Positions 1 to 64,000 of a DNA stretch of 64,000 nt are shown one piece after another. Source of the stretch: an uncultured Bacteroidota bacterium (GTDB lineage Bacteria; Bacteroidota; Bacteroidia; UKL13-3); contig CAILJQ010000188.1 of assembly GCA_903834625.1 (NCBI GenBank), forward strand, positions 1,936 through 65,935, read 5' to 3'. The notes under the pieces are model-generated. The model ran no database searches. It was not told the origin of the DNA and was given only the letters and a program-made list of their open reading frames with translations. Both the position numbers and the translations under genes were made by a program. Within the stretch, counting starts at the first letter, position 1. Each line of letters begins with the position of its first letter.

Positions 1-723
1 AAGAGTATTGGTCTAGAGTATTCAGTTCGTGATTTAGGAAACGTAACCATTACTGCGAACTACCAATTGCAGTTTGCAGATGGTACAGGTTCAAATGCAA
101 ACTCAAGTAGTGCATTGATTCAGGTAGGTTTGCCAACCTTACGTACTTTGATTCCTTTAGACTTTGATACCCGTAACACATTTAAGTTCATTTTTGATTA
201 CCACTATAAGAGAGGTAAAGATTATAACGGTCCGGTGGTTAACGGAAAGAAAATTTTCGAAAATGCTGGTTTCAACTTAAACTTCAGCGGATATTCAGGA
301 CGCCCTTACACACAAGACATGAATCCTACACCAGGCGGAGTTCAATCTGGCGTGGTAGTAAGAAGCCCAGTAAAAGGTACCATCAATGGAGCTAATTTAC
401 CACCTCAATTCAATTTAGACTTAAACGTAGATAAGAACTTTATCATTGAAAAGAAGAACATTGATGGTTCGGTAACTGCTTACCGTTTCCGTACCTTCTT
501 AATGGTTCAGAACTTATTAAATACTGCAAATGTGAACTCTGTATTCCGTTACACAGGTTCTGCATACAATGATGGATTCTTAGCCTCACCTGCTTCACAA
601 GAACAAGTTGAGACTGCAACCAATCAACAATCTTATATTGACTTGTATAATATTAGAATGGTGAATCCAGATCGTTTCGCCGGTCCAAGATTGGTACGTT
701 TAGGTATGGCTTTATATTTCTAA
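1..723 (+). CDS. C-terminal part of an outer-membrane beta-barrel protein (TonB-dependent-receptor-like); 5' end lies outside the window
   Basis: Frame 1 is open from base 1, so the track's TTG at 67 is internal. The protein ends ...RLVRLGMALYF with a terminal Phe, the usual barrel-closing signature. The next gene starts 27 bp downstream. Confidence 0.55.
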   Translation, partial: KSIGLEYSVRDLGNVTITANYQLQFADGTGSNANSSSALIQVGLPTLRTLIPLDFDTRNTFKFIFDYHYKRGKDYNGPVVNGKKIFENAGFNLNFSGYSGRPYTQDMNPTPGGVQSGVVVRSPVKGTINGANLPPQFNLDLNVDKNFIIEKKNIDGSVTAYRFRTFLMVQNLLNTANVNSVFRYTGSAYNDGFLASPASQEQVETATNQQSYIDLYNIRMVNPDRFAGPRLVRLGMALYF

Positions 724-750
724 GCCCATTTGTTTAACCAGAAAAAGTAA

Positions 751-3700
751 ATGACAATGAATAAGAATACTAACAGATTGATTAAATCAGCTTTCCTCGT
801 TCTGGTGGCGCTGCTTGCAGCACAAGCCTCCATTGCCCGTGAAAATATAGGCTTGCAAAAGAAAAGCAGCAAACCCACGCTTTTGAAATTGGGCGCTGGT
901 TGTGCACCTGCAACACAACAAAAGGACTTGGATTTGAACAACGTAAGAACAACCATTTTGAATGGGGGTGATATGTGGTGGAATATCCAAAATGCACGTT
1001 ATGAAATTCCTAAAGTAGAAACCGGACAAACCTCAAAGCACTCATTATTCTCTGGAGCCTTATGGATTGGTGGGGTTACACAAGGAAACTTACGTATTGC
1101 AGCTCAAACTTACCGTCAGAGCGGTAATGATTATTATCCAGGTGCCTTGCAAATAGATGGTTCAGCCTCTATTACAGCAACACGTTGTAAATATTACGAC
1201 AAAATCTGGAAAGTGACGCTTGCAGAAATTGAAGAATTTAGTGGAAACCCTAACAATTGGAACGATCCAATTGAAGCAATTGGTACTTGGCCAGGTAATG
1301 GTAATGGGGGAGATGGAGCATCTGGTGAAGCAGAATTCTTAGCACCATTCTACGATATGGACAATGATGGAAAATATGATCCAGGTAAGGGTGATTTCCC
1401 TTCATTTGACCAAAACAATGTTAACAATATTCCAGATATGATGTTGTATACCATATACAACGACAAAGGAAATATTCACTCTGAGTCTGAAGGATTACCA
1501 ATTGGTTTGGAATTACATACACAAAGTTTCGCGTATTCAACCAATGATGAAATTAATAACATGACCTTTTATCGTACAACTATTTACAATAGAAGTACTG
1601 AAACAATTGATAGTTGTATTTTTGGTCAGTGGGTAGATGCCGATTTGGGTAACTATTCAGACGACTACGTAGAATGTGATGTGAAGCGTAACTTAGGTAT
1701 TTGTTACAATGGTGATGATAATGATGAAGGTATTTTGGGTTACGGTTTGAACCCACCAAGCGTAGGTGTAAACTTCTTCGAAGGTCCTGCACGTATTGTT
1801 GGAAACGATACATCGGAAATTGGATTAACAAAGTTCGTTTATTACAACAATGACTTCTCAGTTACAGGTAATCCTAGCCGACCTGAGCATTACTGGAATT
1901 ACTTGAATGGTCGTTGGAAAGACGGTTTGAACATTACATACGGCGGTAACGGTAGAGGTGGCTCTGATACAGCAAGTTTTATGTTCCCTGGTAAAACAGA
2001 TCCTGTTGGTAGAGCAGATTGGACAGAGCGTATTGCTGGTAACAACCCTGGTGACAGACGTTTCCTTCAAACTGCTGGTACCTTTAGCTTATTGCCGGGT
2101 TCAAAAAATGAAGTAACAGTGGCGGTAGTTTGGGCAAGAGCTACAACAGGTGGTGCAACTGGTTCATTCAACTTATTAAAAGAAGCTTCTGATAAAGCTT
2201 ATGTGTTATACAAAAATAATTTCAACATTGTTGATGGTCCACGCGTTCCAAATTTGGAGGTGGTAGAACTAGACAAAGAATTAATTTTGAATATTACTAA
2301 CTACCAAACTGCTGAGCGTTATATCGACTCTTCTGCTGGTTTATGTAGCAATAAAACAATCTATAAATTCCAAGGATATCAAATCTTCCAATTGAAGAAA
2401 AATTCTATACCTTCTGATTTATACAATAAAGAAGAAGCCCAATTGGTTGCTCAGTGTGACGTGTTGGATGGAGTTGGATTGATGGTAAATATTATTAATG
2501 ATGCAGACCTAGGTTCTATCAAGAAAATCATGGTAAGTGGTGAAGATAAAGGTGTAAAACATAGTTTTAAAATTACCAAAGATGCCTTCTCTACATTATC
2601 AGATCAAACTTTAGTGAACTTCCAGAACTATTATTATTTGTTGGTTACTTATGCAAGTGCTACCAATTGTACAAATGATGCAACACAGTATTTAGCTGGT
2701 CGTAAAATGGTTGACGGTTCAGCTATTAAAGTTTGGGCAGGAACACCGCATAAACCAACACCACACCAACAAGGAACTCAGTTAAATTCTTTCTACGGTG
2801 ATGGTCCTGAAATTACACGTGTTGAAGGTATTGGTAACAGTGGTAATGCCTTGTTATTAACTCAAGAAACTATTGAAAAAGCTTTAATCGCTCCATATTA
2901 TGTACCAAATCCAACTTATGTTAGAGGTGCTGGTCCGGTTAAGATTAAAGTTATTGATCCATTTAAAGTTCCTTCTGCAGATTTTGAATTGCGTTTAATT
3001 GATAATTCAACATCAACTGTTAAAGGTGATACCTTAACAAGTAATTCTACTATCTGGGTATTAACCAACCTAACCACTGGAGCAAAAGATACAGGTGAAG
3101 CAAAAATCAATTCAAATAACGAGCAAATTTTTGCCGACTTAGGTTTGAGCATTACCTTGTTCCAAGTTGTTGGTCCTGGTAAAGCAGATGACGCAACTGA
3201 TGATTCAAATGGCTTTTTATCGGCTAGTATTGAATACTCAGACCCAACCAATCCATGGCTACCAGGTATTCCTGATGAATTAGCAGCGCTTGTGCCTTTC
3301 AATTGGATCAGGGCTGGAAATACAGGAACTCCTGGATTTACTAATCCATATGAGCATGATTTTGCAGATAACGGAAGAGCTATTGACCCAAGAAGACAAT
3401 ACAACAAAGTATTAGGTGGTACTTGGGCTCCATATTCACTTGCTGCAAGAGCTGTTTCTCCTACACCTACTTATGGTCCAGCTTGGGCTCCTGCAGGTAA
3501 TGGTGGATATTCATCTGATAATCCATTGTCTGACTTAAAATCTGTGTTGGTAGTAATTACTGCCGACAAAACTAAATGGTCGAGATGTGTGGTGTTAGAA
3601 TCAGGAGAAAATCCTGCTTTAACAATCGGTAATCAAGTAAAAATGAACCGCAGAAAATCTCCTTCAGTAGGTAAAGATGGTAAGCCAGATGGTACAGGTA

Positions 3701-4599
3701 CAGGTATGAGTTGGTTCCCAGGTTATGCTATTAACAAAGAAACTGGTGAGCGCTTAAATATCATGTTTGCGGAAGATTCTTCTTTGCCACTTGAAAATGG
3801 TACAGATATGATTTGGAATCCAACCAGCAATTTGGTGAAGAGTCAGGTAACTGGTATTGATTACTTAATGGGTGGTAAACACCACATTTACGTAATGGGT
3901 TCTAAACCTTTCCGTACAACTTCAACGGGTCCAATTTTATACAATGGTCCGCGTTATGATGAGTGTGCAAGCTACAGTGCATTATTTGATAAAATTGATG
4001 CCGGTGTGGGTGTTGCATTGAACAAACGTTATGTATTCTCTCAAGCTATGTGGGTAACCATGACATTGGTATCACCAAAAACATTCCTTGGAGACCATAC
4101 TACTAACGGAGGTATTCCATGTGAGGTGAAGATTAACTTAAATGTTAAACGTCCATACGCTTTCATTAACCAAACTGCTACAGATACGGTTGCTAATAAA
4201 GGAATTCCTTTGTATACCTTCTCAACTTCAAATATTGCTCCAAGTGTTGGGGGTAAAGAAACAGCCAAATCTGCATTAGATATGGTATCATTAACCCCTA
4301 ATCCTTACTACGCTTATGCTGGATATGAAGATCCAGGTAACCAATTAGACTCTAGGGTTAAGATAATTAACTTACCTACCAAATGCGTGGTTTCTATATA
4401 CACACAAGGCGGCTTCTTGGTTCGTAGAATTAAGAAAGATGATGATACCAAAACTTATTTGGATTGGGATTTGAAAAACGATGCAGGTGTTCCTATTGCC
4501 AGTGGTGTATATTTAGTACATGTATATGCAGATGGCATTGGCGAGCGAGTGATTAAATGGTTTGGTGTGATGCGTCCGGTTGACTTTGATACTTTCTAA
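751..4599 (+). CDS. Large (1282 aa) secreted/surface protein of unknown function with a C-terminal T9SS-CTD/FlgD-Ig-like beta-sandwich
   Basis: Signal peptide (FLVLVALLAAQASIA). Asp-rich Ca-binding-like loops (DMDNDGKYDPGKGD, NGDDNDEG). The last ~100 aa (LTPNPYY...VVSIYTQGGFLVRRI...WDLKNDAGVPIASGVYLVHVY) resemble a T9SS sorting domain and are followed by a short tail ending DFDTF. Confidence 0.6.
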   Translation: MTMNKNTNRLIKSAFLVLVALLAAQASIARENIGLQKKSSKPTLLKLGAGCAPATQQKDLDLNNVRTTILNGGDMWWNIQNARYEIPKVETGQTSKHSLFSGALWIGGVTQGNLRIAAQTYRQSGNDYYPGALQIDGSASITATRCKYYDKIWKVTLAEIEEFSGNPNNWNDPIEAIGTWPGNGNGGDGASGEAEFLAPFYDMDNDGKYDPGKGDFPSFDQNNVNNIPDMMLYTIYNDKGNIHSESEGLPIGLELHTQSFAYSTNDEINNMTFYRTTIYNRSTETIDSCIFGQWVDADLGNYSDDYVECDVKRNLGICYNGDDNDEGILGYGLNPPSVGVNFFEGPARIVGNDTSEIGLTKFVYYNNDFSVTGNPSRPEHYWNYLNGRWKDGLNITYGGNGRGGSDTASFMFPGKTDPVGRADWTERIAGNNPGDRRFLQTAGTFSLLPGSKNEVTVAVVWARATTGGATGSFNLLKEASDKAYVLYKNNFNIVDGPRVPNLEVVELDKELILNITNYQTAERYIDSSAGLCSNKTIYKFQGYQIFQLKKNSIPSDLYNKEEAQLVAQCDVLDGVGLMVNIINDADLGSIKKIMVSGEDKGVKHSFKITKDAFSTLSDQTLVNFQNYYYLLVTYASATNCTNDATQYLAGRKMVDGSAIKVWAGTPHKPTPHQQGTQLNSFYGDGPEITRVEGIGNSGNALLLTQETIEKALIAPYYVPNPTYVRGAGPVKIKVIDPFKVPSADFELRLIDNSTSTVKGDTLTSNSTIWVLTNLTTGAKDTGEAKINSNNEQIFADLGLSITLFQVVGPGKADDATDDSNGFLSASIEYSDPTNPWLPGIPDELAALVPFNWIRAGNTGTPGFTNPYEHDFADNGRAIDPRRQYNKVLGGTWAPYSLAARAVSPTPTYGPAWAPAGNGGYSSDNPLSDLKSVLVVITADKTKWSRCVVLESGENPALTIGNQVKMNRRKSPSVGKDGKPDGTGTGMSWFPGYAINKETGERLNIMFAEDSSLPLENGTDMIWNPTSNLVKSQVTGIDYLMGGKHHIYVMGSKPFRTTSTGPILYNGPRYDECASYSALFDKIDAGVGVALNKRYVFSQAMWVTMTLVSPKTFLGDHTTNGGIPCEVKINLNVKRPYAFINQTATDTVANKGIPLYTFSTSNIAPSVGGKETAKSALDMVSLTPNPYYAYAGYEDPGNQLDSRVKIINLPTKCVVSIYTQGGFLVRRIKKDDDTKTYLDWDLKNDAGVPIASGVYLVHVYADGIGERVIKWFGVMRPVDFDTF

Positions 4600-4624
4600 T
4601 ATTAACCTGTAAAAAAAATTGAAC

Positions 4625-5761
4625 ATGAAGAGAGATATAATAAAATTTGGTTTGATGGGTTTGCTCCTGTTTTCTGCGGATGCTTTTGCAGGAAATCCAG
4701 ACCGATCTGGTGGTGCAGGTGCCACACAACTTACCATAAATCCATATGCCCGTTCATCTGGTTCTGGAGGTTCTAACTCTGCGTCATTGAAAGGCGTTGA
4801 AGCTTTTAACTTAAACATTGCAGGTTTGGCTTTTACACAAAAGACAGATATCGTTTTTTCACGTGTGAGTTATTTGCAAGGTTCTGGAGTTAACATCAGC
4901 AATATTGGTTTGGCTCAAGCCGTTGGCGAAAATGGTAATGGTGGTGTAATTGGTATTGGAGTAGCTTCTTGGGATTTTGGTAGTATTCCAATTACTACGT
5001 ATGATAATCCAGATGGTACATTGCCTACCTTTAGTCCGCAAATTCTCAATTTTGGTGCATCTTATTCAAAGAAATTCTCTAATAGCATCAGTGGTGGTTT
5101 CATGATACGTTTGGTGTCTGAAGGTATTCAAGATGTTAAGGCAAGAGGTACTGCTTTTGATTTTGGTGTTCAATACCAAACTACTTTAAAGAATGCAAAA
5201 AAAGGGGCTGCTAAAATTAAGAAAGATGATTTTCACTTAGGTATTTCGGTAAGAAATATCGGTGCGGATATGAAGTATACTGGTTCTGGATTGTCTTTCC
5301 GTTCTATCAATGCTCAAACAGGTGCAGATCGTAAAGCATATTTCGCGGCTGATAAGTTTAACTTGCCAACCTTAGTAAATATTGGTTTAGGTTATGATAT
5401 GCGTTTAGATGGAAAAGAAGCAACCACCTACTATCACAGATTAACCGGTTCATTTAACTTTAACTACAACGCCTTTCAATCTAACGTAGTTGCCTTAGGT
5501 GCTGAATACGCCTATAAAGAAACAGCTATGTTGCGTGTTTCATACCAAATAACTGGCGATGAACAATTGTTCAGTAAAAATATGGCTGATCCATTATACA
5601 GCAATCCAGTATATGGTTTTTGGGGTGGAGCTACTTTCCAAGTGCCAGTTTCTAAAAATGGTACTTCAATGGCAATTGATTACTCTTATGCTCCAACCAG
5701 AATTTTTAATGGCATGCATACAATTGGTATAAGATTAACTGTTGGAGGTAAAAAGGGATAA
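4625..5761 (+). CDS. PorV/PorQ-family-like outer-membrane beta-barrel protein
   Basis: ATG at 4625; the track's 4619 start is a TTG. Signal peptide LLLFSADAFAG. The N-terminal GAGATQLTINPYARSSGSGG...NIAGLAF resembles the conserved PorV N-terminal motif. The remainder has an alternating beta-strand pattern. Confidence 0.5.
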   Translation: MKRDIIKFGLMGLLLFSADAFAGNPDRSGGAGATQLTINPYARSSGSGGSNSASLKGVEAFNLNIAGLAFTQKTDIVFSRVSYLQGSGVNISNIGLAQAVGENGNGGVIGIGVASWDFGSIPITTYDNPDGTLPTFSPQILNFGASYSKKFSNSISGGFMIRLVSEGIQDVKARGTAFDFGVQYQTTLKNAKKGAAKIKKDDFHLGISVRNIGADMKYTGSGLSFRSINAQTGADRKAYFAADKFNLPTLVNIGLGYDMRLDGKEATTYYHRLTGSFNFNYNAFQSNVVALGAEYAYKETAMLRVSYQITGDEQLFSKNMADPLYSNPVYGFWGGATFQVPVSKNGTSMAIDYSYAPTRIFNGMHTIGIRLTVGGKKG

Positions 5762-5792
5762 TATTTTTTTACTATATTTGAATCATATTTAG

Positions 5793-5830
5793 GAAACGTT
5801 CCGCCATGTGCGGAACGTTTCTTTTATTTT
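5793..5830 (+). terminator. Rho-independent terminator after the PorV-like gene
   Basis: Perfect 12-bp stem GAAACGTTCCGC (5793-5804) / GCGGAACGTTTC (5810-5821), loop CATGT, followed by TTTTATTTT. Confidence 0.8.
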
Positions 5831-5859
5831 TAACCGAGTTAGCAAACAAATCGATTAAT

Positions 5860-6333
5860 ATGGCTGATATTAATTTTGTCACAAAAGAAGGTCTGGAAAA
5901 ATTACAGGCCGAGTTGTATGATTTGAAATATGTACAACGTCCGTTTATTTCCAAACAAATTGCCGATGCAAGAGATAAAGGTGATTTAAGCGAAAATGCA
6001 GAATACCATGCTGCCAAGGAAGATCAGGGTTTAATGGAGGCTAAGATTGCCAAAATGGAAGACCTGATTTCCAAATCTAGGATCATTGATGAGAGCAAGT
6101 TAAATACCAGCATGGTAATGATGCTTACTCGAGTGCGCGTATTGAACCACAATTCAAATAAGGAAATTTGGTATACTTTGGTGAACGAGAAGGAAGCTGA
6201 TTTAAAGACAGGTAAAATATCTTTTAAATCACCTATTGGTTTAGGATTGATGAATAAAAAGGTAGGAGAAATTGCAGAGGTAGTGGTGCCAGCAGGCAAA
6301 ATTAAATTAGAGATTTTAGAAATCACCCTGTAA
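5860..6333 (+). CDS. greA: Transcription elongation factor GreA
   Basis: MADINFVTKEGLEKLQAEL...DLSENAEYHAAKEDQ is the GreA coiled-coil signature. The size (157 aa) fits. The ATG at 5860 is preferred because the track start at 5806 lies inside the upstream terminator. Confidence 0.9.
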   Translation: MADINFVTKEGLEKLQAELYDLKYVQRPFISKQIADARDKGDLSENAEYHAAKEDQGLMEAKIAKMEDLISKSRIIDESKLNTSMVMMLTRVRVLNHNSNKEIWYTLVNEKEADLKTGKISFKSPIGLGLMNKKVGEIAEVVVPAGKIKLEILEITL

Positions 6334-6335
6334 CA

Positions 6336-6740
6336 ATGCCTAGTATTTTTACAAGAATTGTTAAAGGCGAAATACCTTGTTACAAGGTAGCTGAAACAGA
6401 TAAATACCTTGCCTTTTTAGATATTCGTCCGCTTACAAAAGGACACACTTTGGTTATTCCCAAAGAAGAAACTGATTATATTTTTGACCTAGAAGATGCT
6501 GAATTGGCAAATCTTCATGTGTTTTCAAAAAAAGTGGCAATGGCAATTCAAAAAACCATTGCATGCACTCGTGTAGGGGTTTGTGTGATGGGACTTGAAG
6601 TACCGCATGCGCACATTCATTTAATTCCTTTCACGCAAATGGAAGAGATGAATTTTGCCAATCCCAAACTACAATTAGAAAGCAATGAAATGCAGGAGAT
6701 AGCTAATCTTATACAATTAGCATTTGAAAAAGATGCTTAG
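6336..6740 (+). CDS. HIT-family (histidine triad) nucleotide hydrolase
   Basis: HAHIHLIP matches the HxHxHxx triad motif. 134 aa. Confidence 0.85.
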   Translation: MPSIFTRIVKGEIPCYKVAETDKYLAFLDIRPLTKGHTLVIPKEETDYIFDLEDAELANLHVFSKKVAMAIQKTIACTRVGVCVMGLEVPHAHIHLIPFTQMEEMNFANPKLQLESNEMQEIANLIQLAFEKDA

Positions 6741-7342
6741 GATTTCTTTTTTACTTTAGACGGATTTTGATTTACAAAGGCTTCCCAACTGGAGGCCTTT
6801 TTCTTTGCAGGTATTTTGCTTTTAACTGTTTTAGCCGCAGGTATGGCTAATTGATATTGGGTGAAATGGCAAAAAGCTGCTGCCAACCCATCCGTTGCGT
6901 CGAGGTATTTAGAATCGAACTCAAATTTAAGTTGCTGCTGGAGCATACTGGCTACTTGTTCTTTGCTCGCATTTCCATTTCCAGTGATGGCCAATTTGAT
7001 TTTTTTTGGCGCATACTCTGCTACGGTTAATTCTCTGCTCATAGCGGCTGCAATAGCCACTCCTTGCGCTCTTCCTAGTTTGAGCATACTTTGTACATTC
7101 TTGCCAAAAAAAGGCGCTTCAATGGCCAATTCATCTGGATGAAACTCATCTATAAGACCCACGGTGCGTTCGAATATCTTTTTTAATTTGAGGGCGTAGT
7201 CTTCGTATTTATCTAATTTTAGCACACCCAGGGTTAATACAACAGCCTTTTTACCTGTGGTTTGAATGATTCCATACCCCATCACAGTAGTTCCAGGGTC
7301 GATGCCAAGGATGATTCTTTCTTTGATTGCTGCAGCCGACAT
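6737..7342 (-). CDS. ruvC: Holliday junction resolvase RuvC
   Basis: N-terminal ILGIDPGTTVMGYGII and the overall RuvC pattern. The 3' end overlaps the HIT gene by 4 bp (convergent). Confidence 0.85.
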   Translation of the reverse strand: MSAAAIKERIILGIDPGTTVMGYGIIQTTGKKAVVLTLGVLKLDKYEDYALKLKKIFERTVGLIDEFHPDELAIEAPFFGKNVQSMLKLGRAQGVAIAAAMSRELTVAEYAPKKIKLAITGNGNASKEQVASMLQQQLKFEFDSKYLDATDGLAAAFCHFTQYQLAIPAAKTVKSKIPAKKKASSWEAFVNQNPSKVKKKS

Positions 7343-7407
7343 GTAAATCTGATTTGGTTTAGGTGTTTGGTATGCGTTATTTTGTCAAACATAGTTAAAC
7401 GCTGCAA

Positions 7408-8352
7408 TTGTTTCAAACACCAACATATCAAAAAGCCATAAGAATCGCTAAACCATTGTTGGTGGTGGTTTTAACGATATTTATTTTTTATAAATTATTG
7501 TTCACTTATAAAATTCACCAAAGGTTTGAACAATATGATTTGTTGCATCATCATGGATCTTATTTGATTTTGGTTTTAGCCTTTGTTTTGTTATTTGTTA
7601 ATTGGGGAATAGAATCTATCAAATGGCATAAATTAATCAATCGGTTTGAACCAATGCCTTTTTTAACAGCTACCAAGGCTGTTCTATCTGGCGTTACATT
7701 GAGTATTATTACACCTAATCAAATTGGCGACTTTGTGGGTAGGGTTATTCATTTAGAAGTATTAAACAAATTAAAAGGCTCGTTAATTACTGTTATTGGT
7801 CATACCGCTCAAGTGATTATCACCTTGTTTTTTGGTGTAATATCCTTGTCGTACTTCAGCATTCATTATGCAGGAATTTGGTACTGGATACCGGTTGCCA
7901 TTGTCTTTTTAATAGGATTGATTTTTGTTTACTTAAAGATGAATCAAACTTACCAATATGTTAAAGAGGTAAAGTGGTTAAAGGGGTTGGCTGCTTATGC
8001 AGATGTATTTAGCACATTTAACAGCAAAGAGCTTCTTCAAATTTTGGGATGGTCGTTTTTACGATACTTGGTTTTTTTGTTTCAATATTATTTGCTCCTA
8101 CATTTTTATGAGGTTGAGATTGACGTTTTACCCGCTATTGCTTGCATTATTGGAACTTTCTGTGTGCAATCTGTAGTGCCAAGTTTTTTGTTGTTAGAAA
8201 TAGGGTTAAGAGGCGCAAGTGCCTTGGCATTTTTTCAATTATTTAGTAGCAACCAAGAAGGCATTTTATTGGCTGCTTATAGTTTATGGATGGTAAACAT
8301 GTTGTTGCCTGCTCTTATTGGAATGTACTTTATCTATCAAGTGAGGTCATGA
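7408..8352 (+). CDS. Polytopic membrane protein, lysyl-PG-synthase-TM/flippase-like family
   Basis: About 8 predicted TM helices. Translationally coupled to the downstream GT2 gene through an ATGA overlap at 8349-8352. Confidence 0.45.
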   Translation: MFQTPTYQKAIRIAKPLLVVVLTIFIFYKLLFTYKIHQRFEQYDLLHHHGSYLILVLAFVLLFVNWGIESIKWHKLINRFEPMPFLTATKAVLSGVTLSIITPNQIGDFVGRVIHLEVLNKLKGSLITVIGHTAQVIITLFFGVISLSYFSIHYAGIWYWIPVAIVFLIGLIFVYLKMNQTYQYVKEVKWLKGLAAYADVFSTFNSKELLQILGWSFLRYLVFLFQYYLLLHFYEVEIDVLPAIACIIGTFCVQSVVPSFLLLEIGLRGASALAFFQLFSSNQEGILLAAYSLWMVNMLLPALIGMYFIYQVRS

Positions 8353-9488
8353 GTGCGTATATCCTAATTTGTTTATTATTGGCATTTGGATATGCGGCAT
8401 TAATTCTCATCTATTTTGTAGGTTGGATGCTTATTCCTCATTTTAAAACAAGACAAAGGAAAGAATTGGTTCAGACCGAAAGCTTTACCATACTTGTGCC
8501 TGCGAGGAATGAAGAAGCACAAATTAAGGCTTGTATTGACTCTTTGGTTTCTCAAGATTTTGCTTTAGGAGCATTTGAAATTATAATTATCAATGACCAT
8601 TCAACTGATGGCACTGAAACTGTAGTGAGGAAATGTATAGCCTTATATAAAGAGCATAAAATTATTTTGTTGGACGCTGCCAGCGAAGGATTTTCTGGTA
8701 AAAAGGAAGGTATTGCCTTGGGTGTTGATAGGGCCAGTTTTTCAAACATAGCATTAACAGATGCAGATTGTACTAGAGGGAAATATTGGCTGAATACCTT
8801 GGCTCAATTTAGAAAAGAGAAACAAGCACAAATGATATATGCCCCAGTATTTTTTACGGCAAATACCTTATTCGAAAGGTTTCAATCATTGGAGTTTGCG
8901 GGCTTAGTAGGGATTGGTGGTGCTGCTATTCAGTTAAAGAATCCCAATATGTGTAGTGCGGCAAATTTGGTCTTTACCAAACAAGCATTTATAGAAGTGG
9001 GAGGTTATGCAGACAACAAACACTTGGCTAGTGGCGATGACGAATTTTTGTTGCACAAAATATTTAAACGATATCCGCAACAGGTACACTTTCTGAAAAA
9101 TGCTGACGCAATAGTTTATACCTCTCCAAATGCCTCTGTTGAGCAGTTAACACAGCAACGTAGGCGTTGGGTTTCTAAGAGTACCAAATATGAAAACAGG
9201 TATATTACCGCCATTTTGGTTGGGGCTTATTTCTTTAATTTGAGTTTATTAATGAATGGTATTTTGGCATTTTTTATACCAAGTTTTACCAATCTATTTT
9301 TACAACAAATTGGCATTAAAATGGCTGCTGAAGCTTTGTTGCTTGGTGTTATTCTAAGATTTTTTAAACGAAGTGATTTGCTTTTATTGGTGCCATTGGT
9401 GCAACTTTTTCATATTTTGTATGTTATTATCATTGGTGTTTGGGCAAATGTTCAAACCTATACTTGGAAAGAAAGAGAATTAAAATGA
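8349..9488 (+). CDS. Family-2 glycosyltransferase with membrane anchors (processive-type QxxRW motif)
   Basis: ILVPARNEE, NDHSTDGT, TDADC (DxD) and QQRRRW motifs. TM helices at both ends. The ATG at 8349 overlaps the upstream stop. Confidence 0.75.
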   Translation: MSAYILICLLLAFGYAALILIYFVGWMLIPHFKTRQRKELVQTESFTILVPARNEEAQIKACIDSLVSQDFALGAFEIIIINDHSTDGTETVVRKCIALYKEHKIILLDAASEGFSGKKEGIALGVDRASFSNIALTDADCTRGKYWLNTLAQFRKEKQAQMIYAPVFFTANTLFERFQSLEFAGLVGIGGAAIQLKNPNMCSAANLVFTKQAFIEVGGYADNKHLASGDDEFLLHKIFKRYPQQVHFLKNADAIVYTSPNASVEQLTQQRRRWVSKSTKYENRYITAILVGAYFFNLSLLMNGILAFFIPSFTNLFLQQIGIKMAAEALLLGVILRFFKRSDLLLLVPLVQLFHILYVIIIGVWANVQTYTWKERELK

Positions 9489-9757
9489 TAGCTGAATTAG
9501 ATGATGTAGAATACGAAATTCTCAACTGTTTATATTTTGTTGAGCCGTTTGAAAAATTGTTGGAGGAGCTAAATTTTCCATCAAATATTATTGCCGATGT
9601 ATTAAAAACATTGATCCAAAAAAAGTTGGTAGTAGCCATGAAATGGGATGAACAAACTCAGGATTATAAACGCAGTTTTATTTATGATTCCGACAACATG
9701 CATGCATACTCATATTTGGCTACCAAAGAAGGTTTGCTGGCACACAACAGCAGATAA
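9485..9757 (+). CDS. Small (90 aa) conserved hypothetical protein coupled to the GT2 gene
   Basis: ATG 9485 overlaps the GT2 stop (ATGA). No recognisable motif. Confidence 0.45.
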   Translation: MIAELDDVEYEILNCLYFVEPFEKLLEELNFPSNIIADVLKTLIQKKLVVAMKWDEQTQDYKRSFIYDSDNMHAYSYLATKEGLLAHNSR

Positions 9758-9762
9758 TAGCT

Positions 9763-10491
9763 ATGTTAGAGAAATGTAGAGGCATTGTATTGCATGTGGT
9801 AAATTATTCAGAAAACAGTGTGGTTCTGAAATGTTATACAGATAAGTTTGGCATGCAGAGTTACATGGTATCTGGGGTAAAAGGAAAGAAATCTTCTATT
9901 AAACCAAGTCACCTTATGCCTTTATCTTTGTTAGAGCTCGAGGTTTATCATCAGCAAAACAAGGGTCTTCAGAGAATCAAGGAGCTTAAAAGTTGGCCTG
10001 TACTTCATACTTTACATTTTCAAATGGAGAAGCAAACCTTAGCCATGTTTGTGAGTGAAGTATTAAGTAAATGTTTGCGTGAGGAAGACCAAAGAGATGA
10101 TAGCTTGTTTTCCTATTTATTTCATACCATTCAGCTACTCGATTTAAGTGAAGGTTCTATGGTGAACTTTCCGAATACTTTTTTGCTGCATCTCAGTAAA
10201 TATTTGGGCTTTTTCCCTAAAGAAAATTACAATGAAACATGCGCTGATTTTTCATTGCAAGAAGGGATTTTCATATCCAATGCGCCACGAACCGCAGATT
10301 ATTGCAAAGGAGAAACTGCCTTAGCATTGGCCAATTTGTGCCAAATGAATTTTGAAGAATCGGGGAATTTGCCCATACCGGCCCCTGTAAGAAGAGATTT
10401 GTTGCAAAAGCTCATAAGGTATTATCAATTGCATTTGATGATGTTTGGAGATTTAAAATCTCCTGCCGTTTTGCATGAAGTTCTCAGTTAA
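9763..10491 (+). CDS. recO: DNA repair protein RecO
   Basis: The N-terminal OB-fold pattern RGIVLHVVNYSENSVVLKCYTDKFGMQSYMV and the 242-aa size are typical of Bacteroidota RecO. Confidence 0.8.
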   Translation: MLEKCRGIVLHVVNYSENSVVLKCYTDKFGMQSYMVSGVKGKKSSIKPSHLMPLSLLELEVYHQQNKGLQRIKELKSWPVLHTLHFQMEKQTLAMFVSEVLSKCLREEDQRDDSLFSYLFHTIQLLDLSEGSMVNFPNTFLLHLSKYLGFFPKENYNETCADFSLQEGIFISNAPRTADYCKGETALALANLCQMNFEESGNLPIPAPVRRDLLQKLIRYYQLHLMMFGDLKSPAVLHEVLS

Positions 10492-10535
10492 TATGCCCTA
10501 AATGTATTTACTTTGAGGTATTGAATTACACACAC

Positions 10536-11450
10536 ATGAATCGCATTTATTTTTTGCTCGTTATTGTTCTTGGCTCCTTAAACTTTGCCATAGGACAAGT
10601 GGTGGTAAAAAGTCCCTATTTAAAGGGTACAATCTACCGTTATGAGAAAGTGAAATGTAGGTTTCTTGAACCAAGGAATATTGATGTATGGGTGCCTGCA
10701 AATTTTGATTCATCGGGCAAAACAAGGTATTCGGTTTTATACATGCATGATGGACAGAATTTATTTCTCCCAGGAAATTCTTTTGGTGGAATGGAATGGG
10801 GTATTGATGAAACCATGGATAGCCTATTAAGACTTGGATTGATAAAGAATACTATAGTGGTAGGTATCTGGAATTCTCCTAAGCGATTTATTGAATACAA
10901 TCCTACAGATGCTTTTCTTAAATTAGATTCTTTAACCAAACAAAAGATCATGCAAGAGCGCGGCGGATCGTCTTTGGCAAACCAATATCTTGCTTTTGTT
11001 TTTGAAGATTTGAAGCCAATGATAGATTCCGTTTTTCCTACCAAACCCGAAATGAAAAATACCTTTATGATGGGTTCAAGCATGGGAGGACTTATTTCGT
11101 TATATGCTTTGTGCAAATACTCTGACCAACTGAAAGGTGTTGGGTGTTTATCTACGCATTGGCCTTTGAGTTTAAAGGAGAATAATAGGGTGGTAGCTAA
11201 AGCCTATGCCGATTATTTTGCCACAAGGTTGCCAAATCCCAAACAGCATAAATTATATTTTGATAGAGGAACCGAAACCCTAGATGCCTGGTATGAACAG
11301 CACCAATTATACATGGATGAATTGTGTAGAGAGAGTGGATATGAAACGCCAAAGGACTTTATGACCTTGGTATTTAAAGGTGATCCGCATAATGAGGTTG
11401 CCTGGCGAAAAAGAGCAGCAATTCCTCTGTTATTTCTGTTACAACCTTAA
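10536..11450 (+). CDS. Secreted alpha/beta-hydrolase (esterase D / enterochelin-esterase-like)
   Basis: Signal peptide, VLYMHDGQN motif and GSSMGG nucleophile elbow (GxSxG). The ATG at 10536 is preferred over the TTG at 10521. Confidence 0.7.
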   Translation: MNRIYFLLVIVLGSLNFAIGQVVVKSPYLKGTIYRYEKVKCRFLEPRNIDVWVPANFDSSGKTRYSVLYMHDGQNLFLPGNSFGGMEWGIDETMDSLLRLGLIKNTIVVGIWNSPKRFIEYNPTDAFLKLDSLTKQKIMQERGGSSLANQYLAFVFEDLKPMIDSVFPTKPEMKNTFMMGSSMGGLISLYALCKYSDQLKGVGCLSTHWPLSLKENNRVVAKAYADYFATRLPNPKQHKLYFDRGTETLDAWYEQHQLYMDELCRESGYETPKDFMTLVFKGDPHNEVAWRKRAAIPLLFLLQP

Positions 11451-11459
11451 TATTTAGGT

Positions 11460-11897
11460 ATGAGGGTAACTTTATTTTTTGTGCTCTTTTTTGGTTTGGT
11501 GGCTTGCACCCATCCACCCTTTAGTGTCAATTATCGCGATAAGAATGATAAGCTTCAAGGAAAGTGGCGGGTTACCTACCCAGGCAAGAAACAGTTGTAT
11601 TATAAAGTTAGATATAAGAATTCGATGCCTGTTGGGAAGATGAAATATTTTTATCCAGATGGGAGCTTGTATCGTTTAGAAAATTATAGAGATCCTGCTC
11701 ATGTAAAAACTACTTTTTATTATCCCAACGGAAAAGTAGAACTCACCGGTGAAGCTTCCCTCACACAACATGGAGATACTTCAACTTATCAATGGAACGG
11801 ACCGTGGCAGAAGTATGATACTTTAGGCAACCACGTAGAAGAACAAACCTATCTACGTGGTAACCTAATATGGGTAAGGAAAATAAAACCTGATTAA
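11460..11897 (+). CDS. Lipoprotein with MORN/YwqK-like repeats
   Basis: Lipobox LVAC. Repeated G-x-W/Y...Y-x-NG-like units (KYFYPDGSLY, TFYYPNGKVE). Confidence 0.45.
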   Translation: MRVTLFFVLFFGLVACTHPPFSVNYRDKNDKLQGKWRVTYPGKKQLYYKVRYKNSMPVGKMKYFYPDGSLYRLENYRDPAHVKTTFYYPNGKVELTGEASLTQHGDTSTYQWNGPWQKYDTLGNHVEEQTYLRGNLIWVRKIKPD

Positions 11898-13486
11898 TAT
11901 TTAGTTAACTTTTCACGCATTTTACGCGCGTTACCGGCTGAGTAGCCAAAGTATATAACCAATCCAAATAATAGCCAAATAAGTGCACTTACCAATGTAG
12001 GCACAGGCAAACTTACAATCATCGCTCCGCAAACAATCATCCCTAAAATTGGAACCAATGGAACCAATGGTGTTTTGAATGGGCGAGCCAAATCTGGTTC
12101 TTTTTTGCGCATGATTATGATTCCTAGACAAACCAATACAAAGGCAAATAAAGTTCCGAAGCTAGTTAAATCACCTGCTACACTCCCTGGAACAAAGGCC
12201 GCGAAAGCTCCAACGAATCCTAATAAAATCCAATTGGCTTTATAAGGGGTTTTGAATTTAGGATGTAATTCTTGAAATGCTTTTGGTAACAAGCCATCTT
12301 TACTCATGCTATAAAATACCCTACTCTGACCCATTAACATAACCAAAATTACAGAAGAGAAACCAGCCAAAATAGCAACGGTAACACTTGTTCCAAGCCA
12401 TTCATATCCTTTCATGTAGTTTTGAATAGCGTATGTAACAGATGCCTCTTTACCCGCTGTTTTAAACTCTTGCCAATTGGCCACACCCGTTAAAACATGT
12501 CCGAATAGAATGTATAAAATGGTACAAATAACCAAGGAACCTAAAATACCAATAGGCATATCTCTCGCTGGATTTTTAGCCTCTTGAGCTGCAGTGCTCA
12601 CAGCATCAAAACCAATAAAGGCAAAGAATACAATGGCTGCACCTCCAAGAACACCACCCCAGCCATGTTTGAAGAATCCTTCATGACCAATGGTATCGGC
12701 CGGAATCATGAATGGTTCGTGGTTAGCTGGGTTGATATACTGCCAGCCAATTGCGATAAAAAGTAAAACAATGGCCACCTTTACAAATACAATAACTGCA
12801 TTTACCATGGCCGATTCTTGTGTACCTTTAATCAATAACAATGTTAAAGCAAATAAGATAACCAAAGCAGGAGCATTGATAAATCCATGTGTTACTTGAA
12901 CCAATGAAAGTAGGTTTTCTGGGATGGCTTTATACACTTCATCAGAGATAATCAATTGACCATTTTTTACATGGTGAAGGAGTTCTTTATTGAGAGGCAA
13001 AATTTGGTCGATATTGGCTTGGCCAATTACTACTTTAAAACTTTCGAATGGAGAGTGGCACCATTCATAAGGTATTTTTCCGCCAAGTAAATTATTGAGG
13101 TATTCGCTCCAAGCAATTGAAACGGTTGCAGCACCCAGTGCATATTCCATAATTAATGCCCAACCAATGATCCATGCCATAAGTTCGCCCATGGTAACAT
13201 AAGAATAAGCATAAGCACTGCCAGCAATAGGAATCATGGCAGCAAACTCTGCATAACAAATTCCTGCAAAAGCACAACCAATGGCTGCAATAACAAAACT
13301 CATGGTAACAGCTGCTCCAGCTGCTTCTGCAGATGCTGCTGCGGTTCTAACAAATAAACCCGCTCCAATAATAGCTCCAACGCCCAAGGCAACTAAGTTA
13401 ACTGCCGTGAGGGTTCTTTTTAATTGCGACCCATCATGGTGTTTGAGTAGGTCTTGTAATGATTTGGTATAAAAGAAACTTGACAT
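11894..13486 (-). CDS. APC-superfamily amino acid permease (cationic amino acid transporter-like)
   Basis: At least 12 TM helices and the N-terminal LKRTLTAVNLVALGVGAIIGAGLFV signature. Start taken at the CAT at 13484-13486. Confidence 0.8.
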   Translation of the reverse strand: MSSFFYTKSLQDLLKHHDGSQLKRTLTAVNLVALGVGAIIGAGLFVRTAAASAEAAGAAVTMSFVIAAIGCAFAGICYAEFAAMIPIAGSAYAYSYVTMGELMAWIIGWALIMEYALGAATVSIAWSEYLNNLLGGKIPYEWCHSPFESFKVVIGQANIDQILPLNKELLHHVKNGQLIISDEVYKAIPENLLSLVQVTHGFINAPALVILFALTLLLIKGTQESAMVNAVIVFVKVAIVLLFIAIGWQYINPANHEPFMIPADTIGHEGFFKHGWGGVLGGAAIVFFAFIGFDAVSTAAQEAKNPARDMPIGILGSLVICTILYILFGHVLTGVANWQEFKTAGKEASVTYAIQNYMKGYEWLGTSVTVAILAGFSSVILVMLMGQSRVFYSMSKDGLLPKAFQELHPKFKTPYKANWILLGFVGAFAAFVPGSVAGDLTSFGTLFAFVLVCLGIIIMRKKEPDLARPFKTPLVPLVPILGMIVCGAMIVSLPVPTLVSALIWLLFGLVIYFGYSAGNARKMREKLTKY

Positions 13487-13524
13487 AAATAAGTATTGCT
13501 TATGAATGGCAATATAAGGAAAAT

Positions 13525-13579
13525 AATGAAGCAAGAAAGTTGTGTTTTTTTTCGTTTTTCACTTCCTCCTTGCTTCATT
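13525..13579 (-). other. 11-bp inverted repeat between the PKD-repeat gene and the permease gene (possible terminator or leader structure)
   Basis: AATGAAGCAAG (13525-13535) pairs with CTTGCTTCATT (13569-13579). The loop is 33 nt and A/T-rich. T/A runs flank both sides. Confidence 0.3.
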
Positions 13580-13626
13580 TTTTTAAAGCAGTAACTATTT
13601 ATTTGTTTAAAATGCGGCGCAGCTGC

Positions 13627-15729
13627 TTATTTAACAATCTTTCTATTGAGCACTTTTCCGTCTTTTTCTATTTGTAAAATGTACAACCCTTTTGGCAGTT
13701 CGCTTAAATCTATTTGCATACTTTGATTGCCTTTGTGGGTTTGGATATTACCTTGAACCAAAAGCTTTCCACTCAAATTATATACGTATACATTGGTTAA
13801 TCCAGCAACTTGTAGGTTTAAATCAATGGTTAACCATTCTGTTACGGGTACAGGATATATTTTTACCTCCATTCCTTCAAATTGGTTCAGACCGTTAGCT
13901 AAATTAACCTGAACCGAATCACAACGCATAGCAGAGCAAGAGTCGGTTTCATTGAGTATGTTCAAGCAAACATAATAGTTGCCAGATGCGCCATAAGCGT
14001 GTGAGGTATTGGCCCCTGTTGCAGTGCTGCCATCACCAAAATTCCAAGTGCTACTCACATTGTTTCCAGAGAAACTATTAAAGGTAAAATTGGCAGGATT
14101 GGTTGGGTCAGCTATACTTTCAAAATCTGCTGCACAGGTTTGATTGCCCATGATAACTCCAGGGAAAAGAATGCTTACACAAAAAACGCTGTAACAATTG
14201 GTGTCTACACTGCTAGTAACATACAAACAGGCAGTATGTAATCCAGGAGTTAAAAAGGTGTGTTCTGCATTGGTTGATGTTTTGGTATTTCCACCATCAA
14301 ACTCCCATCTGTAAATTAAATTTGAGCCAGATGAACGGTTCACAAATCGATAAGTTCCGCTTAGTCCAACTCTGGCATATTCAAATACTGCCACGCATGG
14401 TGTAGGAGCAGTTGCGCCTGTAGTAAAGGTTCTGCAAGTAGTACTACGACATAATGTGTCTGAACCAGAAATTTTATAAATAGTTAAACAAACTGTTTTA
14501 GAACCCAATGTGCTGAAGTAATGAATAGGACTGCAATTGTCGGAGCTAGTGCCATCTCCAAAGGTATAAATACAGCGAGTATATGTTCCTGTTGAGGTAT
14601 TGCTAAACCTAACATAGTGTGGGTTCGAACCGATACTATCTGATTTAATTACATTAAAAGAAGCATTACATGCAGTAGTACCACCAATTACAATCGTTTG
14701 ACAAGTGGTTTGACTGCAGGTAGAATCCAAATTGGTAACAGTTAAGCAAACAGTATAAGTTCCGTTTGTAGCATAGGTATGCGTTTGGAACCTACCCACA
14801 CCTGTAGTACCATCACCAAAAGTATATCTGTATATTAAATTCGAGTTGTTGGTAGAGGCTTCAAAAGAAAATGTTCTAGGTACACTGTTGCTCATCATTT
14901 TACTGAAGTTGGCATTACATGGAGTTTCTCCCACCATTATACTGTCACATTTAGTTTGGGTACAACTAGAATCCTTCTTGGTTATTTTTAAACAAACTTT
15001 GTATTTACCACTTGATGCATAGGTGTGAAATGTATTGCGACCGTCGCTACTTGTTCCATCGCCAAATGTCCATAAGTATCTATAATTTGTATCATTTACC
15101 GCTGGTATGAAATATGCTTTTTTTGCATTAGATGGATCTGGTGTTTTGCTCCAACTGGCATTGCAAACAGGAGCTTCAATTTTTAATGTATCACATTTTT
15201 GATATGTACAACTTGAGTCTTTTTTGGTAACTCTTAAACATACATTGTATTTTGTGTAGGCTGCAAAAACATGACTGCTTACGCGGTTATTTGAAGATGT
15301 GCCATCACCAAATGTGTACAGATAATGATAATTGGTATCATTTAATACGGCTTCGAAAGTGTATTTCTTAGGAATTAAGGGGTCCTTCACACGACTGTGC
15401 ATTGCATTGCAAGGGGTACTTGTTGGTGCTATGTATATAGTATCACAAAAACTGCTGGTACAACTCGAATCTGTTTTTATAATGGTTAAACAAACTAAAT
15501 AGAAACCAGCAGAATTAAATGTTTTGGTTGGGTTCATAGCATCTGAACCTGTTCCATTTCCAAACGACCAATAAGAAGTAAATGGACTGCCCGTAGAGGT
15601 ATTTGTAAAGGAAACTGTTTTGGTAGCATTGTTCACCGTAGCGGTAAACGAAGCCACACAGGCAACTTGCGCTTTAGATGAAAAACTTAAAAGAAATAGA
15701 ACGGTTAGGAGAGTGTATATTTTTTTCAT
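13627..15729 (-). CDS. Secreted protein with seven Cys-rich PKD-like repeats and a T9SS type-A C-terminal sorting domain
   Basis: Signal peptide MKKIYTLLTVLFLLSFSSKAQ. Seven ~90-aa modules each contain (F/W)xFG(D/N)G(T/S) and a CL...DSSC...C pattern. The C-terminus is IYPVPVTEWLTIDL...LPKGLYILQIEKDGKVLNRKIVK. Confidence 0.8.
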   Translation of the reverse strand: MKKIYTLLTVLFLLSFSSKAQVACVASFTATVNNATKTVSFTNTSTGSPFTSYWSFGNGTGSDAMNPTKTFNSAGFYLVCLTIIKTDSSCTSSFCDTIYIAPTSTPCNAMHSRVKDPLIPKKYTFEAVLNDTNYHYLYTFGDGTSSNNRVSSHVFAAYTKYNVCLRVTKKDSSCTYQKCDTLKIEAPVCNASWSKTPDPSNAKKAYFIPAVNDTNYRYLWTFGDGTSSDGRNTFHTYASSGKYKVCLKITKKDSSCTQTKCDSIMVGETPCNANFSKMMSNSVPRTFSFEASTNNSNLIYRYTFGDGTTGVGRFQTHTYATNGTYTVCLTVTNLDSTCSQTTCQTIVIGGTTACNASFNVIKSDSIGSNPHYVRFSNTSTGTYTRCIYTFGDGTSSDNCSPIHYFSTLGSKTVCLTIYKISGSDTLCRSTTCRTFTTGATAPTPCVAVFEYARVGLSGTYRFVNRSSGSNLIYRWEFDGGNTKTSTNAEHTFLTPGLHTACLYVTSSVDTNCYSVFCVSILFPGVIMGNQTCAADFESIADPTNPANFTFNSFSGNNVSSTWNFGDGSTATGANTSHAYGASGNYYVCLNILNETDSCSAMRCDSVQVNLANGLNQFEGMEVKIYPVPVTEWLTIDLNLQVAGLTNVYVYNLSGKLLVQGNIQTHKGNQSMQIDLSELPKGLYILQIEKDGKVLNRKIVK

Positions 15730-15831
15730 AATGCCGTGATTTAGATTTGAGTAGATCCAAAATTTGACACAGCAAGTTAGCTCAAAAAATGACAATAATG
15801 TAAATGAAAACTTAATATCTTCTTAAATCTC

Positions 15832-18039
15832 CTATTCAACAAAGTCCTCTTTTTCTGTTTGTCCAGCAGAGAATTTTTCGCAATCGAGTTCAATGCTCAG
15901 CGGACTTTGTGGAGGAATCCATTCGTTTACGATGGGCAATAAATTGGGTGTTGCACATACTTTCTGCATATAAGTGGCCCAAATAGGCATTGCCATTGCC
16001 GAGCCTGAACCTAAATCCATCGACCTAAAATGAATGGCACGATCTTCCCAGCCAACCCAACAGCCAGAAACAAGGGTAGGGGTGATACCAATGAACCATC
16101 CATCACTGTAATTTTGGGTTGTACCTGTTTTACCTCCAACCGCTCCAGGAATTTTATACAAATACTTTACTTTGGCAGCTGTACCATTTGTTGTAGTTTT
16201 TTCAAGCATCTTACACATCACATAGGCTGTTTGTTCACTCAGCGCTTCTTGGGTTACAGGAAGGTTTTCAAATATTACATTTCCATTTTTATCTAAGATG
16301 CGTGTGAGGTAGGTAGGTTTTATCCAAACGCCTTTATTTGCAAATGTAGAGAAGGCACCTACCATCTCGTAAACAGAAATATCTGCAGTACCTAGTGCAG
16401 AAGAAGGATAGGGCTCAATTTTGCTGGTAACACCCATTTTATGTGCCAATTCAATTACATTCTTCATACCACCTTCACCCAATAATTTGAGTACATTCAA
16501 GCAAACCAAGTTCATTGAGAATTGTAAACCTCTGTACATGGTCATTTCAGGTGTACTGAATTTATCGTCTGCATTATCTGGATTGTAATCTGGGTAACCC
16601 TCAAAGCTCACCGGTTTATTTGGAATAATGGTACAAGGAGAAAAGCCATTATCAACTGCCACCGTATAAACAAAAGGTTTAAAGGTTGAACCAACTTGCC
16701 TTTTAGCCGTAATGTTCACATGGTCGTATTTAAAATATTTATAATTATGTCCGCCAACCCAAGCCTTTATTTTTCCTGTTTGAGGATCCATACTCATGAA
16801 GCCACATTGCATAAAATACTTGTAGTATTTGATGCTATCCATTGGAGTCATTGTGGTATCAATCTCTCCACGGGTATAACTGAATACACGCATTTTTACT
16901 GGCGTATTAAATTCCTTTTGTATTTCACTTTCTTTTTTGCCTAGTTCTTTGGCAATTCGGTACCTATCACTTCTTTTCATTCCAGAAACCAGCACTTCTT
17001 TAAAGGCTCCCCAAGGTTCTCTTCCTTTCCAATGGGCAAAGAATTTTTTCTGTTGGTCTTTTAATTGTTCCTCAACTGTTTGTTCTGCCATTTGCTGCAT
17101 GGTAGGATTGATGGTGGTATAAATTTTTAATCCATCCTTATAAAGATTGTATCCATTTTCCTCGCACCAGTTAAGGAGTTCCATACGCAAGGTTTCTCTG
17201 AAATAGGTTGCTAATCCTTCGTTGTGACTTTCCTCTTGGAAGTTGAGAACAATGGGTTCAGACTTTAAAATATCAAAAGAATCGCTGGTGATATAACCGG
17301 CTTTTTCCATTTGTTTTAATACAGTATTACGTCTGTTTAGAGCATTGGCAGGTTTACTGATTGGAGAATATCTGGTTGGTGCTTTTAGCATTCCCACAAG
17401 CACGGCCGCTTCTTTCACATTGAGATCGCGCGGAGATTTTCCAAAAAATGTTTTTGCAGCACTTCTAATACCAAATGAATTACTTCCAAACTCTACGGTG
17501 TTAAAGTACATGGTCATAATTTCATCTTTGGTATAACGCTGTTCAATAAGCACCGCAGTTATCCATTCTTGCAATTTGGTTTTGGTTTTTTGAACCACGT
17601 TATTGAAACGTTTACGTGGATATAAATTTTTAGCAAGCTGCTGTGAAATGGTACTCCCTCCTTGGTGTTTGCCCAATAGGTTATAAATAACAATGGTAAA
17701 AAGCCTGCTATTATCAATTCCGCTGTGCTCATAAAATCGAATATCTTCTGTGGCAATAAGGGCATTAATTAAGTTTGGACTTAACTCCTCATAACTGGCA
17801 TTACTTCTGTTTTGAAGGTAGTACTTACCTAAAAGCGTATTGTCTTCTGCATATATTTCACTGGCCAATTGGGTTGTAGGATTCTCAAGTTCTTCAATAG
17901 GTGGTAATTGTCCGAACCAACCCATTGCTACGGCAGCAACCAAAAATGCCAAAAGGGTCAATCCACCAAAGGCCATTACCCAAATCCATTTAATAAATTT
18001 CCAATACGGACTTTTTGTAAAATATTCTTTTAGGCTCAT
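15832..18039 (-). CDS. mrcA: Bifunctional penicillin-binding protein 1A (GT51 transglycosylase + transpeptidase)
   Basis: ATEDIRFYEHSGID and GGSTISQQLAKN (GT51 motifs). STFKPF (SxxK). N-terminal membrane anchor. Confidence 0.9.
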   Translation of the reverse strand: MSLKEYFTKSPYWKFIKWIWVMAFGGLTLLAFLVAAVAMGWFGQLPPIEELENPTTQLASEIYAEDNTLLGKYYLQNRSNASYEELSPNLINALIATEDIRFYEHSGIDNSRLFTIVIYNLLGKHQGGSTISQQLAKNLYPRKRFNNVVQKTKTKLQEWITAVLIEQRYTKDEIMTMYFNTVEFGSNSFGIRSAAKTFFGKSPRDLNVKEAAVLVGMLKAPTRYSPISKPANALNRRNTVLKQMEKAGYITSDSFDILKSEPIVLNFQEESHNEGLATYFRETLRMELLNWCEENGYNLYKDGLKIYTTINPTMQQMAEQTVEEQLKDQQKKFFAHWKGREPWGAFKEVLVSGMKRSDRYRIAKELGKKESEIQKEFNTPVKMRVFSYTRGEIDTTMTPMDSIKYYKYFMQCGFMSMDPQTGKIKAWVGGHNYKYFKYDHVNITAKRQVGSTFKPFVYTVAVDNGFSPCTIIPNKPVSFEGYPDYNPDNADDKFSTPEMTMYRGLQFSMNLVCLNVLKLLGEGGMKNVIELAHKMGVTSKIEPYPSSALGTADISVYEMVGAFSTFANKGVWIKPTYLTRILDKNGNVIFENLPVTQEALSEQTAYVMCKMLEKTTTNGTAAKVKYLYKIPGAVGGKTGTTQNYSDGWFIGITPTLVSGCWVGWEDRAIHFRSMDLGSGSAMAMPIWATYMQKVCATPNLLPIVNEWIPPQSPLSIELDCEKFSAGQTEKEDFVE

Positions 18040-20696
18040 TTTTTTGGTTTGAGGAGTTCTTCTTGTTTTTTGTAAAAATCGGCAAATTTTTCCACTTTCT
18101 TTTCTTTCAATACTTGTCTGAAGTTTTTCGTGGAAATGATATACTCAGGAGTAGTATCGGTATAGGATAATTTTTTTGTTTTAAAGTCGGTGGCACGAAC
18201 TGTTTTTAAGTACTCGTATGCCGACTTTTGGTTCGGAAATTCTCTTACAGTTATTAATTGAAACCCGTCATTACTCATGATAGCATTTACCCTCAAATTA
18301 TTTTCAGAGGCATATGCTTCATTGAAGGCTGTGTATTCGGAAACAAACATGTCGAAATCAAGTTTGGTGTTTTTTATGGCTAGTACGTAGTAATAGGGTG
18401 TTTCTGTTTCTAAATCAAATTCTGCCAAATTTTGCGAGCTATCATTGCCCATAAATGCCACCTTTTTTTCTTGTCGGTTCAGCACTTCTAAATAATCTTC
18501 GGCTGTTTTACCAACGTCTAATCCTTTGTATGTTTCACTTAATTCTTTGAGTGATTTTTTAAAAGCATCTTTGTCGCCTAACCTACCTATGCATAGGGAA
18601 TTTAATAAGTCAATTTTTGGCTTCATCGTATTACCCGGAAATTGTTTATCAATTTCTGGTTTCATGGCCATGGCCTCTTTGTAGTTGCCATCAGTGTATG
18701 CCTGATACATTTTTTCATAGGCAATTAATAATTGCTTGTTACCTGTGGTTTCGCTGGAGGAGATGGGTTTATTTTGCACCAATAAACTGAGATAGTGGTC
18801 AGGATATTTTTGAATAAGGTTGAACTTATTGTTATCTGCAACTTTGGTGTTTTTTAAATCTGTATTTGATTTGTATAAATAGTAAAATGACTCTGGTTCA
18901 TATTCACTGTTTGGATATTTTCCTTGCAGAATTTCAAAATACTTTTTGCTTTCATTGGCGTTTTTCAATCGGTCGTAATACATTACCCCTAAGTTGTGCA
19001 ATGATTCAAGCATTTTTTGGTTCGAACGCAATTTTTGTTCCTTGCTGAATGGGACATTTTTAATCCACTTGTCCTTATCAGCATTCCCTGTTGAAACATC
19101 CAATTTAGTATCTGGAATTTCTTGTTCCTCTGTTTTTATTTTGTCCTTTGGTTTATCAGTGGAAGTAGTGTCGGTACCAGAAGTTGCATCTGATTTTACT
19201 TTTTCTTTCGCAGCCAATCTCCAATAGTCTTCATTTTGCCTTTGGCCCCATTTCTTATTAGAGAAAAATTCTGCAGCACCTGCATTCACAAGTGTAGGAT
19301 TGTAAAAGTACCAGCTATTGTCTGTTCCCCCCGGAATATTGATGGCAGGAGCGGCAATTAGGTTTTGGTTATTGGCCAAGCTTGCCTGCATTTTTGCCTT
19401 TTTCTTTGCTTCTTTTGCAGCAATTTCTTCTAGCCTTTTTTGTTCGCTTATCCAACCATTTACTTTACGTTCTAATTCGTCTTTGCTTAGTAATGAAAGA
19501 CGTTGAAGGGAGTCTTCTGTTTCATAAACATTGATATTTAAAATCAACTCAGACAATACGGTTTTGGTTTCTTTGATAGACTCAAAATTTTTATGTTTTT
19601 TATCTAAAAACTGAACAGTACTATCATAGTAAGCTTGAGCATTTTTATATTCTTTTCTATCAAAAAATAACTTCGCCAATTCATAATGACTCAAAGCTTT
19701 TTGGTTTTGATTTTTTGTGCTGTTAGCAACAGACTTTCTGAAGTCTTTGATGGCTTCAGGTTGGTTTTTTATAGCAAGATCTATCCTGCCTAATTCATAA
19801 TATATTTGGTCGAGATAATCGATGTTTTTCTCATCAGCCGCCATGCGCTTGAGATTCTTGCGCACGCGCTCTACAGATTTTGGGTCTTTGAGGTCATAAA
19901 TTCCTGTGAGAGCAATATTCGCATTAAAGGCAAAGTCGTAAGGAGGTATATAGGAAATTACTTTATTGAAAAAGTAACTTGCTTCTGGTTTTTTGTTTGC
20001 CTGCAAACACAGTTGACCAAGGATATAATTGTACCTAATTTTTTGGTCTTTGGTGAGTTTTCCTTTCAGAGCCATTTTAAGGTTATCAATAGCGGTAGTA
20101 TATTTATCTTGCTTGATATTAATATCTGCAGCAGTAGCATAAATAAGAGCGATATCTTCTTTTCGGAAATTCTTTTTAGCTAACAATAATCCCATCAAGG
20201 CTTCGGCTTCACCTAATTTATTTAAGCCAACATAGTTCCTGGCTATATAACAAGTACTGGCATTGGAATAGGCTCCATCTTTGTATTTACCCAACATAAA
20301 CTGAAAGGTTTCAATCGAGGCGAAGTAGTCTTGTTTATAAAATCTACATTCCCCAATTCCATAATATGCATCATCCGTAAACGAGCCTATGGTATGCATT
20401 TGTATGGTTTTTGAGAACTTTTTGATGGCTTCATCTAATACATTTCCCGCTGCCTTGGCAGATTCTGGCGTACCCAATGGAAACACATCTAATATTTTAC
20501 TAAAGTTATTTATATGTGAGTTCTGTAATTGCGTTACTGCATCTAGAAGTTTTTGTTGCCCGTTGAAGTACACGTTAAAATGCCCGGTAAGGGTATGGAA
20601 TTTTCTATTAAGCCATTTATCCTTCGTGGGATTGCAACCCCATGTCCAGATTAAACCGGTGAGGATGAAAATAATTATGTTCCTGTTTCTGTACAA
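18036..20696 (-). CDS. TPR-repeat lipoprotein, probable T9SS component PorW/SprE
   Basis: Lipobox (WTWGC). The N-terminal NRKFHTLTGHFNVYFNG resembles the SprE/PorW N-terminal motif. Multiple TPR-like helices, 886 aa. An ATGA overlap links it to the downstream PBP1A start. Confidence 0.5.
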   Translation of the reverse strand: MYRNRNIIIFILTGLIWTWGCNPTKDKWLNRKFHTLTGHFNVYFNGQQKLLDAVTQLQNSHINNFSKILDVFPLGTPESAKAAGNVLDEAIKKFSKTIQMHTIGSFTDDAYYGIGECRFYKQDYFASIETFQFMLGKYKDGAYSNASTCYIARNYVGLNKLGEAEALMGLLLAKKNFRKEDIALIYATAADINIKQDKYTTAIDNLKMALKGKLTKDQKIRYNYILGQLCLQANKKPEASYFFNKVISYIPPYDFAFNANIALTGIYDLKDPKSVERVRKNLKRMAADEKNIDYLDQIYYELGRIDLAIKNQPEAIKDFRKSVANSTKNQNQKALSHYELAKLFFDRKEYKNAQAYYDSTVQFLDKKHKNFESIKETKTVLSELILNINVYETEDSLQRLSLLSKDELERKVNGWISEQKRLEEIAAKEAKKKAKMQASLANNQNLIAAPAINIPGGTDNSWYFYNPTLVNAGAAEFFSNKKWGQRQNEDYWRLAAKEKVKSDATSGTDTTSTDKPKDKIKTEEQEIPDTKLDVSTGNADKDKWIKNVPFSKEQKLRSNQKMLESLHNLGVMYYDRLKNANESKKYFEILQGKYPNSEYEPESFYYLYKSNTDLKNTKVADNNKFNLIQKYPDHYLSLLVQNKPISSSETTGNKQLLIAYEKMYQAYTDGNYKEAMAMKPEIDKQFPGNTMKPKIDLLNSLCIGRLGDKDAFKKSLKELSETYKGLDVGKTAEDYLEVLNRQEKKVAFMGNDSSQNLAEFDLETETPYYYVLAIKNTKLDFDMFVSEYTAFNEAYASENNLRVNAIMSNDGFQLITVREFPNQKSAYEYLKTVRATDFKTKKLSYTDTTPEYIISTKNFRQVLKEKKVEKFADFYKKQEELLKPKK

Positions 20697-20774
20697 TGGA
20701 GACCTTGTTTTTGCCTATCTTTGAAATATTAATCGCACAATTTTAACCAAAACTTTTTTAATATATCTATTGTA

Positions 20775-21233
20775 ATGGATCAGCCAAGGAAAAAATTAAT
20801 TCAAAAGCTCCGTTATAAATACAGGCTGGTAATTATCAACGATGAGTCGTTTGAGGAAAAATTGAATTTCAAACTTACACCTATGAATGTATTTGTTGGG
20901 TTCAGTTCAGCAGTTGTTTTACTCACATTTTTGGTCATTACACTTATTTTTTATACGTCGCTCAGGGAATACGTGCCAGGTTACACAGATTCTAAAACCA
21001 AACGAAATTTGCAGCAGTTATTGTACAAAACAGACTCTCTGGAGCAGGTATTGGTAGCCAAAGAGCTCTATTACAAGAATATAGTTAATATTTTAGGAGG
21101 TGGGGAAGGTTTAAACGATTCAACCGACCAGAAGCCCAAGCCAACCAGTTATTTAATGCCTAAAGGCAAACCTGTAGCGCTTAATTTTTCCTCTTTCTTA
21201 GCGCATAATTCCTCCCAAACAAAACGTTTTTAG
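20775..21233 (+). CDS. Membrane-anchored protein resembling only the N-terminal half of Bacteroidota M23/LytM peptidases; no catalytic domain
   Basis: LRYKYRLVIINDESFEEKLNFKLTPMNVF, a TM helix, then LREYVPGY matches the usual N-terminus of M23 peptidases as I remember it. The ORF stops at 152 aa. No HxxxD/HxH region is present in any frame before 21361. Confidence 0.4.
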   Translation: MDQPRKKLIQKLRYKYRLVIINDESFEEKLNFKLTPMNVFVGFSSAVVLLTFLVITLIFYTSLREYVPGYTDSKTKRNLQQLLYKTDSLEQVLVAKELYYKNIVNILGGGEGLNDSTDQKPKPTSYLMPKGKPVALNFSSFLAHNSSQTKRF

Positions 21234-21360
21234 AAAAAATATTCTATATTTGTTGTTTCAGGTGTGTTGTTTGATTTGTGAATTTTAGTTGAAGAAAACC
21301 TGAAATTAAGCACAAGGCGAAAGCCTATTTTTAGAATTGTAGATTTATAATTGGAAGGTC

Positions 21361-21822
21361 ATGGCCATTTTTAACCAGTCAAAAAGTACATCATTTAATC
21401 CTCAAGAGATTAATATATTGAATGCAGGTACGCGTATCACCGGAGATTTGGTATCTGAAGGAGATTTAAGAGTGGATGGCTCTCTTACCGGCAATATAGA
21501 AGTGAAAGCTAAATTGGTTTTGGGCACTTCAGCAAATGTTGAGGGCAATATAAAAGCAGTAAATTGTGACGTATCTGGGAACGTTAGCGGAAACATCCAT
21601 GTGAATGATTTACTGACTATTAAGGCTTCGGCAAAAATTAAAGGAGACATTTCTTGCAGCAAGTTGGTCATTGAAGCTGGGGCCGAATTTAATGGTAAAA
21701 GTACTATGAGCACCGGGATTGCCGGAAGTATGGGGGATTACAAAAATGGTAAGTTTGGGAAACCAATCGAAACCAAAGCACCAGTAACCGTTGGAACCAT
21801 CGCAGAAAAAGCCGCAGTATAA
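21361..21822 (+). CDS. Bactofilin (polymer-forming cytoskeletal protein, DUF583)
   Basis: Repetitive beta-helix pattern: TGDLVSEGDLRVDGSLTGNIEV...VEGNIKAVNCDVSGNVSGNIHV...IKGDISCSKLVIEAGAEFNG. Confidence 0.8.
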   Translation: MAIFNQSKSTSFNPQEINILNAGTRITGDLVSEGDLRVDGSLTGNIEVKAKLVLGTSANVEGNIKAVNCDVSGNVSGNIHVNDLLTIKASAKIKGDISCSKLVIEAGAEFNGKSTMSTGIAGSMGDYKNGKFGKPIETKAPVTVGTIAEKAAV

Positions 21823-22006
21823 CCAAGTTTTAAAGTATTTGGGATTGGCCACACAAATGATTGTGGTTATCCTCTTGGGGAGTTTAGGTGGCAAATACGC
21901 CGACATACATTACCAAAATTCTTTTCCAATTTTAACGCTCTTGGGTGTTATTTTCTCTGTGTTTGCCGCACTTTATCTAGGTATCAAAGATTTTCTTAAA
22001 AAATAA
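21791..22006 (+). CDS. AtpZ/AtpI-like small membrane protein preceding the atp operon (start uncertain)
   Basis: YLGLATQMIVVILLGSLGGKYAD...LTLLGVIFSVFAALYLGIK is a two-helix pattern typical of AtpZ. The track start is a TTG overlapping the bactofilin gene. Confidence 0.45.
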   Translation: MEPSQKKPQYNQVLKYLGLATQMIVVILLGSLGGKYADIHYQNSFPILTLLGVIFSVFAALYLGIKDFLKK

Positions 22007-22122
22007 TCAATTTAATCTGAACTTCATCAGAGGAATTACCTACTTTTGCGCCGACTAAAAAGGAGGATTTAAGAAAAATACACTATTTATGTATTTGATT
22101 AACAGCTTCTTTTGCCTTAGTA

Positions 22123-22509
22123 ATGAAGAAAACAAACTTTATCCCAAGCTTACTCACCTTAACTGCCCTACAGGGGTTGCTGTTATTTTGTTTTCAACAA
22201 TTTGTAACAAGCATTTTATTAAGTAACCTAGCTTGGCTGGCATTAATTTATTTTTTCTTACTCACGTTGGTTACCTATAAAATAACCCAATCTGGCTTGC
22301 CTAAAGATAATAAAACCTTCATTACCAGAACATACAGTGCTATTGGAATCCGGTTTGTTTTCTCCATATTCCCCTTATTTATCTATTTAATTTTTTCACC
22401 AGAGCGCCAGCTATCCTTCGCGGTTGTGTATCTTTTCATGTATTTCTTTTACACAGCTTTTGAAATTTATTTCCTTGTGGTTAACTTGCGCCCCGATTTA
22501 AAGAAATAA
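22123..22509 (+). CDS. Hypothetical 4-TM membrane protein in the atp operon leader position
   Basis: Hydrophobic ORF. Its stop at 22509 lies 8 bp upstream of the atpB start at 22518. Confidence 0.45.
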   Translation: MKKTNFIPSLLTLTALQGLLLFCFQQFVTSILLSNLAWLALIYFFLLTLVTYKITQSGLPKDNKTFITRTYSAIGIRFVFSIFPLFIYLIFSPERQLSFAVVYLFMYFFYTAFEIYFLVVNLRPDLKK

Positions 22510-22517
22510 CAACGTTC

Positions 22518-23696
22518 ATGCAGCCAAATAACAAAAAGATTTTCAGATACTTAATTCCGGTTTTTTTGATTCTTTGCTATATTGCTTACAGCAGTGTTGC
22601 AGTTTTTGGTCAGCATGAGAGTCATGAAGCTACCGCAGATTCCCTAACAACCACCACCCATTCAGAAGAAGCTCATGGGGCTGAGGCACATGATGCGAAC
22701 GCCCATGGAGCAGAAGTGCATGAAGAAGGCAAAGTGGATGCCGGTAAATTAATCATGGAACACATTGCAGATGCGCATGATTGGCATATTGCAACAGTGG
22801 GACATTCTCACATTTCTATTCCTTTGCCTGTAATTATTAGCGATGACCATGGATTAAAAATATTTTCATCATCTCGTTTTGAACATGGGCATGCTACTTA
22901 TGAAGGATACAAATTAGAAGAAGGTAAAATTGTAGCGGTAAATGCAGATGGTTCAATCAATGAACATGCTTCATTTTTGGATTTATCAATTACCAAGAAT
23001 GTAGCAAGTATGCTTATTTCTGTTATTTTCTTGTGCTGGATTATGCTTTCAGTTGCTGGTCACTATACCCGCAACAAAGGAAAGGCCCCAAAAGGAATGG
23101 CCAATTTGATTGAAACATTGATCATTTTTATTCGTGATGAGGTAGCTAAACCAAGTATTGGACCTAAATACGCTAAATTCCTTCCTTATTTATTAACTAT
23201 CTTCTTTTTCATTTTTATCAATAACTTGTTCGGTTTGATCCCATTTTTTCCGGGAGGAGCTAACGTAACAGGAAATATAGCAGTAACATTGGTATTAGCT
23301 ATTTTCACTTTTGTGATTACTTCTTTTAATGGCAACAAAAGTTACTGGGGACATATTTTCATGCCACCAGGGGTTCCTAAAGCATTGTGGATTTTGTTGA
23401 TTCCTATTGAAATCATTGGAATGTTGAACAAGCCTATTGTATTGATGATTCGTTTGTTTGCGAATATTACCGCAGGTCACATTATTATCTTAGGATTTTT
23501 CTCACTTATATTCATTTTCGGTGCAATGAACCAAACGTTAGGTTTGGGCGTGTCTGTATTATCAGTTGCGTTTACCACCTTTATGAATTTCCTTGAATTG
23601 TTAGTTGCCTTTTTACAGGCATATGTGTTCACGTTGCTGTCAGCCTTGTATTTTGGTTCAGCAGTAGAAGAACATCACCACGAAGAACATCATTAA
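22518..23696 (+). CDS. atpB: F0F1 ATP synthase subunit a, with His-rich N-terminal insert and C-terminal tail
   Basis: Conserved LMIRLFANITAGHII (essential Arg) and LQAYVFTLLSALYF. The N-terminal extension is typical of Bacteroidota. Confidence 0.9.
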   Translation: MQPNNKKIFRYLIPVFLILCYIAYSSVAVFGQHESHEATADSLTTTTHSEEAHGAEAHDANAHGAEVHEEGKVDAGKLIMEHIADAHDWHIATVGHSHISIPLPVIISDDHGLKIFSSSRFEHGHATYEGYKLEEGKIVAVNADGSINEHASFLDLSITKNVASMLISVIFLCWIMLSVAGHYTRNKGKAPKGMANLIETLIIFIRDEVAKPSIGPKYAKFLPYLLTIFFFIFINNLFGLIPFFPGGANVTGNIAVTLVLAIFTFVITSFNGNKSYWGHIFMPPGVPKALWILLIPIEIIGMLNKPIVLMIRLFANITAGHIIILGFFSLIFIFGAMNQTLGLGVSVLSVAFTTFMNFLELLVAFLQAYVFTLLSALYFGSAVEEHHHEEHH

Positions 23697-23987
<291 letters not shown>

Positions 23988-24000
23988 TCGGTATACAAAA

Positions 24001-24040
24001 CAGAACACGGAGTAAATATGCTTCGTGTTCTGATTTATTT
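24001..24040 (+). terminator. Hairpin/attenuator between atpE and atpF
   Basis: CAGAACACG (24001-24009) pairs with CGTGTTCTG (24024-24032). The loop is 14 nt and is followed by ATTTATTTG. Confidence 0.45.
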
Positions 24041-24078
24041 GTTACCATTACCAATTAATTTTTAAAAAACATCACAGC

Positions 24079-24573
24079 ATGGAATTAGTAAAACCTGGTT
24101 TAGGGCTTATTTTCTGGATGACCATTACGTTTTCAATCGTATTGTTCATCTTGTCTAAATTTGCTTGGAAACCTATCCTCAATTCGATCAGGGAGAGAGA
24201 AGATTCTATCAACAATGCGTTGAATTCTGCCGAGGAAGCTCGTAAGCAGATGAGTGCATTGAAGGCAGATAACGAAAAACTCCTCAATCAAGCACGTGCT
24301 GAGCGCGACCTTATGCTGAAAGAAGCCAATGATATGAAAGAAAATATCATCGCTCAGGCTAAAAAATCTGCAGATGAAGAGGGTCGTAAAATCATTGCTA
24401 AAGCAAATGAATCGATTGAGTCAGCCAAGATCAATGCAATGAACGAGTTAAAAGCTCAAGTTGCTGTTCTTTCTGTTGACTTAGCAGAGAAAGTGCTTCG
24501 CAAGAAAATGGAAGACCGCGCACAGCAAGAATCATTTGTAAACGAGAATTTAAAATCTATTACCTTAAAATAA
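24079..24573 (+). CDS. atpF: F0F1 ATP synthase subunit b
   Basis: N-terminal TM helix followed by a long charged coiled coil. Operon position fits. Confidence 0.85.
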   Translation: MELVKPGLGLIFWMTITFSIVLFILSKFAWKPILNSIREREDSINNALNSAEEARKQMSALKADNEKLLNQARAERDLMLKEANDMKENIIAQAKKSADEEGRKIIAKANESIESAKINAMNELKAQVAVLSVDLAEKVLRKKMEDRAQQESFVNENLKSITLK

Positions 24574-24574
24574 C

Positions 24575-25126
24575 ATGTCTGAACAAAGAGTATCCGGCAG
24601 GTATGCCAAATCACTGATCGACCTAGCTATTGAGCAAAACAAGCTCGAGGTGATCAATGCCGATATTTTGGCGTTCAGTTCGGCTTTAAAAGCTAATCCA
24701 TCTTTGGGTAAAATGCTTAAAAGTCCGATTGTACAAGGCGATAAGAAATTTGCCGTGATTCAAAAAGTATTTGCCGCTTCTTTTGACAAAATGACTATGT
24801 CTTTTATAGACATCGTTATTCGCAAAAAACGTGAATATTACTTACCAGATATTGCCATTGCTTTCATTGGTCAATATAACGAAATCAATAAAATTACTAC
24901 TGCGAAAGTGAAAACTGCTGTTGCTGTTAGCGACGCGGTGATTGCCGAAGTTAGGACTTTTATTGAACAACAAACTGGTAAAAAAGTAATTCTAGAAACT
25001 GCAGTGGACGCAGACATTATCGGAGGTTTGGTTATCCAAATGGAAGATAAATTGTATGATGCCAGCATTTCTGGAAAGCTTAGGAAAGCAAAACAAGATT
25101 TATTAAATACTTACATTTCAAAATAA
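24575..25126 (+). CDS. atpH: F0F1 ATP synthase subunit delta (OSCP)
   Basis: RYAKSLIDLA start, IIGGLVIQMEDKLYDASISGKL C-terminal motif, and operon position. Confidence 0.85.
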   Translation: MSEQRVSGRYAKSLIDLAIEQNKLEVINADILAFSSALKANPSLGKMLKSPIVQGDKKFAVIQKVFAASFDKMTMSFIDIVIRKKREYYLPDIAIAFIGQYNEINKITTAKVKTAVAVSDAVIAEVRTFIEQQTGKKVILETAVDADIIGGLVIQMEDKLYDASISGKLRKAKQDLLNTYISK

Positions 25127-25135
25127 CATTTCATT

Positions 25136-26716
25136 ATGGTAGAAATAAGACCAGATGAGGTATCAGCCATCATAAGAGAGCAATTAAGCAATTTTAAGTC
25201 TGAGACCGAACTTGAAGAAGTGGGTACCGTGCTCCAAGTGGGTGATGGTATCGCTCGTATCTACGGATTAACCAAAGTTCAGTCGGGCGAGCTGATTGAA
25301 TTTTCAAATGGTGTACAAGGTATCGTGTTAAACCTCGAAGAGGACAACGTAGGTGCGGTACTCCTAGGTTCATCTGAACAAATTGTAGAAGGTGACACTG
25401 TTAAGCGTACCGGACGTATTGCTTCTATTAAAGTAGGAGAAGGAATGTTCGGTCGTGTAATCAATACCTTAGGACAACCAATCGACGGAAAAGGTCCACT
25501 TACAGGAGATTTGTATGAGATGCCATTAGAGCGTAAAGCTCCAGGTGTAATTTACCGCGAACCGGTAAAAGAGCCTATGCAAACAGGTATCAAAGCGATC
25601 GATGCCATGATTCCAATTGGACGTGGACAACGTGAGTTGGTAATTGGTGACCGTCAAACTGGTAAAACAGCAGTTTGTATTGATACCATCATCAATCAAA
25701 AAGAATTTTATGATGCAGGTCAGCCTGTATATTGTATTTACGTAGCGTGCGGACAAAAAGCTTCTACTGTTGCTCAGGTGTTAAAAACCTTAGAAGAGCG
25801 TGGTGCAATGCCTTATACCGTAATCGTTTCAGCTACTTCATCAGATCCAGCTCCAATGCAATTCTTTGCTCCGATGGCTGGTGCTGCAATTGGCGAATTC
25901 ATCCGCGATACAGGCCGTCCGGCTTTGGTTGTTTATGATGATTTGTCAAAACAAGCTGTAGCTTACCGTGAAGTATCTTTGTTGTTGCGTCGCCCTCCAG
26001 GACGTGAAGCATATCCTGGAGATGTATTCTATTTGCATAGCCGCTTGCTTGAAAGAGCTGCTAAAGTAAATGGTACAGATGCCATTGCTCAACAAATGAA
26101 CGACCTTCCTCCTTCTATCAAACATTTGGTTAAAGGTGGTGGTTCTTTAACAGCACTTCCAATTATTGAAACTCAAGCTGGTGACGTTTCTGCTTATATT
26201 CCAACCAATGTAATTTCTATTACAGATGGTCAGATATTCTTAGAGGCTAACTTGTTTAACAGTGGTATTCGTCCTGCAATTAACGTAGGTATCTCTGTAT
26301 CACGTGTGGGTGGTAATGCGCAAATCAAATCTATGAAAAAGGTAGCAGGTACCTTAAAATTAGATCAAGCACAATACCGTGAATTGGAAGCTTTCTCGAA
26401 ATTCGGTTCAGACCTTGACGCTGCTACCAAATCGGTTTTAGCAAAAGGTGCTCGTAACGTGGAAATCTTGAAACAAGGACAATTTGCTCCACTTCGTGTA
26501 GAACAGCAAACAGCTATCATTTATTTAGGAACTAAAGGTTTATTGTCTAACGTACCTGTGAACAAAGTGCGTGACTTCGAATCTGAATTCTTGAATTATA
26601 TGGAAAACAAACACAAGGACACTTTAAATGCAATCAAAAAAGGTGGCATTGGAGATGATGTAACCAGTGTGTTGGAAGCAGTTTGTAAAGACCTTAGTGC
26701 AAAATACAGCGCTTAA
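25136..26716 (+). CDS. atpA: F0F1 ATP synthase subunit alpha
   Basis: Walker A GDRQTGKT, plus [13 protein letters not shown] and [21 protein letters not shown]. Confidence 0.97.
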
Positions 26717-26741
26717 TTAATCCGGATAGGTAAATTAAAAA

Positions 26742-27608
26742 ATGGCTAATTTAAAAGAAGTTCGTATTCGTATCGCTTCGGTTAACTCAACCCAGCAAAT
26801 CACCAAAGCAATGAAATTGGTGAGTGCTACTAAGTTGAGACGTGCACAGAATGCTATCGTTCAAATGAGACCTTATGCTCAGAAATTGAATGGTATCCTG
26901 GCTAACCTAGCAGATTCTATTGATGTAGATTCTCTGAAAGTGTATTTCAACCAACGCCCAGTTTCTAACGTGCTTTTGGTAGTGATTACTTCAGATAGAG
27001 GGTTGTGTGGTTCCTTTAATGCCAATGTAATTAAACTTGCCAATAAATTGGTGAAAGAAGATTATGCTGGAAAAAACGTAACCATATTGCCTGTTGGTAA
27101 AAAAGCTGCAGAGTTTTTTGCAAAAACCAATGTGGGTCTTATCAATGATTTTAAAGATACTTTTCAACAGTTAAATGCCGATAATGGCTTCGCTATTGGA
27201 GAATACGTTTTGAACCAATTTAAAGCAGGTAAATTTGATAAGGTAGAGGTTGTTTACAACCAATTTAAAAATGCCGCTACTCAAATTTTGGTGAATGAGC
27301 CATTCCTTCCAATTGTAAGCGCAATTGGAGTGCAAGCTTCTAAAAACGATTATATTTTTGAACCTTCAAAAGAGGTTATCCTAGAGGAACTCATCCCAAG
27401 GATTTTGAAAACCCAAATTTACAAAAGCTTGTTAGATTCATTTGCCTCTGAACATGGTGCCCGTATGGTGGCCATGGATAAGGCAACTGACAATGCGGGT
27501 GAATTAATCAAAGCCTTGAAGTTGGAATACAACCGTGCACGTCAAGCTGCCATTACAACCGAAATCTCTGAGATTGTTGGTGGTGCAGCGGCCTTAAGCG
27601 GTACCTAA
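26742..27608 (+). CDS. atpG: F0F1 ATP synthase subunit gamma
   Basis: MANLKEVRIRIASVNSTQQITKAMKLVSATKLRRAQ and C-terminal NRARQAAITTEISEIVGGAAAL. Confidence 0.95.
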   Translation: MANLKEVRIRIASVNSTQQITKAMKLVSATKLRRAQNAIVQMRPYAQKLNGILANLADSIDVDSLKVYFNQRPVSNVLLVVITSDRGLCGSFNANVIKLANKLVKEDYAGKNVTILPVGKKAAEFFAKTNVGLINDFKDTFQQLNADNGFAIGEYVLNQFKAGKFDKVEVVYNQFKNAATQILVNEPFLPIVSAIGVQASKNDYIFEPSKEVILEELIPRILKTQIYKSLLDSFASEHGARMVAMDKATDNAGELIKALKLEYNRARQAAITTEISEIVGGAAALSGT

Positions 27609-27628
27609 TTTTGTTCTTAATCATTAGA

Positions 27629-27664
27629 ATGCCGGTTAGCGAAAGCCTACCGGCATTTTTTTTA
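27629..27664 (+). terminator. Rho-independent terminator of the atp operon
   Basis: ATGCCGGT(T)AG ... CTACCGGCAT stem with one bulge, followed by a run of 8 T. Confidence 0.75.
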
Positions 27665-27717
27665 ACTAATTAAACCTTGGCTACTATTTTTATAACCCTA
27701 TTAACCCTTCTTAAACC

Positions 27718-28152
27718 ATGAGTAAAGCAGAAATCCACACCGCTAAAGGTGTCATGAAAATTGAATTTTATGACCAAGATGCTCCCAACACAGTTGCCAA
27801 TTTTATTAAACTTGCCAAAAGCGGTTTTTATGATGGCGTTACCTTTCACCGTGTTATTCCTAATTTTGTGATTCAAGGTGGCGACCCTACCGGTACAGGT
27901 GCGGGTGGACCCGGTTACAAAATCAATTGTGAGTTAACAGGTAATAACCAATTCCACGATAGAGGTGTACTTTCAATGGCACATGCTGGAAGAAACACAG
28001 GTGGCTCACAGTTTTTTGTTTGCCATAGCAGAGACAATACCGCCCATTTAGATAGAAACCATACCTGCTTTGGTAAGGTATACGAAGGCTTAGAAGTGAT
28101 TGATGCTATCAGACAAGGCGATAAAATGGATAAAGTTGTGATAATCGACTAA
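27718..28152 (+). CDS. Cyclophilin-type peptidyl-prolyl cis-trans isomerase
   Basis: [19 protein letters not shown]...[18 protein letters not shown] signature. Confidence 0.92.
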
Positions 28153-28178
28153 CCAGTATTGTACCATTTTATCATGAT

Positions 28179-28213
28179 AAAAAAAGGCTATCCTAATCAG
28201 ATAGCCTTTTTTG
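28179..28213 (+). terminator. Rho-independent terminator (A-run / T-run flanked, potentially bidirectional)
   Basis: AAAAAAGGCTATC / loop ctaatca / GATAGCCTTTTTT. Confidence 0.7.
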
Positions 28214-28291
28214 TTTTGGTGCTTTTGAATTAGTAGGTGTTAGTATTATATTTTTGAGAATAATAGTGGATATTTGCGCAAAAGAAAAGAC

Positions 28292-29563
28292 ATGTTAACG
28301 CTGCAATATTTAAGAGATAACACCCAAGAGGCCAAAGATAGACTTGCTAAAAAACACCCTAAACACGCAGATGCTGTTGATGCTGTATTGAAATTGGATG
28401 AAGAGGGTAGAAAGGCTAAATCTGAAATGGAGAAAAACCAATCTGAGGCAAATGGTTTGGCTAAAAAGATTGGAGAGTTAATGAAATCTGGAGATAGGGA
28501 AGGGGCCGAGCAATTGAAAGCCCAAACGGCCTTATTAAAAGAAAGTGGTAAAGGACTAGAAGAACGCTCAAAACAATTAGAGCAAGAGCTTTATGATATA
28601 TTGGTTACCCTACCTAATATGCCGCATGATTCAGTTCCGGTAGGACAAACACCTGAGGAAAATATTACAGTGTTTCAACATGGCGAAATACCTGCACTGC
28701 ATGATGGTGCTGTACCACATTGGGATTTGATTAAAAAATACGACCTTATTGATTTTGAATTGGGGTCAAAAATTACAGGCGCTGGTTTTCCTGTATATAA
28801 AGGCAAAGGCGCTCGCCTGCAAAGAGCCATGATTAATTTCTTTTTAGATGAAGCTATTAAAGCCGGATACCAAGAAGTAATGCCTCCTTTGATGGTGAAT
28901 GCAGATAGTGGTTTTGGTACCGGACAATTGCCAGATAAAGAGGGGCAGATGTATCATGTAACGGTAGACGATTTGTATTTAATCCCTACCGCCGAAGTGC
29001 CTATTACAAATATTTATCGTGATGTGATTTTAAAGGAAGAAGATTTACCCCTAAAAAATGTAGGCTATACGCCATGCTTTAGAAGAGAAGCAGGAGCTTG
29101 GGGAGCACATGTAAGAGGTTTGAACCGATTGCATCAATTTGATAAAGTTGAGATAGTTCAAATTGCGCACCCAGACCAGTCATATGCCATCTTAGATGAA
29201 ATGGTTATTCATGTGAAAGGATTGTTAGAGAAATTAGAATTGCCTTACAGAATCTTGCATTTATGCGGAGGTGATATGAGCTTCTCTTCTGCCTTAACCT
29301 ATGATTTTGAAACATACAGCGCGGCCCAAGGAAGATGGTTAGAAGTAAGTTCTACTTCTAATTTCGAAAATTTCCAGGCCAACCGATTGAAGTGTAGGTT
29401 CAAGAATAAAGAAGGAAAAAACCAATTGGTGCATACTTTAAATGGTTCAGCCTTGGCCTTACCACGCATTTTAGCAACCATGCTAGAGAATAATCAAACA
29501 GCAGATGGCATTCGCATTCCTAAAGCTTTGGTCCCTTACTGTGGTTTTGACATGATCCAGTAA
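28292..29563 (+). CDS. serS: Seryl-tRNA synthetase
   Basis: MLTLQYLRDN start at the ATG at 28292 (the track's 28274 is a TTG). Coiled-coil arm. Class II motifs (FRREAGAWG, TLNGSALALPR). Confidence 0.95.
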   Translation: MLTLQYLRDNTQEAKDRLAKKHPKHADAVDAVLKLDEEGRKAKSEMEKNQSEANGLAKKIGELMKSGDREGAEQLKAQTALLKESGKGLEERSKQLEQELYDILVTLPNMPHDSVPVGQTPEENITVFQHGEIPALHDGAVPHWDLIKKYDLIDFELGSKITGAGFPVYKGKGARLQRAMINFFLDEAIKAGYQEVMPPLMVNADSGFGTGQLPDKEGQMYHVTVDDLYLIPTAEVPITNIYRDVILKEEDLPLKNVGYTPCFRREAGAWGAHVRGLNRLHQFDKVEIVQIAHPDQSYAILDEMVIHVKGLLEKLELPYRILHLCGGDMSFSSALTYDFETYSAAQGRWLEVSSTSNFENFQANRLKCRFKNKEGKNQLVHTLNGSALALPRILATMLENNQTADGIRIPKALVPYCGFDMIQ

Positions 29564-29567
29564 TTTA

Positions 29568-29585
29568 TTTGGTTCGAACCGGACC
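29568..29585. repeat. Copy of the GGTTCGAACC word (TTTGGTTCGAACCGGACC) filling the 26-bp gap between convergent serS and lspA
   Basis: Exact palindromic core at 29571-29580. Confidence 0.7.
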
Positions 29586-29589
29586 TTAA

Positions 29590-30213
29590 TTAATTTGCCT
29601 CTTCTTGGGCCTCTTGTTCTGCAGGAGGCGCTTCATGTAGTTGCTGGTTTTCGGCTTCTGTAACCGATTTTTGCAAAAGTAAAATGATAACAAAGCCAAT
29701 ACTAATTGCTGCATCGGCTATATTAAAAACAGGTCTGAAAAATTCGAATTCTTCACCTGCCCAAAAAGGCCAGCTTTCTGGTATGGTAGTTTGAATGATG
29801 GGGAAATACAACATATCTACTACTCTGCCATGAAACCAACTGTCGTAACCGAAGTAAACGCCGTAAAATACACTATCTACGATATTTCCTAGAGCGCCTG
29901 CAACAATAAGGATCCATCCATATATGTACCACGATTTCGTTTGTTTGTCGATAAGGGTTTTGATATAATATCCAATCACACCCACAAAAATGATACGGAA
30001 AACGGTAAGGAAGATTTTGCCCGTTTTTCCGCCAAACTCTAATCCAAAAGCCATTCCATAATTTTCTGTGAAATGTAATTTGAACCATTCACCTGCCACC
30101 GAAATTTCTTCGCCTAGGTAAAAATGGTTTTTGATATAAAATTTCACATATTGATCTATGGCCAAAACCACAAACAGAAGGGTGAAAGGAATGGAATAAT
30201 TTTTTAGGTTCAT
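29590..30213 (-). CDS. lspA: Lipoprotein signal peptidase (signal peptidase II)
   Basis: Four TM helices, conserved GALGNIVDS and FNIADAAISIG motifs, and an acidic C-terminal tail. Confidence 0.9.
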   Translation of the reverse strand: MNLKNYSIPFTLLFVVLAIDQYVKFYIKNHFYLGEEISVAGEWFKLHFTENYGMAFGLEFGGKTGKIFLTVFRIIFVGVIGYYIKTLIDKQTKSWYIYGWILIVAGALGNIVDSVFYGVYFGYDSWFHGRVVDMLYFPIIQTTIPESWPFWAGEEFEFFRPVFNIADAAISIGFVIILLLQKSVTEAENQQLHEAPPAEQEAQEEAN

Positions 30214-30355
30214 CTACATTTCAAATCTTGAAGCAAAAGTATAAAATACTGAAGGCTTACCAAGCATTTTTGGTTGAAGGCCTTTAGTTTGGATATAAAA
30301 GGAATAAAAAAGCCCTCTTGATAATCAAGAAGGCTTTTAAAAATAGGTTATTCGC

Positions 30356-31609
30356 TTATTTGTATTGTTGCAATTTAGCTTCCATACTCAAAGTAGTATG
30401 TGGCACTGCACGCAAACGTTCTTTTGAAATAAGTTTACCAGTAACCTTACAAATACCATACGTTTTGTTCTCAACGCGAATAAGGGCATTCTCTAGGTTT
30501 TCTATAAACTTACGTTGACGGGCAGCTAACTGGCTCAAGTATTCCTTCTCAGAAGTAGAAGCACCATCATCTAATTTGTTGTATGAGTTATCTGTATCTG
30601 CACCACCATTAATTCCTGGGTTTTGCATTTGCTCTAGAAGATTGTTTAACTCTTCTTTGGCAACAGATAATTTTTTATTGATTAACTCTTTAAATTCAGC
30701 TAAATCGGCATCGCTGTATCTTTTGGTTTCTGCAGTTGCTGCCATTGAATCATCTGGCTTTTCTTCAAAAACAGGAGTTTTGCTCACTACTGGTTTCAAA
30801 GGTTTTGGTGGTGTAGAAGGCTTTTTAGGAGCAACAACTACAATCTTCTTTGCCACAGGAGCCTTTTGAACCACTGGCTTTACAACAACCTTTACAACAG
30901 GTTTAGCAACTGGCTTAACAACAGGTTTAACAACTGGCTTAACAGCTATTGGCTTTTTCGCAATAGGTTTAGCAACCACTGCCACTTTTTTTGATACTAC
31001 CTTTTTAGCAGGTGATTTTTTAGCTACAGGTTTTGCGGGTGTAGCTTTTTTAGCCACTACTTTTTTAACTGCAACTGTTTTCTTCGCTACAGGCTTTTTC
31101 GCAACTGGTTTTTTTGCAATTGGCTTCTTAGCTACAGGTTTCTTCGCTACAGGCTTTTTCGCTACAGGCTTTTTCGCAACTGTTTTTTTTGCAATTGGCT
31201 TCTTAGCTACAGGTTTCTTAGCTACAGGCTTTTTCGCAACTGGTTTCTTCGCAACAGGCTTCTTAGCAACAGGCTTTTTCGCAACAGGCTTTTTCGCTAC
31301 TGGTTTTTTTGCAACAGGCTTCTTAGCAACAGGCTTCTTAGTAACAGGCTTTTTCGCCACAGGCTTCTTAGCCACAGGCTTCTTGGCCACAGGCTTTTTA
31401 GCCACAGGCTTTTTAGCTATTGCTTTTTTCGCTACAGGTTTCTTAGCCACCGGCTTGGCTGCCACAGCTTTTTTAACAATTTTCTTTGGTGCTGCTTTTT
31501 TAGCAATAGGCTTTTTAGGAGCTACTTTGGCAGCTTTTTTAGGTGCAGTTTTTTTTACTGCTTTTTTAGGAGCAGATTTCACTGCGCTTTTGGTAATTTT
31601 CTTCGCCAT
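30356..31609 (-). CDS. DksA/TraR-family protein fused to a 288-aa Lys/Ala/Pro-rich histone-H1-like N-terminal extension
   Basis: The C-terminal 129 aa (from internal Met at 30745) contain YGICKVTGKLISKERLRAVPHTTLSMEAK, typical of the Bacteroidota TraR/DksA protein found between ileS and lspA. The upstream 288 codons are a stop-free run of KKPVA-type pentapeptides. Confidence 0.7.
   Translation of the reverse strand: MAKKITKSAVKSAPKKAVKKTAPKKAAKVAPKKPIAKKAAPKKIVKKAVAAKPVAKKPVAKKAIAKKPVAKKPVAKKPVAKKPVAKKPVTKKPVAKKPVAKKPVAKKPVAKKPVAKKPVAKKPVAKKPVAKKPVAKKPIAKKTVAKKPVAKKPVAKKPVAKKPIAKKPVAKKPVAKKTVAVKKVVAKKATPAKPVAKKSPAKKVVSKKVAVVAKPIAKKPIAVKPVVKPVVKPVAKPVVKVVVKPVVQKAPVAKKIVVVAPKKPSTPPKPLKPVVSKTPVFEEKPDDSMAATAETKRYSDADLAEFKELINKKLSVAKEELNNLLEQMQNPGINGGADTDNSYNKLDDGASTSEKEYLSQLAARQRKFIENLENALIRVENKTYGICKVTGKLISKERLRAVPHTTLSMEAKLQQYK
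31070..31470. repeat. Tandem 15-bp repeat array (unit about GCTACAGGCTTTTTC on the + strand, which is AKKPV on the coding strand)
   Basis: At least 25 consecutive near-identical 15-bp units are visible. More degenerate units extend to about 30890 and about 31560. Confidence 0.85.
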
Positions 31610-31616
31610 GGTCTAA

Positions 31617-34600
31617 TTAAACTTTATCAATTTTAACCTTTAATGATTTTTCGTCGACCAAAATCTCCGTGCCATCACCAAGGGTGTTTTCGAGCCTGAT
31701 TTCAGTCGCTAAAATTTCGCTGCAAATATAGGTTTTGAATTGATTTATAGCACTTTTTATATATGAATCGTCCACAATTTTTACACTTATTTTATCGGTA
31801 ACATCCAAATTCAGCTCCTTTCTTAGGGCTTGTAGTTTGCTAATAAGCTCGCGGGCAATGCCTTCTTCCCTTAGAGAATCGCTAATGTTCACATCTAATG
31901 CTACCGTTATTTTGCCTTCATTGGCCACCTTATAACCTGGAATTTCCTTCGATAAAATTTCCACATCGCTTATCAAAATTTCGATGATTTCGCCTTCAAT
32001 TTCTATGCGAATGGCGCCTTCCATTTCTAATTTTGAGATACTTTCCTGGGTCATTTGGCCTATTTGGTCGGCAACCTGTTTCATTTTGGCTCCAACTTTT
32101 TTGCCCAAAGTTTTGAAATTAGGCTTGATACTTTTATCAATTGCCTCTATAAATTCCAATTCTTTTACATTCACTTCGGCCAATATTAAATCCTTCACAT
32201 GTGTAATTTCGTCCTTCATTCGTTGGTCGAGTACAGGCAATAGAATTTTTTGTAATGGCTGTCTCACCTTAATGTTTTCTCTTTTTCTTAAAGATAGCAC
32301 CAAAGAACTAATGCGTTGGGCATACTCCATTTGCTCTTCCAATTCGGCATTAATCCACTCGGTTTGAACCAATGGGAAATCACTTAAATGTACAGATGCA
32401 GCGGTTAACCTATTGCTCACTGAGTTTAGGTCGCGGAACAACTGGTCGGAGAAAAATGGCGCAAACGGACTCATTAACCTTGATACCGTCTCGAGGCAAG
32501 TATAAAGCGTTTGGTAAGCAGAAATCTTGTCGGTACTGTATTCACCTTTCCAAAATCTTCTTCTACATAAACGAACATACCAATTACTCAAATTCTCGCC
32601 CACAAAGTCTTGTATAGCTCTGGTAGCAGGAGTTGGATCGTAATCATCCATATGCTTTTGAACCTTTATTACCAGGGTGTTGAGCAAACTAAGCACCCAC
32701 CTATCAATTTCAGGTCTTTGTGCCAAAGGTATTTCAGGCTCACCATAAGTAAATCCGTCGATATTGGCGTAAAGGGCAAAGAAGCCGTATGTGTTGTATA
32801 AGGTTCCAAAAAACTTGCGCTGACATTCGGCCACCCCTTCTAAGTCAAACTTGAGATTATCCCAAGGGTCGCTGTTGTTCAATAAATACCAGCGTGTTGC
32901 ATCAGCGCCATATTGGTCGATGGTTTGAAAAGGATCAACCACGTTTCCTAAACGCTTACTCATTTTATTGCCATGTTTATCTAAAACCAACCCATTGGCA
33001 ATAACATTTTTGTAGCTAATGCTATCAAACAACAAAACAGATAAGGCATGCAGGGTAAAGAACCAACCACGGGTTTGGTCTACCCCTTCAGCAATAAAAT
33101 CTGCTGGGAAATTATTTCTGAAAACTTCTTCATTTTCAAAAGGCCAATGCCATTGGGCATAAGGCATTGCACCAGAATCGAACCAAACATCAATCAAATC
33201 AGCTTCACGCCTCATTTTTTCGCCCTTGCTTGATACCAAAATTACCTGGTCTACATAGGGTTTATGCAAGTCTTTTACCTCAAATGTGCTTTCCATAAAG
33301 CCAGCGGCAACTGCTTCTTTAATGCGGGTTTGTAACTCTTCCATTGAGCCAATACAAACTTCTTCACTGCCATCTTCGGTTCGCCAAATAGGTAATGGCG
33401 TGCCCCAATAGCGTGATCTGCTTAGGTTCCAATCAACCAAGTTTTCTAACCAATTGCCAAACCTTCCAGTTCCTGTATGTTCTGGCTTCCAATTGATGGT
33501 TTTGTTGAGTTCAACTAATCTGTCTTTAACAGCAGTGGTTTTAATGAACCAGCTTTCAAGTGGGTAGTATAAAATAGGTTTATCTGTTCTCCAACAATGA
33601 GGATAAGTATGTTCGTATTTCTCGATTTTAAAGGCCTTGTTCTCTATTTTTAGTTTTAGAGAAATAAGCTCATCTACACTTAAATATTTTTCAAGTTTAG
33701 GAATAATACTAGAAAGGCGTTCTTTTTGGATGCTTAACTCAATGGCTTTTTCCTCATCACTTAAATAGGCTTCTTTCACAAATCTGCCATTAAGTGGGAA
33801 AATTGGATCTAAAACGCTTTCCAAAAATTTACCACGTTTGTCAACCAAGGTAAGTGATCCCATTCCATTTTGTTTTCCAACCCTAAAGTCGTCGGCACCA
33901 AAACTAGGGGCTATATGTACAATCCCTGTACCGTCTGAAGTGGTAACAAAATCGCCAATAATCACTTTAAAGGCATCGCCATTATCTGGTTGAACATACG
34001 GTAGCAATTGCTTGTACCTTATGCCGGCCAAATCTTTTCCCAATATTTCTTTGATTACTTTAAAAGGGATTTGTTTATCGCCCGCCTTATAAGCGGCCAT
34101 GTCTAATCCTTCATTGGCAGCTGGAAAATACTTTCCTAGTAGATCTTTAGCTAACACCACATTTACAGGTAAGTGGGTATAGGCGTTAAAGGTCTGAACC
34201 AATACATAGGTAATTTTTTCACCAACTGCTAAGGCTGTATTTGAAGGCAGGGTCCAAGGAGTGGTTGTCCAAGCCAGGAAAAAGGCTTGATCCAATGAAG
34301 CATCAATATCTTTGGCATTTTCAATTTCAAACTGCGCAACAACGGTATTGTCTTTTACGTCCTTATAGGTTCCTGGTTGGTTAAGCTCGTGACTGCTTAG
34401 GCCAGTGCCTGCGGCAGGAGAGTATGGTTGAATGGTATAACCTTTATACAAATATCCCTTTTCATACAATTTCTTGAGCAAGTTCCAAAGGCTTTCAATA
34501 TAGTTGTTCTCGTAAGTAATATATGGGTCGCTAAGGTCTACCCAATACCCCATGCGGTTGGTTAATTTATCCCAAACGTCGGTGTATTTCATTACATCTT

Positions 34601-34967
34601 TTCTACAGGCTTCATTGTATTCTGCTACGGTAATTTTTTTACCAATATCTTCTTTGGTAATGCCCATGGCCTTTTCAACCTGAAGCTCAACCGGCAAACC
34701 GTGTGTATCCCAACCTGCTTTACGTTTTACTTGAAAGCCTTTTAGGGTATTGTATCTGCAAAAAATATCTTTAACAGCTCTAGCCATTACGTGGTGAATT
34801 CCTGGCATGCCATTCGCGCTGGGCGGACCTTCATAAAACACATAAGATGGCGCGCCTTCGCGGGCACTCACACTTTTTTCAAAAACCTGTTCCTGTTTCC
34901 AAAACGCCAAAACTTCCTCTTCAAATGCAGGAAAATCTAGTTTTTTATATTCTTTGTACTTACTCAT
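31617..34967 (-). CDS. ileS: Isoleucyl-tRNA synthetase (long, type-2 form)
   Basis: PSANGMPGIHHVMAR (HIGH region), KMSKRLGN (KMSKS), 1116 aa. Confidence 0.97.
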   Translation of the reverse strand: MSKYKEYKKLDFPAFEEEVLAFWKQEQVFEKSVSAREGAPSYVFYEGPPSANGMPGIHHVMARAVKDIFCRYNTLKGFQVKRKAGWDTHGLPVELQVEKAMGITKEDIGKKITVAEYNEACRKDVMKYTDVWDKLTNRMGYWVDLSDPYITYENNYIESLWNLLKKLYEKGYLYKGYTIQPYSPAAGTGLSSHELNQPGTYKDVKDNTVVAQFEIENAKDIDASLDQAFFLAWTTTPWTLPSNTALAVGEKITYVLVQTFNAYTHLPVNVVLAKDLLGKYFPAANEGLDMAAYKAGDKQIPFKVIKEILGKDLAGIRYKQLLPYVQPDNGDAFKVIIGDFVTTSDGTGIVHIAPSFGADDFRVGKQNGMGSLTLVDKRGKFLESVLDPIFPLNGRFVKEAYLSDEEKAIELSIQKERLSSIIPKLEKYLSVDELISLKLKIENKAFKIEKYEHTYPHCWRTDKPILYYPLESWFIKTTAVKDRLVELNKTINWKPEHTGTGRFGNWLENLVDWNLSRSRYWGTPLPIWRTEDGSEEVCIGSMEELQTRIKEAVAAGFMESTFEVKDLHKPYVDQVILVSSKGEKMRREADLIDVWFDSGAMPYAQWHWPFENEEVFRNNFPADFIAEGVDQTRGWFFTLHALSVLLFDSISYKNVIANGLVLDKHGNKMSKRLGNVVDPFQTIDQYGADATRWYLLNNSDPWDNLKFDLEGVAECQRKFFGTLYNTYGFFALYANIDGFTYGEPEIPLAQRPEIDRWVLSLLNTLVIKVQKHMDDYDPTPATRAIQDFVGENLSNWYVRLCRRRFWKGEYSTDKISAYQTLYTCLETVSRLMSPFAPFFSDQLFRDLNSVSNRLTAASVHLSDFPLVQTEWINAELEEQMEYAQRISSLVLSLRKRENIKVRQPLQKILLPVLDQRMKDEITHVKDLILAEVNVKELEFIEAIDKSIKPNFKTLGKKVGAKMKQVADQIGQMTQESISKLEMEGAIRIEIEGEIIEILISDVEILSKEIPGYKVANEGKITVALDVNISDSLREEGIARELISKLQALRKELNLDVTDKISVKIVDDSYIKSAINQFKTYICSEILATEIRLENTLGDGTEILVDEKSLKVKIDKV

Positions 34968-34991
34968 TTCGCTTGATTATTAGTTGTTTTT

Positions 34992-35144
34992 CGGTCTGAA
35001 CCTAAAAAAATCAAAAGTGTGCAAAAATAGCATTTGAAGCTGAGAATTGAAAGGAACTGTGGCTTTTGGAGATATTAATAAAAAAGGGGGTGTGAATACG
35101 CCTAGATTCAGACCTAAGTGAACTATTTTTTTTGGTTCAGACCG
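34992..35144. repeat. About 153-bp segment bounded by inverted copies of the GGTTCAGACC word plus an A/T run (MITE-like or paired-signal structure)
   Basis: CGGTCTGAACCTAAAAAAA (34992-35010) versus the reverse complement of TTTTTTTTGGTTCAGACCG (35126-35144), with one mismatch. A third degenerate copy, GATTCAGACC, sits at 35105. Confidence 0.5.
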
Positions 35145-35217
35145 TTTTTTATAATTATTTATGCACGTTGACTAAATAAACTACAAGACCCATTAAGCCA
35201 TTAATATTTTAACTTTT

Positions 35218-36171
35218 ATGAGAAAATATCTCTTATTCATCCTTGTTGTACTTTTGAGTTTGAAAGTAAGCATTGCTCAAAAGGTAATAAATAACCAGCT
35301 AAGTGCCCGGCATCAAAAGGTTGCTGGCACTAATCTATTTATGATTGTGCCAGACGGATTTATTCCTTCAAATAGTTTTCAAGGATTTCAACAAAATAGC
35401 AGTGGTTCATCTCTGGTGGTTGCAGAGTTGCCAGGAACTTTTGGTGATTTTTTGGCTGGATTTACTCCTGAGGCTTTAAAGACCAAAGGCGTTTTAATGA
35501 ATAAAAAAGAAATGCTTACCATAAATGGTAAAAAAGGGGTTTTGTATACCACTTTGCAACATGCAAATTCTACCGATTATACTAAATATATTTTGTTACT
35601 AGCCAACGGAAAAACCACCTTTATGGTAAATGGAATTTTTCCCAAACTATTGGTTCAGTTAGACAGGCCCATGCGTGAAGCTATTTTATCTATTGTTCAC
35701 CATAAAGGTAAGGCACTTGACCCATTAGAAGGAATATCTTTTGAAATAAATGTTCAGGAAACCAAATTGAAGCTCGCTCAAAATTTAACGGGTAGTTTAT
35801 TATATACTGTTGATGGAAAAGCGCCCACATTGAGTGAGGATAAAACAACCTTTATTGTGAGCTTAGGAACCACTCCCTTACCAGAAAATATGAGTGAAAA
35901 GGAAGCTGCAATGAATAGGTTAAACAAATTACCTTATACCAATTTAAGTGTAGATGAAACTGCCTCTGGGGAGGTTATTGTTGATGGAATGAAGGGTTAT
36001 GAGATTGTAGCCTATGGCCCATTAAAGGATGGAATGGTAAGTGGGGTGGTGTACCAAATGATGTTGTTTAATGTACAAGGATATTGTTTACTAATTGGTA
36101 CCTCAACCACTGAATTGAAGGAGAATATAAGTTTGTTTAAAAAGGTTGCCAAAACTTTTAAACGGAAATAA
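35218..36171 (+). CDS. Secreted hypothetical protein (317 aa)
   Basis: Signal peptide LLFILVVLLSLKVSIAQ. No recognised motif. Confidence 0.5.
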   Translation: MRKYLLFILVVLLSLKVSIAQKVINNQLSARHQKVAGTNLFMIVPDGFIPSNSFQGFQQNSSGSSLVVAELPGTFGDFLAGFTPEALKTKGVLMNKKEMLTINGKKGVLYTTLQHANSTDYTKYILLLANGKTTFMVNGIFPKLLVQLDRPMREAILSIVHHKGKALDPLEGISFEINVQETKLKLAQNLTGSLLYTVDGKAPTLSEDKTTFIVSLGTTPLPENMSEKEAAMNRLNKLPYTNLSVDETASGEVIVDGMKGYEIVAYGPLKDGMVSGVVYQMMLFNVQGYCLLIGTSTTELKENISLFKKVAKTFKRK

Positions 36172-36224
36172 GTTTCTATAATCATATTGATTTTTCAAAG
36201 TTTTAATCATTACTTTTTATTGTC

Positions 36225-36587
36225 ATGAGAAATTCAACGTCTACAGATGAACGTATTGCTAAAATGAGTTTTGCTACCGTGTATCCACTTTATATTACCA
36301 AGGTTGAAAAAAAAGGAAGAACGAAACAGGAGTTAGATGAAGTAATTAGATGGCTTACTGGATATAGTCAGGAAGCTTTAGAGGAGGCAATTACCCTGAA
36401 AGATAATTTCGAAACTTTTTTTGGAAAGGCCAATTTACATGCAAATGCACACCTAATTACAGGGTTGATTTGCGGTTATAGGGTGGAGGAAATTGAGAAT
36501 AAACTTACCCAACAAGTAAGGTATTTAGATAAATTGGTAGATGAATTGGCAAAAGGGAAAAAGCTTGAAAAAATTTTGCGTGTTTAA
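36225..36587 (+). CDS. DUF2200-family protein
   Basis: KMSFATVYPLYITKVEKKGRTKQELDEVIRWLTGY matches the conserved DUF2200 N-terminus as I remember it. Confidence 0.6.
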   Translation: MRNSTSTDERIAKMSFATVYPLYITKVEKKGRTKQELDEVIRWLTGYSQEALEEAITLKDNFETFFGKANLHANAHLITGLICGYRVEEIENKLTQQVRYLDKLVDELAKGKKLEKILRV

Positions 36588-36752
36588 TGCCAACTTTTTA
36601 ATTCTATTACCACTTATGGGAAATTAAAAATATTTTTAAGTTGGCATTACAAGAAGCTGGGATAGATTTTTGGACCGAGGATTGAAAATAGAAAGAGTCA
36701 TTCTTTCACTTTTAAGTTATTTGTTTAACTTGCCTATTCAATCATTTTATTC

Positions 36753-37322
36753 ATGAAGCGTATGCGTAAGTTTCTTTTTCTAGTTATGTTGGTAGCCACC
36801 TTAACAGCCTCTACAAGCCCTATTACTCCCCATACATTTAACTTGCTTTCTGTTTCTCATGATGATTGGAAAACGCATACTGATAAGGGGTTTCAAATAC
36901 AATATCCATCGGAATGGGAGTTGTCTTTAGCTAAACAAATGGGGTCGAGTTTTATCTTGTTTTCCCCACTTGTAAACAAGGAGGATTTATTCAGAGAGAA
37001 TGTTAATCTTATCATTCAAGATATAAAAGGAATGAATATTGGTTTAGAAAAATATGCTCAAATTTCGGAGAGCCAAATCAAATCAATGATGACCAATTCG
37101 CAGATTTTGGAAAGTAAACTGATGGAAAAAAATGGACGTCGATTTTACCATCTTGTATATACTGCAGATATGGGAGTTTACCATTTAAAGTTTTTGCAAA
37201 ATTATTTTATTCAAAATGAAAAGGCTTATGTATTAACTTTTACGGCAGATCAGAAAACCTATGATGAATATGTAAAAGTAGGAGGTGAAATATTGAATAG
37301 TTTTTTTTTACTTAATAAGTAG
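36753..37322 (+). CDS. Secreted hypothetical protein, possibly PsbP/DcrB-like fold
   Basis: Signal peptide. GFQIQYPSEWEL ... YVLTFTADQKTYDEY ... ILNSF pattern. This is a weak inference. Confidence 0.4.
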   Translation: MKRMRKFLFLVMLVATLTASTSPITPHTFNLLSVSHDDWKTHTDKGFQIQYPSEWELSLAKQMGSSFILFSPLVNKEDLFRENVNLIIQDIKGMNIGLEKYAQISESQIKSMMTNSQILESKLMEKNGRRFYHLVYTADMGVYHLKFLQNYFIQNEKAYVLTFTADQKTYDEYVKVGGEILNSFFLLNK

Positions 37323-37340
37323 GCGGTCATTTTTTGTTTT

Positions 37341-38465
37341 ATGAGAAGAGGAGTCATTTTTCTACTATTTATTTTTGGAATGGGTGCATTGGGATATGCG
37401 CAAAAGAATAGTTCATCAGGGCAATTGGAAAAGGAAAAAGCATTGCAGCGTATTTTAGATAAAACCGTTGATAATAAAAAGGTTTTTGGTTGCTCATTTG
37501 CTTTGAAAAAGAATGATTTTTCTTGGATTGGTTCCTCTGGTAATATGAGCTTAAATCAATCCTATTTTATTGCCAGCACTACGAAACTATTCACTACAGC
37601 CTTAATCATGCAATTGCGATTTGAGGGCAAGCTAAAGTTAGAGGATTTTATTGTAAACTACTTGCCAGATAGCATCACACACCATTTGAATGTTTTCCTA
37701 AATAAGGATTATAGCAAAACAATTACCATTCAACATTTGCTAACGCATAGCTCTGGTTTGCCCGATTATTTTCAAGATAAAGGAAAGCAAGGTTTTAGCC
37801 TAGAGCAAGAGTTGTTGTTAGGTCGCGATCAAGCGTGGACACCCGCTCAGGCTATTGAAAGAACAAAGAATATGCGGTCATTTTTTAGGCCCTCATCGGG
37901 GTCTATGGCACATTATTCAGATGCAAATTTTCAACTATTAGGGTTAATTATTGAGAAGATAACAGGTAAACCTTATGCAGAAGTATGTTTGGAGCGCATT
38001 CTGCAACCGCTTACTTTAAAAAATACTTATGTGTATCGCGATGAAAAGGATACTTTGCCAAAGGTGATATATTATAAATCGAATGAGCTACGTATTCCAA
38101 AAGCAATGACCTCTTTTGGTGCGGATGGCGGTATAGTCTCTACTTCAGAGGATATGATGGTATTTATTCAAGCTTTTTTTCAAGGCAAATTATTTCCTGC
38201 CTCCTATATCTCTGAAATGCAGAAATGGCGAAAGATATTTTTTCCTATGCGTTCAGGAATTGGTTTTCACAAATTTGAATTGCCGTGGTTACTTAATCCA
38301 ATGGGCGCAGTGCCTGTTTTTATAGGACATTCAGGCTTGTCTGGAGCCTTGGCTTATTATTGCCCAGAGGAAGATATTTTTGTAGTAGGTACCGTAAACC
38401 AAATTGCCAATCCAGATTTGTCATTTAAAACCATGATCAAATTAACGCGTGAATTAAGTAAGTAG
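37341..38465 (+). CDS. Serine hydrolase of the beta-lactamase (class C / PBP4*-like) family
   Basis: Signal peptide, SxxK motif in FIASTTKLFT, HLLTHSSGLPDY, and a HSG triad region (IGHSGLSG). Confidence 0.75.
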   Translation: MRRGVIFLLFIFGMGALGYAQKNSSSGQLEKEKALQRILDKTVDNKKVFGCSFALKKNDFSWIGSSGNMSLNQSYFIASTTKLFTTALIMQLRFEGKLKLEDFIVNYLPDSITHHLNVFLNKDYSKTITIQHLLTHSSGLPDYFQDKGKQGFSLEQELLLGRDQAWTPAQAIERTKNMRSFFRPSSGSMAHYSDANFQLLGLIIEKITGKPYAEVCLERILQPLTLKNTYVYRDEKDTLPKVIYYKSNELRIPKAMTSFGADGGIVSTSEDMMVFIQAFFQGKLFPASYISEMQKWRKIFFPMRSGIGFHKFELPWLLNPMGAVPVFIGHSGLSGALAYYCPEEDIFVVGTVNQIANPDLSFKTMIKLTRELSK

Positions 38466-38502
38466 TTTTGGCGTAATACCTCATTTTTCATGTTCAAGGT
38501 TA

Positions 38503-38518
38503 TTCGGTTCGAACCGAA
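38503..38518. repeat. Perfect 16-bp palindrome TTCGGTTCGAACCGAA between convergent genes
   Basis: Self-complementary over all 16 nt. It is the only structured element in the 75-bp gap between 38465 and 38541. Confidence 0.8.
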
Positions 38519-38540
38519 ACTGCTTTAACATATTTTGAAA

Positions 38541-40904
38541 TTAGTTATTTTCTTCCTCTATATCTTCTGGTTCGATTTCAACCAAGGTAACACCTAATTC
38601 TTTTTTGGCATTAATACTTTTCTCTAAAGACAAGAGCATAGCAGGTAGGAGCAATAGGTTCATGAACATGCCAAATATGAGTGATATAGATGTTAAAACA
38701 CCTAAGGCTACTGTACCTCCAAAATTAGATGCGGCAAAGATAATAAAGCCACCAAACAAGGCGATGGCGGTATAAATAATGCTTGGCCCTGCCTCAATTA
38801 AACTCTCAGGAATAGCAACACGCATATCCCAATTGTGTTTCTTGAGAGAATGGCGGTATTTGGCTAAATAATGAATGGTAAAATCAACTACAATACCGTA
38901 GGCAATACTAAAAATGATAATGGTTGAAGGTTTCAGACGAATGTCGAAAAAACCCATGATGCCAAAGGTCATAATTAATGGAATTAAGTTTGGTACCAAT
39001 GAAATTAAGACCATTTTCCAGCTGAAGAATAAAAAGGCCATCATAATTGAAATGATGATGAGGGCGGAAATCATACTTTGAATAAGATTTTCTATGAGGT
39101 AGTCGTTTCCTTTTAAGAAAATGGCGCTGGTTCCGGTTATCTTCACATCATAGTCTTCTTTAGGAAAAATACTATCTACTTTTTGTTGAACCTCTTTGCT
39201 CAATCGCTTCATTTCTACAGAACCAATATCTGCCATTTGTACACTAACCCTTGCTAATTGAAAAGTACTATCAACCATCGATTTTAACAGGTTGTTATTG
39301 CCTTGGTCTTTGGGTAAATAATCTACAATTTCAGTAATGTCAACCACACTTGGCACTATATAATAACGCTCATCACCATTGTGCATTCCTTGGTTGGCAA
39401 ATTTCAAAAAATCAACCACAGAGGTGGCTTTTGATAACTCAGGAAATTGGTGCAGTTCTTTTTGTAGCCTATTGATTTTTTGTAGTGTAACATAGTCCTT
39501 AACGCCGTCAGGTCTTTTGGTGTCTATTCTTATTTCAAAAGGTAAAGCACCGTTGAGGTGTTTTTCAAAAAACTTCAAATCTACATAAACAGGGTCGTCT
39601 GCAGGTAAGTCGTCTACCACATATCCCAGGTTTCTAACCTTCATTGAACCATATATAGAAAGTGTTAATAGAACAAGCGTTACAACATAAATTTTAGGTC
39701 GATGGTAATGAACCAAATCATAACATTTGTTTAATACACTATTGAGTCGAATGCTATCTAAATGTTTGGTATGCTTGTGCTGCGGAGGTGGTAAGTAACT
39801 GTAAACAATTGGGATAAATACCAAAGAAATAATGTATATAAGCATGATAACAATTCCTGAAATAACCGAGAATTGATCAAGCATGGCACTGCCAGAAAAG
39901 CTGAATACAACAAAACCTACTGCTGTGGTAACATTGGTTAAAAAGAGGGGTAAACCGTTTTTGGAAATAAGTCGTAATAGCGCCAACATTTTATTCCCAT
40001 GCGAGGTGTATTCTTGGTGATATACATTGAGCAGGTAAATACAATTTTGTACGCCAATAATGACCATAAGTGGTGGAAGTATACCCGTGAGTATGGTTAT
40101 TTTATACCCAAACAAAGCTAATAGTCCCATGGTGGCTACTACGCCAATTATGACTACAATTAGAGAGAAAATTACAGCACTTAAGAATCTAAAGAATACA
40201 AAAATAAAAATGGCAGTAACCAAGATAGAGAGGTAGGTAAAGATTTTTATTTCATCACCCACTTTTGAACTCATCATGGTGCGCACATATGGTAACCCTG
40301 AAAAGTGCATTTCACTATTATGAGTCCTTCCAAATTCCCTGCAAATGTTTTCAATTCCATTAACCAATGGAATTCTTGCTTTGCTATCTAATTGGGCTTT
40401 TTTAAGGTTAACCGCTAAAACTACTAAGTCGTTTTCAGGATTGTATAAAAGGCCATTATAAAATTTGAGCGTAGCAACAAAGTGATGGAAAGAATCTAAT
40501 TCAATTTGTGTTTTGGGTTTGCGTGTGAGGAGTGGCTTTACCTGTAATTTTCCTAAAGAGTCGTTTCGCTCTAAATAGTAAGCGCTTGAAATGGATATAA
40601 CTTTTTCTACTCCCTCTATCGCTTCAATTTTTTTAGTGAGGTCGTATAAGTCATTGAAATAGTTTAGCTTAAAGGCGTCTTTGCTTTGGGTACCAATCAC
40701 CAAGATATTTCCATCTTCCCCAAAAGTTTCCTTGAATTTTACATACTCAATAAAATCTGGGTCGTCTTGTGGAACTACCTTGGCAAAATCATAGGTCATT
40801 TGAACCTTGGTGGCGAAATACCCGAAAAATAAGGTGATTACACCCAAAGAAACCAGCAGCCAAAAGCGATTCCTGATACAAAAAGAACCAATTGCATTCC
40901 ACAT
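38541..40904 (-). CDS. MMPL/RND-superfamily transporter (two sterol-sensing-like 6-TM bundles)
   Basis: Two clusters of about 6 TM helices separated by large periplasmic loops. Start taken at MWNAIGSFCIRNRFWLL (CAT at 40902-40904). Confidence 0.65.
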   Translation of the reverse strand: MWNAIGSFCIRNRFWLLVSLGVITLFFGYFATKVQMTYDFAKVVPQDDPDFIEYVKFKETFGEDGNILVIGTQSKDAFKLNYFNDLYDLTKKIEAIEGVEKVISISSAYYLERNDSLGKLQVKPLLTRKPKTQIELDSFHHFVATLKFYNGLLYNPENDLVVLAVNLKKAQLDSKARIPLVNGIENICREFGRTHNSEMHFSGLPYVRTMMSSKVGDEIKIFTYLSILVTAIFIFVFFRFLSAVIFSLIVVIIGVVATMGLLALFGYKITILTGILPPLMVIIGVQNCIYLLNVYHQEYTSHGNKMLALLRLISKNGLPLFLTNVTTAVGFVVFSFSGSAMLDQFSVISGIVIMLIYIISLVFIPIVYSYLPPPQHKHTKHLDSIRLNSVLNKCYDLVHYHRPKIYVVTLVLLTLSIYGSMKVRNLGYVVDDLPADDPVYVDLKFFEKHLNGALPFEIRIDTKRPDGVKDYVTLQKINRLQKELHQFPELSKATSVVDFLKFANQGMHNGDERYYIVPSVVDITEIVDYLPKDQGNNNLLKSMVDSTFQLARVSVQMADIGSVEMKRLSKEVQQKVDSIFPKEDYDVKITGTSAIFLKGNDYLIENLIQSMISALIIISIMMAFLFFSWKMVLISLVPNLIPLIMTFGIMGFFDIRLKPSTIIIFSIAYGIVVDFTIHYLAKYRHSLKKHNWDMRVAIPESLIEAGPSIIYTAIALFGGFIIFAASNFGGTVALGVLTSISLIFGMFMNLLLLPAMLLSLEKSINAKKELGVTLVEIEPEDIEEENN

Positions 40905-41016
40905 AATGCAGCAAAAGTAGCTAAAAATGCGCATTGTCAAATGCGTAAAAACCAAGAGCTAATATTTACAACATTCTTGCATGAATATCGTTTATTTGTG
41001 GTTGTTTAAAGATTTC

Positions 41017-43320
41017 ATGAAAAAACTTTTCTTTTTAACGTTTGCATTCACTTTTGCTTTATGGGGTAATGCCCAAATAAACTTTGAGGGTTGGCGCGTT
41101 CATTTGCCCTATTTTAAGAATGCTTCTGTAACCAACGTGGGTTCCAGAATCTATTGCGGATCTAATAGCGGAATCTTTGTTTGCGACCGTGAAGATGGAA
41201 GTATTGAAAGACTATCTAAAATTACTGGATTGTCTGATGTGGAGGTGAAAATTGTCAAATACAATGCAGCCCTTAAAGTAACTTTAATTGTTTACAACAA
41301 CACCAATATTGATATCATTGACGAAGCCAACAAAATCATTTACAATGTGCCAGATATTTTTCTCAAGAGCATTATTGGCGCTAAGTCTATCAATGGTTTC
41401 TGCTTTTATGAAAATAAAGCTTATTTGGCTTGTAGCTTTGGGATAGTGGTTCTCGATTTACAGCGAAAGCAATTAATTGATTCATACCAAAACCTAGGTC
41501 CAAATGGTTCACAGCTTGAGTTTTTGGCAGTAAGTATTTTTAAAAATCAAATTTATGCATCTGCTGCAAATGGGATTTTTGCAGCAAGTTTAAATAGTCC
41601 GAACCTAAACGATTTCAATTTTTGGAAACTCACCAAGTCGTCAACGGGAAGTGGACTGAGCATGGCTTATAAAGGAAATTTATACGCTCTTGTTGATAGT
41701 TCCTTACAGGTGTATGATGGGGTAACGGCATGGCAACCATATTTGCCTACTTTGGGCAAAGAAATTACCTCTTTGCAGTTGAGTCAGTATGAAGCCGAGC
41801 TTCAGCATTTGTTTATCATTACACCTACAAAATTCTATATAGAGAAAGGTAATGCTGTTCCAGATTCACTTGATCACACCTTTAGGAAGGATGGTGTTTA
41901 TGATTTGAAGGGAAACCTTTCAATGGTAGATGATAATTACGGCTTAACCATTGATAATAGACAAACCAACAATTTAGACTATATCATTCCGGGCGGTCCG
42001 GCGGCTAGGACTTTTGGCAGACTCACCTATGAAAATGGCAAACTATGGGTAGCCGGAGGTTATGTAAATGATAGATGGGATCCTCTGATGTATAATGGAA
42101 GTAAATTCTACCAGTTTTCAGAAAATTCATGGTATAACTTCACCGAAAAAGACCATCCTATGATTACTGGCTTATCAGATTTTTTAGAAGTAAAAAAGCA
42201 TCCATATGCCAATGAAGTTTACCTATCGAGTTTTGGAGGTGGTATAATTAAAGTTGTAAACAATCAAGTGGTAGAGAACTACGATGAAAGCAATAGTACT
42301 TTACAGCGATTAAGTGTAGTTGACCCCAATTATAAACCTCTCCTTACCGGGGGAATGGATTTTGACAATTTTGGAAATTTATGGGTGAGCAATTATGGTG
42401 TTAATAAGCCCATAAGCGTAAAGACAAAAACAGGTTGGATGTCGTTTAACGTAGGCACAGTAGCTGGTGGCAATGAATTAGGTTGGCTCACTTGCGATGA
42501 CAATAACAATAAGTGGTTATTGAGCGTAAGGGACAAGGGCATTTTAGTTTATAACGATAATGGTACACCCACACAGGTGGCCGATGACCAATATAAAATG
42601 TTAACCAAAGAAGTGGGTCAGGGAGCCTTGCCTTCTAATACGGTTTTATGCGCGAGCAAAGACTTAAATGGAGAGATGTGGATAGGAACCAACCAAGGCT
42701 TAACCATTTTGGGCAATCCAGGTAAAATATTTAACACAAATAAAGAGAGTTTTGATGCAAGACAAATCATTATTAAAGTTGGAACCAATTATGAAATATT
42801 CCTAGGGAAAGAGCAGATAAATTGTATCAAAGTTGATCCTGCCAATAGGAAATGGATTGGCACTCCCAATGGGGTTTGGTTGGTTTCGTCTGATGGCTAT
42901 AAGGTGATTAAGAATTTTACCACAGCCAACTCTCCACTACTCTCAAATAATGTAATAGAAATTGGTATCGATGAAGGCACAGGCGAAGTGTTTTTTGGAA
43001 CAGAAAAAGGCCTAATTTCTTATATGGGTGATGCCAGTGGTTCCCAATCAGATTTTAGCAATGTAGAGATATTTCCTAATCCGGTTCGACCCGATTTTAC
43101 AGGTAGTGTTTCTATTAGAGGCTTGATGGAAAAGTCGATTGTAAAAATAGCCGACATAAGTGGAAATTTGGTGTATGAAACCACTGCCAACGGAGGATTT
43201 GTGGCATGGGATGGAAAAAATTACCAAGGCAAAAGGGTTTCTTCTGGCGTTTATTTGGTGTTTGCTTCAACCAAAGATGGTGCGCAAACACATGTAGGCA
43301 AAATTTTATTTATAAATTAA
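41017..43320 (+). CDS. Double beta-propeller protein with T9SS C-terminal domain, probable PorZ
   Basis: Signal peptide MKKLFFLTFAFTFALWGNAQ. Reg_prop-like repeats (GTNQGLTIL, GTPNGVWLVS, FGTEKGLISY). CTD IFPNPVRPDFTG...VSSGVYLVFASTKDGAQTHVGKILFIN. The 767-aa size matches PorZ. Confidence 0.5.
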   Translation: MKKLFFLTFAFTFALWGNAQINFEGWRVHLPYFKNASVTNVGSRIYCGSNSGIFVCDREDGSIERLSKITGLSDVEVKIVKYNAALKVTLIVYNNTNIDIIDEANKIIYNVPDIFLKSIIGAKSINGFCFYENKAYLACSFGIVVLDLQRKQLIDSYQNLGPNGSQLEFLAVSIFKNQIYASAANGIFAASLNSPNLNDFNFWKLTKSSTGSGLSMAYKGNLYALVDSSLQVYDGVTAWQPYLPTLGKEITSLQLSQYEAELQHLFIITPTKFYIEKGNAVPDSLDHTFRKDGVYDLKGNLSMVDDNYGLTIDNRQTNNLDYIIPGGPAARTFGRLTYENGKLWVAGGYVNDRWDPLMYNGSKFYQFSENSWYNFTEKDHPMITGLSDFLEVKKHPYANEVYLSSFGGGIIKVVNNQVVENYDESNSTLQRLSVVDPNYKPLLTGGMDFDNFGNLWVSNYGVNKPISVKTKTGWMSFNVGTVAGGNELGWLTCDDNNNKWLLSVRDKGILVYNDNGTPTQVADDQYKMLTKEVGQGALPSNTVLCASKDLNGEMWIGTNQGLTILGNPGKIFNTNKESFDARQIIIKVGTNYEIFLGKEQINCIKVDPANRKWIGTPNGVWLVSSDGYKVIKNFTTANSPLLSNNVIEIGIDEGTGEVFFGTEKGLISYMGDASGSQSDFSNVEIFPNPVRPDFTGSVSIRGLMEKSIVKIADISGNLVYETTANGGFVAWDGKNYQGKRVSSGVYLVFASTKDGAQTHVGKILFIN

Positions 43321-43325
43321 TTGAT

Positions 43326-44327
43326 ATGAAGTCAGCAGTATTGCATGCAATCAATGCAGCATATGTATACCAAGAATTTGAAAAGCCAATACCTGCATCT
43401 GATGAGGTATTAATTCGTGTTCAACACGCTGCTCTTAACCACAGAGATGTTTGGATTCAAAAAGGACAATATGCAGGATTGGTGTTTCCAATTATTTGTG
43501 GCAGCGATGGATGCGGTGTGGTGGAGGCGGTTGGCTCAGACCGAAACAAACATTGGATTGGTAAAGAAGTGGTGGTAAACCCTTCGCTTAATTGGGGTGA
43601 TAGCGAAAGATATCAAGCTAAAAATTATGTGATTTTAGGATTGCCCAACCATGGAACTTTTGCGGAATATGTATGTGTACCTGCACGATTAGTTTTTGAG
43701 AAACCTTTTCATTTGAGTTCTGCCCAAGCTGCTGCTTTTCCATTGGCAGGTTTAACAGGTTTTAGGGCTTTGTTTGGAAGAGCAAAGGCGAAAGCAGGGG
43801 AAACAGTTTTGGTAACAGGAATAGGAGGAGGAGTGGCCTTGTTTGCTGCACAATTTGCCATAGCAGCGGGTTGTAAAGTTTATGTTACAAGTAGCAGTGA
43901 AGAGAAAATTGAAAAGGCCAAGAAAATGGGCGCATTGGGTGCTGTTAATTATAAAGAAGTAGATTGGCATAAAAAACTGGCCCAAGAAAGTGGAGGTTTT
44001 GATGTTATTGTAGATGGAGCGGGAGGAGCAGATTTTGCCAAACTAATTGATTTATGTAAGCCAGGTGGAAGGATAGTTTGTTATGGTGCAACAATGGGAT
44101 CTTGGAACGCAGGCGTGCCAGCAAAGGTGTTCTGGAAACAAATAGATATTTTAGGTTCAACCATGGGCACAGATGCAGAATTTGAAAAAATGATAGGGTT
44201 TATTGCTGAACACAAATTGGTTCCAACTGTTGCTCAAATATTTTCTTTAAGTGATTGTGAGATGGCTGCCAGATACATGGATGAAGGCAAACAATTTGGT
44301 AAAATTGTTTTAGAAATACCTGCTTAA
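43326..44327 (+). CDS. Zinc-type alcohol dehydrogenase / quinone oxidoreductase (MDR family)
   Basis: GSDGCGVVEAVG and GIGGGVALFAAQFA (Rossmann). ATG at 43326. Confidence 0.8.
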   Translation: MKSAVLHAINAAYVYQEFEKPIPASDEVLIRVQHAALNHRDVWIQKGQYAGLVFPIICGSDGCGVVEAVGSDRNKHWIGKEVVVNPSLNWGDSERYQAKNYVILGLPNHGTFAEYVCVPARLVFEKPFHLSSAQAAAFPLAGLTGFRALFGRAKAKAGETVLVTGIGGGVALFAAQFAIAAGCKVYVTSSSEEKIEKAKKMGALGAVNYKEVDWHKKLAQESGGFDVIVDGAGGADFAKLIDLCKPGGRIVCYGATMGSWNAGVPAKVFWKQIDILGSTMGTDAEFEKMIGFIAEHKLVPTVAQIFSLSDCEMAARYMDEGKQFGKIVLEIPA

Positions 44328-45019
44328 TGTTTGCTTGGAAGAAATTCCTAATTAGCCTGGTTGGCTTGCTTTTATTGATAAGTGCATTGCTATATGCACG
44401 AAACCTCAGTTATCTCATACCAGGTTATCATTTCTTTGTGTATACGCCAACAAAGTATTCGAAAACATTAACCGAAATAAGGCAAAAAAAACAAGGGAAG
44501 AAGAATGCCAACCTAACGCAGCAACAACAATTTTTGGTTGAAAGCCTTACGCAAAAAGTATTTCCTTATTGGTATGGTACTCGTTGGAATTTTTATGGTA
44601 CTACACTTACTCCTGGCGAAGGGAGTATAGCATGTGGGTATTTTGTAACCACTACCTTACAGGCCATTTCTTATCCAATAGATAGAGTTAAACTAGCTAA
44701 ATGTGCTTCCGAGAAAATGATCAGAGCCTTGGTTCAGCCCAGATATATATGGCATTTTAATGGGATGGATTTGTTGCCATTTTGTAGTGGATTATTAGAG
44801 AAGGGTAAAGGTTTATATATCATCGGATTGGATAATCATACCGGCTACTTGTGGGCTAAAGGCAATGGTGAATTACGGTTCATTCACTCCAGCGGTCGCT
44901 TTCCTTTTTGTGTAATAAATGAAGATGCCCGTGAATCTGTTGTTTTGAGGATTTCAAGATACAAGGTGGTTGGTAAAATTAGTGCAGATGAAAAGTTCCT
45001 TCAACATTGGTTTGAATAG
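44327..45019 (+). CDS. Membrane-anchored hypothetical protein, possible papain-like (NlpC/P60- or transglutaminase-like) Cys/His fold
   Basis: N-terminal TM helix. Candidate nucleophile context GSIACGYFV and later LDNHTGYLW. The start overlaps the upstream stop (TAATG). Confidence 0.35.
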   Translation: MFAWKKFLISLVGLLLLISALLYARNLSYLIPGYHFFVYTPTKYSKTLTEIRQKKQGKKNANLTQQQQFLVESLTQKVFPYWYGTRWNFYGTTLTPGEGSIACGYFVTTTLQAISYPIDRVKLAKCASEKMIRALVQPRYIWHFNGMDLLPFCSGLLEKGKGLYIIGLDNHTGYLWAKGNGELRFIHSSGRFPFCVINEDARESVVLRISRYKVVGKISADEKFLQHWFE

Positions 45020-45022
45020 GTA

Positions 45023-45037
45023 TTGGCTCGAACCGAA
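45023..45037. repeat. Variant copy of the word (TTGGCTCGAACCGAA) immediately after the stop at 45019
   Basis: One mismatch from TTGGTTCGAACCGAA. Confidence 0.5.
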
Positions 45038-45097
45038 AGTAGAATATCCTGTGTAGTTCCCTAAATTTTGTTGGAAACTGCTTATTTTGCACGTCAA

Positions 45098-46051
45098 ATG
45101 AAAGTAACTGAACATATTCATAATGCCAAAGAAACCCTGTTTTCTATTGAGATTTTGCCCCCATTAAAAGGAAAAGACATTAATTCAATCTACCATGGAA
45201 TTGATCCTTTAATGGAATTTAAGCCCGCCTTTATTGATGTTACCTACCACCGAGAAGAGTTTGTATTGCGTAAACGAAAGGATGGAGGATTTGATAAAAT
45301 TTATACCCGTAAACGTCCGGGTACAGTAGCTATTTGTGCCGCACTTATGAATAAGTATCATGTAGATACTGTACCACATCTTATTTGTGGCGGTTTTAGT
45401 AAGGAGGAAACAGAAAACGCTTTAATTGACTTGCACTTTTTGGGCATAGATAATGTGTTGGTGTTACGTGGTGATAACATTAAAAATGAGCCCAATTTTG
45501 TTCCTGAACCAGATGGAAACAAGAACTCCTTGGAATTACTCCAACAAGTAGTTGGAATGAACCATGGAAAGTATTTAGATGAAGAATTGGAAAATGCTTC
45601 CAACTCTAATTTTTGTATTGGCGTTTCGGGCTATCCTGAAAAACATTTTGAAGCCCCAAACATGCAAAGTGATTTGCGTTGGTTAAAACAAAAGGTAGAT
45701 GCAGGCGCAGAGTATATTGTTACACAAATGTTTTTTAACAATCAAAAGTACTTTGATTTTGTTGAAACATGCAAGAAAATGGGGATGGAGATACCCATCA
45801 TACCAGGCATTAAGCCTCTTACAACCAAGAAACAATTAACCATCTTGCCAAAGATTTTTCATATAGACATTCCTGAAGATTTGGTACTTGAAGTTGAGAA
45901 ATGTAAAGATGATAAAGCTGTGAAGCAAGTAGGTATTGAGTGGGCCATTCAAATGAGCAAAGAGTTAAAGGCTGCCAAGGTGCCCGTTTTGCATTATTAT
46001 ACCATGGGATTAAGTGAGGTAACAAAAAAGATTGCCTCTCAAGTTTTTTAA
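45098..46051 (+). CDS. metF: Methylenetetrahydrofolate reductase
   Basis: FSIEILPP, DVTYH, VPHLIC, VLVLRGD and YIVTQMFF motifs. ATG at 45098. Confidence 0.9.
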   Translation: MKVTEHIHNAKETLFSIEILPPLKGKDINSIYHGIDPLMEFKPAFIDVTYHREEFVLRKRKDGGFDKIYTRKRPGTVAICAALMNKYHVDTVPHLICGGFSKEETENALIDLHFLGIDNVLVLRGDNIKNEPNFVPEPDGNKNSLELLQQVVGMNHGKYLDEELENASNSNFCIGVSGYPEKHFEAPNMQSDLRWLKQKVDAGAEYIVTQMFFNNQKYFDFVETCKKMGMEIPIIPGIKPLTTKKQLTILPKIFHIDIPEDLVLEVEKCKDDKAVKQVGIEWAIQMSKELKAAKVPVLHYYTMGLSEVTKKIASQVF

Positions 46052-46079
46052 GTGAACCTGTTAAAATAGTTTATACCAT

Positions 46080-46811
46080 ATGAGTTTTGATATTCAGCCC
46101 TGGATGGGTAGAACGGAATTATTATTAGGTCATGACCAATTACATAAATTGGTTAATTCAAATGTATTGGTTGTAGGCCTTGGAGGAGTTGGAGGAATAG
46201 CAGCAGAAATGATTGCAAGAAGTGGTGTTGGAAGAATGACTATTGTAGATGCAGATACGGTTGATCCTACCAATAGAAACAGGCAAATTCCGGCGTTGAA
46301 AAGTACTGAAGGAAAAGTTAAGGCAGAGGTATTAGCGGAGCGCTTGTTAGATATCAATCCCGATTTACAATTACGTGTAATTCCTGAGTATTTTAGAGAC
46401 CAACTAACCTTTGATGTGTTAGATTCTGAGAAATGGGATTATGCCTTGGATTGTATTGATACACTCTCTCCCAAGGTGTTTTATATTAAAGCTTGCATTG
46501 AAAGAGGTATTCCAATTGTAAGCAGCATGGGGGCTGGTTCAAAAGTAGATCCAACCATGGTGAAAGTGGCTGATATATCTGAAACATATAATTGTCATTT
46601 GGCACGCTATACAAGAAAATATTTGCATAGGTTAGGTGTTTACAGAGGTGTTAAAGCAGTATTTTCTGCTGAACCAAAAGTGGTAAACTCCCAAGTAATG
46701 TTAATGGAAGCACGCAATAAAAAATCTGCTGTGGGTACCATTAGTTATATGCCAACTGTATTTGGGTGTACGGTTGCTTCAGTGGCTATAAGAGATTTAT
46801 ATGCCAGATAG
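46080..46811 (+). CDS. tcdA: tRNA threonylcarbamoyladenosine dehydratase (ThiF/E1-like)
   Basis: VLVVGLGGVGGIAAEMIARSGVGRMTIVDADTVDPTNRNRQ. Confidence 0.8.
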   Translation: MSFDIQPWMGRTELLLGHDQLHKLVNSNVLVVGLGGVGGIAAEMIARSGVGRMTIVDADTVDPTNRNRQIPALKSTEGKVKAEVLAERLLDINPDLQLRVIPEYFRDQLTFDVLDSEKWDYALDCIDTLSPKVFYIKACIERGIPIVSSMGAGSKVDPTMVKVADISETYNCHLARYTRKYLHRLGVYRGVKAVFSAEPKVVNSQVMLMEARNKKSAVGTISYMPTVFGCTVASVAIRDLYAR

Positions 46812-47984
46812 TTATTTTCCGCTTTTTTGAAGGTAAAATAAAATTTTCATCCCCAAGCTTACAAACTGATAGGAGAGGAAGTTTCGAACCTTGCGCCAAA
46901 GTTGTCCTTTTCGATGGTATAAAGCTGGATGAACAATTTGGCTGTGGTTTTCTAATGAATGTATGATTTGATTTTTTGCGAGTTTATGAAACGTTGGGTC
47001 TAAAATTTCAACATTACATTCCACCGATCCAAAATCGCTTAAATGGTTAAGATTGTAAGAACCAATGCACATCCAATCTTCATCTGCAAAGGCAATTTTT
47101 GCATGCAATACACTTGCTTGCCATTCCCTAATTTGTACGCCAGCTTTGAGTAGGTCTTCATAAAAAAATTGGGTAGCATATTGTACTATTTTTACATCTG
47201 ATTTGGCTCCTAAAACCAACTCAACTTGAACCCCTCTTTTGGCTGCTCTTTTTAATAATCTTTTGAGTGCGGGTGAGGGTAAAAAATAACTGCTAATGAG
47301 TAAGATGTTATGTTGGGCATTCCTTATTTTTTGCCGGTATTGCCTACTAATTCCAAATTTTGCTTTGAGCCAATAGTTTTGTAAAACCCTTATTTGTTTA
47401 TCAGCTTGTTTAGATTTTTCTTCTTCATTTGAGGGAAGTGTTTTAGGCTGAAACAGGTTCAGACCATTTTCTATACCTTTACAAATGCGTAACAAATCTT
47501 GCACAACAGAACCCTTTACCCAAATGCCATAATCAAGCCAATTTCCTTCCTCGCCCCAATGGCTATAATTGTTTGAAATGTTAATACCACCTAACATGGC
47601 CACTTGCTGGTCAAAAATGAAAATTTTGTGATGCAGTCGAACACCAACATGGTATTTAAATGCCAATTTAAATTTAGAAAAGAGTTGTATATCAACACCT
47701 CTTTGCTTTAAGGCACTTTCCCATTCTTTGGGGAAATTGGCACTACCATAGGCGTCTAGTCGTATAAATATTTTTACTCCTCTTCTGGCAGCCGCCAATA
47801 GCGCGTCATAAATTACTTTACCTGTTTGGTCGTTATCAAAAATATAAACTTGAAAATGAATGCTTGTTTGTGCTAATTCTATTTGAAAAAGTAGCTCATC
47901 AAAGAAGGGTTTACCGCTCTCTAGCAACCGTAAATTAGCATTGTTATGCCATGGGAAAATGCCAATTTTTTTGCGCCAAACCAT
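46812..47984 (-). CDS. Phospholipase D / cardiolipin synthase-like protein (two HKD motifs)
   Basis: LHHKIFIFD and LHAKIAFAD (HxKxxxxD, twice). Confidence 0.8.
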   Translation of the reverse strand: MVWRKKIGIFPWHNNANLRLLESGKPFFDELLFQIELAQTSIHFQVYIFDNDQTGKVIYDALLAAARRGVKIFIRLDAYGSANFPKEWESALKQRGVDIQLFSKFKLAFKYHVGVRLHHKIFIFDQQVAMLGGINISNNYSHWGEEGNWLDYGIWVKGSVVQDLLRICKGIENGLNLFQPKTLPSNEEEKSKQADKQIRVLQNYWLKAKFGISRQYRQKIRNAQHNILLISSYFLPSPALKRLLKRAAKRGVQVELVLGAKSDVKIVQYATQFFYEDLLKAGVQIREWQASVLHAKIAFADEDWMCIGSYNLNHLSDFGSVECNVEILDPTFHKLAKNQIIHSLENHSQIVHPALYHRKGQLWRKVRNFLSYQFVSLGMKILFYLQKSGK

Positions 47985-48026
47985 ATGGCAAATTTACAAC
48001 AATGCAAAGCATATTAACTACTTGAC

Positions 48027-49400
48027 TTAATTAATAAAGTTGTTTGGTAAATATACGCGTACTGTTGTGCCTATGCCTGCCTCTGAATGGATAGAAACAG
48101 TGCCTTTATGCAATTCAATAGTTTTCTTTACAAGACTAAGTCCGATGCCATACCCAGGAATTTGTCTTGTTTCATTAGATCTAAAGAATGGCTCAAATAC
48201 ATGCTGTAGATCGGATGGTTTTATGCCAGGTCCTTTATCTGTTATGGTAATTTCAATACCAAGTTTTTCAAATGTTACTTTTACATTACATGCTGCTTGA
48301 TCAGAGAATTTACAAGCATTGTCCATCAAATTGGTGAAAACAGATTTGAGTAAAGAGAAATCTCCTATAGTTTGAATCAGTTCCTCTTCTTCGGGAAAAT
48401 CATCAAATTCAAGAACAATTTTATATGTTGGTTTTCTTTTAACCAATTCTTCCTTCGTATCCATCATTACATCAAGCAAGGATACTTTGGTAAAAGAAAT
48501 ATTAGGGAAGTCGGCATTGGCAGAGGCTAATTCTGCGAGCCCATTTATGAGAGATATGAGGTTTTGAATGTCTTCCAAAAGGGAGTGGAAAGTAGCGATA
48601 TACTCTTGCTCTGTTCGCTTTTGTAACATCAAAACCTCAATTTGCCCTTTCATAACTGTAAGGGGTGTTCTAAATTCATGGGAAGCATTGGCAACAAAGA
48701 GTTTTTGAAAGGCAAAAGATTTTTCTATCCTACCAAGCATTTTATTAAAAACAATAGCCAAGTTGGCTATTTCATCTTTGCCGTTCCCCTCATAAACCCG
48801 CTGATATAGGTTACTTTCATTAATTGTGTCTACTTGCGAAATAACATCTTTAATGGGTTTTAGGGCTTGCATAGAAAAGTACCACCCTGTAACGGCCGCT
48901 AAACAAATACAAGCCAACGTAAGAATCAATAAAATTAATCGGAGGAATTTTAATTTCTCTTGTCCGGCAATATCTAAGGCACTACTTACTACATAAAAAT
49001 TTACGCCTTTATGTGGGATGATATATGCAATATATTCAGTATCGGCGCTGTATTGTTCAAATTCATTGCCTTCCTTATATAGTTTTTTAAGCAGACTAAT
49101 TTGCGTGTCGTCTGCAGGTTTTGAAGCAAAAATTACTTCATAATTTTCGTCAGCAATGATGAGCTTTTCTTGAGGAAATCGATTGATTTGTTTGTCATAC
49201 AACAAACGTAAAATACTGGGCGTTAATTCGTCCTTGTCTAGGTAGTTTATTACTACATTTTTTGAAACATTTTTCAAACGGTCTGTAAACTCGTTACGTC
49301 TAAAAATTTCAGAAAATTCATAGGTAAATACAGAGAAGGCAATGAGTATTCCTGCAACAATTGCAGTGAACTTTATGGTTAATGAACTTTTTATATTCAT
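48027..49400 (-). CDS. Sensor histidine kinase (2 TM + HAMP + HisKA + HATPase_c)
   Basis: H-box ASHEFRTPLT, N-box NLMDNACKF, G-boxes TDKGPGI and GYGIGLSLV. Confidence 0.9.
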   Translation of the reverse strand: MNIKSSLTIKFTAIVAGILIAFSVFTYEFSEIFRRNEFTDRLKNVSKNVVINYLDKDELTPSILRLLYDKQINRFPQEKLIIADENYEVIFASKPADDTQISLLKKLYKEGNEFEQYSADTEYIAYIIPHKGVNFYVVSSALDIAGQEKLKFLRLILLILTLACICLAAVTGWYFSMQALKPIKDVISQVDTINESNLYQRVYEGNGKDEIANLAIVFNKMLGRIEKSFAFQKLFVANASHEFRTPLTVMKGQIEVLMLQKRTEQEYIATFHSLLEDIQNLISLINGLAELASANADFPNISFTKVSLLDVMMDTKEELVKRKPTYKIVLEFDDFPEEEELIQTIGDFSLLKSVFTNLMDNACKFSDQAACNVKVTFEKLGIEITITDKGPGIKPSDLQHVFEPFFRSNETRQIPGYGIGLSLVKKTIELHKGTVSIHSEAGIGTTVRVYLPNNFIN

Positions 49401-49412
49401 GAAAAAGCAATC

Positions 49413-50093
49413 TTACGATTCACTCTTCACAATATACCCCATTCCAACCATTGTATGAATAATTTTTGTAGAAAATTCTTTGTCAATTTTCTTGCGAAGA
49501 AAATTAATATATACGTCAATTACATTGGTGGTAGTATCAAAGCCGGCATCCCAAACCTTTTCTAAAATTTCACTCCTAGAGATTACTCTATTTTTATTTC
49601 TTATAAGGTATTCTAAAAGGGCAAACTCTTTGGCTGTTAAGTCAATTGTTTTTCCACCACGACGGGCAACTTTTCTGTCTAAATCAAGCTCTAAGTCTTC
49701 AAGTTTAAGTACCTTTTGGTCGCCCAAGTTGTCTGTATATCTTTTGGTTAAAGCCCTTAGTCTTGCCAACAGTTCTTTGAATTCAAATGGCTTTACTAAA
49801 TAATCATCGGCACCTGCATCTAAGCCACTTACTTTTTCATCAATTGATCCTAAGGCAGTAAGCATTAAGATAGGAGTTTTGATGCCACTGGATCTTAGCT
49901 CTTTTGCAACCTCTAAACCATTTAAGTAAGGAATCATTACGTCTAATAAAATTACATCATAGACATTTTCAGTGGCCATTTTTTTGGCAAAATACCCATC
50001 ATAAACAACAGTTACTTCGTTCTGTTGCTCTTCTAAACCTTGCTTTAAAAAGGAAGCAACTTTTGGTTCATCTTCTACTACTAGTAATTTCAT
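49413..50093 (-). CDS. OmpR-family response regulator
   Basis: MKLLVVEDE, phospho-acceptor in ILLDVMIP, and a C-terminal winged helix (LTAKEFALLEYL...VGMGY). Confidence 0.92.
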   Translation of the reverse strand: MKLLVVEDEPKVASFLKQGLEEQQNEVTVVYDGYFAKKMATENVYDVILLDVMIPYLNGLEVAKELRSSGIKTPILMLTALGSIDEKVSGLDAGADDYLVKPFEFKELLARLRALTKRYTDNLGDQKVLKLEDLELDLDRKVARRGGKTIDLTAKEFALLEYLIRNKNRVISRSEILEKVWDAGFDTTTNVIDVYINFLRKKIDKEFSTKIIHTMVGMGYIVKSES

Positions 50094-50230
50094 TTGTTGG
50101 TTAATTCATTCGTGTGTAGCCTTGGATATTCCTTGGTTGAGTGGGCTAACACGAAACTAAATTAGATTATCTAATGATAATAAAAATTAAAGTTCAATTA
50201 ATTTTACCGAAATGTTTCAAAACTAAAAGA

Positions 50231-50584
50231 TTATCCTCCAGCCTTTTTTGCTTTATAGTTATCTTTTAATAAATAATTAAGAATTTTGTCTCTAAAATCA
50301 CCTTGAATAAGGATTTCTCCATCCTTGGTTGAACCACCCACCCCGCAGTGTTTTTTGAGGGCACTTCCAAGTGTACTTAGATTTTCTTCTGAACCAATAA
50401 AACCAGTTATGCGAGAGACCAATTTTCCCCCACCTTTTCTGTCTAAAAATATTTTGAGTGATTGTTGATTTGGAGCCAATGTTTCTTGTGCTTCCTCCTG
50501 CTCATGAGTGTATTCAAAATTTGTATCAGTTGAATAAACTACGCCATTTTTGTTCTTATTCTTGTTACTCATTTGTTGGGACAA
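50231..50584 (-). CDS. SUI1/YciH-family translation initiation factor
   Basis: [14 protein letters not shown]...[26 protein letters not shown]. Confidence 0.75.
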
Positions 50585-51455
50585 TAACGTTTAATGATTG
50601 TGGCTTCATTTGGATAGAAACTATCTTTTCCATCCAGATGGGTTCTCCATCAATATTTACCCAATTGGGCTCTGGTTGTATGATGTCTATGTTTTGGCAG
50701 GATAAAATATCCACTTGTTTTGATTTTTTAAAATTTCCTAAAAATAAGTCTTTAGTGATGCCAAATGCATTTAACCAATTTACCTCTTTCAAAATGGTTA
50801 TTTCAAACTTGCCATCATCAAACTTTGCACTGGGTGCTATGTGGGCGTTATTACCGTATTGTGGGCCATTGCAAACTGCCAATATGAAAGCTTTTTCAGT
50901 TCTTTTTGACTCGTTAAAATGAAGTTCGAAGGTTTTATTTTGATAAGCTTTTAGTTCGTTGAAAGAAATTTTAGCATAGGTTTTTAATCCCCTTGTTCCT
51001 GCTTCTGCAAACTTAGAACTTACATGTGCATCAAATCCAAACCCGCATACATTGATAAAGCTTATTCCATTTGCAGTTCCAGTATCAATTGATTTGTTAA
51101 CTCCTTTATTTAATAAACTTATGGCATCTATGGTTTTGAGCGGAATATTCATGGCTCGTGCAAAACCATTTCCTGAACCTAAAGGGATGATGCCAAGTGG
51201 TATGTTGGTATGAACCAATGCCGAAGCCACTAAATTGAGTGTTCCATCTCCTCCTGCTGCAACAACCAAATCGAAGCCTTTTTCAATTGCTTCTAAGCAT
51301 AGTTCTTGGGCATGTGCAGCAGTTTTTGTGTAGGCCAATTCATAGGTATATTTCTCCTTTGAAAGGTATTTATCTATCAAGGCAGGAATATCCTTTTTAG
51401 CCCTGCCTCCAGAAATAGGATTGATGATGAACCTAATTTTTTTCTTAGCCAACAT
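50565..51455 (-). CDS. Diacylglycerol/lipid kinase family protein (YegS/BmrU-like)
   Basis: FIINPISGG and [11 protein letters not shown] motifs. Confidence 0.8.
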
Positions 51456-51519
51456 GCTGCAAAATTATCCGAAATTCACTGAATCCTATGGCAATTTGTA
51501 TATTCGACAAATTTATTTC

Positions 51520-52884
51520 ATGAACTGGATTACTTTATTGCAAGCTTTTAGGTATGGAGATACCGAGGCAAGGAACTTAGGAGATGGACAAAACAGAAGT
51601 ATCTTTGAACAAGATTACGATAGGATTATCTTTTCTACACCTTTCAGGCGATTACAAGATAAAACCCAAGTAATTCCTTTGCCAGAGCATGATTTTGTGC
51701 ATAACAGACTTACCCATAGCATTGAAGTGAGTAGTGTTGGCAGAACCTTGGGGAAAATTGTGGGTGCCGAATTGTTGAAGAAATATCCAGAGTTACAAGA
51801 ACAGTCGATGTCGTTTCATGATTTTGGGGCCATTGTAGCGGCCGCAAGTTTGGCACATGATATTGGCAATCCTCCATTCGGACATAGCGGTGAATCGGCC
51901 ATTGCAGAGTATTTTTTAAATGGTCCCGGGGCTCGGTTTGAACCAATGCTGAATGAGTTTGAATGGCAAGATTTAATTAGGTTTGAAGGAAATGCAAATG
52001 GCTTTAGGATATTAACCAATGCCGGTAATATGACGCAGGGAGGAATTCGTTTGAGTTACCCAACCTTGGCAGCATTTTCTAAATATCCTAAAGCTAGCCT
52101 GCCAATTTTGCCTAAAGGAAGAGCAAGCGAGAAAAAGTTTGGATACTTTCAAGCCGAGAAACAACTCTTTCATGATGTGGCCAAAGTACTTGATTTGATT
52201 GCTGTGGAAGAAAATGGTGAACGCTACTATCGCCGACATCCACTTACCTTTTTAGTGGAGGCTGCTGATGATATTTGTTATCACATCATTGATTTTGAAG
52301 ATGGCTTGCGTTTGAATTGGATTGATTTTGACGTGGCAGAGAAATTATTGATACCCATTGCAGGTAAATCTTTTTATGAAGAGAGTTATAGAAAAATAAA
52401 GCACCGCGACGAAAAGGCTTCATACCTCAGGGCAGTAGCAATAAATAGTTTGATCAAAGAATTAGCAGACATTTTTTTAATACATGAAGAAGAAATTTTA
52501 AATGGTTCATTTGATACTTCTCTTATTCAATTGAGCAAGTACATTCTGCAAATAGAGGAGATTAAATCCATCTCACTTCAAAAGGTTTATAAGGCAAGGG
52601 AGGTTATTGAAATTGAAACTGCCGGATTTGAGGTAATAGGAGGCTTATTAGATATGTTTACAAAAGCCCTTTGGCAAATTTGTGAACCACAAACAAGTAA
52701 GAAAAGTTACCATGACCGAAAAATTGCGGAACTACTTCCAATACATCTTAAAGAACCTTCAGAAGAATTGAAGAATAATTATTACCTCAGGTTATTACAT
52801 GTTTGTGAGTATGTGGCTGGATTAACAGATAGGCATGCCATTAGTCTTTTTAGGAAAATGAAAGGAATTGAATTGCCCAGATAG
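51520..52884 (+). CDS. dgt: dGTPase-family HD-domain triphosphohydrolase
   Basis: FEQDYDRIIFSTPFRRLQDKTQV, HNRLTHSIEV and HDIGNPPFGH. ATG at 51520. Confidence 0.88.
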   Translation: MNWITLLQAFRYGDTEARNLGDGQNRSIFEQDYDRIIFSTPFRRLQDKTQVIPLPEHDFVHNRLTHSIEVSSVGRTLGKIVGAELLKKYPELQEQSMSFHDFGAIVAAASLAHDIGNPPFGHSGESAIAEYFLNGPGARFEPMLNEFEWQDLIRFEGNANGFRILTNAGNMTQGGIRLSYPTLAAFSKYPKASLPILPKGRASEKKFGYFQAEKQLFHDVAKVLDLIAVEENGERYYRRHPLTFLVEAADDICYHIIDFEDGLRLNWIDFDVAEKLLIPIAGKSFYEESYRKIKHRDEKASYLRAVAINSLIKELADIFLIHEEEILNGSFDTSLIQLSKYILQIEEIKSISLQKVYKAREVIEIETAGFEVIGGLLDMFTKALWQICEPQTSKKSYHDRKIAELLPIHLKEPSEELKNNYYLRLLHVCEYVAGLTDRHAISLFRKMKGIELPR

Positions 52885-52955
52885 CTATGTACAGGAGACT
52901 ATTCGCTTGTATGTCAATTTGTCGTTTGGCATAACTATTGTTTCGTTCAAGGAAA

Positions 52956-52985
52956 TTTGTAATTTATTATTTTAGTATATATTTG
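52956..52985 (+). promoter_or_regulatory. Candidate Bacteroidota sigma-A promoter for clpP (-33 TTTG / -7 TAnnTTTG)
   Basis: TTTG at 52956-52959 and TATATTTG at 52978-52985, with an 18-bp spacer, 22 nt upstream of the ATG. Pattern match only. Confidence 0.3.
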
Positions 52986-53006
52986 ACTTAAACCATTCAC
53001 CACAAT

Positions 53007-53699
53007 ATGAACGTAGGAAATGAATTCCGCAAATACGCGGTAAAACACCAAGGAATTAGCAGTCTAAAAGTAGATGCCTATATTGAAAGTTCTCTACAAG
53101 GAATGACCAGAACGGTTATTGAAGAACGCCCAATGAATTTTAGAGAGATTGATGTATTTTCTCGCTTGATGGCAGACCGTATTATTTTTATGGGAATGCC
53201 AATTGATGATTACGTAGCCAATATCATTCAAGCACAATTGTTGTTCTTAGATTCAATGGATGCAAGAAGAGATATCCAAATGTATATAAACTCACCAGGA
53301 GGTTCGGTGTATGCAGGTTTAGGTATTTATGATACCATGCAATGGGTAAACCCTAGTGTGGCTACCATTTGTACTGGCTTAGCAGCTTCTATGGCCGCAG
53401 TGTTGTTATGTGCCGGAGAAAAGGGTAAGCGTTCTGCTTTGCCTCATGCTAGGGTGATGATTCATCAGCCATTAGGTGGTGCGCAAGGACAAGCTTCTGA
53501 TATCGAAATTACAGCGCGCGAAATTCAAAAGTTGAAAAAAGAATTATACGACATTATCTCCTCACATAGCGGTCAGCCTTTTGATCGTGTTCAAGCCGAT
53601 AGCGATAGAGATTATTGGATGATCGCTGCAGAAGCCAAAGAATATGGTATGATAGATGACGTGTTGTTAAAGCATAAAAAAGAAGAAGAGAAGAAATAA
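53007..53699 (+). CDS. clpP: ATP-dependent Clp protease proteolytic subunit
   Basis: INSPGGSVYAGLGIYDTM, GLAASMAAVLL (active-site Ser) and MIHQPLGG. Confidence 0.95.
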   Translation: MNVGNEFRKYAVKHQGISSLKVDAYIESSLQGMTRTVIEERPMNFREIDVFSRLMADRIIFMGMPIDDYVANIIQAQLLFLDSMDARRDIQMYINSPGGSVYAGLGIYDTMQWVNPSVATICTGLAASMAAVLLCAGEKGKRSALPHARVMIHQPLGGAQGQASDIEITAREIQKLKKELYDIISSHSGQPFDRVQADSDRDYWMIAAEAKEYGMIDDVLLKHKKEEEKK

Positions 53700-53718
53700 T
53701 TTCATTCAAATCCGTTTT

Positions 53719-53752
53719 AAAAAGCCGCTCTTATTTGAGCGGCTTTTTTTTT
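53719..53752 (+). terminator. Rho-independent terminator after clpP
   Basis: AAAAGCCGCTC / loop ttattt / GAGCGGCTTTT followed by a T run. Confidence 0.8.
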
Positions 53753-54144
53753 GAAATTCCTTCCATTGAAGCGGCCAGAAATACAATGAAAAAGAAACTC
53801 ACTGCCATTAAGCCTAGTTTTCTTGCATTTTCCATGCGAGTAGATTTGACTACCTTTTGGTTAATTGTTTAAAACTACCTTAAAGCGAAATCCTCTTTTT
53901 GTAGTATTTACAATGGATTGAGCCGAAATTCCATTATTGTATACGTTTTTAGGGTTACTCACATTTTCATGTTGATAGGGTAAAAAATGATGTATGTTTC
54001 ATGAACCGATACAATATTTTGTATTTTTTTGATGCCAATGGCGAATGTCGCAATTGATGCGCATTTTGGGACAAAAAATATGTTTTTGTATAGCTATTTC
54101 AGCGAATAAATTTGTTCTCAATCAACCGTATTAATTACTGAATT

Positions 54145-54612
54145 GTGAAGAAAAGTATACCCATTATTGCATTGCTAGTTTGTTTCTACGTGGTGGCTTG
54201 TAATAAAATTCCTGCAAATGAAACCTCCGCTGCCCCAAAATGTGAGCCTGAGCTGTTATCGCAACAACATAAATCAATATTTGTAGATGATTTGATGCCG
54301 CAAGCAACTACTGAAGGTCCTGTTGCTGTTTTTAAATTTACCCAATCCATCAATTCCTACGCCAATACCTCTTGCAAATCAAAACCCAATGAATGTAAAA
54401 CTTTGCTTGAGGTGCAAAACATTACAGATTACCATATCCGCATCTCTTATACCATTCATTACAGCATGGGCAATAACTCCTGGTCGGCCGATGGCTTCGC
54501 AGATATTGCGCCAGATAGTTCCTTTCAAGCGGGTCCAATTTCAACCAATTGCGGATGGATCAGTTCTGGATTATTACAAGTTGTAAAGAAATCGGTGGTT
54601 TACAAAAATTAG
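54145..54612 (+). CDS. Hypothetical lipoprotein (155 aa, GTG start)
   Basis: Lipobox in IIALLVCFYVVAC|N. Cys-rich mature part. No family recognised. Confidence 0.5.
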   Translation: MKKSIPIIALLVCFYVVACNKIPANETSAAPKCEPELLSQQHKSIFVDDLMPQATTEGPVAVFKFTQSINSYANTSCKSKPNECKTLLEVQNITDYHIRISYTIHYSMGNNSWSADGFADIAPDSSFQAGPISTNCGWISSGLLQVVKKSVVYKN

Positions 54613-54638
54613 CCTAATCCGTTTATCTTTGCTGCCCA

Positions 54639-55871
54639 ATGGCAAAGAAAAAAGATGATGTTTGTTCCTTTTGTGGCAGGAACAGAAGCGAAGTAAGCTA
54701 CTTAATTTCAGGGTTAGACGCACTTATTTGTGAAAATTGTATCGGTCAGGCCTTCAAAATTATCAATGAAGACCAAGATTCTGCCGATCTTAAATCTGCA
54801 GAGTTGGCTATTAAATTGTTAAAGCCAGCAGAAATTAAACAACATCTAGATCAATATGTTATTGGGCAGGATGATGCCAAAAAAGTATTGAGTGTTGCCG
54901 TATACAACCATTTTAAGCGTGTGCTTTCTAAGAAAAACAACGAGGTTGAATTAGAGAAATCAAATATATTAATGGTAGGGGAAACAGGTACAGGTAAAAC
55001 GCTTTTGGCCAAAACCCTAGCTAAAATGCTTCAAGTGCCTTTCTGTATTGCTGATGCCACTGTATTAACAGAAGCAGGTTATGTAGGAGAGGATGTAGAA
55101 AGTGTATTAACTCGATTGCTACAAGCGGCCAATTATGATGTGCCTTCAGCAGAGAGAGGAATCATTTATATTGATGAAATTGATAAGATCAGTAGAAAAA
55201 GTGACAACCCTAGCATCACCAGAGATGTGAGTGGTGAAGGTGTACAACAGGCTTTACTTAAGATTCTTGAGGGTACTGTTGCCAATGTTCCACCACAAGG
55301 AGGAAGAAAACATCCTGAGCAAAAAATGATTCAAATCAATACAGAGAACATTCTTTTTATTTGTGGTGGTGCTTTTGAGGGTATTGATAAAATGATTGCA
55401 AGAAGATTGCAAACACAAGCCATTGGGTTTAAAAATAACGATTTAAAGGCCGATGCTCATCAAGATAATTTGTTGAAATATGTATCGGCTGCCGATTTGC
55501 GCACCTATGGTTTAATTCCTGAAATTATTGGAAGGATGCCAGTTTTATGTCATTTAGAACCTTTAGATAAAGTTATTTTAAAGCGCATTTTGGTTGAACC
55601 AAAAAATGCTTTAATCAAACAATACATTCATTTGTTTGCTTTAGAAGAAATTGAATTAAGTTTTGCCGATGAGGTGATAGATATGATTGTTGATACCGCC
55701 TTTGAATTGAAATTAGGTGCAAGGGGTTTGCGCAGTATTTGCGAAGCCTTGATGATAGATTATATGTATGACGCTCCTGGTAATGAAACATTAAAGAAAT
55801 TGCACATCACTTCCAAAGATGCTAAAGGCAAAATGGAACAAGTAAAACTCAAAAATTTTCAGGCAGCGTAA
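54639..55871 (+). CDS. clpX: ATP-dependent Clp protease ATP-binding subunit ClpX
   Basis: Zinc finger CSFCGR...CENC, Walker A GETGTGKT, Walker [10 protein letters not shown], and GARGLRS. Confidence 0.97.
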
Positions 55872-55899
55872 GTTGTAAATAAGGCTTTCATGTCAATTT

Positions 55900-56955
55900 T
55901 TAGATTCTTACTCGTAAGATTTCTAACAAACTTGCTTTAACCATTTCTCCCATATTTCGTGCCCTTAGGATACGTTTGCTTTCATAATATTGGGCAAGTT
56001 CCTCTCGCAGTTTTATCACATTTTCTTCGGGAGCTATTGGCTCTTTCCCCATAGCATCAAGCAAATTAAGTAATGGCCATTTTGCAGCCTTCATACGCGC
56101 AATCATTACCATTTTTTCTTCTCGTTGGTATTGAGTTAAGCTCTTTTTGCTCACAAATTTTTGAACTGTTTCAAAGTAAAATTTATTCTGTTTGTAGAAT
56201 TGTGGGAGATAAATGTTTTTCCTCCCTTCAAAACTTTGTTGGTCAAAATCTATGGCCCTTATCCTATAATTGGTTTCATCAAAGTCTGGCGTTACTTGAA
56301 CCACAAAATTACTTGAGTGCATATCGCCTAATAACCTTATCAAACAGCGTTCGTTAAACTTAACAAATTCTTTGGCCAAACGCGTGCCATTAAAGTCGTC
56401 TTCATATATATGGTGCTTTACAAATTCATCACCAGGGATGCCAACAATATGTTCTTCTATAAGTGTATTATCACTAACCAAATAACTGATTCTATTGGGT
56501 GATAATAAATGCTCTAATTCTAACCCATACAAACGAGAGGCATCTGCATTCTTTACGTAAAAATAATCAAAGTTATCATTGAGCTTATTAATAATGCGAA
56601 TCCTAAATGGAAGGGTATTCCCATATAAACACACATCAATTCTGTCTACTCCTAAATGCTCCACCACCTGCATGTCGCCACCTACTTTTAATAAGGCGTA
56701 TATTTCTAATAAATGTAAATAAATGCGTTCTTGTTCCTCAGGTGCATAAATACAGGTTTCCCAGAGCGTATCTTTCCCTTTTTTATCATAAAATGCAATA
56801 GATTCTTTGTACAACTTCAGATCAGAGTAATGAATGGGTATATCGGTTTCCCTTCCATACTTTTTGAGATACGCCCTTAAGTGCGGACCAATCTTATAGG
56901 TGAATTTTTTTCTACTGATATGAGGCATCCAACGAAGATAAAAGGAAGATGACAA
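55900..56955 (-). CDS. Hypothetical protein with protein-kinase-like (RIO/Kdo-kinase-like) catalytic motifs
   Basis: LGDMHSSNFVV (compare HGDLxxxNILV) followed 20 aa later by AIDFDQ (compare IDFxQ). Candidate beta3 Lys in YFYVKNAD. Confidence 0.4.
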   Translation of the reverse strand: MSSSFYLRWMPHISRKKFTYKIGPHLRAYLKKYGRETDIPIHYSDLKLYKESIAFYDKKGKDTLWETCIYAPEEQERIYLHLLEIYALLKVGGDMQVVEHLGVDRIDVCLYGNTLPFRIRIINKLNDNFDYFYVKNADASRLYGLELEHLLSPNRISYLVSDNTLIEEHIVGIPGDEFVKHHIYEDDFNGTRLAKEFVKFNERCLIRLLGDMHSSNFVVQVTPDFDETNYRIRAIDFDQQSFEGRKNIYLPQFYKQNKFYFETVQKFVSKKSLTQYQREEKMVMIARMKAAKWPLLNLLDAMGKEPIAPEENVIKLREELAQYYESKRILRARNMGEMVKASLLEILRVRI

Positions 56956-56968
56956 ACTTCACATAAAA

Positions 56969-56990
56969 ATTTGGTTCAGACCGAAACCAA
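56969..56990. repeat. Intergenic copy TTTGGTTCAGACCGAAACCAAA in a divergent promoter region
   Basis: Exact core at 56972-56981. The flanks TTTGGTT/AACCAAA can pair. Confidence 0.7.
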
Positions 56991-57072
56991 ATCTTTGTGC
57001 ATTTCACTTGAAAGAAAATGAACTCCTTTTTATGCAGATTGACTTTTTCAAAAAAAGTGTATTTTGCATCTA

Positions 57073-58479
57073 ATGAGTACACAACTGAATGACCCAAAAA
57101 TTACCCGTGCATGGACCATGTACGATTGGGCCAATAGTGTTTTTTCACTAACCATTACTACTGCCATTTTTCCGCCTTATTTTGAAAGTGTGAGTCAGGC
57201 AGCCTCCATTGCATCTGGTAATTTTGATCATGGAGTATATTTTATTGATGTGTTTGGTTTCAAGATTGTGAATTCGGCCTTGTATTCCTATTCGATTTCA
57301 TTAGGATTCTTGTTGGTAGCCATATTTAATCCTATTTTATCTGGTATAGCAGATGTGCGTCAAAGCAAGAAAAAATTCATGATGTTCTTTTGCTACTTAG
57401 GTTCCTTATCATGTATTATGCTTTATTTTTTCAACAGCGCCACTCTTCCTTTGGGTATTACCTGTTTTGTTTTGGGCTTATTTGGTTTTGGAGGGAGTCT
57501 AGTATTTTATAATGCCTTTCTGCCAGAAATTGCAAGCGAAGACCAATATGATGCAGTAAGTGCTCGTGGGTTTTCAATGGGTTATATTGGAAGTGTTTTG
57601 CTGTTATTGTTGAACCTAGGAATTATTTTAAACGCAGCAAAAATTTTCCCTGTGGCAGAGAAGGCTGCTGAATTCTTGCAGTTAGATGGAAGTCTTAACC
57701 CAACTACTGCAATGGAAAAGGCCAAAGGGTATTACTCGGGTGTGGCAAGCAGATTGGCCTTTGTGAGTGTTGGACTTTGGTGGGCAGGATTTGCTCAAAT
57801 AACTTTTAGGAGATTACCCGAGGTGGGCAGAGCCAAGGTAAAAGGCGAGAATGCTTTTTCTAAAGGTTATCAAGAATTAAAAAAGGTTTGGAAGGAAATT
57901 AATTTACCTAAGAATCAAACCATCAAAAGGTACCTTGTTGGTTATTTCTTCAGTGCAATGGGCGTTCAAACTGTTATGTACGTTGCCAGTATGTTTGGTA
58001 AACAAGAACTGCATATGGAGCTTGGGAAACTTATAGCTACGGTTTTAATTATTCAACTTATTGCCATTTTAGGTGCTTGGGGTTTCGCAAAAATATCTGG
58101 GCTCATAGGAAATATTTATACCTTGTTAATTATGTTGGTGGTTTGGATTGGAATTACCACCGCTGCCTATTTTGTGGCAAACGAGTACCAATTTTATTTA
58201 CTTGCCGCTGTAGTAGGCACGGTAATGGGTGGTATTCAATCTATGAGCAGATCAACCTTTGCTAAATTAATACCAGATGGAACCAAGGACCATGCTTCCT
58301 ATTTTAGTTTTTATGATGTTTGTGAGAAAATGGCCACAGTGTTTGGTACCTTTGCTTTCGGATTTATTAACAATTACACCGAAAATATGCGCTCCTCTGT
58401 TTTGGCTTTGATCATATTCTTTATATTAGCGCTGTTTTTCATTGCCAGGATAGAGAACTTTAAAGAAAAGCACCCTTAA
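57073..58479 (+). CDS. MFS transporter, UMF1/Atg22-like family
   Basis: N-terminal TRAWTMYDWANSVFSLTITTAIFPPYF signature and about 12 TM helices. ATG at 57073. Confidence 0.7.
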   Translation: MSTQLNDPKITRAWTMYDWANSVFSLTITTAIFPPYFESVSQAASIASGNFDHGVYFIDVFGFKIVNSALYSYSISLGFLLVAIFNPILSGIADVRQSKKKFMMFFCYLGSLSCIMLYFFNSATLPLGITCFVLGLFGFGGSLVFYNAFLPEIASEDQYDAVSARGFSMGYIGSVLLLLLNLGIILNAAKIFPVAEKAAEFLQLDGSLNPTTAMEKAKGYYSGVASRLAFVSVGLWWAGFAQITFRRLPEVGRAKVKGENAFSKGYQELKKVWKEINLPKNQTIKRYLVGYFFSAMGVQTVMYVASMFGKQELHMELGKLIATVLIIQLIAILGAWGFAKISGLIGNIYTLLIMLVVWIGITTAAYFVANEYQFYLLAAVVGTVMGGIQSMSRSTFAKLIPDGTKDHASYFSFYDVCEKMATVFGTFAFGFINNYTENMRSSVLALIIFFILALFFIARIENFKEKHP

Positions 58480-59198
58480 TGAAGGTAGATTTATTTATTC
58501 CATGTTTTGTTGATCAGTTTAGTCCAGATACCGGATTTAACATGGTGAAAGTATTAGAAAAGGTTGGCTGCAAAGTTCATTACAATGTAGAACAAACTTG
58601 TTGTGGCTTGCCTGCCTTTAATGCAGGACATTGGGAAGATGCGCGCGAAGTAGGGGAGAAATTACTCAATGAAGTTTCAACAGACAAAACCTTGGTATGT
58701 GGCGCTGCTAGTTGCACAGCCATGATTCGTAACTCCTACGATTTGCTTTTTCAAAATTCTAGCTACCACAATAAATACCGTCAATTACAAAAGAAGAACT
58801 TTGAATTAAGCGAATTTTTGGTAGATGTAATGAAGGTAGAATCATTTGGTTCAAAACTAAATGGCAAAGCTGTTTATATGGATTCTTGTCATGCTCTCAA
58901 CCACTGCCGCATCAAAGAACAACCGCGCAAATTGTTGCAAATGGTTGAAGGCTTAGAGTTGGTTGAAATGGAAAAAGCTGATGAATGCTGCGGATTTGGT
59001 GGTACTTTTGCTGTTAATTTTGAACCTTTGAGCATTCAATTGGCAGAACAAAAGGTGCAACACGTTTTGAATGCAGGAGCTGATATTATTATTTCAACCG
59101 ACTATGCATGCCTCATGCATTTACATGGATATATTCAACACAAAAAATTAAACCTGCGCATCATGCACCTTGCCGATGTTTTGGCTGCAGGATTGTAA
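58479..59198 (+). CDS. (Fe-S)-binding CCG-domain protein, LutA/YkgE-like
   Basis: VDLFIPCFVDQF...QTCCGLPAFNAG and DECCGFGGTF (two CCG motifs). Confidence 0.75.
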   Translation: MKVDLFIPCFVDQFSPDTGFNMVKVLEKVGCKVHYNVEQTCCGLPAFNAGHWEDAREVGEKLLNEVSTDKTLVCGAASCTAMIRNSYDLLFQNSSYHNKYRQLQKKNFELSEFLVDVMKVESFGSKLNGKAVYMDSCHALNHCRIKEQPRKLLQMVEGLELVEMEKADECCGFGGTFAVNFEPLSIQLAEQKVQHVLNAGADIIISTDYACLMHLHGYIQHKKLNLRIMHLADVLAAGL

Positions 59199-59229
59199 AA
59201 AAAAGTAAATAACAAAATCATCAATACAT

Positions 59230-59913
59230 ATGGAACCTACTATTATTTCATCTAATCAAAAAGTATCTTCAGCATCTTTCATTACCGGCGTATATGGCTG
59301 GATGATGTTAGCTCTCATGGTAACTGCTATTACCTCCATCCTAGCTGTTAGCTCAGCGCCACTCATGAATTTTATTTTTGGTACGCCCTATATGTTTATG
59401 GGAATGATTTTTCTTGAATTTGGGTTGGTTTGGTTTATCAGTGCACGTATCATGAAATTGAGCAATATTACGGCAACATTGCTGTTCTTGGTGTATGCCA
59501 TTTTAAATGGTTTAACTCTCTCTATTATCTTTCTTGCTTACGCGCAAACCACCATTACAAGTGCCTTTTTGGTTTCAGCCCTTACGTTCGGTGTAATGAG
59601 CGCTGCAGGATATTTCACCAAAAAAGATTTAAGCAATTTTGGCTCTATCATGATAATGGGATTGATAGGAATTGTCATTGCTACTTTGGTAAATTATTTC
59701 CTAAAAAGTGATGCATTAGACTATATCATTACCTATGTAGGTGTAATGGTATTTGTAGGTTTAACAGCTTATGATACCCAAAAGATTAAAAATATGGCTG
59801 CTGAATTGGAAGATAACCAATTGAAAAAAGCCTCCATTTTAGGTGCACTTACTTTATACCTCGATTTTATCAACCTGTTTTTGATGTTGCTTCGCATCTT
59901 CGATAGAGACTAA
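59230..59913 (+). CDS. Bax-inhibitor-1/YccA family membrane protein
   Basis: Seven TM helices, FITGVYGWMMLAL start, and C-terminal LYLDFINLFLMLLRI. Confidence 0.8.
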   Translation: MEPTIISSNQKVSSASFITGVYGWMMLALMVTAITSILAVSSAPLMNFIFGTPYMFMGMIFLEFGLVWFISARIMKLSNITATLLFLVYAILNGLTLSIIFLAYAQTTITSAFLVSALTFGVMSAAGYFTKKDLSNFGSIMIMGLIGIVIATLVNYFLKSDALDYIITYVGVMVFVGLTAYDTQKIKNMAAELEDNQLKKASILGALTLYLDFINLFLMLLRIFDRD

Positions 59914-59949
59914 CCATTCACAAGGATTCCTTTTCCTTGTTTTCCATTC

Positions 59950-60999
59950 ATGTATACCAAAGAACAACTTTTTCACTTTACTGAAAGTGTTTTCCAAAAA
60001 TGTGGCATGCCTGCCGCCGATGCCGCTTTAGCTGCTGATGTGTTATTAAGTGCCGATATGCGTGGCATAGACTCCCATGGCGTAGCACGACTTTCTGGTT
60101 ATGTAAGGCTATATGAAGCAGGCAGAGCCAATATGGTTGCCCATCATAAAGTTATTCATGAAACACCCTCAACTGCCACCATTGATGCAGATAGAGGTTT
60201 GGGTTTGGTTGTTGCGCCAAAGGCAATGGATATTGCCATTAAAAAAGCAAAACAAGTTGGTACAGGTTGGGTAGCCATTCAAAATTCTAACCATTTTGGC
60301 ATTGCAGCATACCATGCCATGAAGGCTTTACCGCATGATATGATTGGTTTTGCCATGACCAATGCAAGTCCATTAGTTGCACCCACTCATTCAAAAGAAA
60401 GAATGTTGGGTACCAACCCAATTTGTATGGCAGTGCCAACCGGAGAAAACCGTCCCTTTGTACTTGATATGGCAACATCTGGGGCCGCCAATGGTAAACT
60501 AGAAATTGCCCAACGATCAGGTAAATCATTGCCCAATGGATGGGTTCAAACCAAAGAAGGCGAAGCTTCAAACAACGCCGATGAATTAAAAAATGGAGGT
60601 TCTTTGTTGCCTCTGGGCGGACATAAAGGATATGGCTTGGCTTCTATGGTTGATATATTAAGCGCCATTTTATCTGGCGCCAACTACGGACCGTGGGTTC
60701 CACCTTTTGTGGCCTTCTTAAATCCTTTAGAGAATTTGCCGGGTAATGGTATTGGACATTTTTTGGGTGCAATGCGTATAGATGCATTTAGGCCAGCCTC
60801 AGATTTTAAAGAGCATATGGATCTTTGGATCAATCGTTTTAAAGATTCGGTTCGAACCAACCCTGAAGTGCCCGTGTTGATTCCTGGCGAGCCTGAGTTT
60901 GATTTGTATGCTGAAAGAGAAGTGAAAGGAATACCTTTAAATGAAGTGGTTGAAAAAGACCTTCAGTCATTGGCAGAAAAATTGGGCCTTAGCCTATAA
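59950..60999 (+). CDS. Ldh_2-family oxidoreductase (malate/L-lactate/ureidoglycolate dehydrogenase type 2)
   Basis: RGIDSHGV, NSNHFGIAAYH and GGHKGYGL motifs. Confidence 0.8.
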   Translation: MYTKEQLFHFTESVFQKCGMPAADAALAADVLLSADMRGIDSHGVARLSGYVRLYEAGRANMVAHHKVIHETPSTATIDADRGLGLVVAPKAMDIAIKKAKQVGTGWVAIQNSNHFGIAAYHAMKALPHDMIGFAMTNASPLVAPTHSKERMLGTNPICMAVPTGENRPFVLDMATSGAANGKLEIAQRSGKSLPNGWVQTKEGEASNNADELKNGGSLLPLGGHKGYGLASMVDILSAILSGANYGPWVPPFVAFLNPLENLPGNGIGHFLGAMRIDAFRPASDFKEHMDLWINRFKDSVRTNPEVPVLIPGEPEFDLYAEREVKGIPLNEVVEKDLQSLAEKLGLSL

Positions 61000-61893
61000 C
61001 CAACGTTTTCTTTTGAACCACTGAAAAATAAGAATGGTTACCAATACCATGAAGATAAGTATTCCGGGATAACCCCATTTCATGCGTAACTCCGGCATGT
61101 AGTCGAAGTTCATGCCATAAACACCTACTATAAAAGTAAGCGGCAAGAAGAAAGCGGAAAACACCGTTAAAATGCGCATCACATCGTTTGTTTTCTGCGA
61201 TGAAAGTGAAATGTATAAGTTCAGCAAGTTGTTGATGTTCTCATGCAAATCATCTGTGAGGGTTTCTAATTGCAAATGATAATCACGCATGTCTTCATAA
61301 AAGGCATTTCTTTTGTGCGACCCATGAATAGGTTCAATAGCCCCTTTGGTAATGGTGTTTAGTTTGCGAAATACTGCCGCTTTTCTTTTGATTAAATAAA
61401 GGTCTCTTAATAAATCGGGAATACGCTTTTTTAGGAATACCTTGCTTTCATATAAATCTATTTCCTTGTCCATTGATTGGATTGGATGCTGGAAGGTTTC
61501 TAACGCATTCTTAATTATTTTACAGGCAATATCAAATGGGTGTGTGACCGATTTTTCTCCACCATATTTATGTGCAATGGTATTGATAAAAGCAGTTTCA
61601 CTTCTATGTATGGTTAATAAAAAACCTTGATTAAAAAATATAGCGATTTTGCGCGTTAACATCTGAATATTATCACTGCCAACTTTACAATCTTTATCGT
61701 AGAACCTAACAATGATGAAGTGATATTTTTCAAAAGCTTCATACTTGGGAAGGTGCTCAGATTGCATACAATCTATTACTGCGGCTTCAGGCAAATCATG
61801 CTCAATGGCCAATGTCCTTAATTGATCTTCGGTGGGTTGAAATACATCTCTCCATTCAAAAGGAAAGCCGTTCCCTGTAAAATTGGATAGCAT
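60994..61893 (-). CDS. corA: CorA-family divalent cation transporter
   Basis: Two C-terminal TM helices with VGVYGMNF (GMN motif). Confidence 0.82.
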   Translation of the reverse strand: MLSNFTGNGFPFEWRDVFQPTEDQLRTLAIEHDLPEAAVIDCMQSEHLPKYEAFEKYHFIIVRFYDKDCKVGSDNIQMLTRKIAIFFNQGFLLTIHRSETAFINTIAHKYGGEKSVTHPFDIACKIIKNALETFQHPIQSMDKEIDLYESKVFLKKRIPDLLRDLYLIKRKAAVFRKLNTITKGAIEPIHGSHKRNAFYEDMRDYHLQLETLTDDLHENINNLLNLYISLSSQKTNDVMRILTVFSAFFLPLTFIVGVYGMNFDYMPELRMKWGYPGILIFMVLVTILIFQWFKRKRWL

Positions 61894-61951
61894 CTGATAA
61901 AAAGGTATTTTTGGGGAAATTAATCTATTCTTTGGAAACCTTCCTAGACTT

Positions 61952-64000
61952 ATGAAAATTATTCTATTACCCAGGTTTTTGTTTTTACTAATAAGCCTTA
62001 CCTTCCTAACAACTTCACACGCACAAACCTATCAACAAAAATTGGGCGGAGTTTGCTTTCGCTTCGACGACTATCAAAACCCTGCGAATATTCAGCAAAT
62101 GCGGGCCTTATTTAATAAATATGGTTACAAGTTTACCTATGCCGTAAATATGGGATTAGGTGAATTGTATAATGATACCGCATTTTGGAATGTACTCAAA
62201 CAAATGGAAACAGATGGCCATGAAATTGCCGACCAATCTCCCTCAGATTGCAGCCATTATTTTGATACCAAAACACCAGAACAAGCCCAAGCCTTTGCTA
62301 ACAGACCAGGTGTAGACCATGTTTCAATTGTTACAAGTTCATTTAACAGAGTTTGTTTAAAATACCAAATACTTAATGCCAATGGTGCAGGCGATGAAGG
62401 CAAAGTTGATATCAGTGGTAACAGAATCATTAGCAAATCGGCTGGTGAATTTGCTTGGAGTAAATTAAATAATGGTAGGTTTACTTCCCATTTGTATTTT
62501 CCTACCATAGGAAAATTGGTAACCATGTACGATATCAAAAATGCCAATGCCGCAGATGTGGATACCATTTTTGTAAAGTCGTTTTGGAAAGAAGATATAA
62601 CACTAACAAACTCCTCTAATGTCTCCTTTAAAAAATTAACTCCTTATGATTTGAGTATTGAAAAGGAAGGTCTTCAAACCATGACAGAATTTACCTTCAA
62701 AATTTTTGAAGCACATAATTTAAAATACCCTGTTAGTTTTATTCATCCAGGAGGCTCACATCCATATGTAGATAGACAAGTGTTAAAAGATGCTTTTGAA
62801 CAATTTGGGTATAAAGGAGGAGCAGCCTATCCATATGAGAAGAGAGGAATATCTTATTATAATCCTAAAAGCCTCAACCAATTTTCGCTGCAAGGGGGCG
62901 ATATTACTCCCGAAAACAATACCATTGATGAATGTAAAAAATGGATTGCCGAATACAATGCAAAAAATACCATAGTGGTTTCTATAAATCACTTTACCTC
63001 TTTGGGCGCTGTTTATAGCTTCCCACAAATGCTGCTTAATTTAGAGCAGATATTAATTTGGTGTAAGGCCAATGGCATTGCAGTTAAAACATACAAAGAA
63101 TGGAACAGCTATTATGCCGATGGTTTTTTTGACCAAACAGATGATATCTTTCCTCCTTTACAAAATGATTTTGATAAAGATGGTGCCCCAGATGGATTGA
63201 CATTAGGAGCAAGTGGGCTGATAGATACCATTAATGGGGTAACATACAGTAAAAATGTTTGCTTTAAGGTTTCTACCAATGGTACCTCTTTGTTTTCAAC
63301 TTTTAAAATTTACGGTCTGAACCGAGGAAAAAATACCCTATACTTAAGCACCAAAGGAGGATTGAGCACCAACGACTACTTAAATTTAGTAATTAATTTA
63401 CCTGAGTTGGGAATTAGCAAATACGTGAATGTTGCTACCAATACTACAGCCTATACAGAAAGGGCAGTTGATATTGAGGTACCCAATGGAGCTACCTATA
63501 TCAATCTTTCTATAAACTATTACACACAAACCGGACAAAGAGTTTATGTGAGTGGCATCAAATTGAAATCAGCTAAAAAGCCATCTTTTAAAGCATTTGT
63601 GATTGAACGTAAAGCCCATGAGGTTTTTCCAAATATCAACCTTTCATCTTTTGCAGCTTGTAACGGGTATACCCAAAGTCAGCTAAGTTTTTTTGTTCTT
63701 ACACAACCCAATCATTCAACAGCAAGTCTTACGGGTAGTAGCTTGCGTTTATTGCCCAAAAACAACCGCTTCTGGGTAGGCATAGATTCAATAAGAATTT
63801 CTGTGAAAGCGCCAGACAATACAGCAGATACTACATGGATTCAAATTCGTTCGGTATTAGGTAAAGTGTGTAAAGACCAATTGGTTTTAATTGCAATAAC
63901 TAAAGATACCATCAATGATTTGTCATACGCTTGGGCTTCAAAACCTGTTGACCCCTTTTTGGTAAGCACCAATACCAACACTGTTTATGGCAAACCTTCT
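61952..64000 (+). CDS. Large secreted protein, 3' end outside the window; N-terminal region is polysaccharide-deacetylase (CE4)-like
   Basis: ATG at 61952 followed by 683 stop-free codons to the window edge (my own translation). Signal peptide FLFLLISLTFLTTSHAQ. CFRFDDY (compare TFDDG) and DGHEIADQS (compare GHEIGxH). The ORF is not in the supplied track. Confidence 0.65.
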   Translation, partial: MKIILLPRFLFLLISLTFLTTSHAQTYQQKLGGVCFRFDDYQNPANIQQMRALFNKYGYKFTYAVNMGLGELYNDTAFWNVLKQMETDGHEIADQSPSDCSHYFDTKTPEQAQAFANRPGVDHVSIVTSSFNRVCLKYQILNANGAGDEGKVDISGNRIISKSAGEFAWSKLNNGRFTSHLYFPTIGKLVTMYDIKNANAADVDTIFVKSFWKEDITLTNSSNVSFKKLTPYDLSIEKEGLQTMTEFTFKIFEAHNLKYPVSFIHPGGSHPYVDRQVLKDAFEQFGYKGGAAYPYEKRGISYYNPKSLNQFSLQGGDITPENNTIDECKKWIAEYNAKNTIVVSINHFTSLGAVYSFPQMLLNLEQILIWCKANGIAVKTYKEWNSYYADGFFDQTDDIFPPLQNDFDKDGAPDGLTLGASGLIDTINGVTYSKNVCFKVSTNGTSLFSTFKIYGLNRGKNTLYLSTKGGLSTNDYLNLVINLPELGISKYVNVATNTTAYTERAVDIEVPNGATYINLSINYYTQTGQRVYVSGIKLKSAKKPSFKAFVIERKAHEVFPNINLSSFAACNGYTQSQLSFFVLTQPNHSTASLTGSSLRLLPKNNRFWVGIDSIRISVKAPDNTADTTWIQIRSVLGKVCKDQLVLIAITKDTINDLSYAWASKPVDPFLVSTNTNTVYGKPS

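Follow-up and report, generated by a model that had tools for sequence, protein, structure and literature searches.

A three-gene outer-membrane locus of uncultured Bacteroidota encodes a TonB-dependent-receptor-type protein, a large secreted protein with a PorZ-like C-terminal domain and a PorV-like barrel

The left end of the window, the 64-kb stretch of DNA from an uncultured Bacteroidota bacterium that was analyzed here, holds three genes on the forward strand followed by an intrinsic terminator. ORF1 (1..723) runs off the window edge and represents the C-terminal 240 amino acids of a protein of approximately 1257 amino acids with CarboxypepD_reg, Plug and barrel regions. ORF2 (751..4599) starts with ATG and encodes a secreted protein of 1282 amino acids from an unannotated family with a mostly-beta multidomain body, while ORF3 (4625..5761) encodes a predicted outer-membrane barrel of 14 strands belonging to the PorV/PorQ family. 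The ORF coordinates bear out the layout given in the original prediction, with gaps of 27 bp between ORF1 and ORF2 (724-750) and 25 bp between ORF2 and ORF3 (4600-4624). The ORF list gives ORF3 as 4619..5761 with 380 amino acids from a TTG codon; its true start is likely the ATG at 4625, as the gene call in a 99%-identical contig (L001) agrees with this position, which results in a protein of 378 amino acids and not 379 as first stated. ORFs of 1282 and 378 codons cannot have arisen by chance in DNA of 38% GC. The strong terminator that had been placed at 5793-5830 is real and was found on the forward strand at 5791..5833, with a hairpin (5791-5823) consisting of a 14-pair stem with seven GC pairs and a 5-nt loop, followed by the T-rich tail TTATTTTT. 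It is one of just two terminator-like sites within 6.4 kb and closes the three-gene unit. All three proteins carry Sec signal peptides and are thus directed to the periplasm.

ORF1 ends in ...RLVRLGMALYF, with an OMP-type terminal ...LGMALYF. Its plug region lies outside the window and the full-length protein was therefore read from contig L001 (6200-9973). This copy has a signal peptide, a CarboxypepD_reg domain at residues 26-106 and a Plug domain at residues 137-219 (PF07715; score 41.9 bits, cutoff 23.9), after which approximately 1030 residues remain, and it confirms the first gene as being of the TonB-dependent-receptor type. Relatives of ORF1 are named 'TonB-dependent receptor' by PGAP. 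The plug motif FRGxRxDGTAYYIDGVRV is invariant across 39 relatives which, as judged from sequence, fits a working gated channel. No match to PF00593 (TonB_dep_Rec) was obtained for the barrel, and 3 of 120 among the relatives listed carry this domain. When the family profile was compared with the PDB, the CarboxypepD_reg domain alone was matched, and no similarity of the barrel to a solved TonB-dependent transporter was detected. The sequence LQTVTVTF at residues ~115-122 resembles a TonB box, of which the family consensus keeps just L..V. The SusC/RagA models of NCBIfam gave no match to ORF1 at E<=0.1, and the gene located 3' of it, ORF2, is not SusD-like according to Pfam and NCBIfam.

The signal peptide of ORF2 covers residues 1 to ~29 and no lipobox was found next to it. 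No family match for the body was detected in Pfam or NCBIfam, nor was there any match to PDB sequences, family profile included. The AF2 model of ORF2 (pLDDT 80.6, pTM 0.65) gave weak partial matches only and no solved structural analogue was found by Foldseek against the PDB. At least 2516 clusters of the family were counted at 90% identity, and 7353 at 50% identity (E<=1e-3). The most conserved part of ORF2 is the N-terminal domain (883..2190, forward strand; residues ~45-480), which was delimited by per-block conservation and invariant columns and shows a conservation of 0.62-0.81 per 40-residue block with a variable exception at residues 161-200 (0.44). This domain has invariant Asp, Asn, His, Glu, Arg and Trp residues along with Asp-rich loops, and the loops pointed out previously (DMDNDGKYDPGKGD and YNGDDNDEG) were found in the ORF translation. 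It is predicted that the domain probably binds calcium. It may also bind glycans, as hinted at by Foldseek matches of the model with TM <= 0.23.

The C-terminal domain (CTD) of ORF2 (4282..4554, forward strand; residues ~1178-1268) is a putative PorZ/FlgD-Ig-like T9SS CTD. The proposed likeness to FlgD-Ig and T9SS domains is detectable but weak, with matches to Pfam FlgD_ig (E=0.0038) and to positions 686-740 of the NCBIfam PorZ model (E=2.7e-4), and TIGR04183 and PF18962 gave no match in the ORF2 of the window. Within the family, FlgD_ig matches 15 and Por_Secre_tail 5 of the 34 members, and 'T9SS type A sorting domain-containing protein' is the name given to some of the relatives. With BLASTP, the ORF2 CTD matched the CTD of the PorZ of this window with E=2e-6, against E=0.075 for the CTD of an ordinary type A cargo from the window, and on this basis it appears closer to the retained CTD of PorZ than to that of an ordinary type A cargo. 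The extra tail ending in Phe that had been described is present as well. This WFGVMRPVDFDTF-type tail of 14 residues (4555..4596, forward strand), defined from the C-termini of the 34 family members, reads …KWFGVMRPVDFDTF in ORF2, overshoots the point where the PorZ and type A CTDs end and has F or Y as its last residue in all 34 members. Conservation is 0.71 for the tail and 0.70 for CTD and tail together, compared to 0.62 for the body, a difference that would not be expected of a discarded signal.

For the third gene, HMM, profile and fold agree on a PorV/PorQ-family barrel. ORF3 scored 114.9 bits against NF033709 (NCBIfam PorV/PorQ family, cutoff 90) over model positions 3-323 of 326, with its relatives scoring 108-156 bits and being named 'PorV/PorQ family protein' by PGAP. 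The peptides GATQLTINPYARSSGSGG and NIAGLAF originally singled out were found in its translation. The family profile matched PorV alone in the PDB (Flavobacterium johnsoniae 6h3i_F, E=2.4e-12). The AF2 model (pLDDT 70.3, pTM 0.68) likewise gave F. johnsoniae PorV as the best Foldseek match (8gl6_F and 6h3i_F; E 6e-11 to 2e-10, TM 0.60-0.66) followed by FadL, and it also matched 9n2d_B, 9hiv_F and 9hjm_F, being closer to PorV than to BamG. The structure 8gl6 is that of a complex in which PorV binds substrate CTDs. Three named members of the family were rejected as identities of ORF3: canonical PorV (NF033710) with 54.7 bits against an equivalog cutoff of 250 (relatives 50-75 bits), PorQ (NF033711) with 49.1 bits against 220, and PorV2 (NF052325, cutoff 325) with no match at E<=0.1 (relatives 31-34 bits). 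These scores place ORF3 in a subfamily apart from PorV, PorQ and PorV2, in line with the PorV-like paralog that had been suspected. In one relative (L058) a PorV2 fragment scoring 277 bits against NF052325 sits 9 kb from the module, which makes ORF3 an additional paralog there.

Elsewhere the window encodes PorW/SprE (569.8 bits, cutoff 250), PorZ (595.6 bits, cutoff 260) and a TIGR04183-positive type A cargo. By these matches a T9SS is encoded by this genome, and since PorZ is present an attachment complex is expected to exist. No canonical porU-porV pair and no PorV-family gene other than ORF3 were found within the 64-kb window. The lack of such a pair there, together with the size of ORF2 (~1280 aa) and a gene order that mimics porU-porV, the PorV-family barrel coming directly after a large CTD protein, could mean that ORF2 and ORF3 are an ordinary porU-porV pair and that the receptor gene before them is unrelated. 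This is highly improbable, and it can be regarded as effectively refuted by the lack of any PorU or Peptidase_C25 match to ORF2 at E<=0.1 in Pfam and NCBIfam, or of a PDB sequence match even by profile. None of the 34 family members has a Peptidase_C25/PorU match either, and the best 50 Foldseek PDB matches listed include neither a gingipain nor PorU, so that Pfam, NCBIfam and Foldseek agree with the earlier view that the middle gene is not PorU. The PorV score of ORF3 and the PGAP names of the relatives ('hypothetical' and 'PorV/PorQ family', rather than PorU and PorV) also speak against such a pair.

The CTD of PorU is retained on PorV and that of PorZ on PorQ, and cognate PorV-like barrels have been proposed to shield CTDs from cleavage (PMC10202324). 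By analogy, ORF3 probably holds ORF2 at the cell surface. Anchoring through the upstream barrel had been put forward previously as a possibility; no support for it was found, and going by PorU-PorV and PorZ-PorQ the anchor would rather be ORF3. An unlikely alternative to anchoring is that ORF3 is a dedicated shuttle which escorts ORF2 from the SprA translocon, with ORF1 being merely co-transcribed. Shuttling is a known activity of PorV-family proteins, and type B CTDs have documented cognate shuttles (PMC12618676, PMC9143113), while the type A names of some relatives and the attachment complex implied by PorZ would also suit a shuttled cargo. However, a CTD and tail that outconserve the body, and a CTD that is like the retained one of PorZ and unlike that of cleaved cargo, argue for anchoring by ORF3, and the strict co-retention of ORF1 speaks against mere co-transcription.

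This co-retention is seen in the genomic neighborhood of the relatives, all of which come from MAGs or metagenomes of uncultured Bacteroidota. The order ORF1-ORF2-ORF3 is retained at all of the approximately 75 species-level loci with enough flank, at identities as low as 42% for ORF2, 37% for ORF1 and 38% for ORF3, and also in four more distant contigs (ORF2 identity of 37-38%, or found from ORF1). A loss of synteny would have counted against a dedicated module; the three-gene order is instead found in essentially every relative. ORF2 stands alone in L051 and L087, where ORF1 and ORF3 are absent together. The module reading is supported by this joint absence as well as by the shared strand, the short gaps and the single terminator. 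In nearly all loci the module is flanked by a 2-hydroxyacid dehydrogenase gene and greA-HIT, and the conservation of ORF2 is about that of GreA. This fixed housekeeping position and GreA-like conservation suit a core function in the envelope or in secretion no less than one in nutrient uptake, and no riboswitch or regulator pointing to a substrate was found.

It could thus be that the locus encodes a lineage-specific core component of secretion or of the envelope, with ORF1 as a PorF-like barrel, ORF3 as a PorV-like protein and ORF2 as a surface enzyme or scaffold, which together would make up an additional complex for sorting/attachment or for outer-membrane biogenesis and not an importer of nutrients. 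PorF (PG0534), a TonB-receptor-like T9SS part of approximately 90 kDa, and the TonB-dependent receptor CHU_1606 of Cytophaga hutchinsonii, which co-purifies with PorV (PMC8564354), offer precedents. With PorV2, NCBIfam moreover recognizes one more paralog labelled 'type IX sorting system', and the BAM complex of Bacteroidota also makes use of FadL/PorV-like barrels (PMC12578637), in keeping with the Foldseek matches 9n2d_B, 9hiv_F and 9hjm_F. Such a role is nevertheless considered unlikely, as the plug of ORF1 is invariant whereas PorF reportedly has no Plug domain (PMC8564354), the fold of ORF3 is nearer to PorV than to BamG, and ORF2 lacks adjacent partners in L051 and L087.

The interpretation put forward here is that of a conserved outer-membrane module in which the CTD of ORF2 is retained on ORF3 and ORF2 serves uptake through ORF1; as a whole it is proposed tentatively, being judged slightly more likely to fail than to hold. 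ORF1 and ORF3 would be beta-barrels inserted in the outer membrane. ORF2 would fold in the periplasm and its CTD would route it for export through the type IX secretion system of the genome, bypassing the general PorV shuttle and cleavage by PorU. The cognate barrel ORF3 would then capture the CTD and leave it uncleaved, and ORF2 would therefore be tethered to the cell surface non-covalently, as PorU is by PorV and PorZ by PorQ. In the most speculative step, the N-terminal domain of the tethered ORF2 would capture or process a substrate, which ORF1 would then import. ORF2 may in this way serve the adjacent TonB-dependent transporter and would fill the place of the SusD-type lipoprotein in SusC/D pairs. 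Taken to its full extent, the proposal would describe a new uptake machine in which a TonB-dependent transporter works with a T9SS-exported partner of 1282 amino acids and new fold, not a lipoprotein. A PorV-family barrel of a fourth type, reserved for this partner, would keep it at the surface for good by way of its uncleaved PorZ-like CTD and its conserved aromatic-ended tail, and the module would be core and vertically inherited in large uncultured freshwater and soil lineages of Bacteroidia. In this form the proposal is possible but doubtful. The literature search found no paper describing the three-gene module, which appears not to have been reported before.

Among known systems, PorZ-PorQ and PorU-PorV of Porphyromonas gingivalis share with the locus the combination of a large T9SS-exported surface protein and a 14-strand barrel of the PorV/PorQ family, both predicted here, with ORF2 having a CTD of the PorZ/FlgD-Ig type and ORF3 passing the family model; porU-porV also shares the gene adjacency. 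Unlike PorU, ORF2 has no C25 sortase domain, and unlike PorZ its body is unmatched by the PorZ model, which finds the CTD only. The locus further differs in that ORF3 does not reach the equivalog cutoffs of PorV, PorQ and PorV2, in the conserved 14-residue tail after the CTD and in the TonB-dependent-type receptor gene that invariably lies upstream. Type B CTD cargo proteins and PorP/SprF-like barrels (SprB-SprF and the Fjoh and PG1035-type pairs) are similar in that the cargo gene adjoins that of its own shuttle or anchor barrel (PMC12618676, PMC9143113). They differ in that ORF3 belongs to the PorV/PorQ family, with TIGR03519 remaining sub-threshold at ~19 bits in relatives, and the CTD of ORF2 is type A/PorZ-like. 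SusC/SusD (RagA/RagB) resemble the locus in the N-terminal CarboxypepD_reg and Plug domains of ORF1 and in the partner gene directly 3', here predicted to encode a surface-exposed protein. However, the ORF1 profile showed no similarity to the barrels or plugs of solved SusC/RagA, matching only the isolated SusC N-terminal CarboxypepD_reg domain 9hfj_A (E=0.051), and in the place of SusD there is a protein of 1282 residues that has a putative T9SS CTD, no lipobox and a PorV-like barrel of its own. PorF and CHU_1606 likewise represent a TonB-receptor-type protein with a functional or physical link to a PorV-family protein and the T9SS (PMC8564354), and ORF1, with 1257 amino acids and an invariant plug, is set apart from PorF by its size and by the reported absence of a Plug domain in the latter.

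The module comprises three genes on the + strand, the first of which (ORF1) runs in from the left window edge, so that only its C-terminal part is present (..723, stop at 723). It is followed by ORF2 (751..4599, 1282 codons) and ORF3, which extends over 4619..5761 if read from the TTG in the ORF list. An ATG start at 4625, giving a protein of 378 aa, is preferred for ORF3 because a public contig of 99% identity has the gene called at this length and because the start reproduces the 25-bp gap of the original prediction. An intrinsic terminator with a 14-pair hairpin and a T-rich tail (5791–5823) closes the unit. The ORF positions, gap and hairpin thus confirmed the three-gene arrangement that had been proposed from the sequence, and the translations contained all the peptides quoted in its support, together with the loops rich in Asp and the tail that ends in Phe. 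It should also be noted that the longest ORF of greA (5806..6333, +) has its ATG inside this hairpin; the ATG at 5860, which is the start called in L002 (an NCBI MAG of Bacteroidetes bacterium B1(2017)), is more plausible and gives a protein of 157 aa (MADINFVTKEG…).

The last 240 residues of ORF1, which are all that the window contains, gave no match in Pfam or NCBIfam by themselves. The whole gene (1257 aa) was obtained from a 99% identical Logan contig (L001) and from L002, and encodes a signal peptide followed by a CarboxypepD_reg domain (residues 26–106), a Plug domain (residues 137–219; 41.9 bits against a cutoff of 23.9) and approximately 1030 more residues with the C-terminal end ALYF, as well as a TonB-box-like sequence, LQTVTVTF. 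The two domains of the full-length copy bear out the prediction of a TonB-receptor-type protein. Relatives are named by PGAP as “TonB-dependent receptor” or “carboxypeptidase regulatory-like domain-containing protein”, and the plug motif FRGxRxDGTAYYIDGVRV was invariant across 39 of them. Against PDB sequences, the ORF1 family profile matched by its CarboxypepD_reg domain only, with no match of the barrel to a solved transporter. There was no match to the SusC/RagA models of NCBIfam, and PF00593 was present in just three of 120 ORF1 relatives among the matches listed. An Rfam scan of three loci (L001 and the contigs L018 and L082) found no riboswitch 5' of ORF1.

ORF3 scored above the NCBIfam cutoff for the PorV/PorQ family (114.9 against 90), yet far under the equivalog cutoffs for PorV (54.7 against 250) and PorQ (49.1 against 220), and proteins of its type reached only 31–34 bits with the “PorV2” equivalog. 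On these scores it forms a subfamily of its own among the PorV-like barrels, the fourth. The sole PDB match of a profile built from 50 orthologs was PorV of F. johnsoniae (E=2.4e-12), and the AF2 model (pLDDT 70) superposed best on PorV of the SprA complexes 8gl6 and 6h3i (TM 0.60–0.66), with FadL next; family score, profile match and fold all agree with the PorV-like character originally assigned to the third gene. ORF3 coexists with another paralog in at least one genome, as contig L058 carries a second PorV-family gene (22935..23585, +) 9 kb 3' of the module, the 215-aa fragment of which scored 277 bits with the NCBIfam model for PorV2, a “putative type IX sorting system protein”. No paper on PorV2 was found in the literature search; the string “PorV2” in PMC10994853 is a superscript reference number and not the paralog.

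The signal peptide of ORF2 is of the Sec type and lacks a lipobox. Its body was not assigned to any family in Pfam or NCBIfam, and no match was found to PDB sequences, also with a 65-sequence profile, or by exact-sequence lookup. An AF2 model of residues 30–1200 was fairly confident (pLDDT 80.6, pTM 0.65) and mostly beta, and Foldseek against PDB and viral models returned low-TM partial matches only, to the beta-supersandwich N-domains of GH94, GH116 and GH65 and to Fn3 arrays, which would give at most a faint hint of glycans. Gingipain and PorU structures were absent among the Foldseek matches listed. An ordinary porU-porV pair was rejected, as ORF2 had no PorU match in Pfam, NCBIfam, the PDB profile search or the Foldseek list; the view that the neighbor of the barrel is not PorU holds by sequence and among the listed folds. 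The ORF2 family is very large: clustering at 90% identity gave at least 2516 clusters, and clustering at 50% identity gave 7353 with E<=1e-3, of which 2512 had E<=1e-30. Cluster lookups for cultured members found MAG or metagenome proteins in all cases examined. Conservation peaks in the N-terminal domain (about residues 45–480), where D, N, H, E, R and W are invariant at many positions. In a homolog of 1687 aa (contig L086, 7861..12924, +), residues 996–1088 match PF14870 (E=1.8e-13), an inserted beta-propeller segment of the BNR/Sortilin-Vps10 type.

Within the window, canonical PorW/SprE, a T9SS periplasmic lipoprotein (18036..20696, −; NF052312, 569.8 bits against a cutoff of 250), and canonical PorZ (40981..43320, +; NF052228, 595.6 bits against a cutoff of 260) were identified. 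PorW/SprE is followed downstream by two more genes of the − strand, one for PBP1A (15832..18039) and one for a PKD-repeat protein of 722 aa (13627..15795), which has a genuine type A sorting domain. With these two components and a type A cargo protein in the window, a canonical T9SS is present. No PorQ-like gene adjoins PorZ in the window, the next ORF being a zinc-type alcohol dehydrogenase/quinone reductase, and canonical PorU/PorV were not found elsewhere in it, the other large ORFs being housekeeping genes. A pair at 30356–34967 (1116 aa and 417 aa) considered for this role proved to be IleS and a histone-like/DksA fusion. The latter (30356..31609, −), directly downstream of ileS, is an unusual fusion of a Lys/Ala-rich histone H1-like (Hc2-type) N-terminal half and a DksA/TraR-type C-terminal domain.

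The CTD of ORF2 was weakly FlgD_ig/T9SS-like in Pfam and NCBIfam. When compared with the CTD of the window's PorZ it showed 37% identity over 54 residues (E=2e-6), whereas it aligned poorly with that of the ordinary type A cargo (E=0.075). It is followed by a 14-residue tail, …KWFGVMRxxDxDTF, in which F or Y is always last, and CTD and tail are more conserved than the body (0.70 against 0.62). PorU retains its CTD and remains on PorV, PorZ likewise remains on PorQ, and cognate PorV-like barrels may shield CTDs from cleavage (PMC10202324). The best-supported model is one in which ORF2 would be exported through the T9SS and captured by ORF3 via its PorZ-like CTD and tail, and so tethered at the surface. 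Alternatively, ORF3 could be a dedicated shuttle, with the CTD of ORF2 being cleaved. In a distant relative (contig L083, 7016..8548, +), the barrel of the ORF3 type is extended at its C-terminus by over 130 residues, in which a Ser/Thr/Lys-rich linker leads into a further region truncated where the contig stops. Should the extension serve for anchoring in the periplasm, a static anchor would be more likely than a mobile shuttle.

Among the species-representative genomes scanned, at least 580 encode an ORF2 relative, and the best 80 of these are all Bacteroidia MAGs. By tblastn with the three proteins, the order and orientation ORF1-ORF2-ORF3 were kept in every sufficiently flanked locus except contig L051, at identities as low as 42% (ORF2), 37% (ORF1) and 38% (ORF3), and also in four more distant contigs, as expected of the predicted module. 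In L051 (9917..13747) and L087 (6203..9931), ORF2 stands alone with neither ORF1 nor ORF3 nearby, and still carries the CTD tail (…KWFGIMRQVDLDTF in L051). Conservation extends to the flanks, where the module is preceded by a gene for a 2-hydroxyacid dehydrogenase and followed by greA-HIT. It is thus a core trait passed on vertically and not a mobile island of the polysaccharide-utilization type. Several module-bearing Bacteroidia MAGs are labeled Comamonas, Bifidobacteriaceae, Bifidobacterium or Rhizobium, and the “Chitinophaga pinensis” labels on freshwater MAGs look wrong as well (L029, L033, L043, L067 and L076); these organism labels are probably erroneous.

A single working complex of the three proteins is suggested, since a TonB-type receptor with a plug is strictly inherited along with the other two. 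In the simplest version, ORF2 would partner the transporter ORF1 in uptake by capturing or processing a substrate outside the cell. In C. hutchinsonii, PorV co-purifies with a TonB-dependent receptor; the T9SS also has a receptor-like component in PorF (PMC8564354). Type B cargo has cognate PorP/SprF barrels encoded by adjoining genes (PMC12618676; PMC9143113). A rival reading, favored by the housekeeping-like position and conservation of the module, is a lineage-specific core complex of secretion or of the envelope. ORF2 is conserved at the level of a housekeeping gene across uncultured Bacteroidia that are abundant, and what it does is thus probably important to their physiology.

The literature on PorV-like paralogs, PorV2 and the TonB-receptor link contained precedents but no description of this module. 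The T9SS is recognized to have one general shuttle, PorV, the attachment pairs PorQ-PorZ and PorV-PorU, and PorP/SprF barrels for type B cargo. Should the ORF3 subfamily be tied to a single large cargo, the idea of CTD protection and positioning by a cognate barrel would extend to type A-like CTDs, and a pair tied to a TonB-dependent-type receptor would join secretion directly to import. ORF2 itself defines a very large family, with thousands of clusters and neither a Pfam/NCBIfam model nor a solved structural analogue. The parts of the module are of known kinds, namely a TonB-type receptor, a T9SS CTD protein and a PorV-family barrel; their combination, with the distinct ORF3 subfamily, the CTD tail and this unannotated ORF2 family, was not found in the literature searched.

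Follow-up and report, generated by a model that had tools for sequence, protein, structure and literature searches.

To our knowledge, 45 years of work have established sequence-specific DNA uptake in two proteobacterial families only, and the debate on whether transformation arose as bacterial sex draws on it. Among Bacteroidota, Riemerella is naturally transformable and R. columbina favours its own DNA; an uptake sequence was not found there (PMC7965970, PMC8459023). No uptake signal of this kind in Bacteroidota was described in the literature that we searched. The DNA analysed here (the window, 64 kb in full) comes from a clade of uncultured Bacteroidia close to Sphingobacteriales, labelled 'Bacteroidia bacterium' or 'Sphingobacteriales bacterium' at NCBI. 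An earlier note on the window had likened an abundant word, GGTTCRRACC, to a DNA uptake sequence. The word matches the genomic signature of the Neisseriaceae DUS and the Pasteurellaceae USS in its short core, its occurrence on both strands, its coding and intergenic placement, its restriction to one clade, its dialects and its origin at the DNA level. The computational properties that the earlier note gave as typical of uptake sequences all hold, several further ones emerged, and from them we infer the link to uptake.

All 19 exact copies of GGTTCRRACC reported for the window were found, with GGTTCAGACC nine times, GGTTCAAACC six times and GGTTCGAACC four times as the central variants. Their positions were borne out except for one, which is 56973 rather than 56972. 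The 16-mers at 7641, 32359 and 51933 are identical as described, and so is the pair at 8466 and 56970, the second of which starts at 56971. The one-mismatch copies at 19019, 35105, 43533 and 45025 are likewise present (Table 1). Strong over-representation was confirmed, with 23 strand-matches observed against 0.28 expected from dinucleotide shuffles (0 of 100 shuffles matched the observed count) and 0.26-0.79 under Markov orders 1-4. Orders 5-6 gave expectations that are too high because the motif's own sub-words are counted in. The measured composition (A 30.5, C 17.7, G 19.7, T 32.2%) is close to that assumed previously. Forms of the motif rank top among the over-represented 9- and 10-mers of the window, one-mismatch forms are 2.6-fold enriched, other GGTNNNNACC words have at most one copy each and a search for GGTTCGGACC in the window gave 0 copies. 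The enrichment of the word is ~40-90-fold and the density of the 10-mer in the window is 0.30/kb.

The 10-mer, taken earlier to be the word, is enriched, but the basic unit is the clade-wide asymmetric 9-mer TYGGTTCAR (25 observed in the window compared to 2.83 expected). GGTTCRRACC is the extended form of the window species, in which 15/25 core copies carry the extension to TYGGTTCARACC(G)(A) and GGTTCGAACC is a tolerated palindromic variant. The logo of 29 non-seed asymmetric sites reads T-Y-GGTTC-A-R-ACC-(G)-(A), with ~20 bits. Conservation of the flanks, as previously claimed, stands as such; the flanks are asymmetric, with T at -2 in 28/29 sites and the mirror A at +11 in 17/29. An iterated palindrome of the HIP1 type, the alternative raised in the earlier note, is not supported, since only 4/19 copies are palindromic and the flanks and the clade core are asymmetric.

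Table 1. Full, core-only and one-mismatch copies of the word in the window.
Feature	Sequence	Position	Strand	Context
Full motif	GGTTCAAACC	1744..1753	-	coding (GLN)
Full motif, CATT/GA flanks	GGTTCAAACC	7643..7652	-	coding (RFEP)
Full motif	GGTTCAGACC	8468..8477	+	inside GT2 gene (LVQT)
Full motif	GGTTCAGACC	13884..13893	+	coding antisense (GLN)
Palindromic form	GGTTCGAACC	14622..14631	.	coding (GSN)
Full motif	GGTTCAGACC	26405..26414	+	atpA; conserved GSD, arises via synonymous codon choice
Full motif	GGTTCAAACC	29117..29126	-	serS (RGLNR); site also in relatives outside full-motif group
Palindromic form		29571..29580	.	intergenic, between convergent serS and lspA
Full motif	GGTTCAAACC	32361..32370	-	ileS (LVQT); window species only, orthologous sequence unrelated in 10 relatives
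Full motif	GGTTCAGACC	34191..34200	-	ileS (LVQT); partly common to L270 and L277 only
Full motif		34993..35002	-	ileS 5' leader, downstream of TAnnTTTG-type -7 box
Full motif		35134..35143	+	intergenic; left edge of four-gene insertion
Palindromic form	TTCGGTTCGAACCGAA	38506..38515	.	intergenic, convergent genes; right edge of four-gene insertion
Full motif		47456..47465	+	coding antisense (GLN), PLD-like gene; orthologous site in L221 lacks motif
Full motif, CATT/GA flanks		51935..51944	-	coding (RFEP)
Full motif		56973..56982	+	intergenic, between divergent genes
Full motif	GGTTCAAACC	60543..60552	+	coding (WVQT)
Palindromic form		60849..60858	.	coding (SVRT)
Full motif		63314..63323	-	coding (GLN); ORF continues past window end
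Core only, no ACC extension	TTGGTTCAA	10666..10674	-	
Core only	TTGGTTCAA	12896..12904	-	
Core only	TTGGTTCAA	13753..13761	-	
Core only	TCGGTTCAG	13909..13917	-	
Core only	TTGGTTCAA	16686..16694	-	
Core only	TCGGTTCAG	18474..18482	+	
Core only	TTGGTTCAG	23653..23661	+	
Core only	TTGGTTCAA	27210..27218	-	one mismatch to full form
Core only	TTGGTTCAG	35650..35658	+	
Core only	TTGGTTCAG	44729..44737	+	followed by CCC; one mismatch to full form
Core only	TTGGTTCAG	46669..46677	-	
Core only	TTGGTTCAG	50389..50397	-	
Core only	TTGGTTCAA	55594..55602	-	
Core only	TTGGTTCAA	58846..58854	+	one mismatch to full form
Palindromic form, one mismatch	TTGGTTCGAACG	19017..19028	+	
One-mismatch copy	TCGGTTCGAGCC	45025..45036	-	
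One-mismatch copy, matching flanks	GGCTCAGACC	43533..43542	+	
One-mismatch copy	GATTCAGACC	35105..35114	+	29 bases from site 35134

The reported lack of strand bias was reproduced, with a 10-mer strand ratio of 7:8 in the window, where GC skew is uniformly positive throughout, and a core ratio of 10:11 in the related locus L274. A polar motif of the Chi or KOPS type is ruled out by the 7:8 ratio inside one GC-skew domain, there being no overall replichore polarity. Spacing between sites is exponential, that is, random. Copies occur in coding DNA, in several frames and on both strands, as well as between genes, as previously described: 14 sites are coding, including that at 63314, and 5 are intergenic. 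Non-coding DNA makes up ~6% of the window, and the intergenic excess is ~4-fold (P=0.004). Two palindromic copies in the window sit between convergent genes. Inverted terminator-like pairs occur occasionally; that in L184 folds into a hairpin of -24 kcal/mol with a T run after it. The TYGGTTCAA subset of the core runs 10:1 towards the minus strand in the window, a hint of polarity.

To follow the word beyond the window, we compared related loci. Eight independent metagenome stretches dissimilar to the window carry 0.23 non-seed copies/kb. The core is enriched in 9/9 unbiased ileS-anchored loci with IleS identity of at least 80%, so that conservation in relatives, proposed earlier as a check, is observed. 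Each of these loci has the core at 0.5-1.0/kb. Core density is 0.4-1.0/kb across the window, the eight metagenome stretches and these nine loci, and 23 kb of L274 hold 21 copies compared to 1.29 expected. Distribution appears genome-wide and is clade-restricted: the core is not enriched in ileS-anchored relatives at or below 78% IleS identity, nor in L002-L005 or the other atpA-anchored loci, and enrichment is absent from 80 other Bacteroidota loci. The ninth base is A:G = 37:3 in L274/L276/L277 compared to 7:23 in L268/L269/L270 (Fisher P=2e-9), a difference that holds at orthologous ileS positions. Since the ninth base and the presence of the ACC extension vary among lineages, orthologous sites included, we refer to these forms as dialects. 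Sites also turn over: only 1/5 positions is common across 10.7 kb aligned at 73% identity, and the changes are substitutions without indels. The serS site at 29117 is probably older than the enrichment, as relatives outside the full-motif group have it too.

Codon shuffles and ortholog comparisons were used to determine at which level the word arises. Coding 10-mers number 13, compared to 1.47 after synonymous shuffling (the shuffled-codon control that the earlier note had proposed) and 0.23 after codon-order shuffling; the core in coding DNA numbers 23, compared to 4.65 and 2.85, respectively. The word therefore arises at the DNA level and, where constraint is weak, overrides the preferred codons and amino acids. 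A recurring peptide would agree with GLN being encoded at 6/14 coding sites, but the copies fall into four frame/strand classes and include 5 intergenic sites, which together with the excess over synonymous shuffling argues against a protein motif or codon-pair bias (1.5 after codon-preserving shuffles versus 13 observed). Dispersed repeat or MITE fragments fare no better. Similarity among sites is confined to ~14 bp with none past -3/+12, so that it stops 2-3 bases past the core, whereas REP/MITE repeats are at least 20 bp and mostly intergenic and 14/19 copies here lie in genes; new copies appear via substitution, not insertion. The possibility, allowed for earlier, that all copies belong to one repeat family or to one single-frame protein motif thus failed on unlike flanks and on the four classes. 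GGTTCRA is what we take to be the universal tRNA T-loop consensus, and its TY...RA flanks could pair into a stem of 4 bp around a loop of 6 nt; however, an Rfam search of the window gave 0 matches, and the ~1:1 ratio of sense to antisense copies in genes makes an RNA role unlikely. Chance is opposed by the shuffles described above. The flank, frame, shuffle, Rfam and substitution evidence refutes this group of readings, to which we attach a very small probability.

The same features would be expected from any sequence-specific selective force on DNA. One such force is an abundant clade-specific chromosomal DNA-binding protein, which could have a role in organising the nucleoid, in cohesion, in segregation or as a cofactor of recombination/repair; selection in cis would keep its sites and protein-site co-evolution would give the dialects. 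The ~20-bit asymmetric motif, with its strict left half and relaxed right half, resembles a protein recognition site, clade restriction and the lineage-specific ninth base are consistent with co-evolution, and the position of the ileS-leader site at 34993 is kept across species (L268, L269 and L274). Against this, the majority of sites are subject to turnover from species to species and are not position-stable, and spacing is random. The chromosome-organising sites parS, matS, NBS and SBS occur in tens to roughly a hundred copies per genome, far rarer than the ~1 per 1-3 kb of the word. We consider a binding protein unlikely, and a by-product of modification or repair more doubtful still. In the latter case, the word would build up as near-matches are turned into it through a clade-specific methyltransferase, repair of the very-short-patch type or a bias linked to restriction; a by-product origin of this sort has been suggested for HIP1. 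The palindromic variant includes TTCGAA, GGTTCGAACC differs from GGTTCAAACC by one C-to-T (deamination-type) transition and the enrichment of one-mismatch neighbours fits conversion. However, the commonest form, GGTTCAGACC, and the core are non-palindromic and without CG, and neither a methyltransferase nor a Vsr gene was found among the annotatable genes of the window. Known VSP-type biases, ~2-fold on 5-mers, are far weaker than 40-90-fold on 9- to 12-mers. HIP1 does reach 15- to 300-fold enrichment without a proven uptake role (PMC5861425).

Biased DNA uptake may best explain the word, and on the present analysis we give it about an even chance. Clade genomes would be saturated with a short asymmetric word that is gained and lost as bases are substituted in the ordinary way, in part with a changed amino acid where conservation is poor, while a genome-wide directional force, with a slightly different sequence preference per lineage, keeps its density high. 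We infer that this force is uptake bias, most likely of the DUS and USS kind: natural transformation would rely on a surface DNA receptor that favours fragments with the word, and homologous recombination of such fragments would carry new copies through the population by molecular drive, whether or not uptake of same-species DNA is itself selected. None of ComEC, DprA, ComF and ComEA is among the annotatable genes of the window, which leave aside ~8 genes near its 3' end (54.1-64 kb), a few short ORFs including 21361-22509 and several ORFs that lacked matches. We tentatively suggest, at slightly less than an even chance, that the clade has the first DNA-uptake-signal system known from outside Proteobacteria. 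A genus- to family-level group of uncultured freshwater/environmental Sphingobacteriales-like Bacteroidia would then use TYGGTTCAR as a self-recognition tag in natural transformation, with species-level dialects (ninth base A or G, ACC extension present or absent) as partial barriers to gene flow and a receptor unrelated to the neisserial ComP pilin.

If biased uptake is the cause, the clade would add a further phylum and a third case of independent origin. This would show that uptake specificity evolves repeatedly and would point to natural competence that has gone unrecognised in abundant uncultured Bacteroidota. The onset is phylogenetically sharp (absent at 78%, present at 80% IleS identity), and a gene-content comparison across this boundary could reveal the receptor. 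With another function, the word would still be a genome-wide signal of a new, HIP1-like sort whose origin can be dated. It may also serve as a practical marker for binning, for spotting foreign DNA in clade genomes and for the design of transforming DNA.

Of the known systems, Riemerella belongs to the same phylum and has proven competence, with proteins of unknown function in its machinery; in contrast to our clade, the words that a k-mer search brought up there were all A-rich and none resembled DUS (PMC7965970, PMC8459023), and our clade is an uncultured, different class-level lineage. Cyanobacterial HIP1 (GCGATCGC) resembles the word in being short, hyperabundant, particular to one phylogenetic group and present in coding as well as non-coding DNA, and its function is under debate; it is a strict palindrome tied to methylation, whereas the word here is mostly non-palindromic with asymmetric flanks. 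Like the Pasteurellaceae USS (Hin-USS AAGTGCGGT, Apl-USS ACAAGCGGT), the word has about two thirds of its copies in genes, in several reading frames and at poorly conserved amino-acid positions, enriched one-mismatch forms, random genome placement and at least two subtypes with a common core (GCGGT in USS, TYGGTTCA here). It differs in having no sequence similarity to USS and no AT-rich flanking segments, and it is a candidate signal. The Neisseriaceae DUS (GCCGTCTGAA and dialects) has, like the word, an asymmetric short core that is flanked by weaker positions, strong enrichment, both orientations and coding and, by preference, intergenic placement. The two have the 7-mer GTCTGAA in common, so that the likeness noted earlier is real as sequence, although most likely a coincidence. 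Unlike DUS, the word occurs in another phylum without a known ComP-type pilin receptor and, as a candidate uptake signal, allows one perfectly palindromic variant; at 0.3/kb, the full 10-mer has a density ~3-fold lower than that of classical DUS/USS, while the core comes to 0.5-1/kb. In both systems, inverted pairs form terminator-like hairpins, specificity lies at the genus or family level and dialects differ at one or two positions.

All 19 positions at which the earlier note had placed GGTTCRRACC were recovered by a pattern search of the window, and 18 of its 19 coordinates were right; the copy given as 56972 starts at 56973. The search returned 23 strand-matches, four palindromes being counted twice. 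Dinucleotide-preserving shuffles yielded 0.28 strand-matches, and none of 100 shuffles came near the observed count. Under the Markov comparison that the note had proposed, made here within the window, models of orders 1-4 trained on the window predicted 0.26-0.79 strand-matches of the 10-mer against the 23 observed. The base composition assumed there was near the measured G+C of 37.4%. In a ranking of the window's 9-mers and 10-mers by their excess over a third-order model, all the top words were sub-words of the motif. The motif centre was AA in 6 copies, AG in 9 and GA in 4; GG had zero copies, and no other GGTNNNNACC word occurred more than once in the window. One-mismatch variants of the 10-mer were enriched 2.6-fold (55 vs 21), and mostly had positions 2, 7, 8 and 9 altered.

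A motif logo was built from 29 non-palindromic sites, drawn partly from the window and partly from independent metagenome stretches, with search-seed sites left out. T was present at -2 in 28 of the 29 sites and Y at -1 in 24, followed by a body of GGTTC, A, R and ACC, and then by G at +10 in 16 and A at +11 in 17. The element is therefore asymmetric, being strict on its left and relaxed on its right, and palindromic copies make up only a quarter. Fourteen window copies are genic and five intergenic, the site at 63314 lying inside an ORF that runs past the window end. Intergenic DNA makes up ~6% of the window, yet it holds 5 of the 19 copies (P=0.004). The spacing of the copies was exponential (CV 0.92, KS P=0.91), and the lack of strand bias noted earlier held, with orientations of 7:8 within a single positive GC-skew domain. 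The palindromic copies at 29571 and 38506 both lie between convergent genes. On the metagenome contig L184, the inverted copies CATTGGTTCAAACCG and CGGTTTGAACCAATG, with 12 unpaired bases between them in the fold, are followed by a T run, a layout well known for neisserial DUS; the pair folds at -24 kcal/mol (z = -9). The flanks of the extended form (T,Y ... R,A) can also pair, giving a 4-bp stem and a 6-nt loop (motif; L184 345-410). The window is ordinary core chromosome carrying housekeeping genes (greA, ruvC, recO, the atp operon, serS, lspA, ileS, clpP and PBP1a) and T9SS components (PorV-like, SprE/PorW and PorZ), and this gene content places it in Bacteroidota.

The force on the word acts on DNA. 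Coding copies specify the peptides GLN (6), LVQT/WVQT/SVRT (5), RFEP (2) and GS[ND] (2, one palindromic), and occur on both strands relative to transcription. Synonymous codon shuffling, a control suggested in the note that leaves the proteins unchanged, gave a mean of 1.47 copies (maximum 5 in 1000) against 13 observed, and shuffling of codon order gave 0.23 copies of the 10-mer against the same 13. Both codon choice and amino-acid sequence are thus bent toward the word. The shorter asymmetric core, TYGGTTCAR, was found 23 times in window genes compared to 4.65 in the synonymous and 2.85 in the codon-order shuffle, and its genic copies fall into four frame/strand classes.

Repeat-element, peptide, RNA-hairpin and chance origins of the copies are refuted. 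A dispersed repeat or MITE was rejected because aligned copies are alike only to 2-3 flanking bases. A single protein motif or codon bias was ruled out by frame analysis and the two codon-shuffle controls, and Chi/KOPS by strand balance. A known RNA family was discarded as Rfam gave no match in the window; at the gathering threshold no tRNA, riboswitch or other Rfam family was found in this 64 kb of core chromosome (1-64000). A phage origin was dismissed after an IMG/VR scan with ATTGGTTCRRACCGAA, in which all 65 hits were single and no contig was enriched. SNPs separating the window from strain L001, which is 99.6% identical, gave no information on recombination tracts.

Scanning metagenomes with CATTGGTTCRRACCGA gave 120 stretches. 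Extra copies were carried by nine stretches (G+C 0.36-0.40), which came from the JGI sample Ga0163151 and from no fewer than three further samples. Eight of these nine were unrelated to the window, and the non-seed density of the 10-mer in the metagenome stretches was 0.23 per kb; the word is therefore probably distributed across whole genomes. No 10-mer enrichment was detected in 80 atpA-anchored loci of GTDB species representatives, among them the nearest GTDB relatives, L002-L005 (86-91% AtpA identity). L002-L005 and 76 other Bacteroidota loci had no hyperabundant words of their own beyond ordinary repeats. As an unbiased test, we collected IleS homologues across the identity range and then their contigs. 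The 10-mer was present at ~0.15-0.3 per kb in IleS loci at 86, 84, 84, 83, 82 and 80% identity, was rare in two further loci (82 and 80%) and was absent at 78 and 75%. Every locus with at least 80% IleS identity had TYGGTTCA at 0.46-1.03 per kb, 3-6x what a second-order model predicts. In L002-L005 and in all loci with 78% or less, its density was 0-0.14 per kb and did not exceed expectation. Loci inside the 80% boundary that lack the 10-mer are still rich in its left part. Clade members identified comprise the MAGs GCA_021740845.1, GCA_021739685.1, GCA_027487835.1 and GCA_040960315.1 and the JGI contigs Ga0163151 (3300020057), Ga0558126 and Ga0114347; GCA_025359805.1, GCA_964535575.1, JAKLJI01 and JAIYDG01 are outgroups. 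None of the remaining atpA-anchored loci was flagged for TYGGTTCA enrichment, and expressed as AtpA identity the boundary lies at roughly 95%.

TYGGTTCAR occurred 25 times in the window against 2.83 in shuffles, and 21 times against 1.29 (about 0.9 per kb) in the 23-kb ileS-anchored locus L274. In the window, the minus strand carried 10 of 11 TYGGTTCAA copies (binomial P about 0.01), and TYGGTTCAG was skewed 9:5 in the opposite direction. Relative to transcription TYGGTTCAA stood at about 5:6, so the minus-strand excess is not a gene-strand effect; the strand ratio in L274 was 10:11, and the excess in the window is possibly chance.

The ninth base of the core differs between lineages. It was A in the ileS-anchored loci L274, L276 and L277 (37 A : 3 G) and mainly G in L268, L269 and L270 (A:G 7:23; Fisher P = 2e-9 against the A-lineages), and both bases are used in the window. 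The A-lineages were not grouped together in a crude IleS tree. The ACC extension follows 15 of 25 core copies in the window and 6 of 21 in L274. In L270 and L271 no TYGGTTCAG copy has it, and L270 tends to TTGGTTCAGCC. At columns 660 and 2406 of the ileS codon alignment, the orthologous site reads TTGGTTCAG in G-lineages and TTGGTTCAA in A-lineages, and the outgroup sequence is unrelated. Species-specific full copies, such as that at 32361, arose by multiple substitutions of a quite different ancestral sequence, with no indels. The window and the syntenic L221/L269, at 73% nucleotide identity, have only one of five site positions in common; it lies in the leader of ileS and downstream of a -7 box of the TAnnTTTG type. 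The serS copy at 29117 is an example of the tuning of a pre-existing near-site. It falls on a conserved RGLNR peptide, has counterparts in L268 (20848), L269 (16861), L271 (16475), L274 (18144) and L276 (16270), occurs even in lineages otherwise lacking the full 10-mer, and has a centre that tracks the local dialect (AG in L268/L269, AA elsewhere).

Three other features of the window are listed in the table. The second most over-represented word, GCGAAAAAGCC, was rejected as a motif, being a tandem coding repeat in one gene: its 8 exact copies come from 15- to 60-bp coding repeats of the 417-aa protein gene. In this protein the HC2 repeat region is fused to a C-terminal DksA/TraR zinc finger. 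The proteins that relatives encode at this position range from 130 to 438 aa, and one Logan assembly is broken at the gene. The four-gene segment is placed between ileS and an MMPL transporter gene, which are adjacent in 9 of 10 related contigs. At each of its junctions a motif copy lies ~40 bp away (34993 and 38506, respectively), and a further copy, 35134, is at its start; the segment could be imported, but this is a single case. Neither Pfam nor NCBIfam matches the 1282-aa ORF, and no identical protein is on record. Because the gene for a PorV-like outer-membrane protein follows it directly, the ORF may encode a cargo or partner of the T9SS.

Other features of the window
Feature	Position	Strand	Description
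417-aa protein, HC2 + DksA/TraR	30356-31609	-	Lys/Ala-rich histone H1-like (HC2) tandem repeats
Four-gene segment	35032-38554		317-aa unknown protein, DUF2200, PsbP-like, beta-lactamase-like
1282-aa ORF	751-4599	+	upstream of PorV/PorQ-family gene 4619-5761

Collectively, a directional, sequence-specific process makes and keeps an asymmetric word of ~9-14 bp within one recent clade, and probably does so genome-wide, as judged from the window, the metagenome stretches and the ileS-anchored loci. It works in both orientations and against coding constraints, with lineage-dependent preferences. The pattern equals the genomic signature of DUS/USS, the uptake sequences of Neisseriaceae and Pasteurellaceae, on the six genomic-signature features tested. 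Given this match, and as natural transformation is known in Bacteroidota, we take biased DNA uptake with homologous recombination to be the most likely mechanism, at about an even chance, the step from signature to uptake being an inference. Word-bearing DNA would be taken up preferentially and then recombined, which would spread the word. No competence genes were found among the window genes that could be annotated. The main rival is an abundant DNA-binding protein specific to the clade, with selection in cis on its sites. It would account equally well for the asymmetry and the dialects, but fits the density, random spacing and rapid positional turnover more poorly, and we consider it unlikely. 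Still less probable is a bias driven by methylation or repair, as suggested for the cyanobacterial HIP1; that the dominant forms contain no CG and are not palindromes weakens this reading.

Among Bacteroidota, Riemerella is naturally competent, and R. columbina shows a preference for self DNA; the transformation machinery consists partly of proteins of unknown function, and a k-mer search in Riemerella gave A-rich words only (PMC7965970, PMC8459023). Transformation genes of Riemerella include RA0C_RS02645, RS04915, RS04920 and RS09020. In the literature searched, neither these words nor any other uptake sequence had been described from Bacteroidota, in line with the earlier note. The one-base difference from the Neisseria DUS core described there was also seen (reverse-complement form CGGTCTGAA vs CCGTCTGAA), and the word and the DUS have the 7-mer GTCTGAA in common. 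The core GGTTCRA is in turn identical to the universal tRNA T-loop consensus. Both resemblances are probably coincidences, given the different phylum and the equal frequency of sense and antisense copies. Compared to the known systems, this is a hyperabundant uptake-signal-like word in a new phylum and with a new sequence, and its phylogenetic onset is unusually well resolved.

Follow-up and report, generated by a model that had tools for sequence, protein, structure and literature searches.

The gene between ileS and lspA in a 64,000-nucleotide stretch of DNA from an uncultured Bacteroidota bacterium (contig CAILJQ010000188.1; hereafter the window) encodes a 417-aa protein, in which a 288-aa tail rich in Lys, Val, Ala and Pro is joined in one frame to a 129-aa zinc-less DksA/TraR-type domain. 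We consider it probable (about 0.6) that this is one translated two-part gene, whose product would act on RNA polymerase through a DksA-family domain and bind DNA through its tail. Such a protein is not unprecedented: its layout mirrors that of Streptomyces DdbA, and many Bacteroidota share the design.

The gene and its DksA/TraR-type domain

The coding sequence occupies 30359..31609 on the minus strand, with the stop codon at 30356-30358, and specifies a protein of 44.6 kDa with a pI of 10.6. The location in an ileS-dksA-lspA arrangement, which the original prediction had proposed, was confirmed: ileS (31617..34967) lies immediately upstream and lspA, the gene for signal peptidase II (29590..30213), lies downstream, both on the minus strand, and the ATG is located 7 nt past the ileS stop, as in relatives. 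A terminator-like hairpin of 14 pairs with a T-rich tail (30308..30338, minus strand) begins 18 nt beyond the stop codon, and the TAnnTTTG box of lspA is found at 30234-30241. A candidate Bacteroidetes-type -7 box, TATATTTG, is located within the 3' end of ileS (31723..31730, minus strand), 114 nt 5' of the ATG, and the motif scan found no such box on the minus strand between 30745 and 31609. These promoter assignments are weak because the window shows no enrichment of the Bacteroidetes -7 motif (108 matches versus 97 expected); the sigma-70 promoter scan of the window was uninformative (9 found versus 13.8 expected), and Rfam and tRNA scans of the window gave no matches. The exact 417-aa protein is absent from a collection of 15 billion proteins, so there were no same-strain copies for comparison.

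By profile matches and predicted fold, the last 129 residues (289-417; 30359..30745, minus strand) are a zinc-independent member of the DksA/TraR superfamily, belonging to an ileS-linked branch. The domain is predicted to form a helical hairpin (helices at residues ~300-329 and 348-383) with a long tip loop (330-347) containing ADTDNSY...LDDGAS, followed by a zinc-less finger. The Pfam model PF01258 (zf-dskA_traR) scores 28.9 bits with the full protein and 31.2 bits with the C-terminal 129 aa, above its gathering cut-off of 24.9, and sequence matches in the PDB are 6PTG (1.8e-9), 4IJJ, 2KQ9 and 1TJL. The AF2 model of the domain (mean pLDDT 70.5) contains helices at 27-56 and 75-110 in model numbering, a beta hairpin and C-terminal helices, with low pLDDT in the tip loop (model 57-74). 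The top five Foldseek matches, which include chains bound to RNA polymerase, were to DksA2 (4IJJ) and DksA (1TJL, 7KHI_M and 5VSW_M), with probabilities of 0.99-1.00, TM scores of 0.46-0.52 and modest E-values of 6.6e-3 to 6.3e-2.

The protein falls far short of the NCBIfam cut-offs for canonical DksA (TIGR02420, 49.9-52.7 versus 115.5; NF033459, 41-45 versus 105; NF008045, 29-33 versus 289) and for the yteA/YlyA family (TIGR02890, 48.2-50.6 bits versus 134.4). Nor does it show an evident DxxDxA, the acidic coiled-coil tip motif of canonical (E. coli) DksA. HMMER pairs LDDGAS with VDRAAQ of 1TJL in a gapped and weak alignment that keeps the equivalent of D74 and has Asn at D71; across the family, the LxDG motif has a conserved D and G. 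At the positions of the C4 zinc finger (CxxC-x17-CxxC) the protein has C387, T390, S408 and A411. The zinc-finger cysteines had been described as largely lost, with a single one in YGICKVTG, and this was correct, C387 being the sole Cys of the 417-aa protein. Only the first Cys is invariant at the zinc-finger positions across 40 family members, and judging from these sequences the whole Bacteroidota family as a rule has a zinc-less finger.

Comparisons with known members place the domain further. Pseudomonas aeruginosa DksA2 (4IJJ), which is zinc-independent, and Chlamydia trachomatis DksA (6PTG) are the best sequence and fold matches, at 22-24% identity in the Foldseek alignments, and neither has a polycationic extension. 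In both, other residues stand in for some or all of the Cys ligands (C-T-C-A in DksA2, C-S-T-K in 6PTG), and since this type of loss is known in both, the missing cysteines do not exclude superfamily membership. Closer are the short ileS-linked TraR/DksA proteins of Pedobacter, Sphingobacterium, Mucilaginibacter and Flavobacteriales, which are 60-70% identical over the C-terminal 127 aa. These short proteins share the C-T-S-A zinc-less finger with the window protein, and most share the ileS-X-lspA position, but they have no tail. YlyA of Bacillus subtilis is reportedly a DksA-like protein that binds RNA polymerase. It is also encoded next to ileS (PMC5282499); unlike the window protein, it lacks a tail and is specific to sporulation and germination.

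A polycationic tail built on in-frame repeats

The N-terminal tail (residues 1-288; 30746..31609, minus strand) is predicted to be disordered, and residues 1-295 have pLDDT values below 50 and no secondary structure in a single-sequence AF2 model. It contains 99 Lys, 57 Val, 53 Ala and 47 Pro residues (34%, 20%, 18-19% and 16%), with a net charge of +95 and a pI of 11.3. The tail matches the Pfam model HC2 at 128 bits versus a cut-off of 40, a likeness of composition, and stays below the cut-offs of the curated NCBIfam models histone_lik_HC2 (58.7 versus 135) and hist_H1_lk_Burk (45.6 versus 80). The resemblance to H1, Hc1, Hc2 and AlgP that had been noted earlier thus holds for the Lys/Ala/Pro/Val composition and goes no further, with no [ST]PKK motif anywhere in the 417-aa protein. 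Similar Lys/Ala/Pro-rich, low-complexity, polyanion-binding segments occur in Hc2, AlgP, the H1-like domain of Anaeromyxobacter CarD, HupS/MDP1 and mycobacterial Ku, whose folded partner domains differ from that of the window protein, so that the likeness is again one of composition, with no demonstrable common ancestry. As cited in PMC2919716, CarD joins an RNA-polymerase-associated module to an H1-like or HMGA domain (Garcia-Heras 2009).

The core of the tail (residues 56-180; 31070..31444, minus strand) is an array of 25 in-frame pentapeptide units with only five distinct peptides, KKPVA in 19 of the 25 and KKPIA, KKTVA, KKAIA or KKPVT in the others. The (A)KKPV motif, originally put at dozens of copies, is indeed repeated, about two dozen times, 19 of them as exact AKKPV. 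The array had also been called a near-perfect 15-bp DNA repeat; it is near-perfect only as peptide, the DNA being about 80% identical. Tandem Repeats Finder (TRF) detected a period of 15 over 31083-31456 with 22-24.5 copies and 79-81% matches, and on this degenerate period a higher-order period of 60/75 nt is superimposed. Counted as 15-mers, the 25 in-frame units comprise 21 distinct sequences, and exact direct repeats reach at most 36 nt, at 31109 and 31184, 75 nt apart. Nearly all mismatches to the array consensus (56 of 63) fall at codon position 3, and the codon differences are 51 synonymous versus 7 nonsynonymous (p = 3e-24 versus 24% expected). The antisense frame sharing these wobble positions, (ATGFF/ATGFL)n with 6 distinct peptides, is almost equally conserved and is open automatically, because its stops would need Tyr, His or Gln codons in the sense frame. 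The 51-versus-7 test thus shows coding constraint on one strand or the other, and the strand call therefore rests on the comparative evidence. The plus-strand ORFs 31383..31616 and 30576..30869 were rejected as genes for the same automatic openness of the antisense frame. Downstream of the core, a second and shorter array of VKPV-type tetrapeptides has a 12-nt period (residues 223-247; 30869..30943, minus strand), and the linker KKPSTPPKPLKPVVSKTPVFEEKPDDS (residues 262-288; 30746..30826, minus strand) leads into the domain. Its motif KP(V)VSK(T)PVFEEK is kept as protein in the window's clade.

Relatives and translation of the long form

To judge from the open frames of relatives, the tail-plus-domain design is common in Bacteroidota and not peculiar to the source genome. 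The C-terminal domain was found in 80 species-representative genomes, 41 with a short form (122-137 aa) and 39 with a long form, and the 125-130 aa originally given as the normal length is accordingly right for about half of the relatives. At 39 of the 80 genome loci and at 60 of 80 metagenome loci, the domain is preceded in frame by a Lys-rich tail of 130-340 aa, and tails are present in 117 of the best 150 cluster representatives. They occur in at least four Bacteroidota clades, including the cultured Chitinophaga, Segetibacter and Danxiaibacter, with a patchy distribution of long and short forms in the tree of the C-terminal domain; the Pedobacter, Sphingobacterium and Flavobacteriales loci examined have the short form (122-137 aa). 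Among the related genome loci, ileS is the immediate upstream neighbour of 36 of the 39 long and 35 of the 41 short forms, and at most long-form loci the ATG follows the end of the ileS match after 9-20 nt. The literature searched, which was incomplete in coverage, contained no description of the Bacteroidota long form. In public gene calls several close relatives, P0004, P0010 and P0016 among them, are given a start within the tail or at the internal Met.

The roughly 100 related loci with in-frame cationic tails have quite different repeat units, which vary but stay in frame, such as AKPAPKKVVAKKVAA repeated 14 times in L003 and KKVVAKKPVVKKAAA in L021. Within the window's clade, Lys makes up 33-35% of the tail and the net charge is +67 to +113. 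Some other long-form relatives have a tail with little net charge, for example -1 in P0205, so the extension may not serve for polyanion binding in every case. Closely related pairs are separated by in-frame indels. L081, the nearest metagenome relative, is 94.8% identical to the window in the DNA of the C-terminal domain and differs by exactly one 15-nt unit; L082 and L084 have identical C-terminal DNA and a difference of 24 aa, L094 and L095 have gaps of 10 and 25 aa, and L100 and L101 differ by 5 aa. Two further pairs, L089/L091 and L139/L144, were left out, their C-terminal identities of 0.25-0.34 being meaningless with truncated or misregistered ORFs. The expectation that the copy number varies while the frame is kept is therefore borne out by near-identical variants, and simple slippage, its supposed cause, is less favoured because the DNA array is degenerate.

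The comparison of relatives indicates that the long form, with its tail, is very probably translated, which the original prediction had argued from the long open stretch. As it stated, 288 stop-free in-frame codons precede the internal Met (residue 289; 30743..30745, minus strand). A frame of this length would be open by chance at this base composition with p ~2e-9, a value that is only indicative because the region is of low complexity. The other two sense frames over the tail contain 22 and 27 stops, and at short-form loci the frame is open for just 0-38 codons 5' of the ATG. Between the window and L081, the tails differ by 84 synonymous and 31 nonsynonymous codons, the latter mostly exchanges among V, I, L and A, and no Lys is lost. 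The comparison of ortholog lengths and start sites that had been suggested as a check showed tails that are always in frame, many of them without an internal start.

We regard it as extremely unlikely that only a 129-aa protein is made from the ATG at 30745, with the upstream 864 nt as an untranslated repeat. That ATG lies exactly where short orthologues start, and the public calls mentioned above would fit such a start, but it is not conserved in the closest relatives: the position is Asn in L001, the nearest genome relative, and TTG (Leu) in L081. In 31 of 83 long relatives, among them members of the window's own clade (L082, L084, L085, L087 and L089), the 20 codons that lead up to the conserved KRYSD motif include no ATG, GTG or TTG. 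The open frame set against the stops in the other sense frames, the in-frame tails of some 100 relatives, the linker motif kept as protein, the dominance of synonymous differences from L081 and the lack of a -7 box inside the tail region all speak against this reading. Production of both the 417-aa protein and a 129-aa protein from Met289, giving a nucleoid-bound and a free pool, is a lesser possibility. The internal ATG is present with an A-rich context upstream, and near this position 28 of the 83 long relatives have ATG and 24 more GTG or TTG; L081 has TTG. The region contains no internal promoter-like box, however, and a dual product cannot be general to the family, since the 31 relatives mentioned lack a start codon there. 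We continue to prefer translation of the long form.

Proposed function and its meaning for the family

The closest parallel to the long form is DdbA (SCO2075) of Streptomyces coelicolor, which consists of an H1-like and a DksA-like part (Aldridge et al. 2013, PMC3643593) and which we compared by its published description. Its N-terminal H1-like domain binds and condenses DNA in vitro (EMSA, AFM), while the C-terminal domain alone does not; the protein affects nucleoid compaction and supercoiling in vivo and was proposed to couple nucleoid binding with the control of RNA polymerase, and its authors found orthologues in streptomycetes only (PMC3643593). SCO2074 is lsp (PMC4941574) and SCO2076 is ileS, for isoleucyl-tRNA synthetase (PMC3276577), and the gene numbering thus puts SCO2075 between them, where the window gene also lies. 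In both proteins a Lys-rich repeat tail precedes a DksA-like domain in the same frame, and the tail length varies between orthologues in DdbA as in the relatives of the window protein. The differences are equally clear: DdbA is from another phylum, its tail has 93 aa with five (S/T)(A/T)AKK repeats versus 288 aa with ~25 KKPVA units, and it keeps the four-Cys zinc finger and D71/D74 where the window protein has one Cys only and no clear tip motif. The DdbA and Bacteroidota tails were probably acquired independently, and the distribution pattern suggests convergent evolution.

By analogy, the idea of an RNA polymerase factor tethered to a DNA-binding tail agrees with the DdbA experiments (PMC3643593), and we judge a DNA-tethering mechanism to be slightly more likely than not. 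The C-terminal hairpin would bind RNA polymerase in the way of DksA-family factors, and the tail, a predicted disordered Lys/Val/Ala/Pro polycation of the histone-H1-tail, Hc2 or AlgP type, would contact the DNA backbone without sequence preference. Such binding would concentrate the factor on the nucleoid and may add to DNA compaction, a mode shown in part for DdbA with the same layout in the same ileS-X-lsp slot. The tail would evolve by in-frame gain and loss of repeat units, with selection acting on its composition and charge and not on its exact sequence.

Other readings of the tail were weighed against DNA tethering. Its main partner could instead be another polyanion (polyphosphate, RNA or ribosomes), or the tail could drive condensates, in keeping with a generic polycation (+95) that has no sequence-specific motif and no S/TPKK. 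AlgP, whose tail is comparable, influences how polyphosphate granules are spaced, and coacervation of its Lys-rich C-terminal domain with polyphosphate has been discussed as a possibility (PMC9239181); according to the same source, the algP repeat number varies between clones (Deretic & Konyecsni 1990). We think such a partner rather unlikely, since in DdbA, the one protein of this layout studied experimentally, it is the tail that binds and condenses DNA (PMC3643593), and since fusion to a domain of an RNA-polymerase-binding family would put the protein on DNA anyway; the DNA role and the other-polyanion role are not mutually exclusive. The tail might also be a low-complexity expansion that is tolerated, largely neutral and without a function of its own, as could be read from the fast turnover of repeat unit and length, the patchy distribution in the domain tree, the low-charge tails of some relatives and the many tail-less Bacteroidota. 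This we find very unlikely, given the persistence of tails in at least four clades and in most of the best 150 cluster representatives, the composition and charge held in the window's clade with no Lys lost versus L081, and a same-layout tail that is functional in DdbA. A further reading is that the unit count of 25 is an assembly error in a gene that is itself real. Repeats are error-prone in assembly and short-read contigs of close relatives often end in this gene (P0001-P0007; seven edge-truncated loci), yet the units differ at wobble positions, the longest exact repeat of 36 nt is shorter than usual reads and k-mers, and L081, an independent contig, matches the array unit by unit apart from one 15-nt indel, which makes such an error unlikely.

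DNA tethering remains the function that we favour, and more tentatively the findings permit a broader possibility, namely that an ileS-linked DksA-family factor gained a polycationic tail repeatedly, at least four times in Bacteroidota and once in Streptomyces, under recurrent selection for nucleoid anchoring. The protein may then be an abundant nucleoid-associated protein or a condensate scaffold coupling compaction to transcription, and tail length may be a fast-evolving tuning parameter that varies between strains.

DdbA has hitherto been treated as a curiosity of Streptomyces only, and Bacteroidota add a second group of such proteins, far larger in number, which share the layout and the ileS-linked slot. 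The idea of a nucleoid-tethered polymerase factor thereby becomes testable in another phylum. The family also poses an annotation problem, as public calls conflict on the start (internal Met, internal GTG or full length); because of this disagreement, and because short-read contigs often break in the tail, the long form is easily missed. The tails themselves offer a clean natural example of in-frame repeat turnover, in which selection would act on composition and not on sequence.

Gene context and the C-terminal domain

An open reading frame of 417 codons was located on the reverse strand between ileS and lspA, extending from an ATG at 31609 to 30359 with its stop codon at 30356–30358, and separated by 7 nt from ileS (31617–34967, reverse strand). 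Residues 1–288 form a Lys-rich tail and residues 289–417 a DksA/TraR-type domain, with an in-frame internal Met codon (Met289) at 30745–30743 on the same strand, the position assigned to it in the original prediction. A strong terminator-like hairpin (30338–30308, reverse strand) was found between this gene and lspA (30213–29590, reverse strand), and a TAnnTTTG box (30234–30241, reverse strand) was found about 21 nt ahead of the lspA start, so that transcription of lspA may be independent of that of ileS and the DksA-like gene. Two forward-strand frames antisense to the gene, at 31383–31616 (77 aa, translating as (ATGFL)n) and 30576–30869 (97 aa), are open because the sense tail contains no Tyr, His or Gln codons, and were rejected as by-products of composition.

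Elsewhere in the window (GC 37.4%), a 317-aa frame at 35218–36171 (forward strand), with an N-terminus that looks signal-peptide-like by eye and with no match in Pfam, adjoins a PsbP-family protein (PF01789, 32 bits) at 36753–37322 (forward strand). No tRNA genes were detected by a scan of the 64 kb, and Rfam gave zero matches at gathering score across it. The closest genome was the MAG 'uncultured Bacteroidetes bacterium Ja_bin-4299' (locus L001), and the closest contig was the metagenomic Ga0315904_10259116 (locus L081).

Residues 289–417 matched Pfam zf-dskA_traR above the cut-off, and the top PDB sequence matches were Chlamydia DksA 6PTG (1.8e-9), the zinc-independent DksA2 4IJJ, 2KQ9 and E. 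coli DksA 1TJL. An AF2 model of the domain, with a 40-sequence alignment as input, contained two long helices, a beta hairpin and C-terminal helices (mean pLDDT 70.5), and its top five Foldseek matches in the PDB were DksA2 and DksA, including RNA polymerase-bound DksA chains, at modest scores (E from 6.6e-3, TM about 0.5). The zinc-ligand positions read C-T-S-A, the first Cys alone being invariant in the family, in agreement with the proposal that the zinc-finger cysteines are largely absent. The NCBIfam DksA and YteA models scored far below their cut-offs. The canonical DksA tip motif was not evident in the domain, whose long tip loop has low model confidence. By its sequence and fold matches, ligand positions and NCBIfam scores, the domain belongs to the DksA/TraR superfamily as a divergent and zinc-less representative, and it is not a canonical DksA. 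Another elaboration of the same family is P0149, a related protein of 534 aa in which two tandem DksA-like domains are followed by a Cys-rich stretch and then by a C-terminus rich in Lys.

Composition, repeats and translation of the tail

The tail contains 99 Lys, 57 Val, 53 Ala and 47 Pro but only 4 acidic residues (net charge +95, pI 11.3), and no other part of the 64 kb is strongly Lys-rich. Disorder was predicted for residues 1–295 (pLDDT < 50), as weak evidence from a single-sequence model. Pfam HC2 matched the tail at 128 bits. The tail failed both curated NCBIfam models, for Hc2 and for the Burkholderia-type H1-like protein, and no S/TPKK motifs were found in the protein, so that the resemblance to H1, Hc2 and AlgP pointed out originally holds at the level of composition.

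Analysis with TRF detected a 15-nt period at 31083–31456 (22–24.5 copies, 79–81% matches), higher-order periodicities at 60 and 75 nt, and a second short array of the VKPV type with a 12-nt period at 30869–30943 (reverse strand). Cut in frame, residues 56–180 comprise 25 pentapeptide units, 19 of which are KKPVA; 21 of the 25 differ as DNA, and 56 of 63 departures from the consensus fall at codon position 3. The array is thus nearly perfect at the peptide level and degenerate at the DNA level, contrary to its first description as a near-perfect 15-bp repeat, and this degeneracy lowers the support for simple slippage. Its longest exact repeat, 36 nt with the two copies 75 nt apart, could still allow blocks to be gained or lost in frame.

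In-frame change of copy number, the other part of the slippage proposal, was supported by comparisons of close relatives. L081, which encodes 422 aa, differs from the window by exactly one 15-nt unit, at identities of 94.8% for the C-terminal DNA and 85% for the tail. Identical C-terminal DNA was accompanied by a 24-aa indel between L082 and L084 and by gaps of 10 and 25 aa between L094 and L095, and L100 and L101 (98.2%) differ by 5 aa. As a caveat, these sequences come from metagenome assemblies, and several short contigs stop inside the tail. Short-read assemblies are fragmented by the tail repeat, and many short contigs of relatives end within the tail.

Differences among the array units were synonymous in 51 cases and nonsynonymous in 7 (p = 3e-24 versus 24% expected). 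This shows coding constraint but not the strand, because the antisense frame with the same wobble positions, which is open for purely compositional reasons, is conserved nearly as well. The evidence decisive for translation is comparative. Among 80 loci from species-representative genomes, 39 carried long frames (203–465 aa) with a Lys-rich tail in frame with the conserved domain; ileS lies directly upstream in 36 of these, its match mostly ending 9–20 nt short of the ATG. The remaining 41 were short (122–137 aa), were placed in the same way relative to ileS, and had an open frame of only 0–38 codons ahead of the ATG. The 125–130 aa originally regarded as normal therefore describes the short loci but not the long ones. 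Long forms made up 60 of 80 metagenome loci, in a search that favoured them, since its query extended into the linker.

The tail units vary among relatives, with 14 copies of the 15-aa unit AKPAPKKVVAKKVAA in L003, the unit KKVVAKKPVVKKAAA in L021, and a mixture of KKPVA, KKAVA and KKPLA in L001; within the window's clade, Lys accounts for 33–35% and net charge ranges from +67 to +113. ATG, GTG and TTG are absent from the 20 codons ahead of the conserved KRYSD motif in 31 of 83 long relatives, five of them in the window's clade, and the position of Met289 is Asn in L001 and TTG (Leu) in L081. The linker motif KPVVSKTPVFEEK is conserved at the protein level. Tail codons of the window and L081 showed 84 synonymous and 31 nonsynonymous differences, the latter mostly V/I/L/A exchanges, with no loss of Lys. 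The in-frame tails, the relatives lacking an internal start and the conserved linker support the translation proposed originally, and translation of the long form is established as far as sequence alone allows.

Start-site annotation of the family is inconsistent: public gene calls of close relatives begin at full length, at a GTG within the tail or at the internal Met (P0004, P0010, P0012/P0013, P0016 and others). The longest frame of L021 begins MGRRVQRLKSRTESVLLLSLTRTNMAAGK and overlaps the end of the ileS match upstream of it (gap −11); translation there probably begins at the second Met (MAAGKANAKK...), in line with the MAKK/MATKK starts of other long forms.

Distribution, relation to DdbA and likely role

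A neighbour-joining tree built from 122 residues of the C-terminal domain placed tails at no fewer than four points. Two are the window's clade (L001–L004) and a large Chitinophagales clade, the latter with the cultured Chitinophaga sp. Ak27, Segetibacter koreensis and Danxiaibacter flavus among its members. A third is the group L031/L021/L034, and a fourth is L022, which sits within tail-less Sphingobacteriaceae. This tree is not robust, so that the number of gains or losses is approximate. When 1.84 billion cluster representatives were searched with a profile, 117 of the 150 best matches had at least 50 residues ahead of the domain (median tail 193 aa, maximum 332 aa, median net charge +44) and 79 of these 117 passed stricter Lys and K/A/P/V thresholds, long forms being over-represented because divergent tails divide them among many clusters. 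At 288 aa and +95, the tail in the window ranks with the longer and more strongly charged ones examined. With at most 3 kb of downstream sequence searched per locus, lspA was found in 8 of 39 long versus 39 of 41 short loci. Most long-form loci of Chitinophagales and relatives (L032–L080) had ileS directly upstream and no lspA within that distance, and the ileS-X-lspA synteny is partly broken in the long-form Chitinophagales loci. The tailed design is widespread in Bacteroidota and uncharacterised there, with no description of the long form found in the literature searched.

The design is known in principle from Streptomyces coelicolor DdbA (SCO2075), described by Aldridge et al. 2013 (PMC3643593). 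In vitro, the N-terminal domain of DdbA condenses DNA as well as binding it; nucleoid condensation and supercoiling are altered in a ddbA mutant, and overexpression suppresses a relA phenotype. Orthologues, with tails of variable length, were found by the authors of that study only in streptomycetes (PMC3643593). As SCO2074 is lsp (PMC4941574) and SCO2076 is isoleucyl-tRNA synthetase (PMC3276577), the gene numbering puts ddbA in the ileS-X-lsp slot that the gene described here also fills, and B. subtilis ylyA likewise adjoins ileS (PMC5282499). We infer that the three are positional, and probably also evolutionary, equivalents. The tails of DdbA and of the Bacteroidota forms appear to have arisen independently, because intervening lineages have none.

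The original finding is real and its interpretation largely right. A short isoform from Met289 made here beside the full-length protein is unlikely; the codon is in frame in the window, and its position is not Met in L001 or L081. Somewhat less likely still is polyphosphate or RNA as the partner of the tail, whose charge is +95. An assembly error in the number of array units is improbable: the repeat does fragment short-read assemblies, but the L081 array differs by a single whole unit. Less likely again is a neutral expansion; array length varies, and Lys was retained throughout between the window and L081. The analysis shows the structure of the gene, its coding constraint, the class of fold, and how the tail behaves in charge and repeats; the role that follows is proposed. 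The most likely reading is that of one protein acting at both ends, in which the C-terminal hairpin would engage RNA polymerase and the tail would bind DNA without sequence preference. Such binding would hold the factor at the nucleoid and contribute to compaction, as proposed for DdbA.
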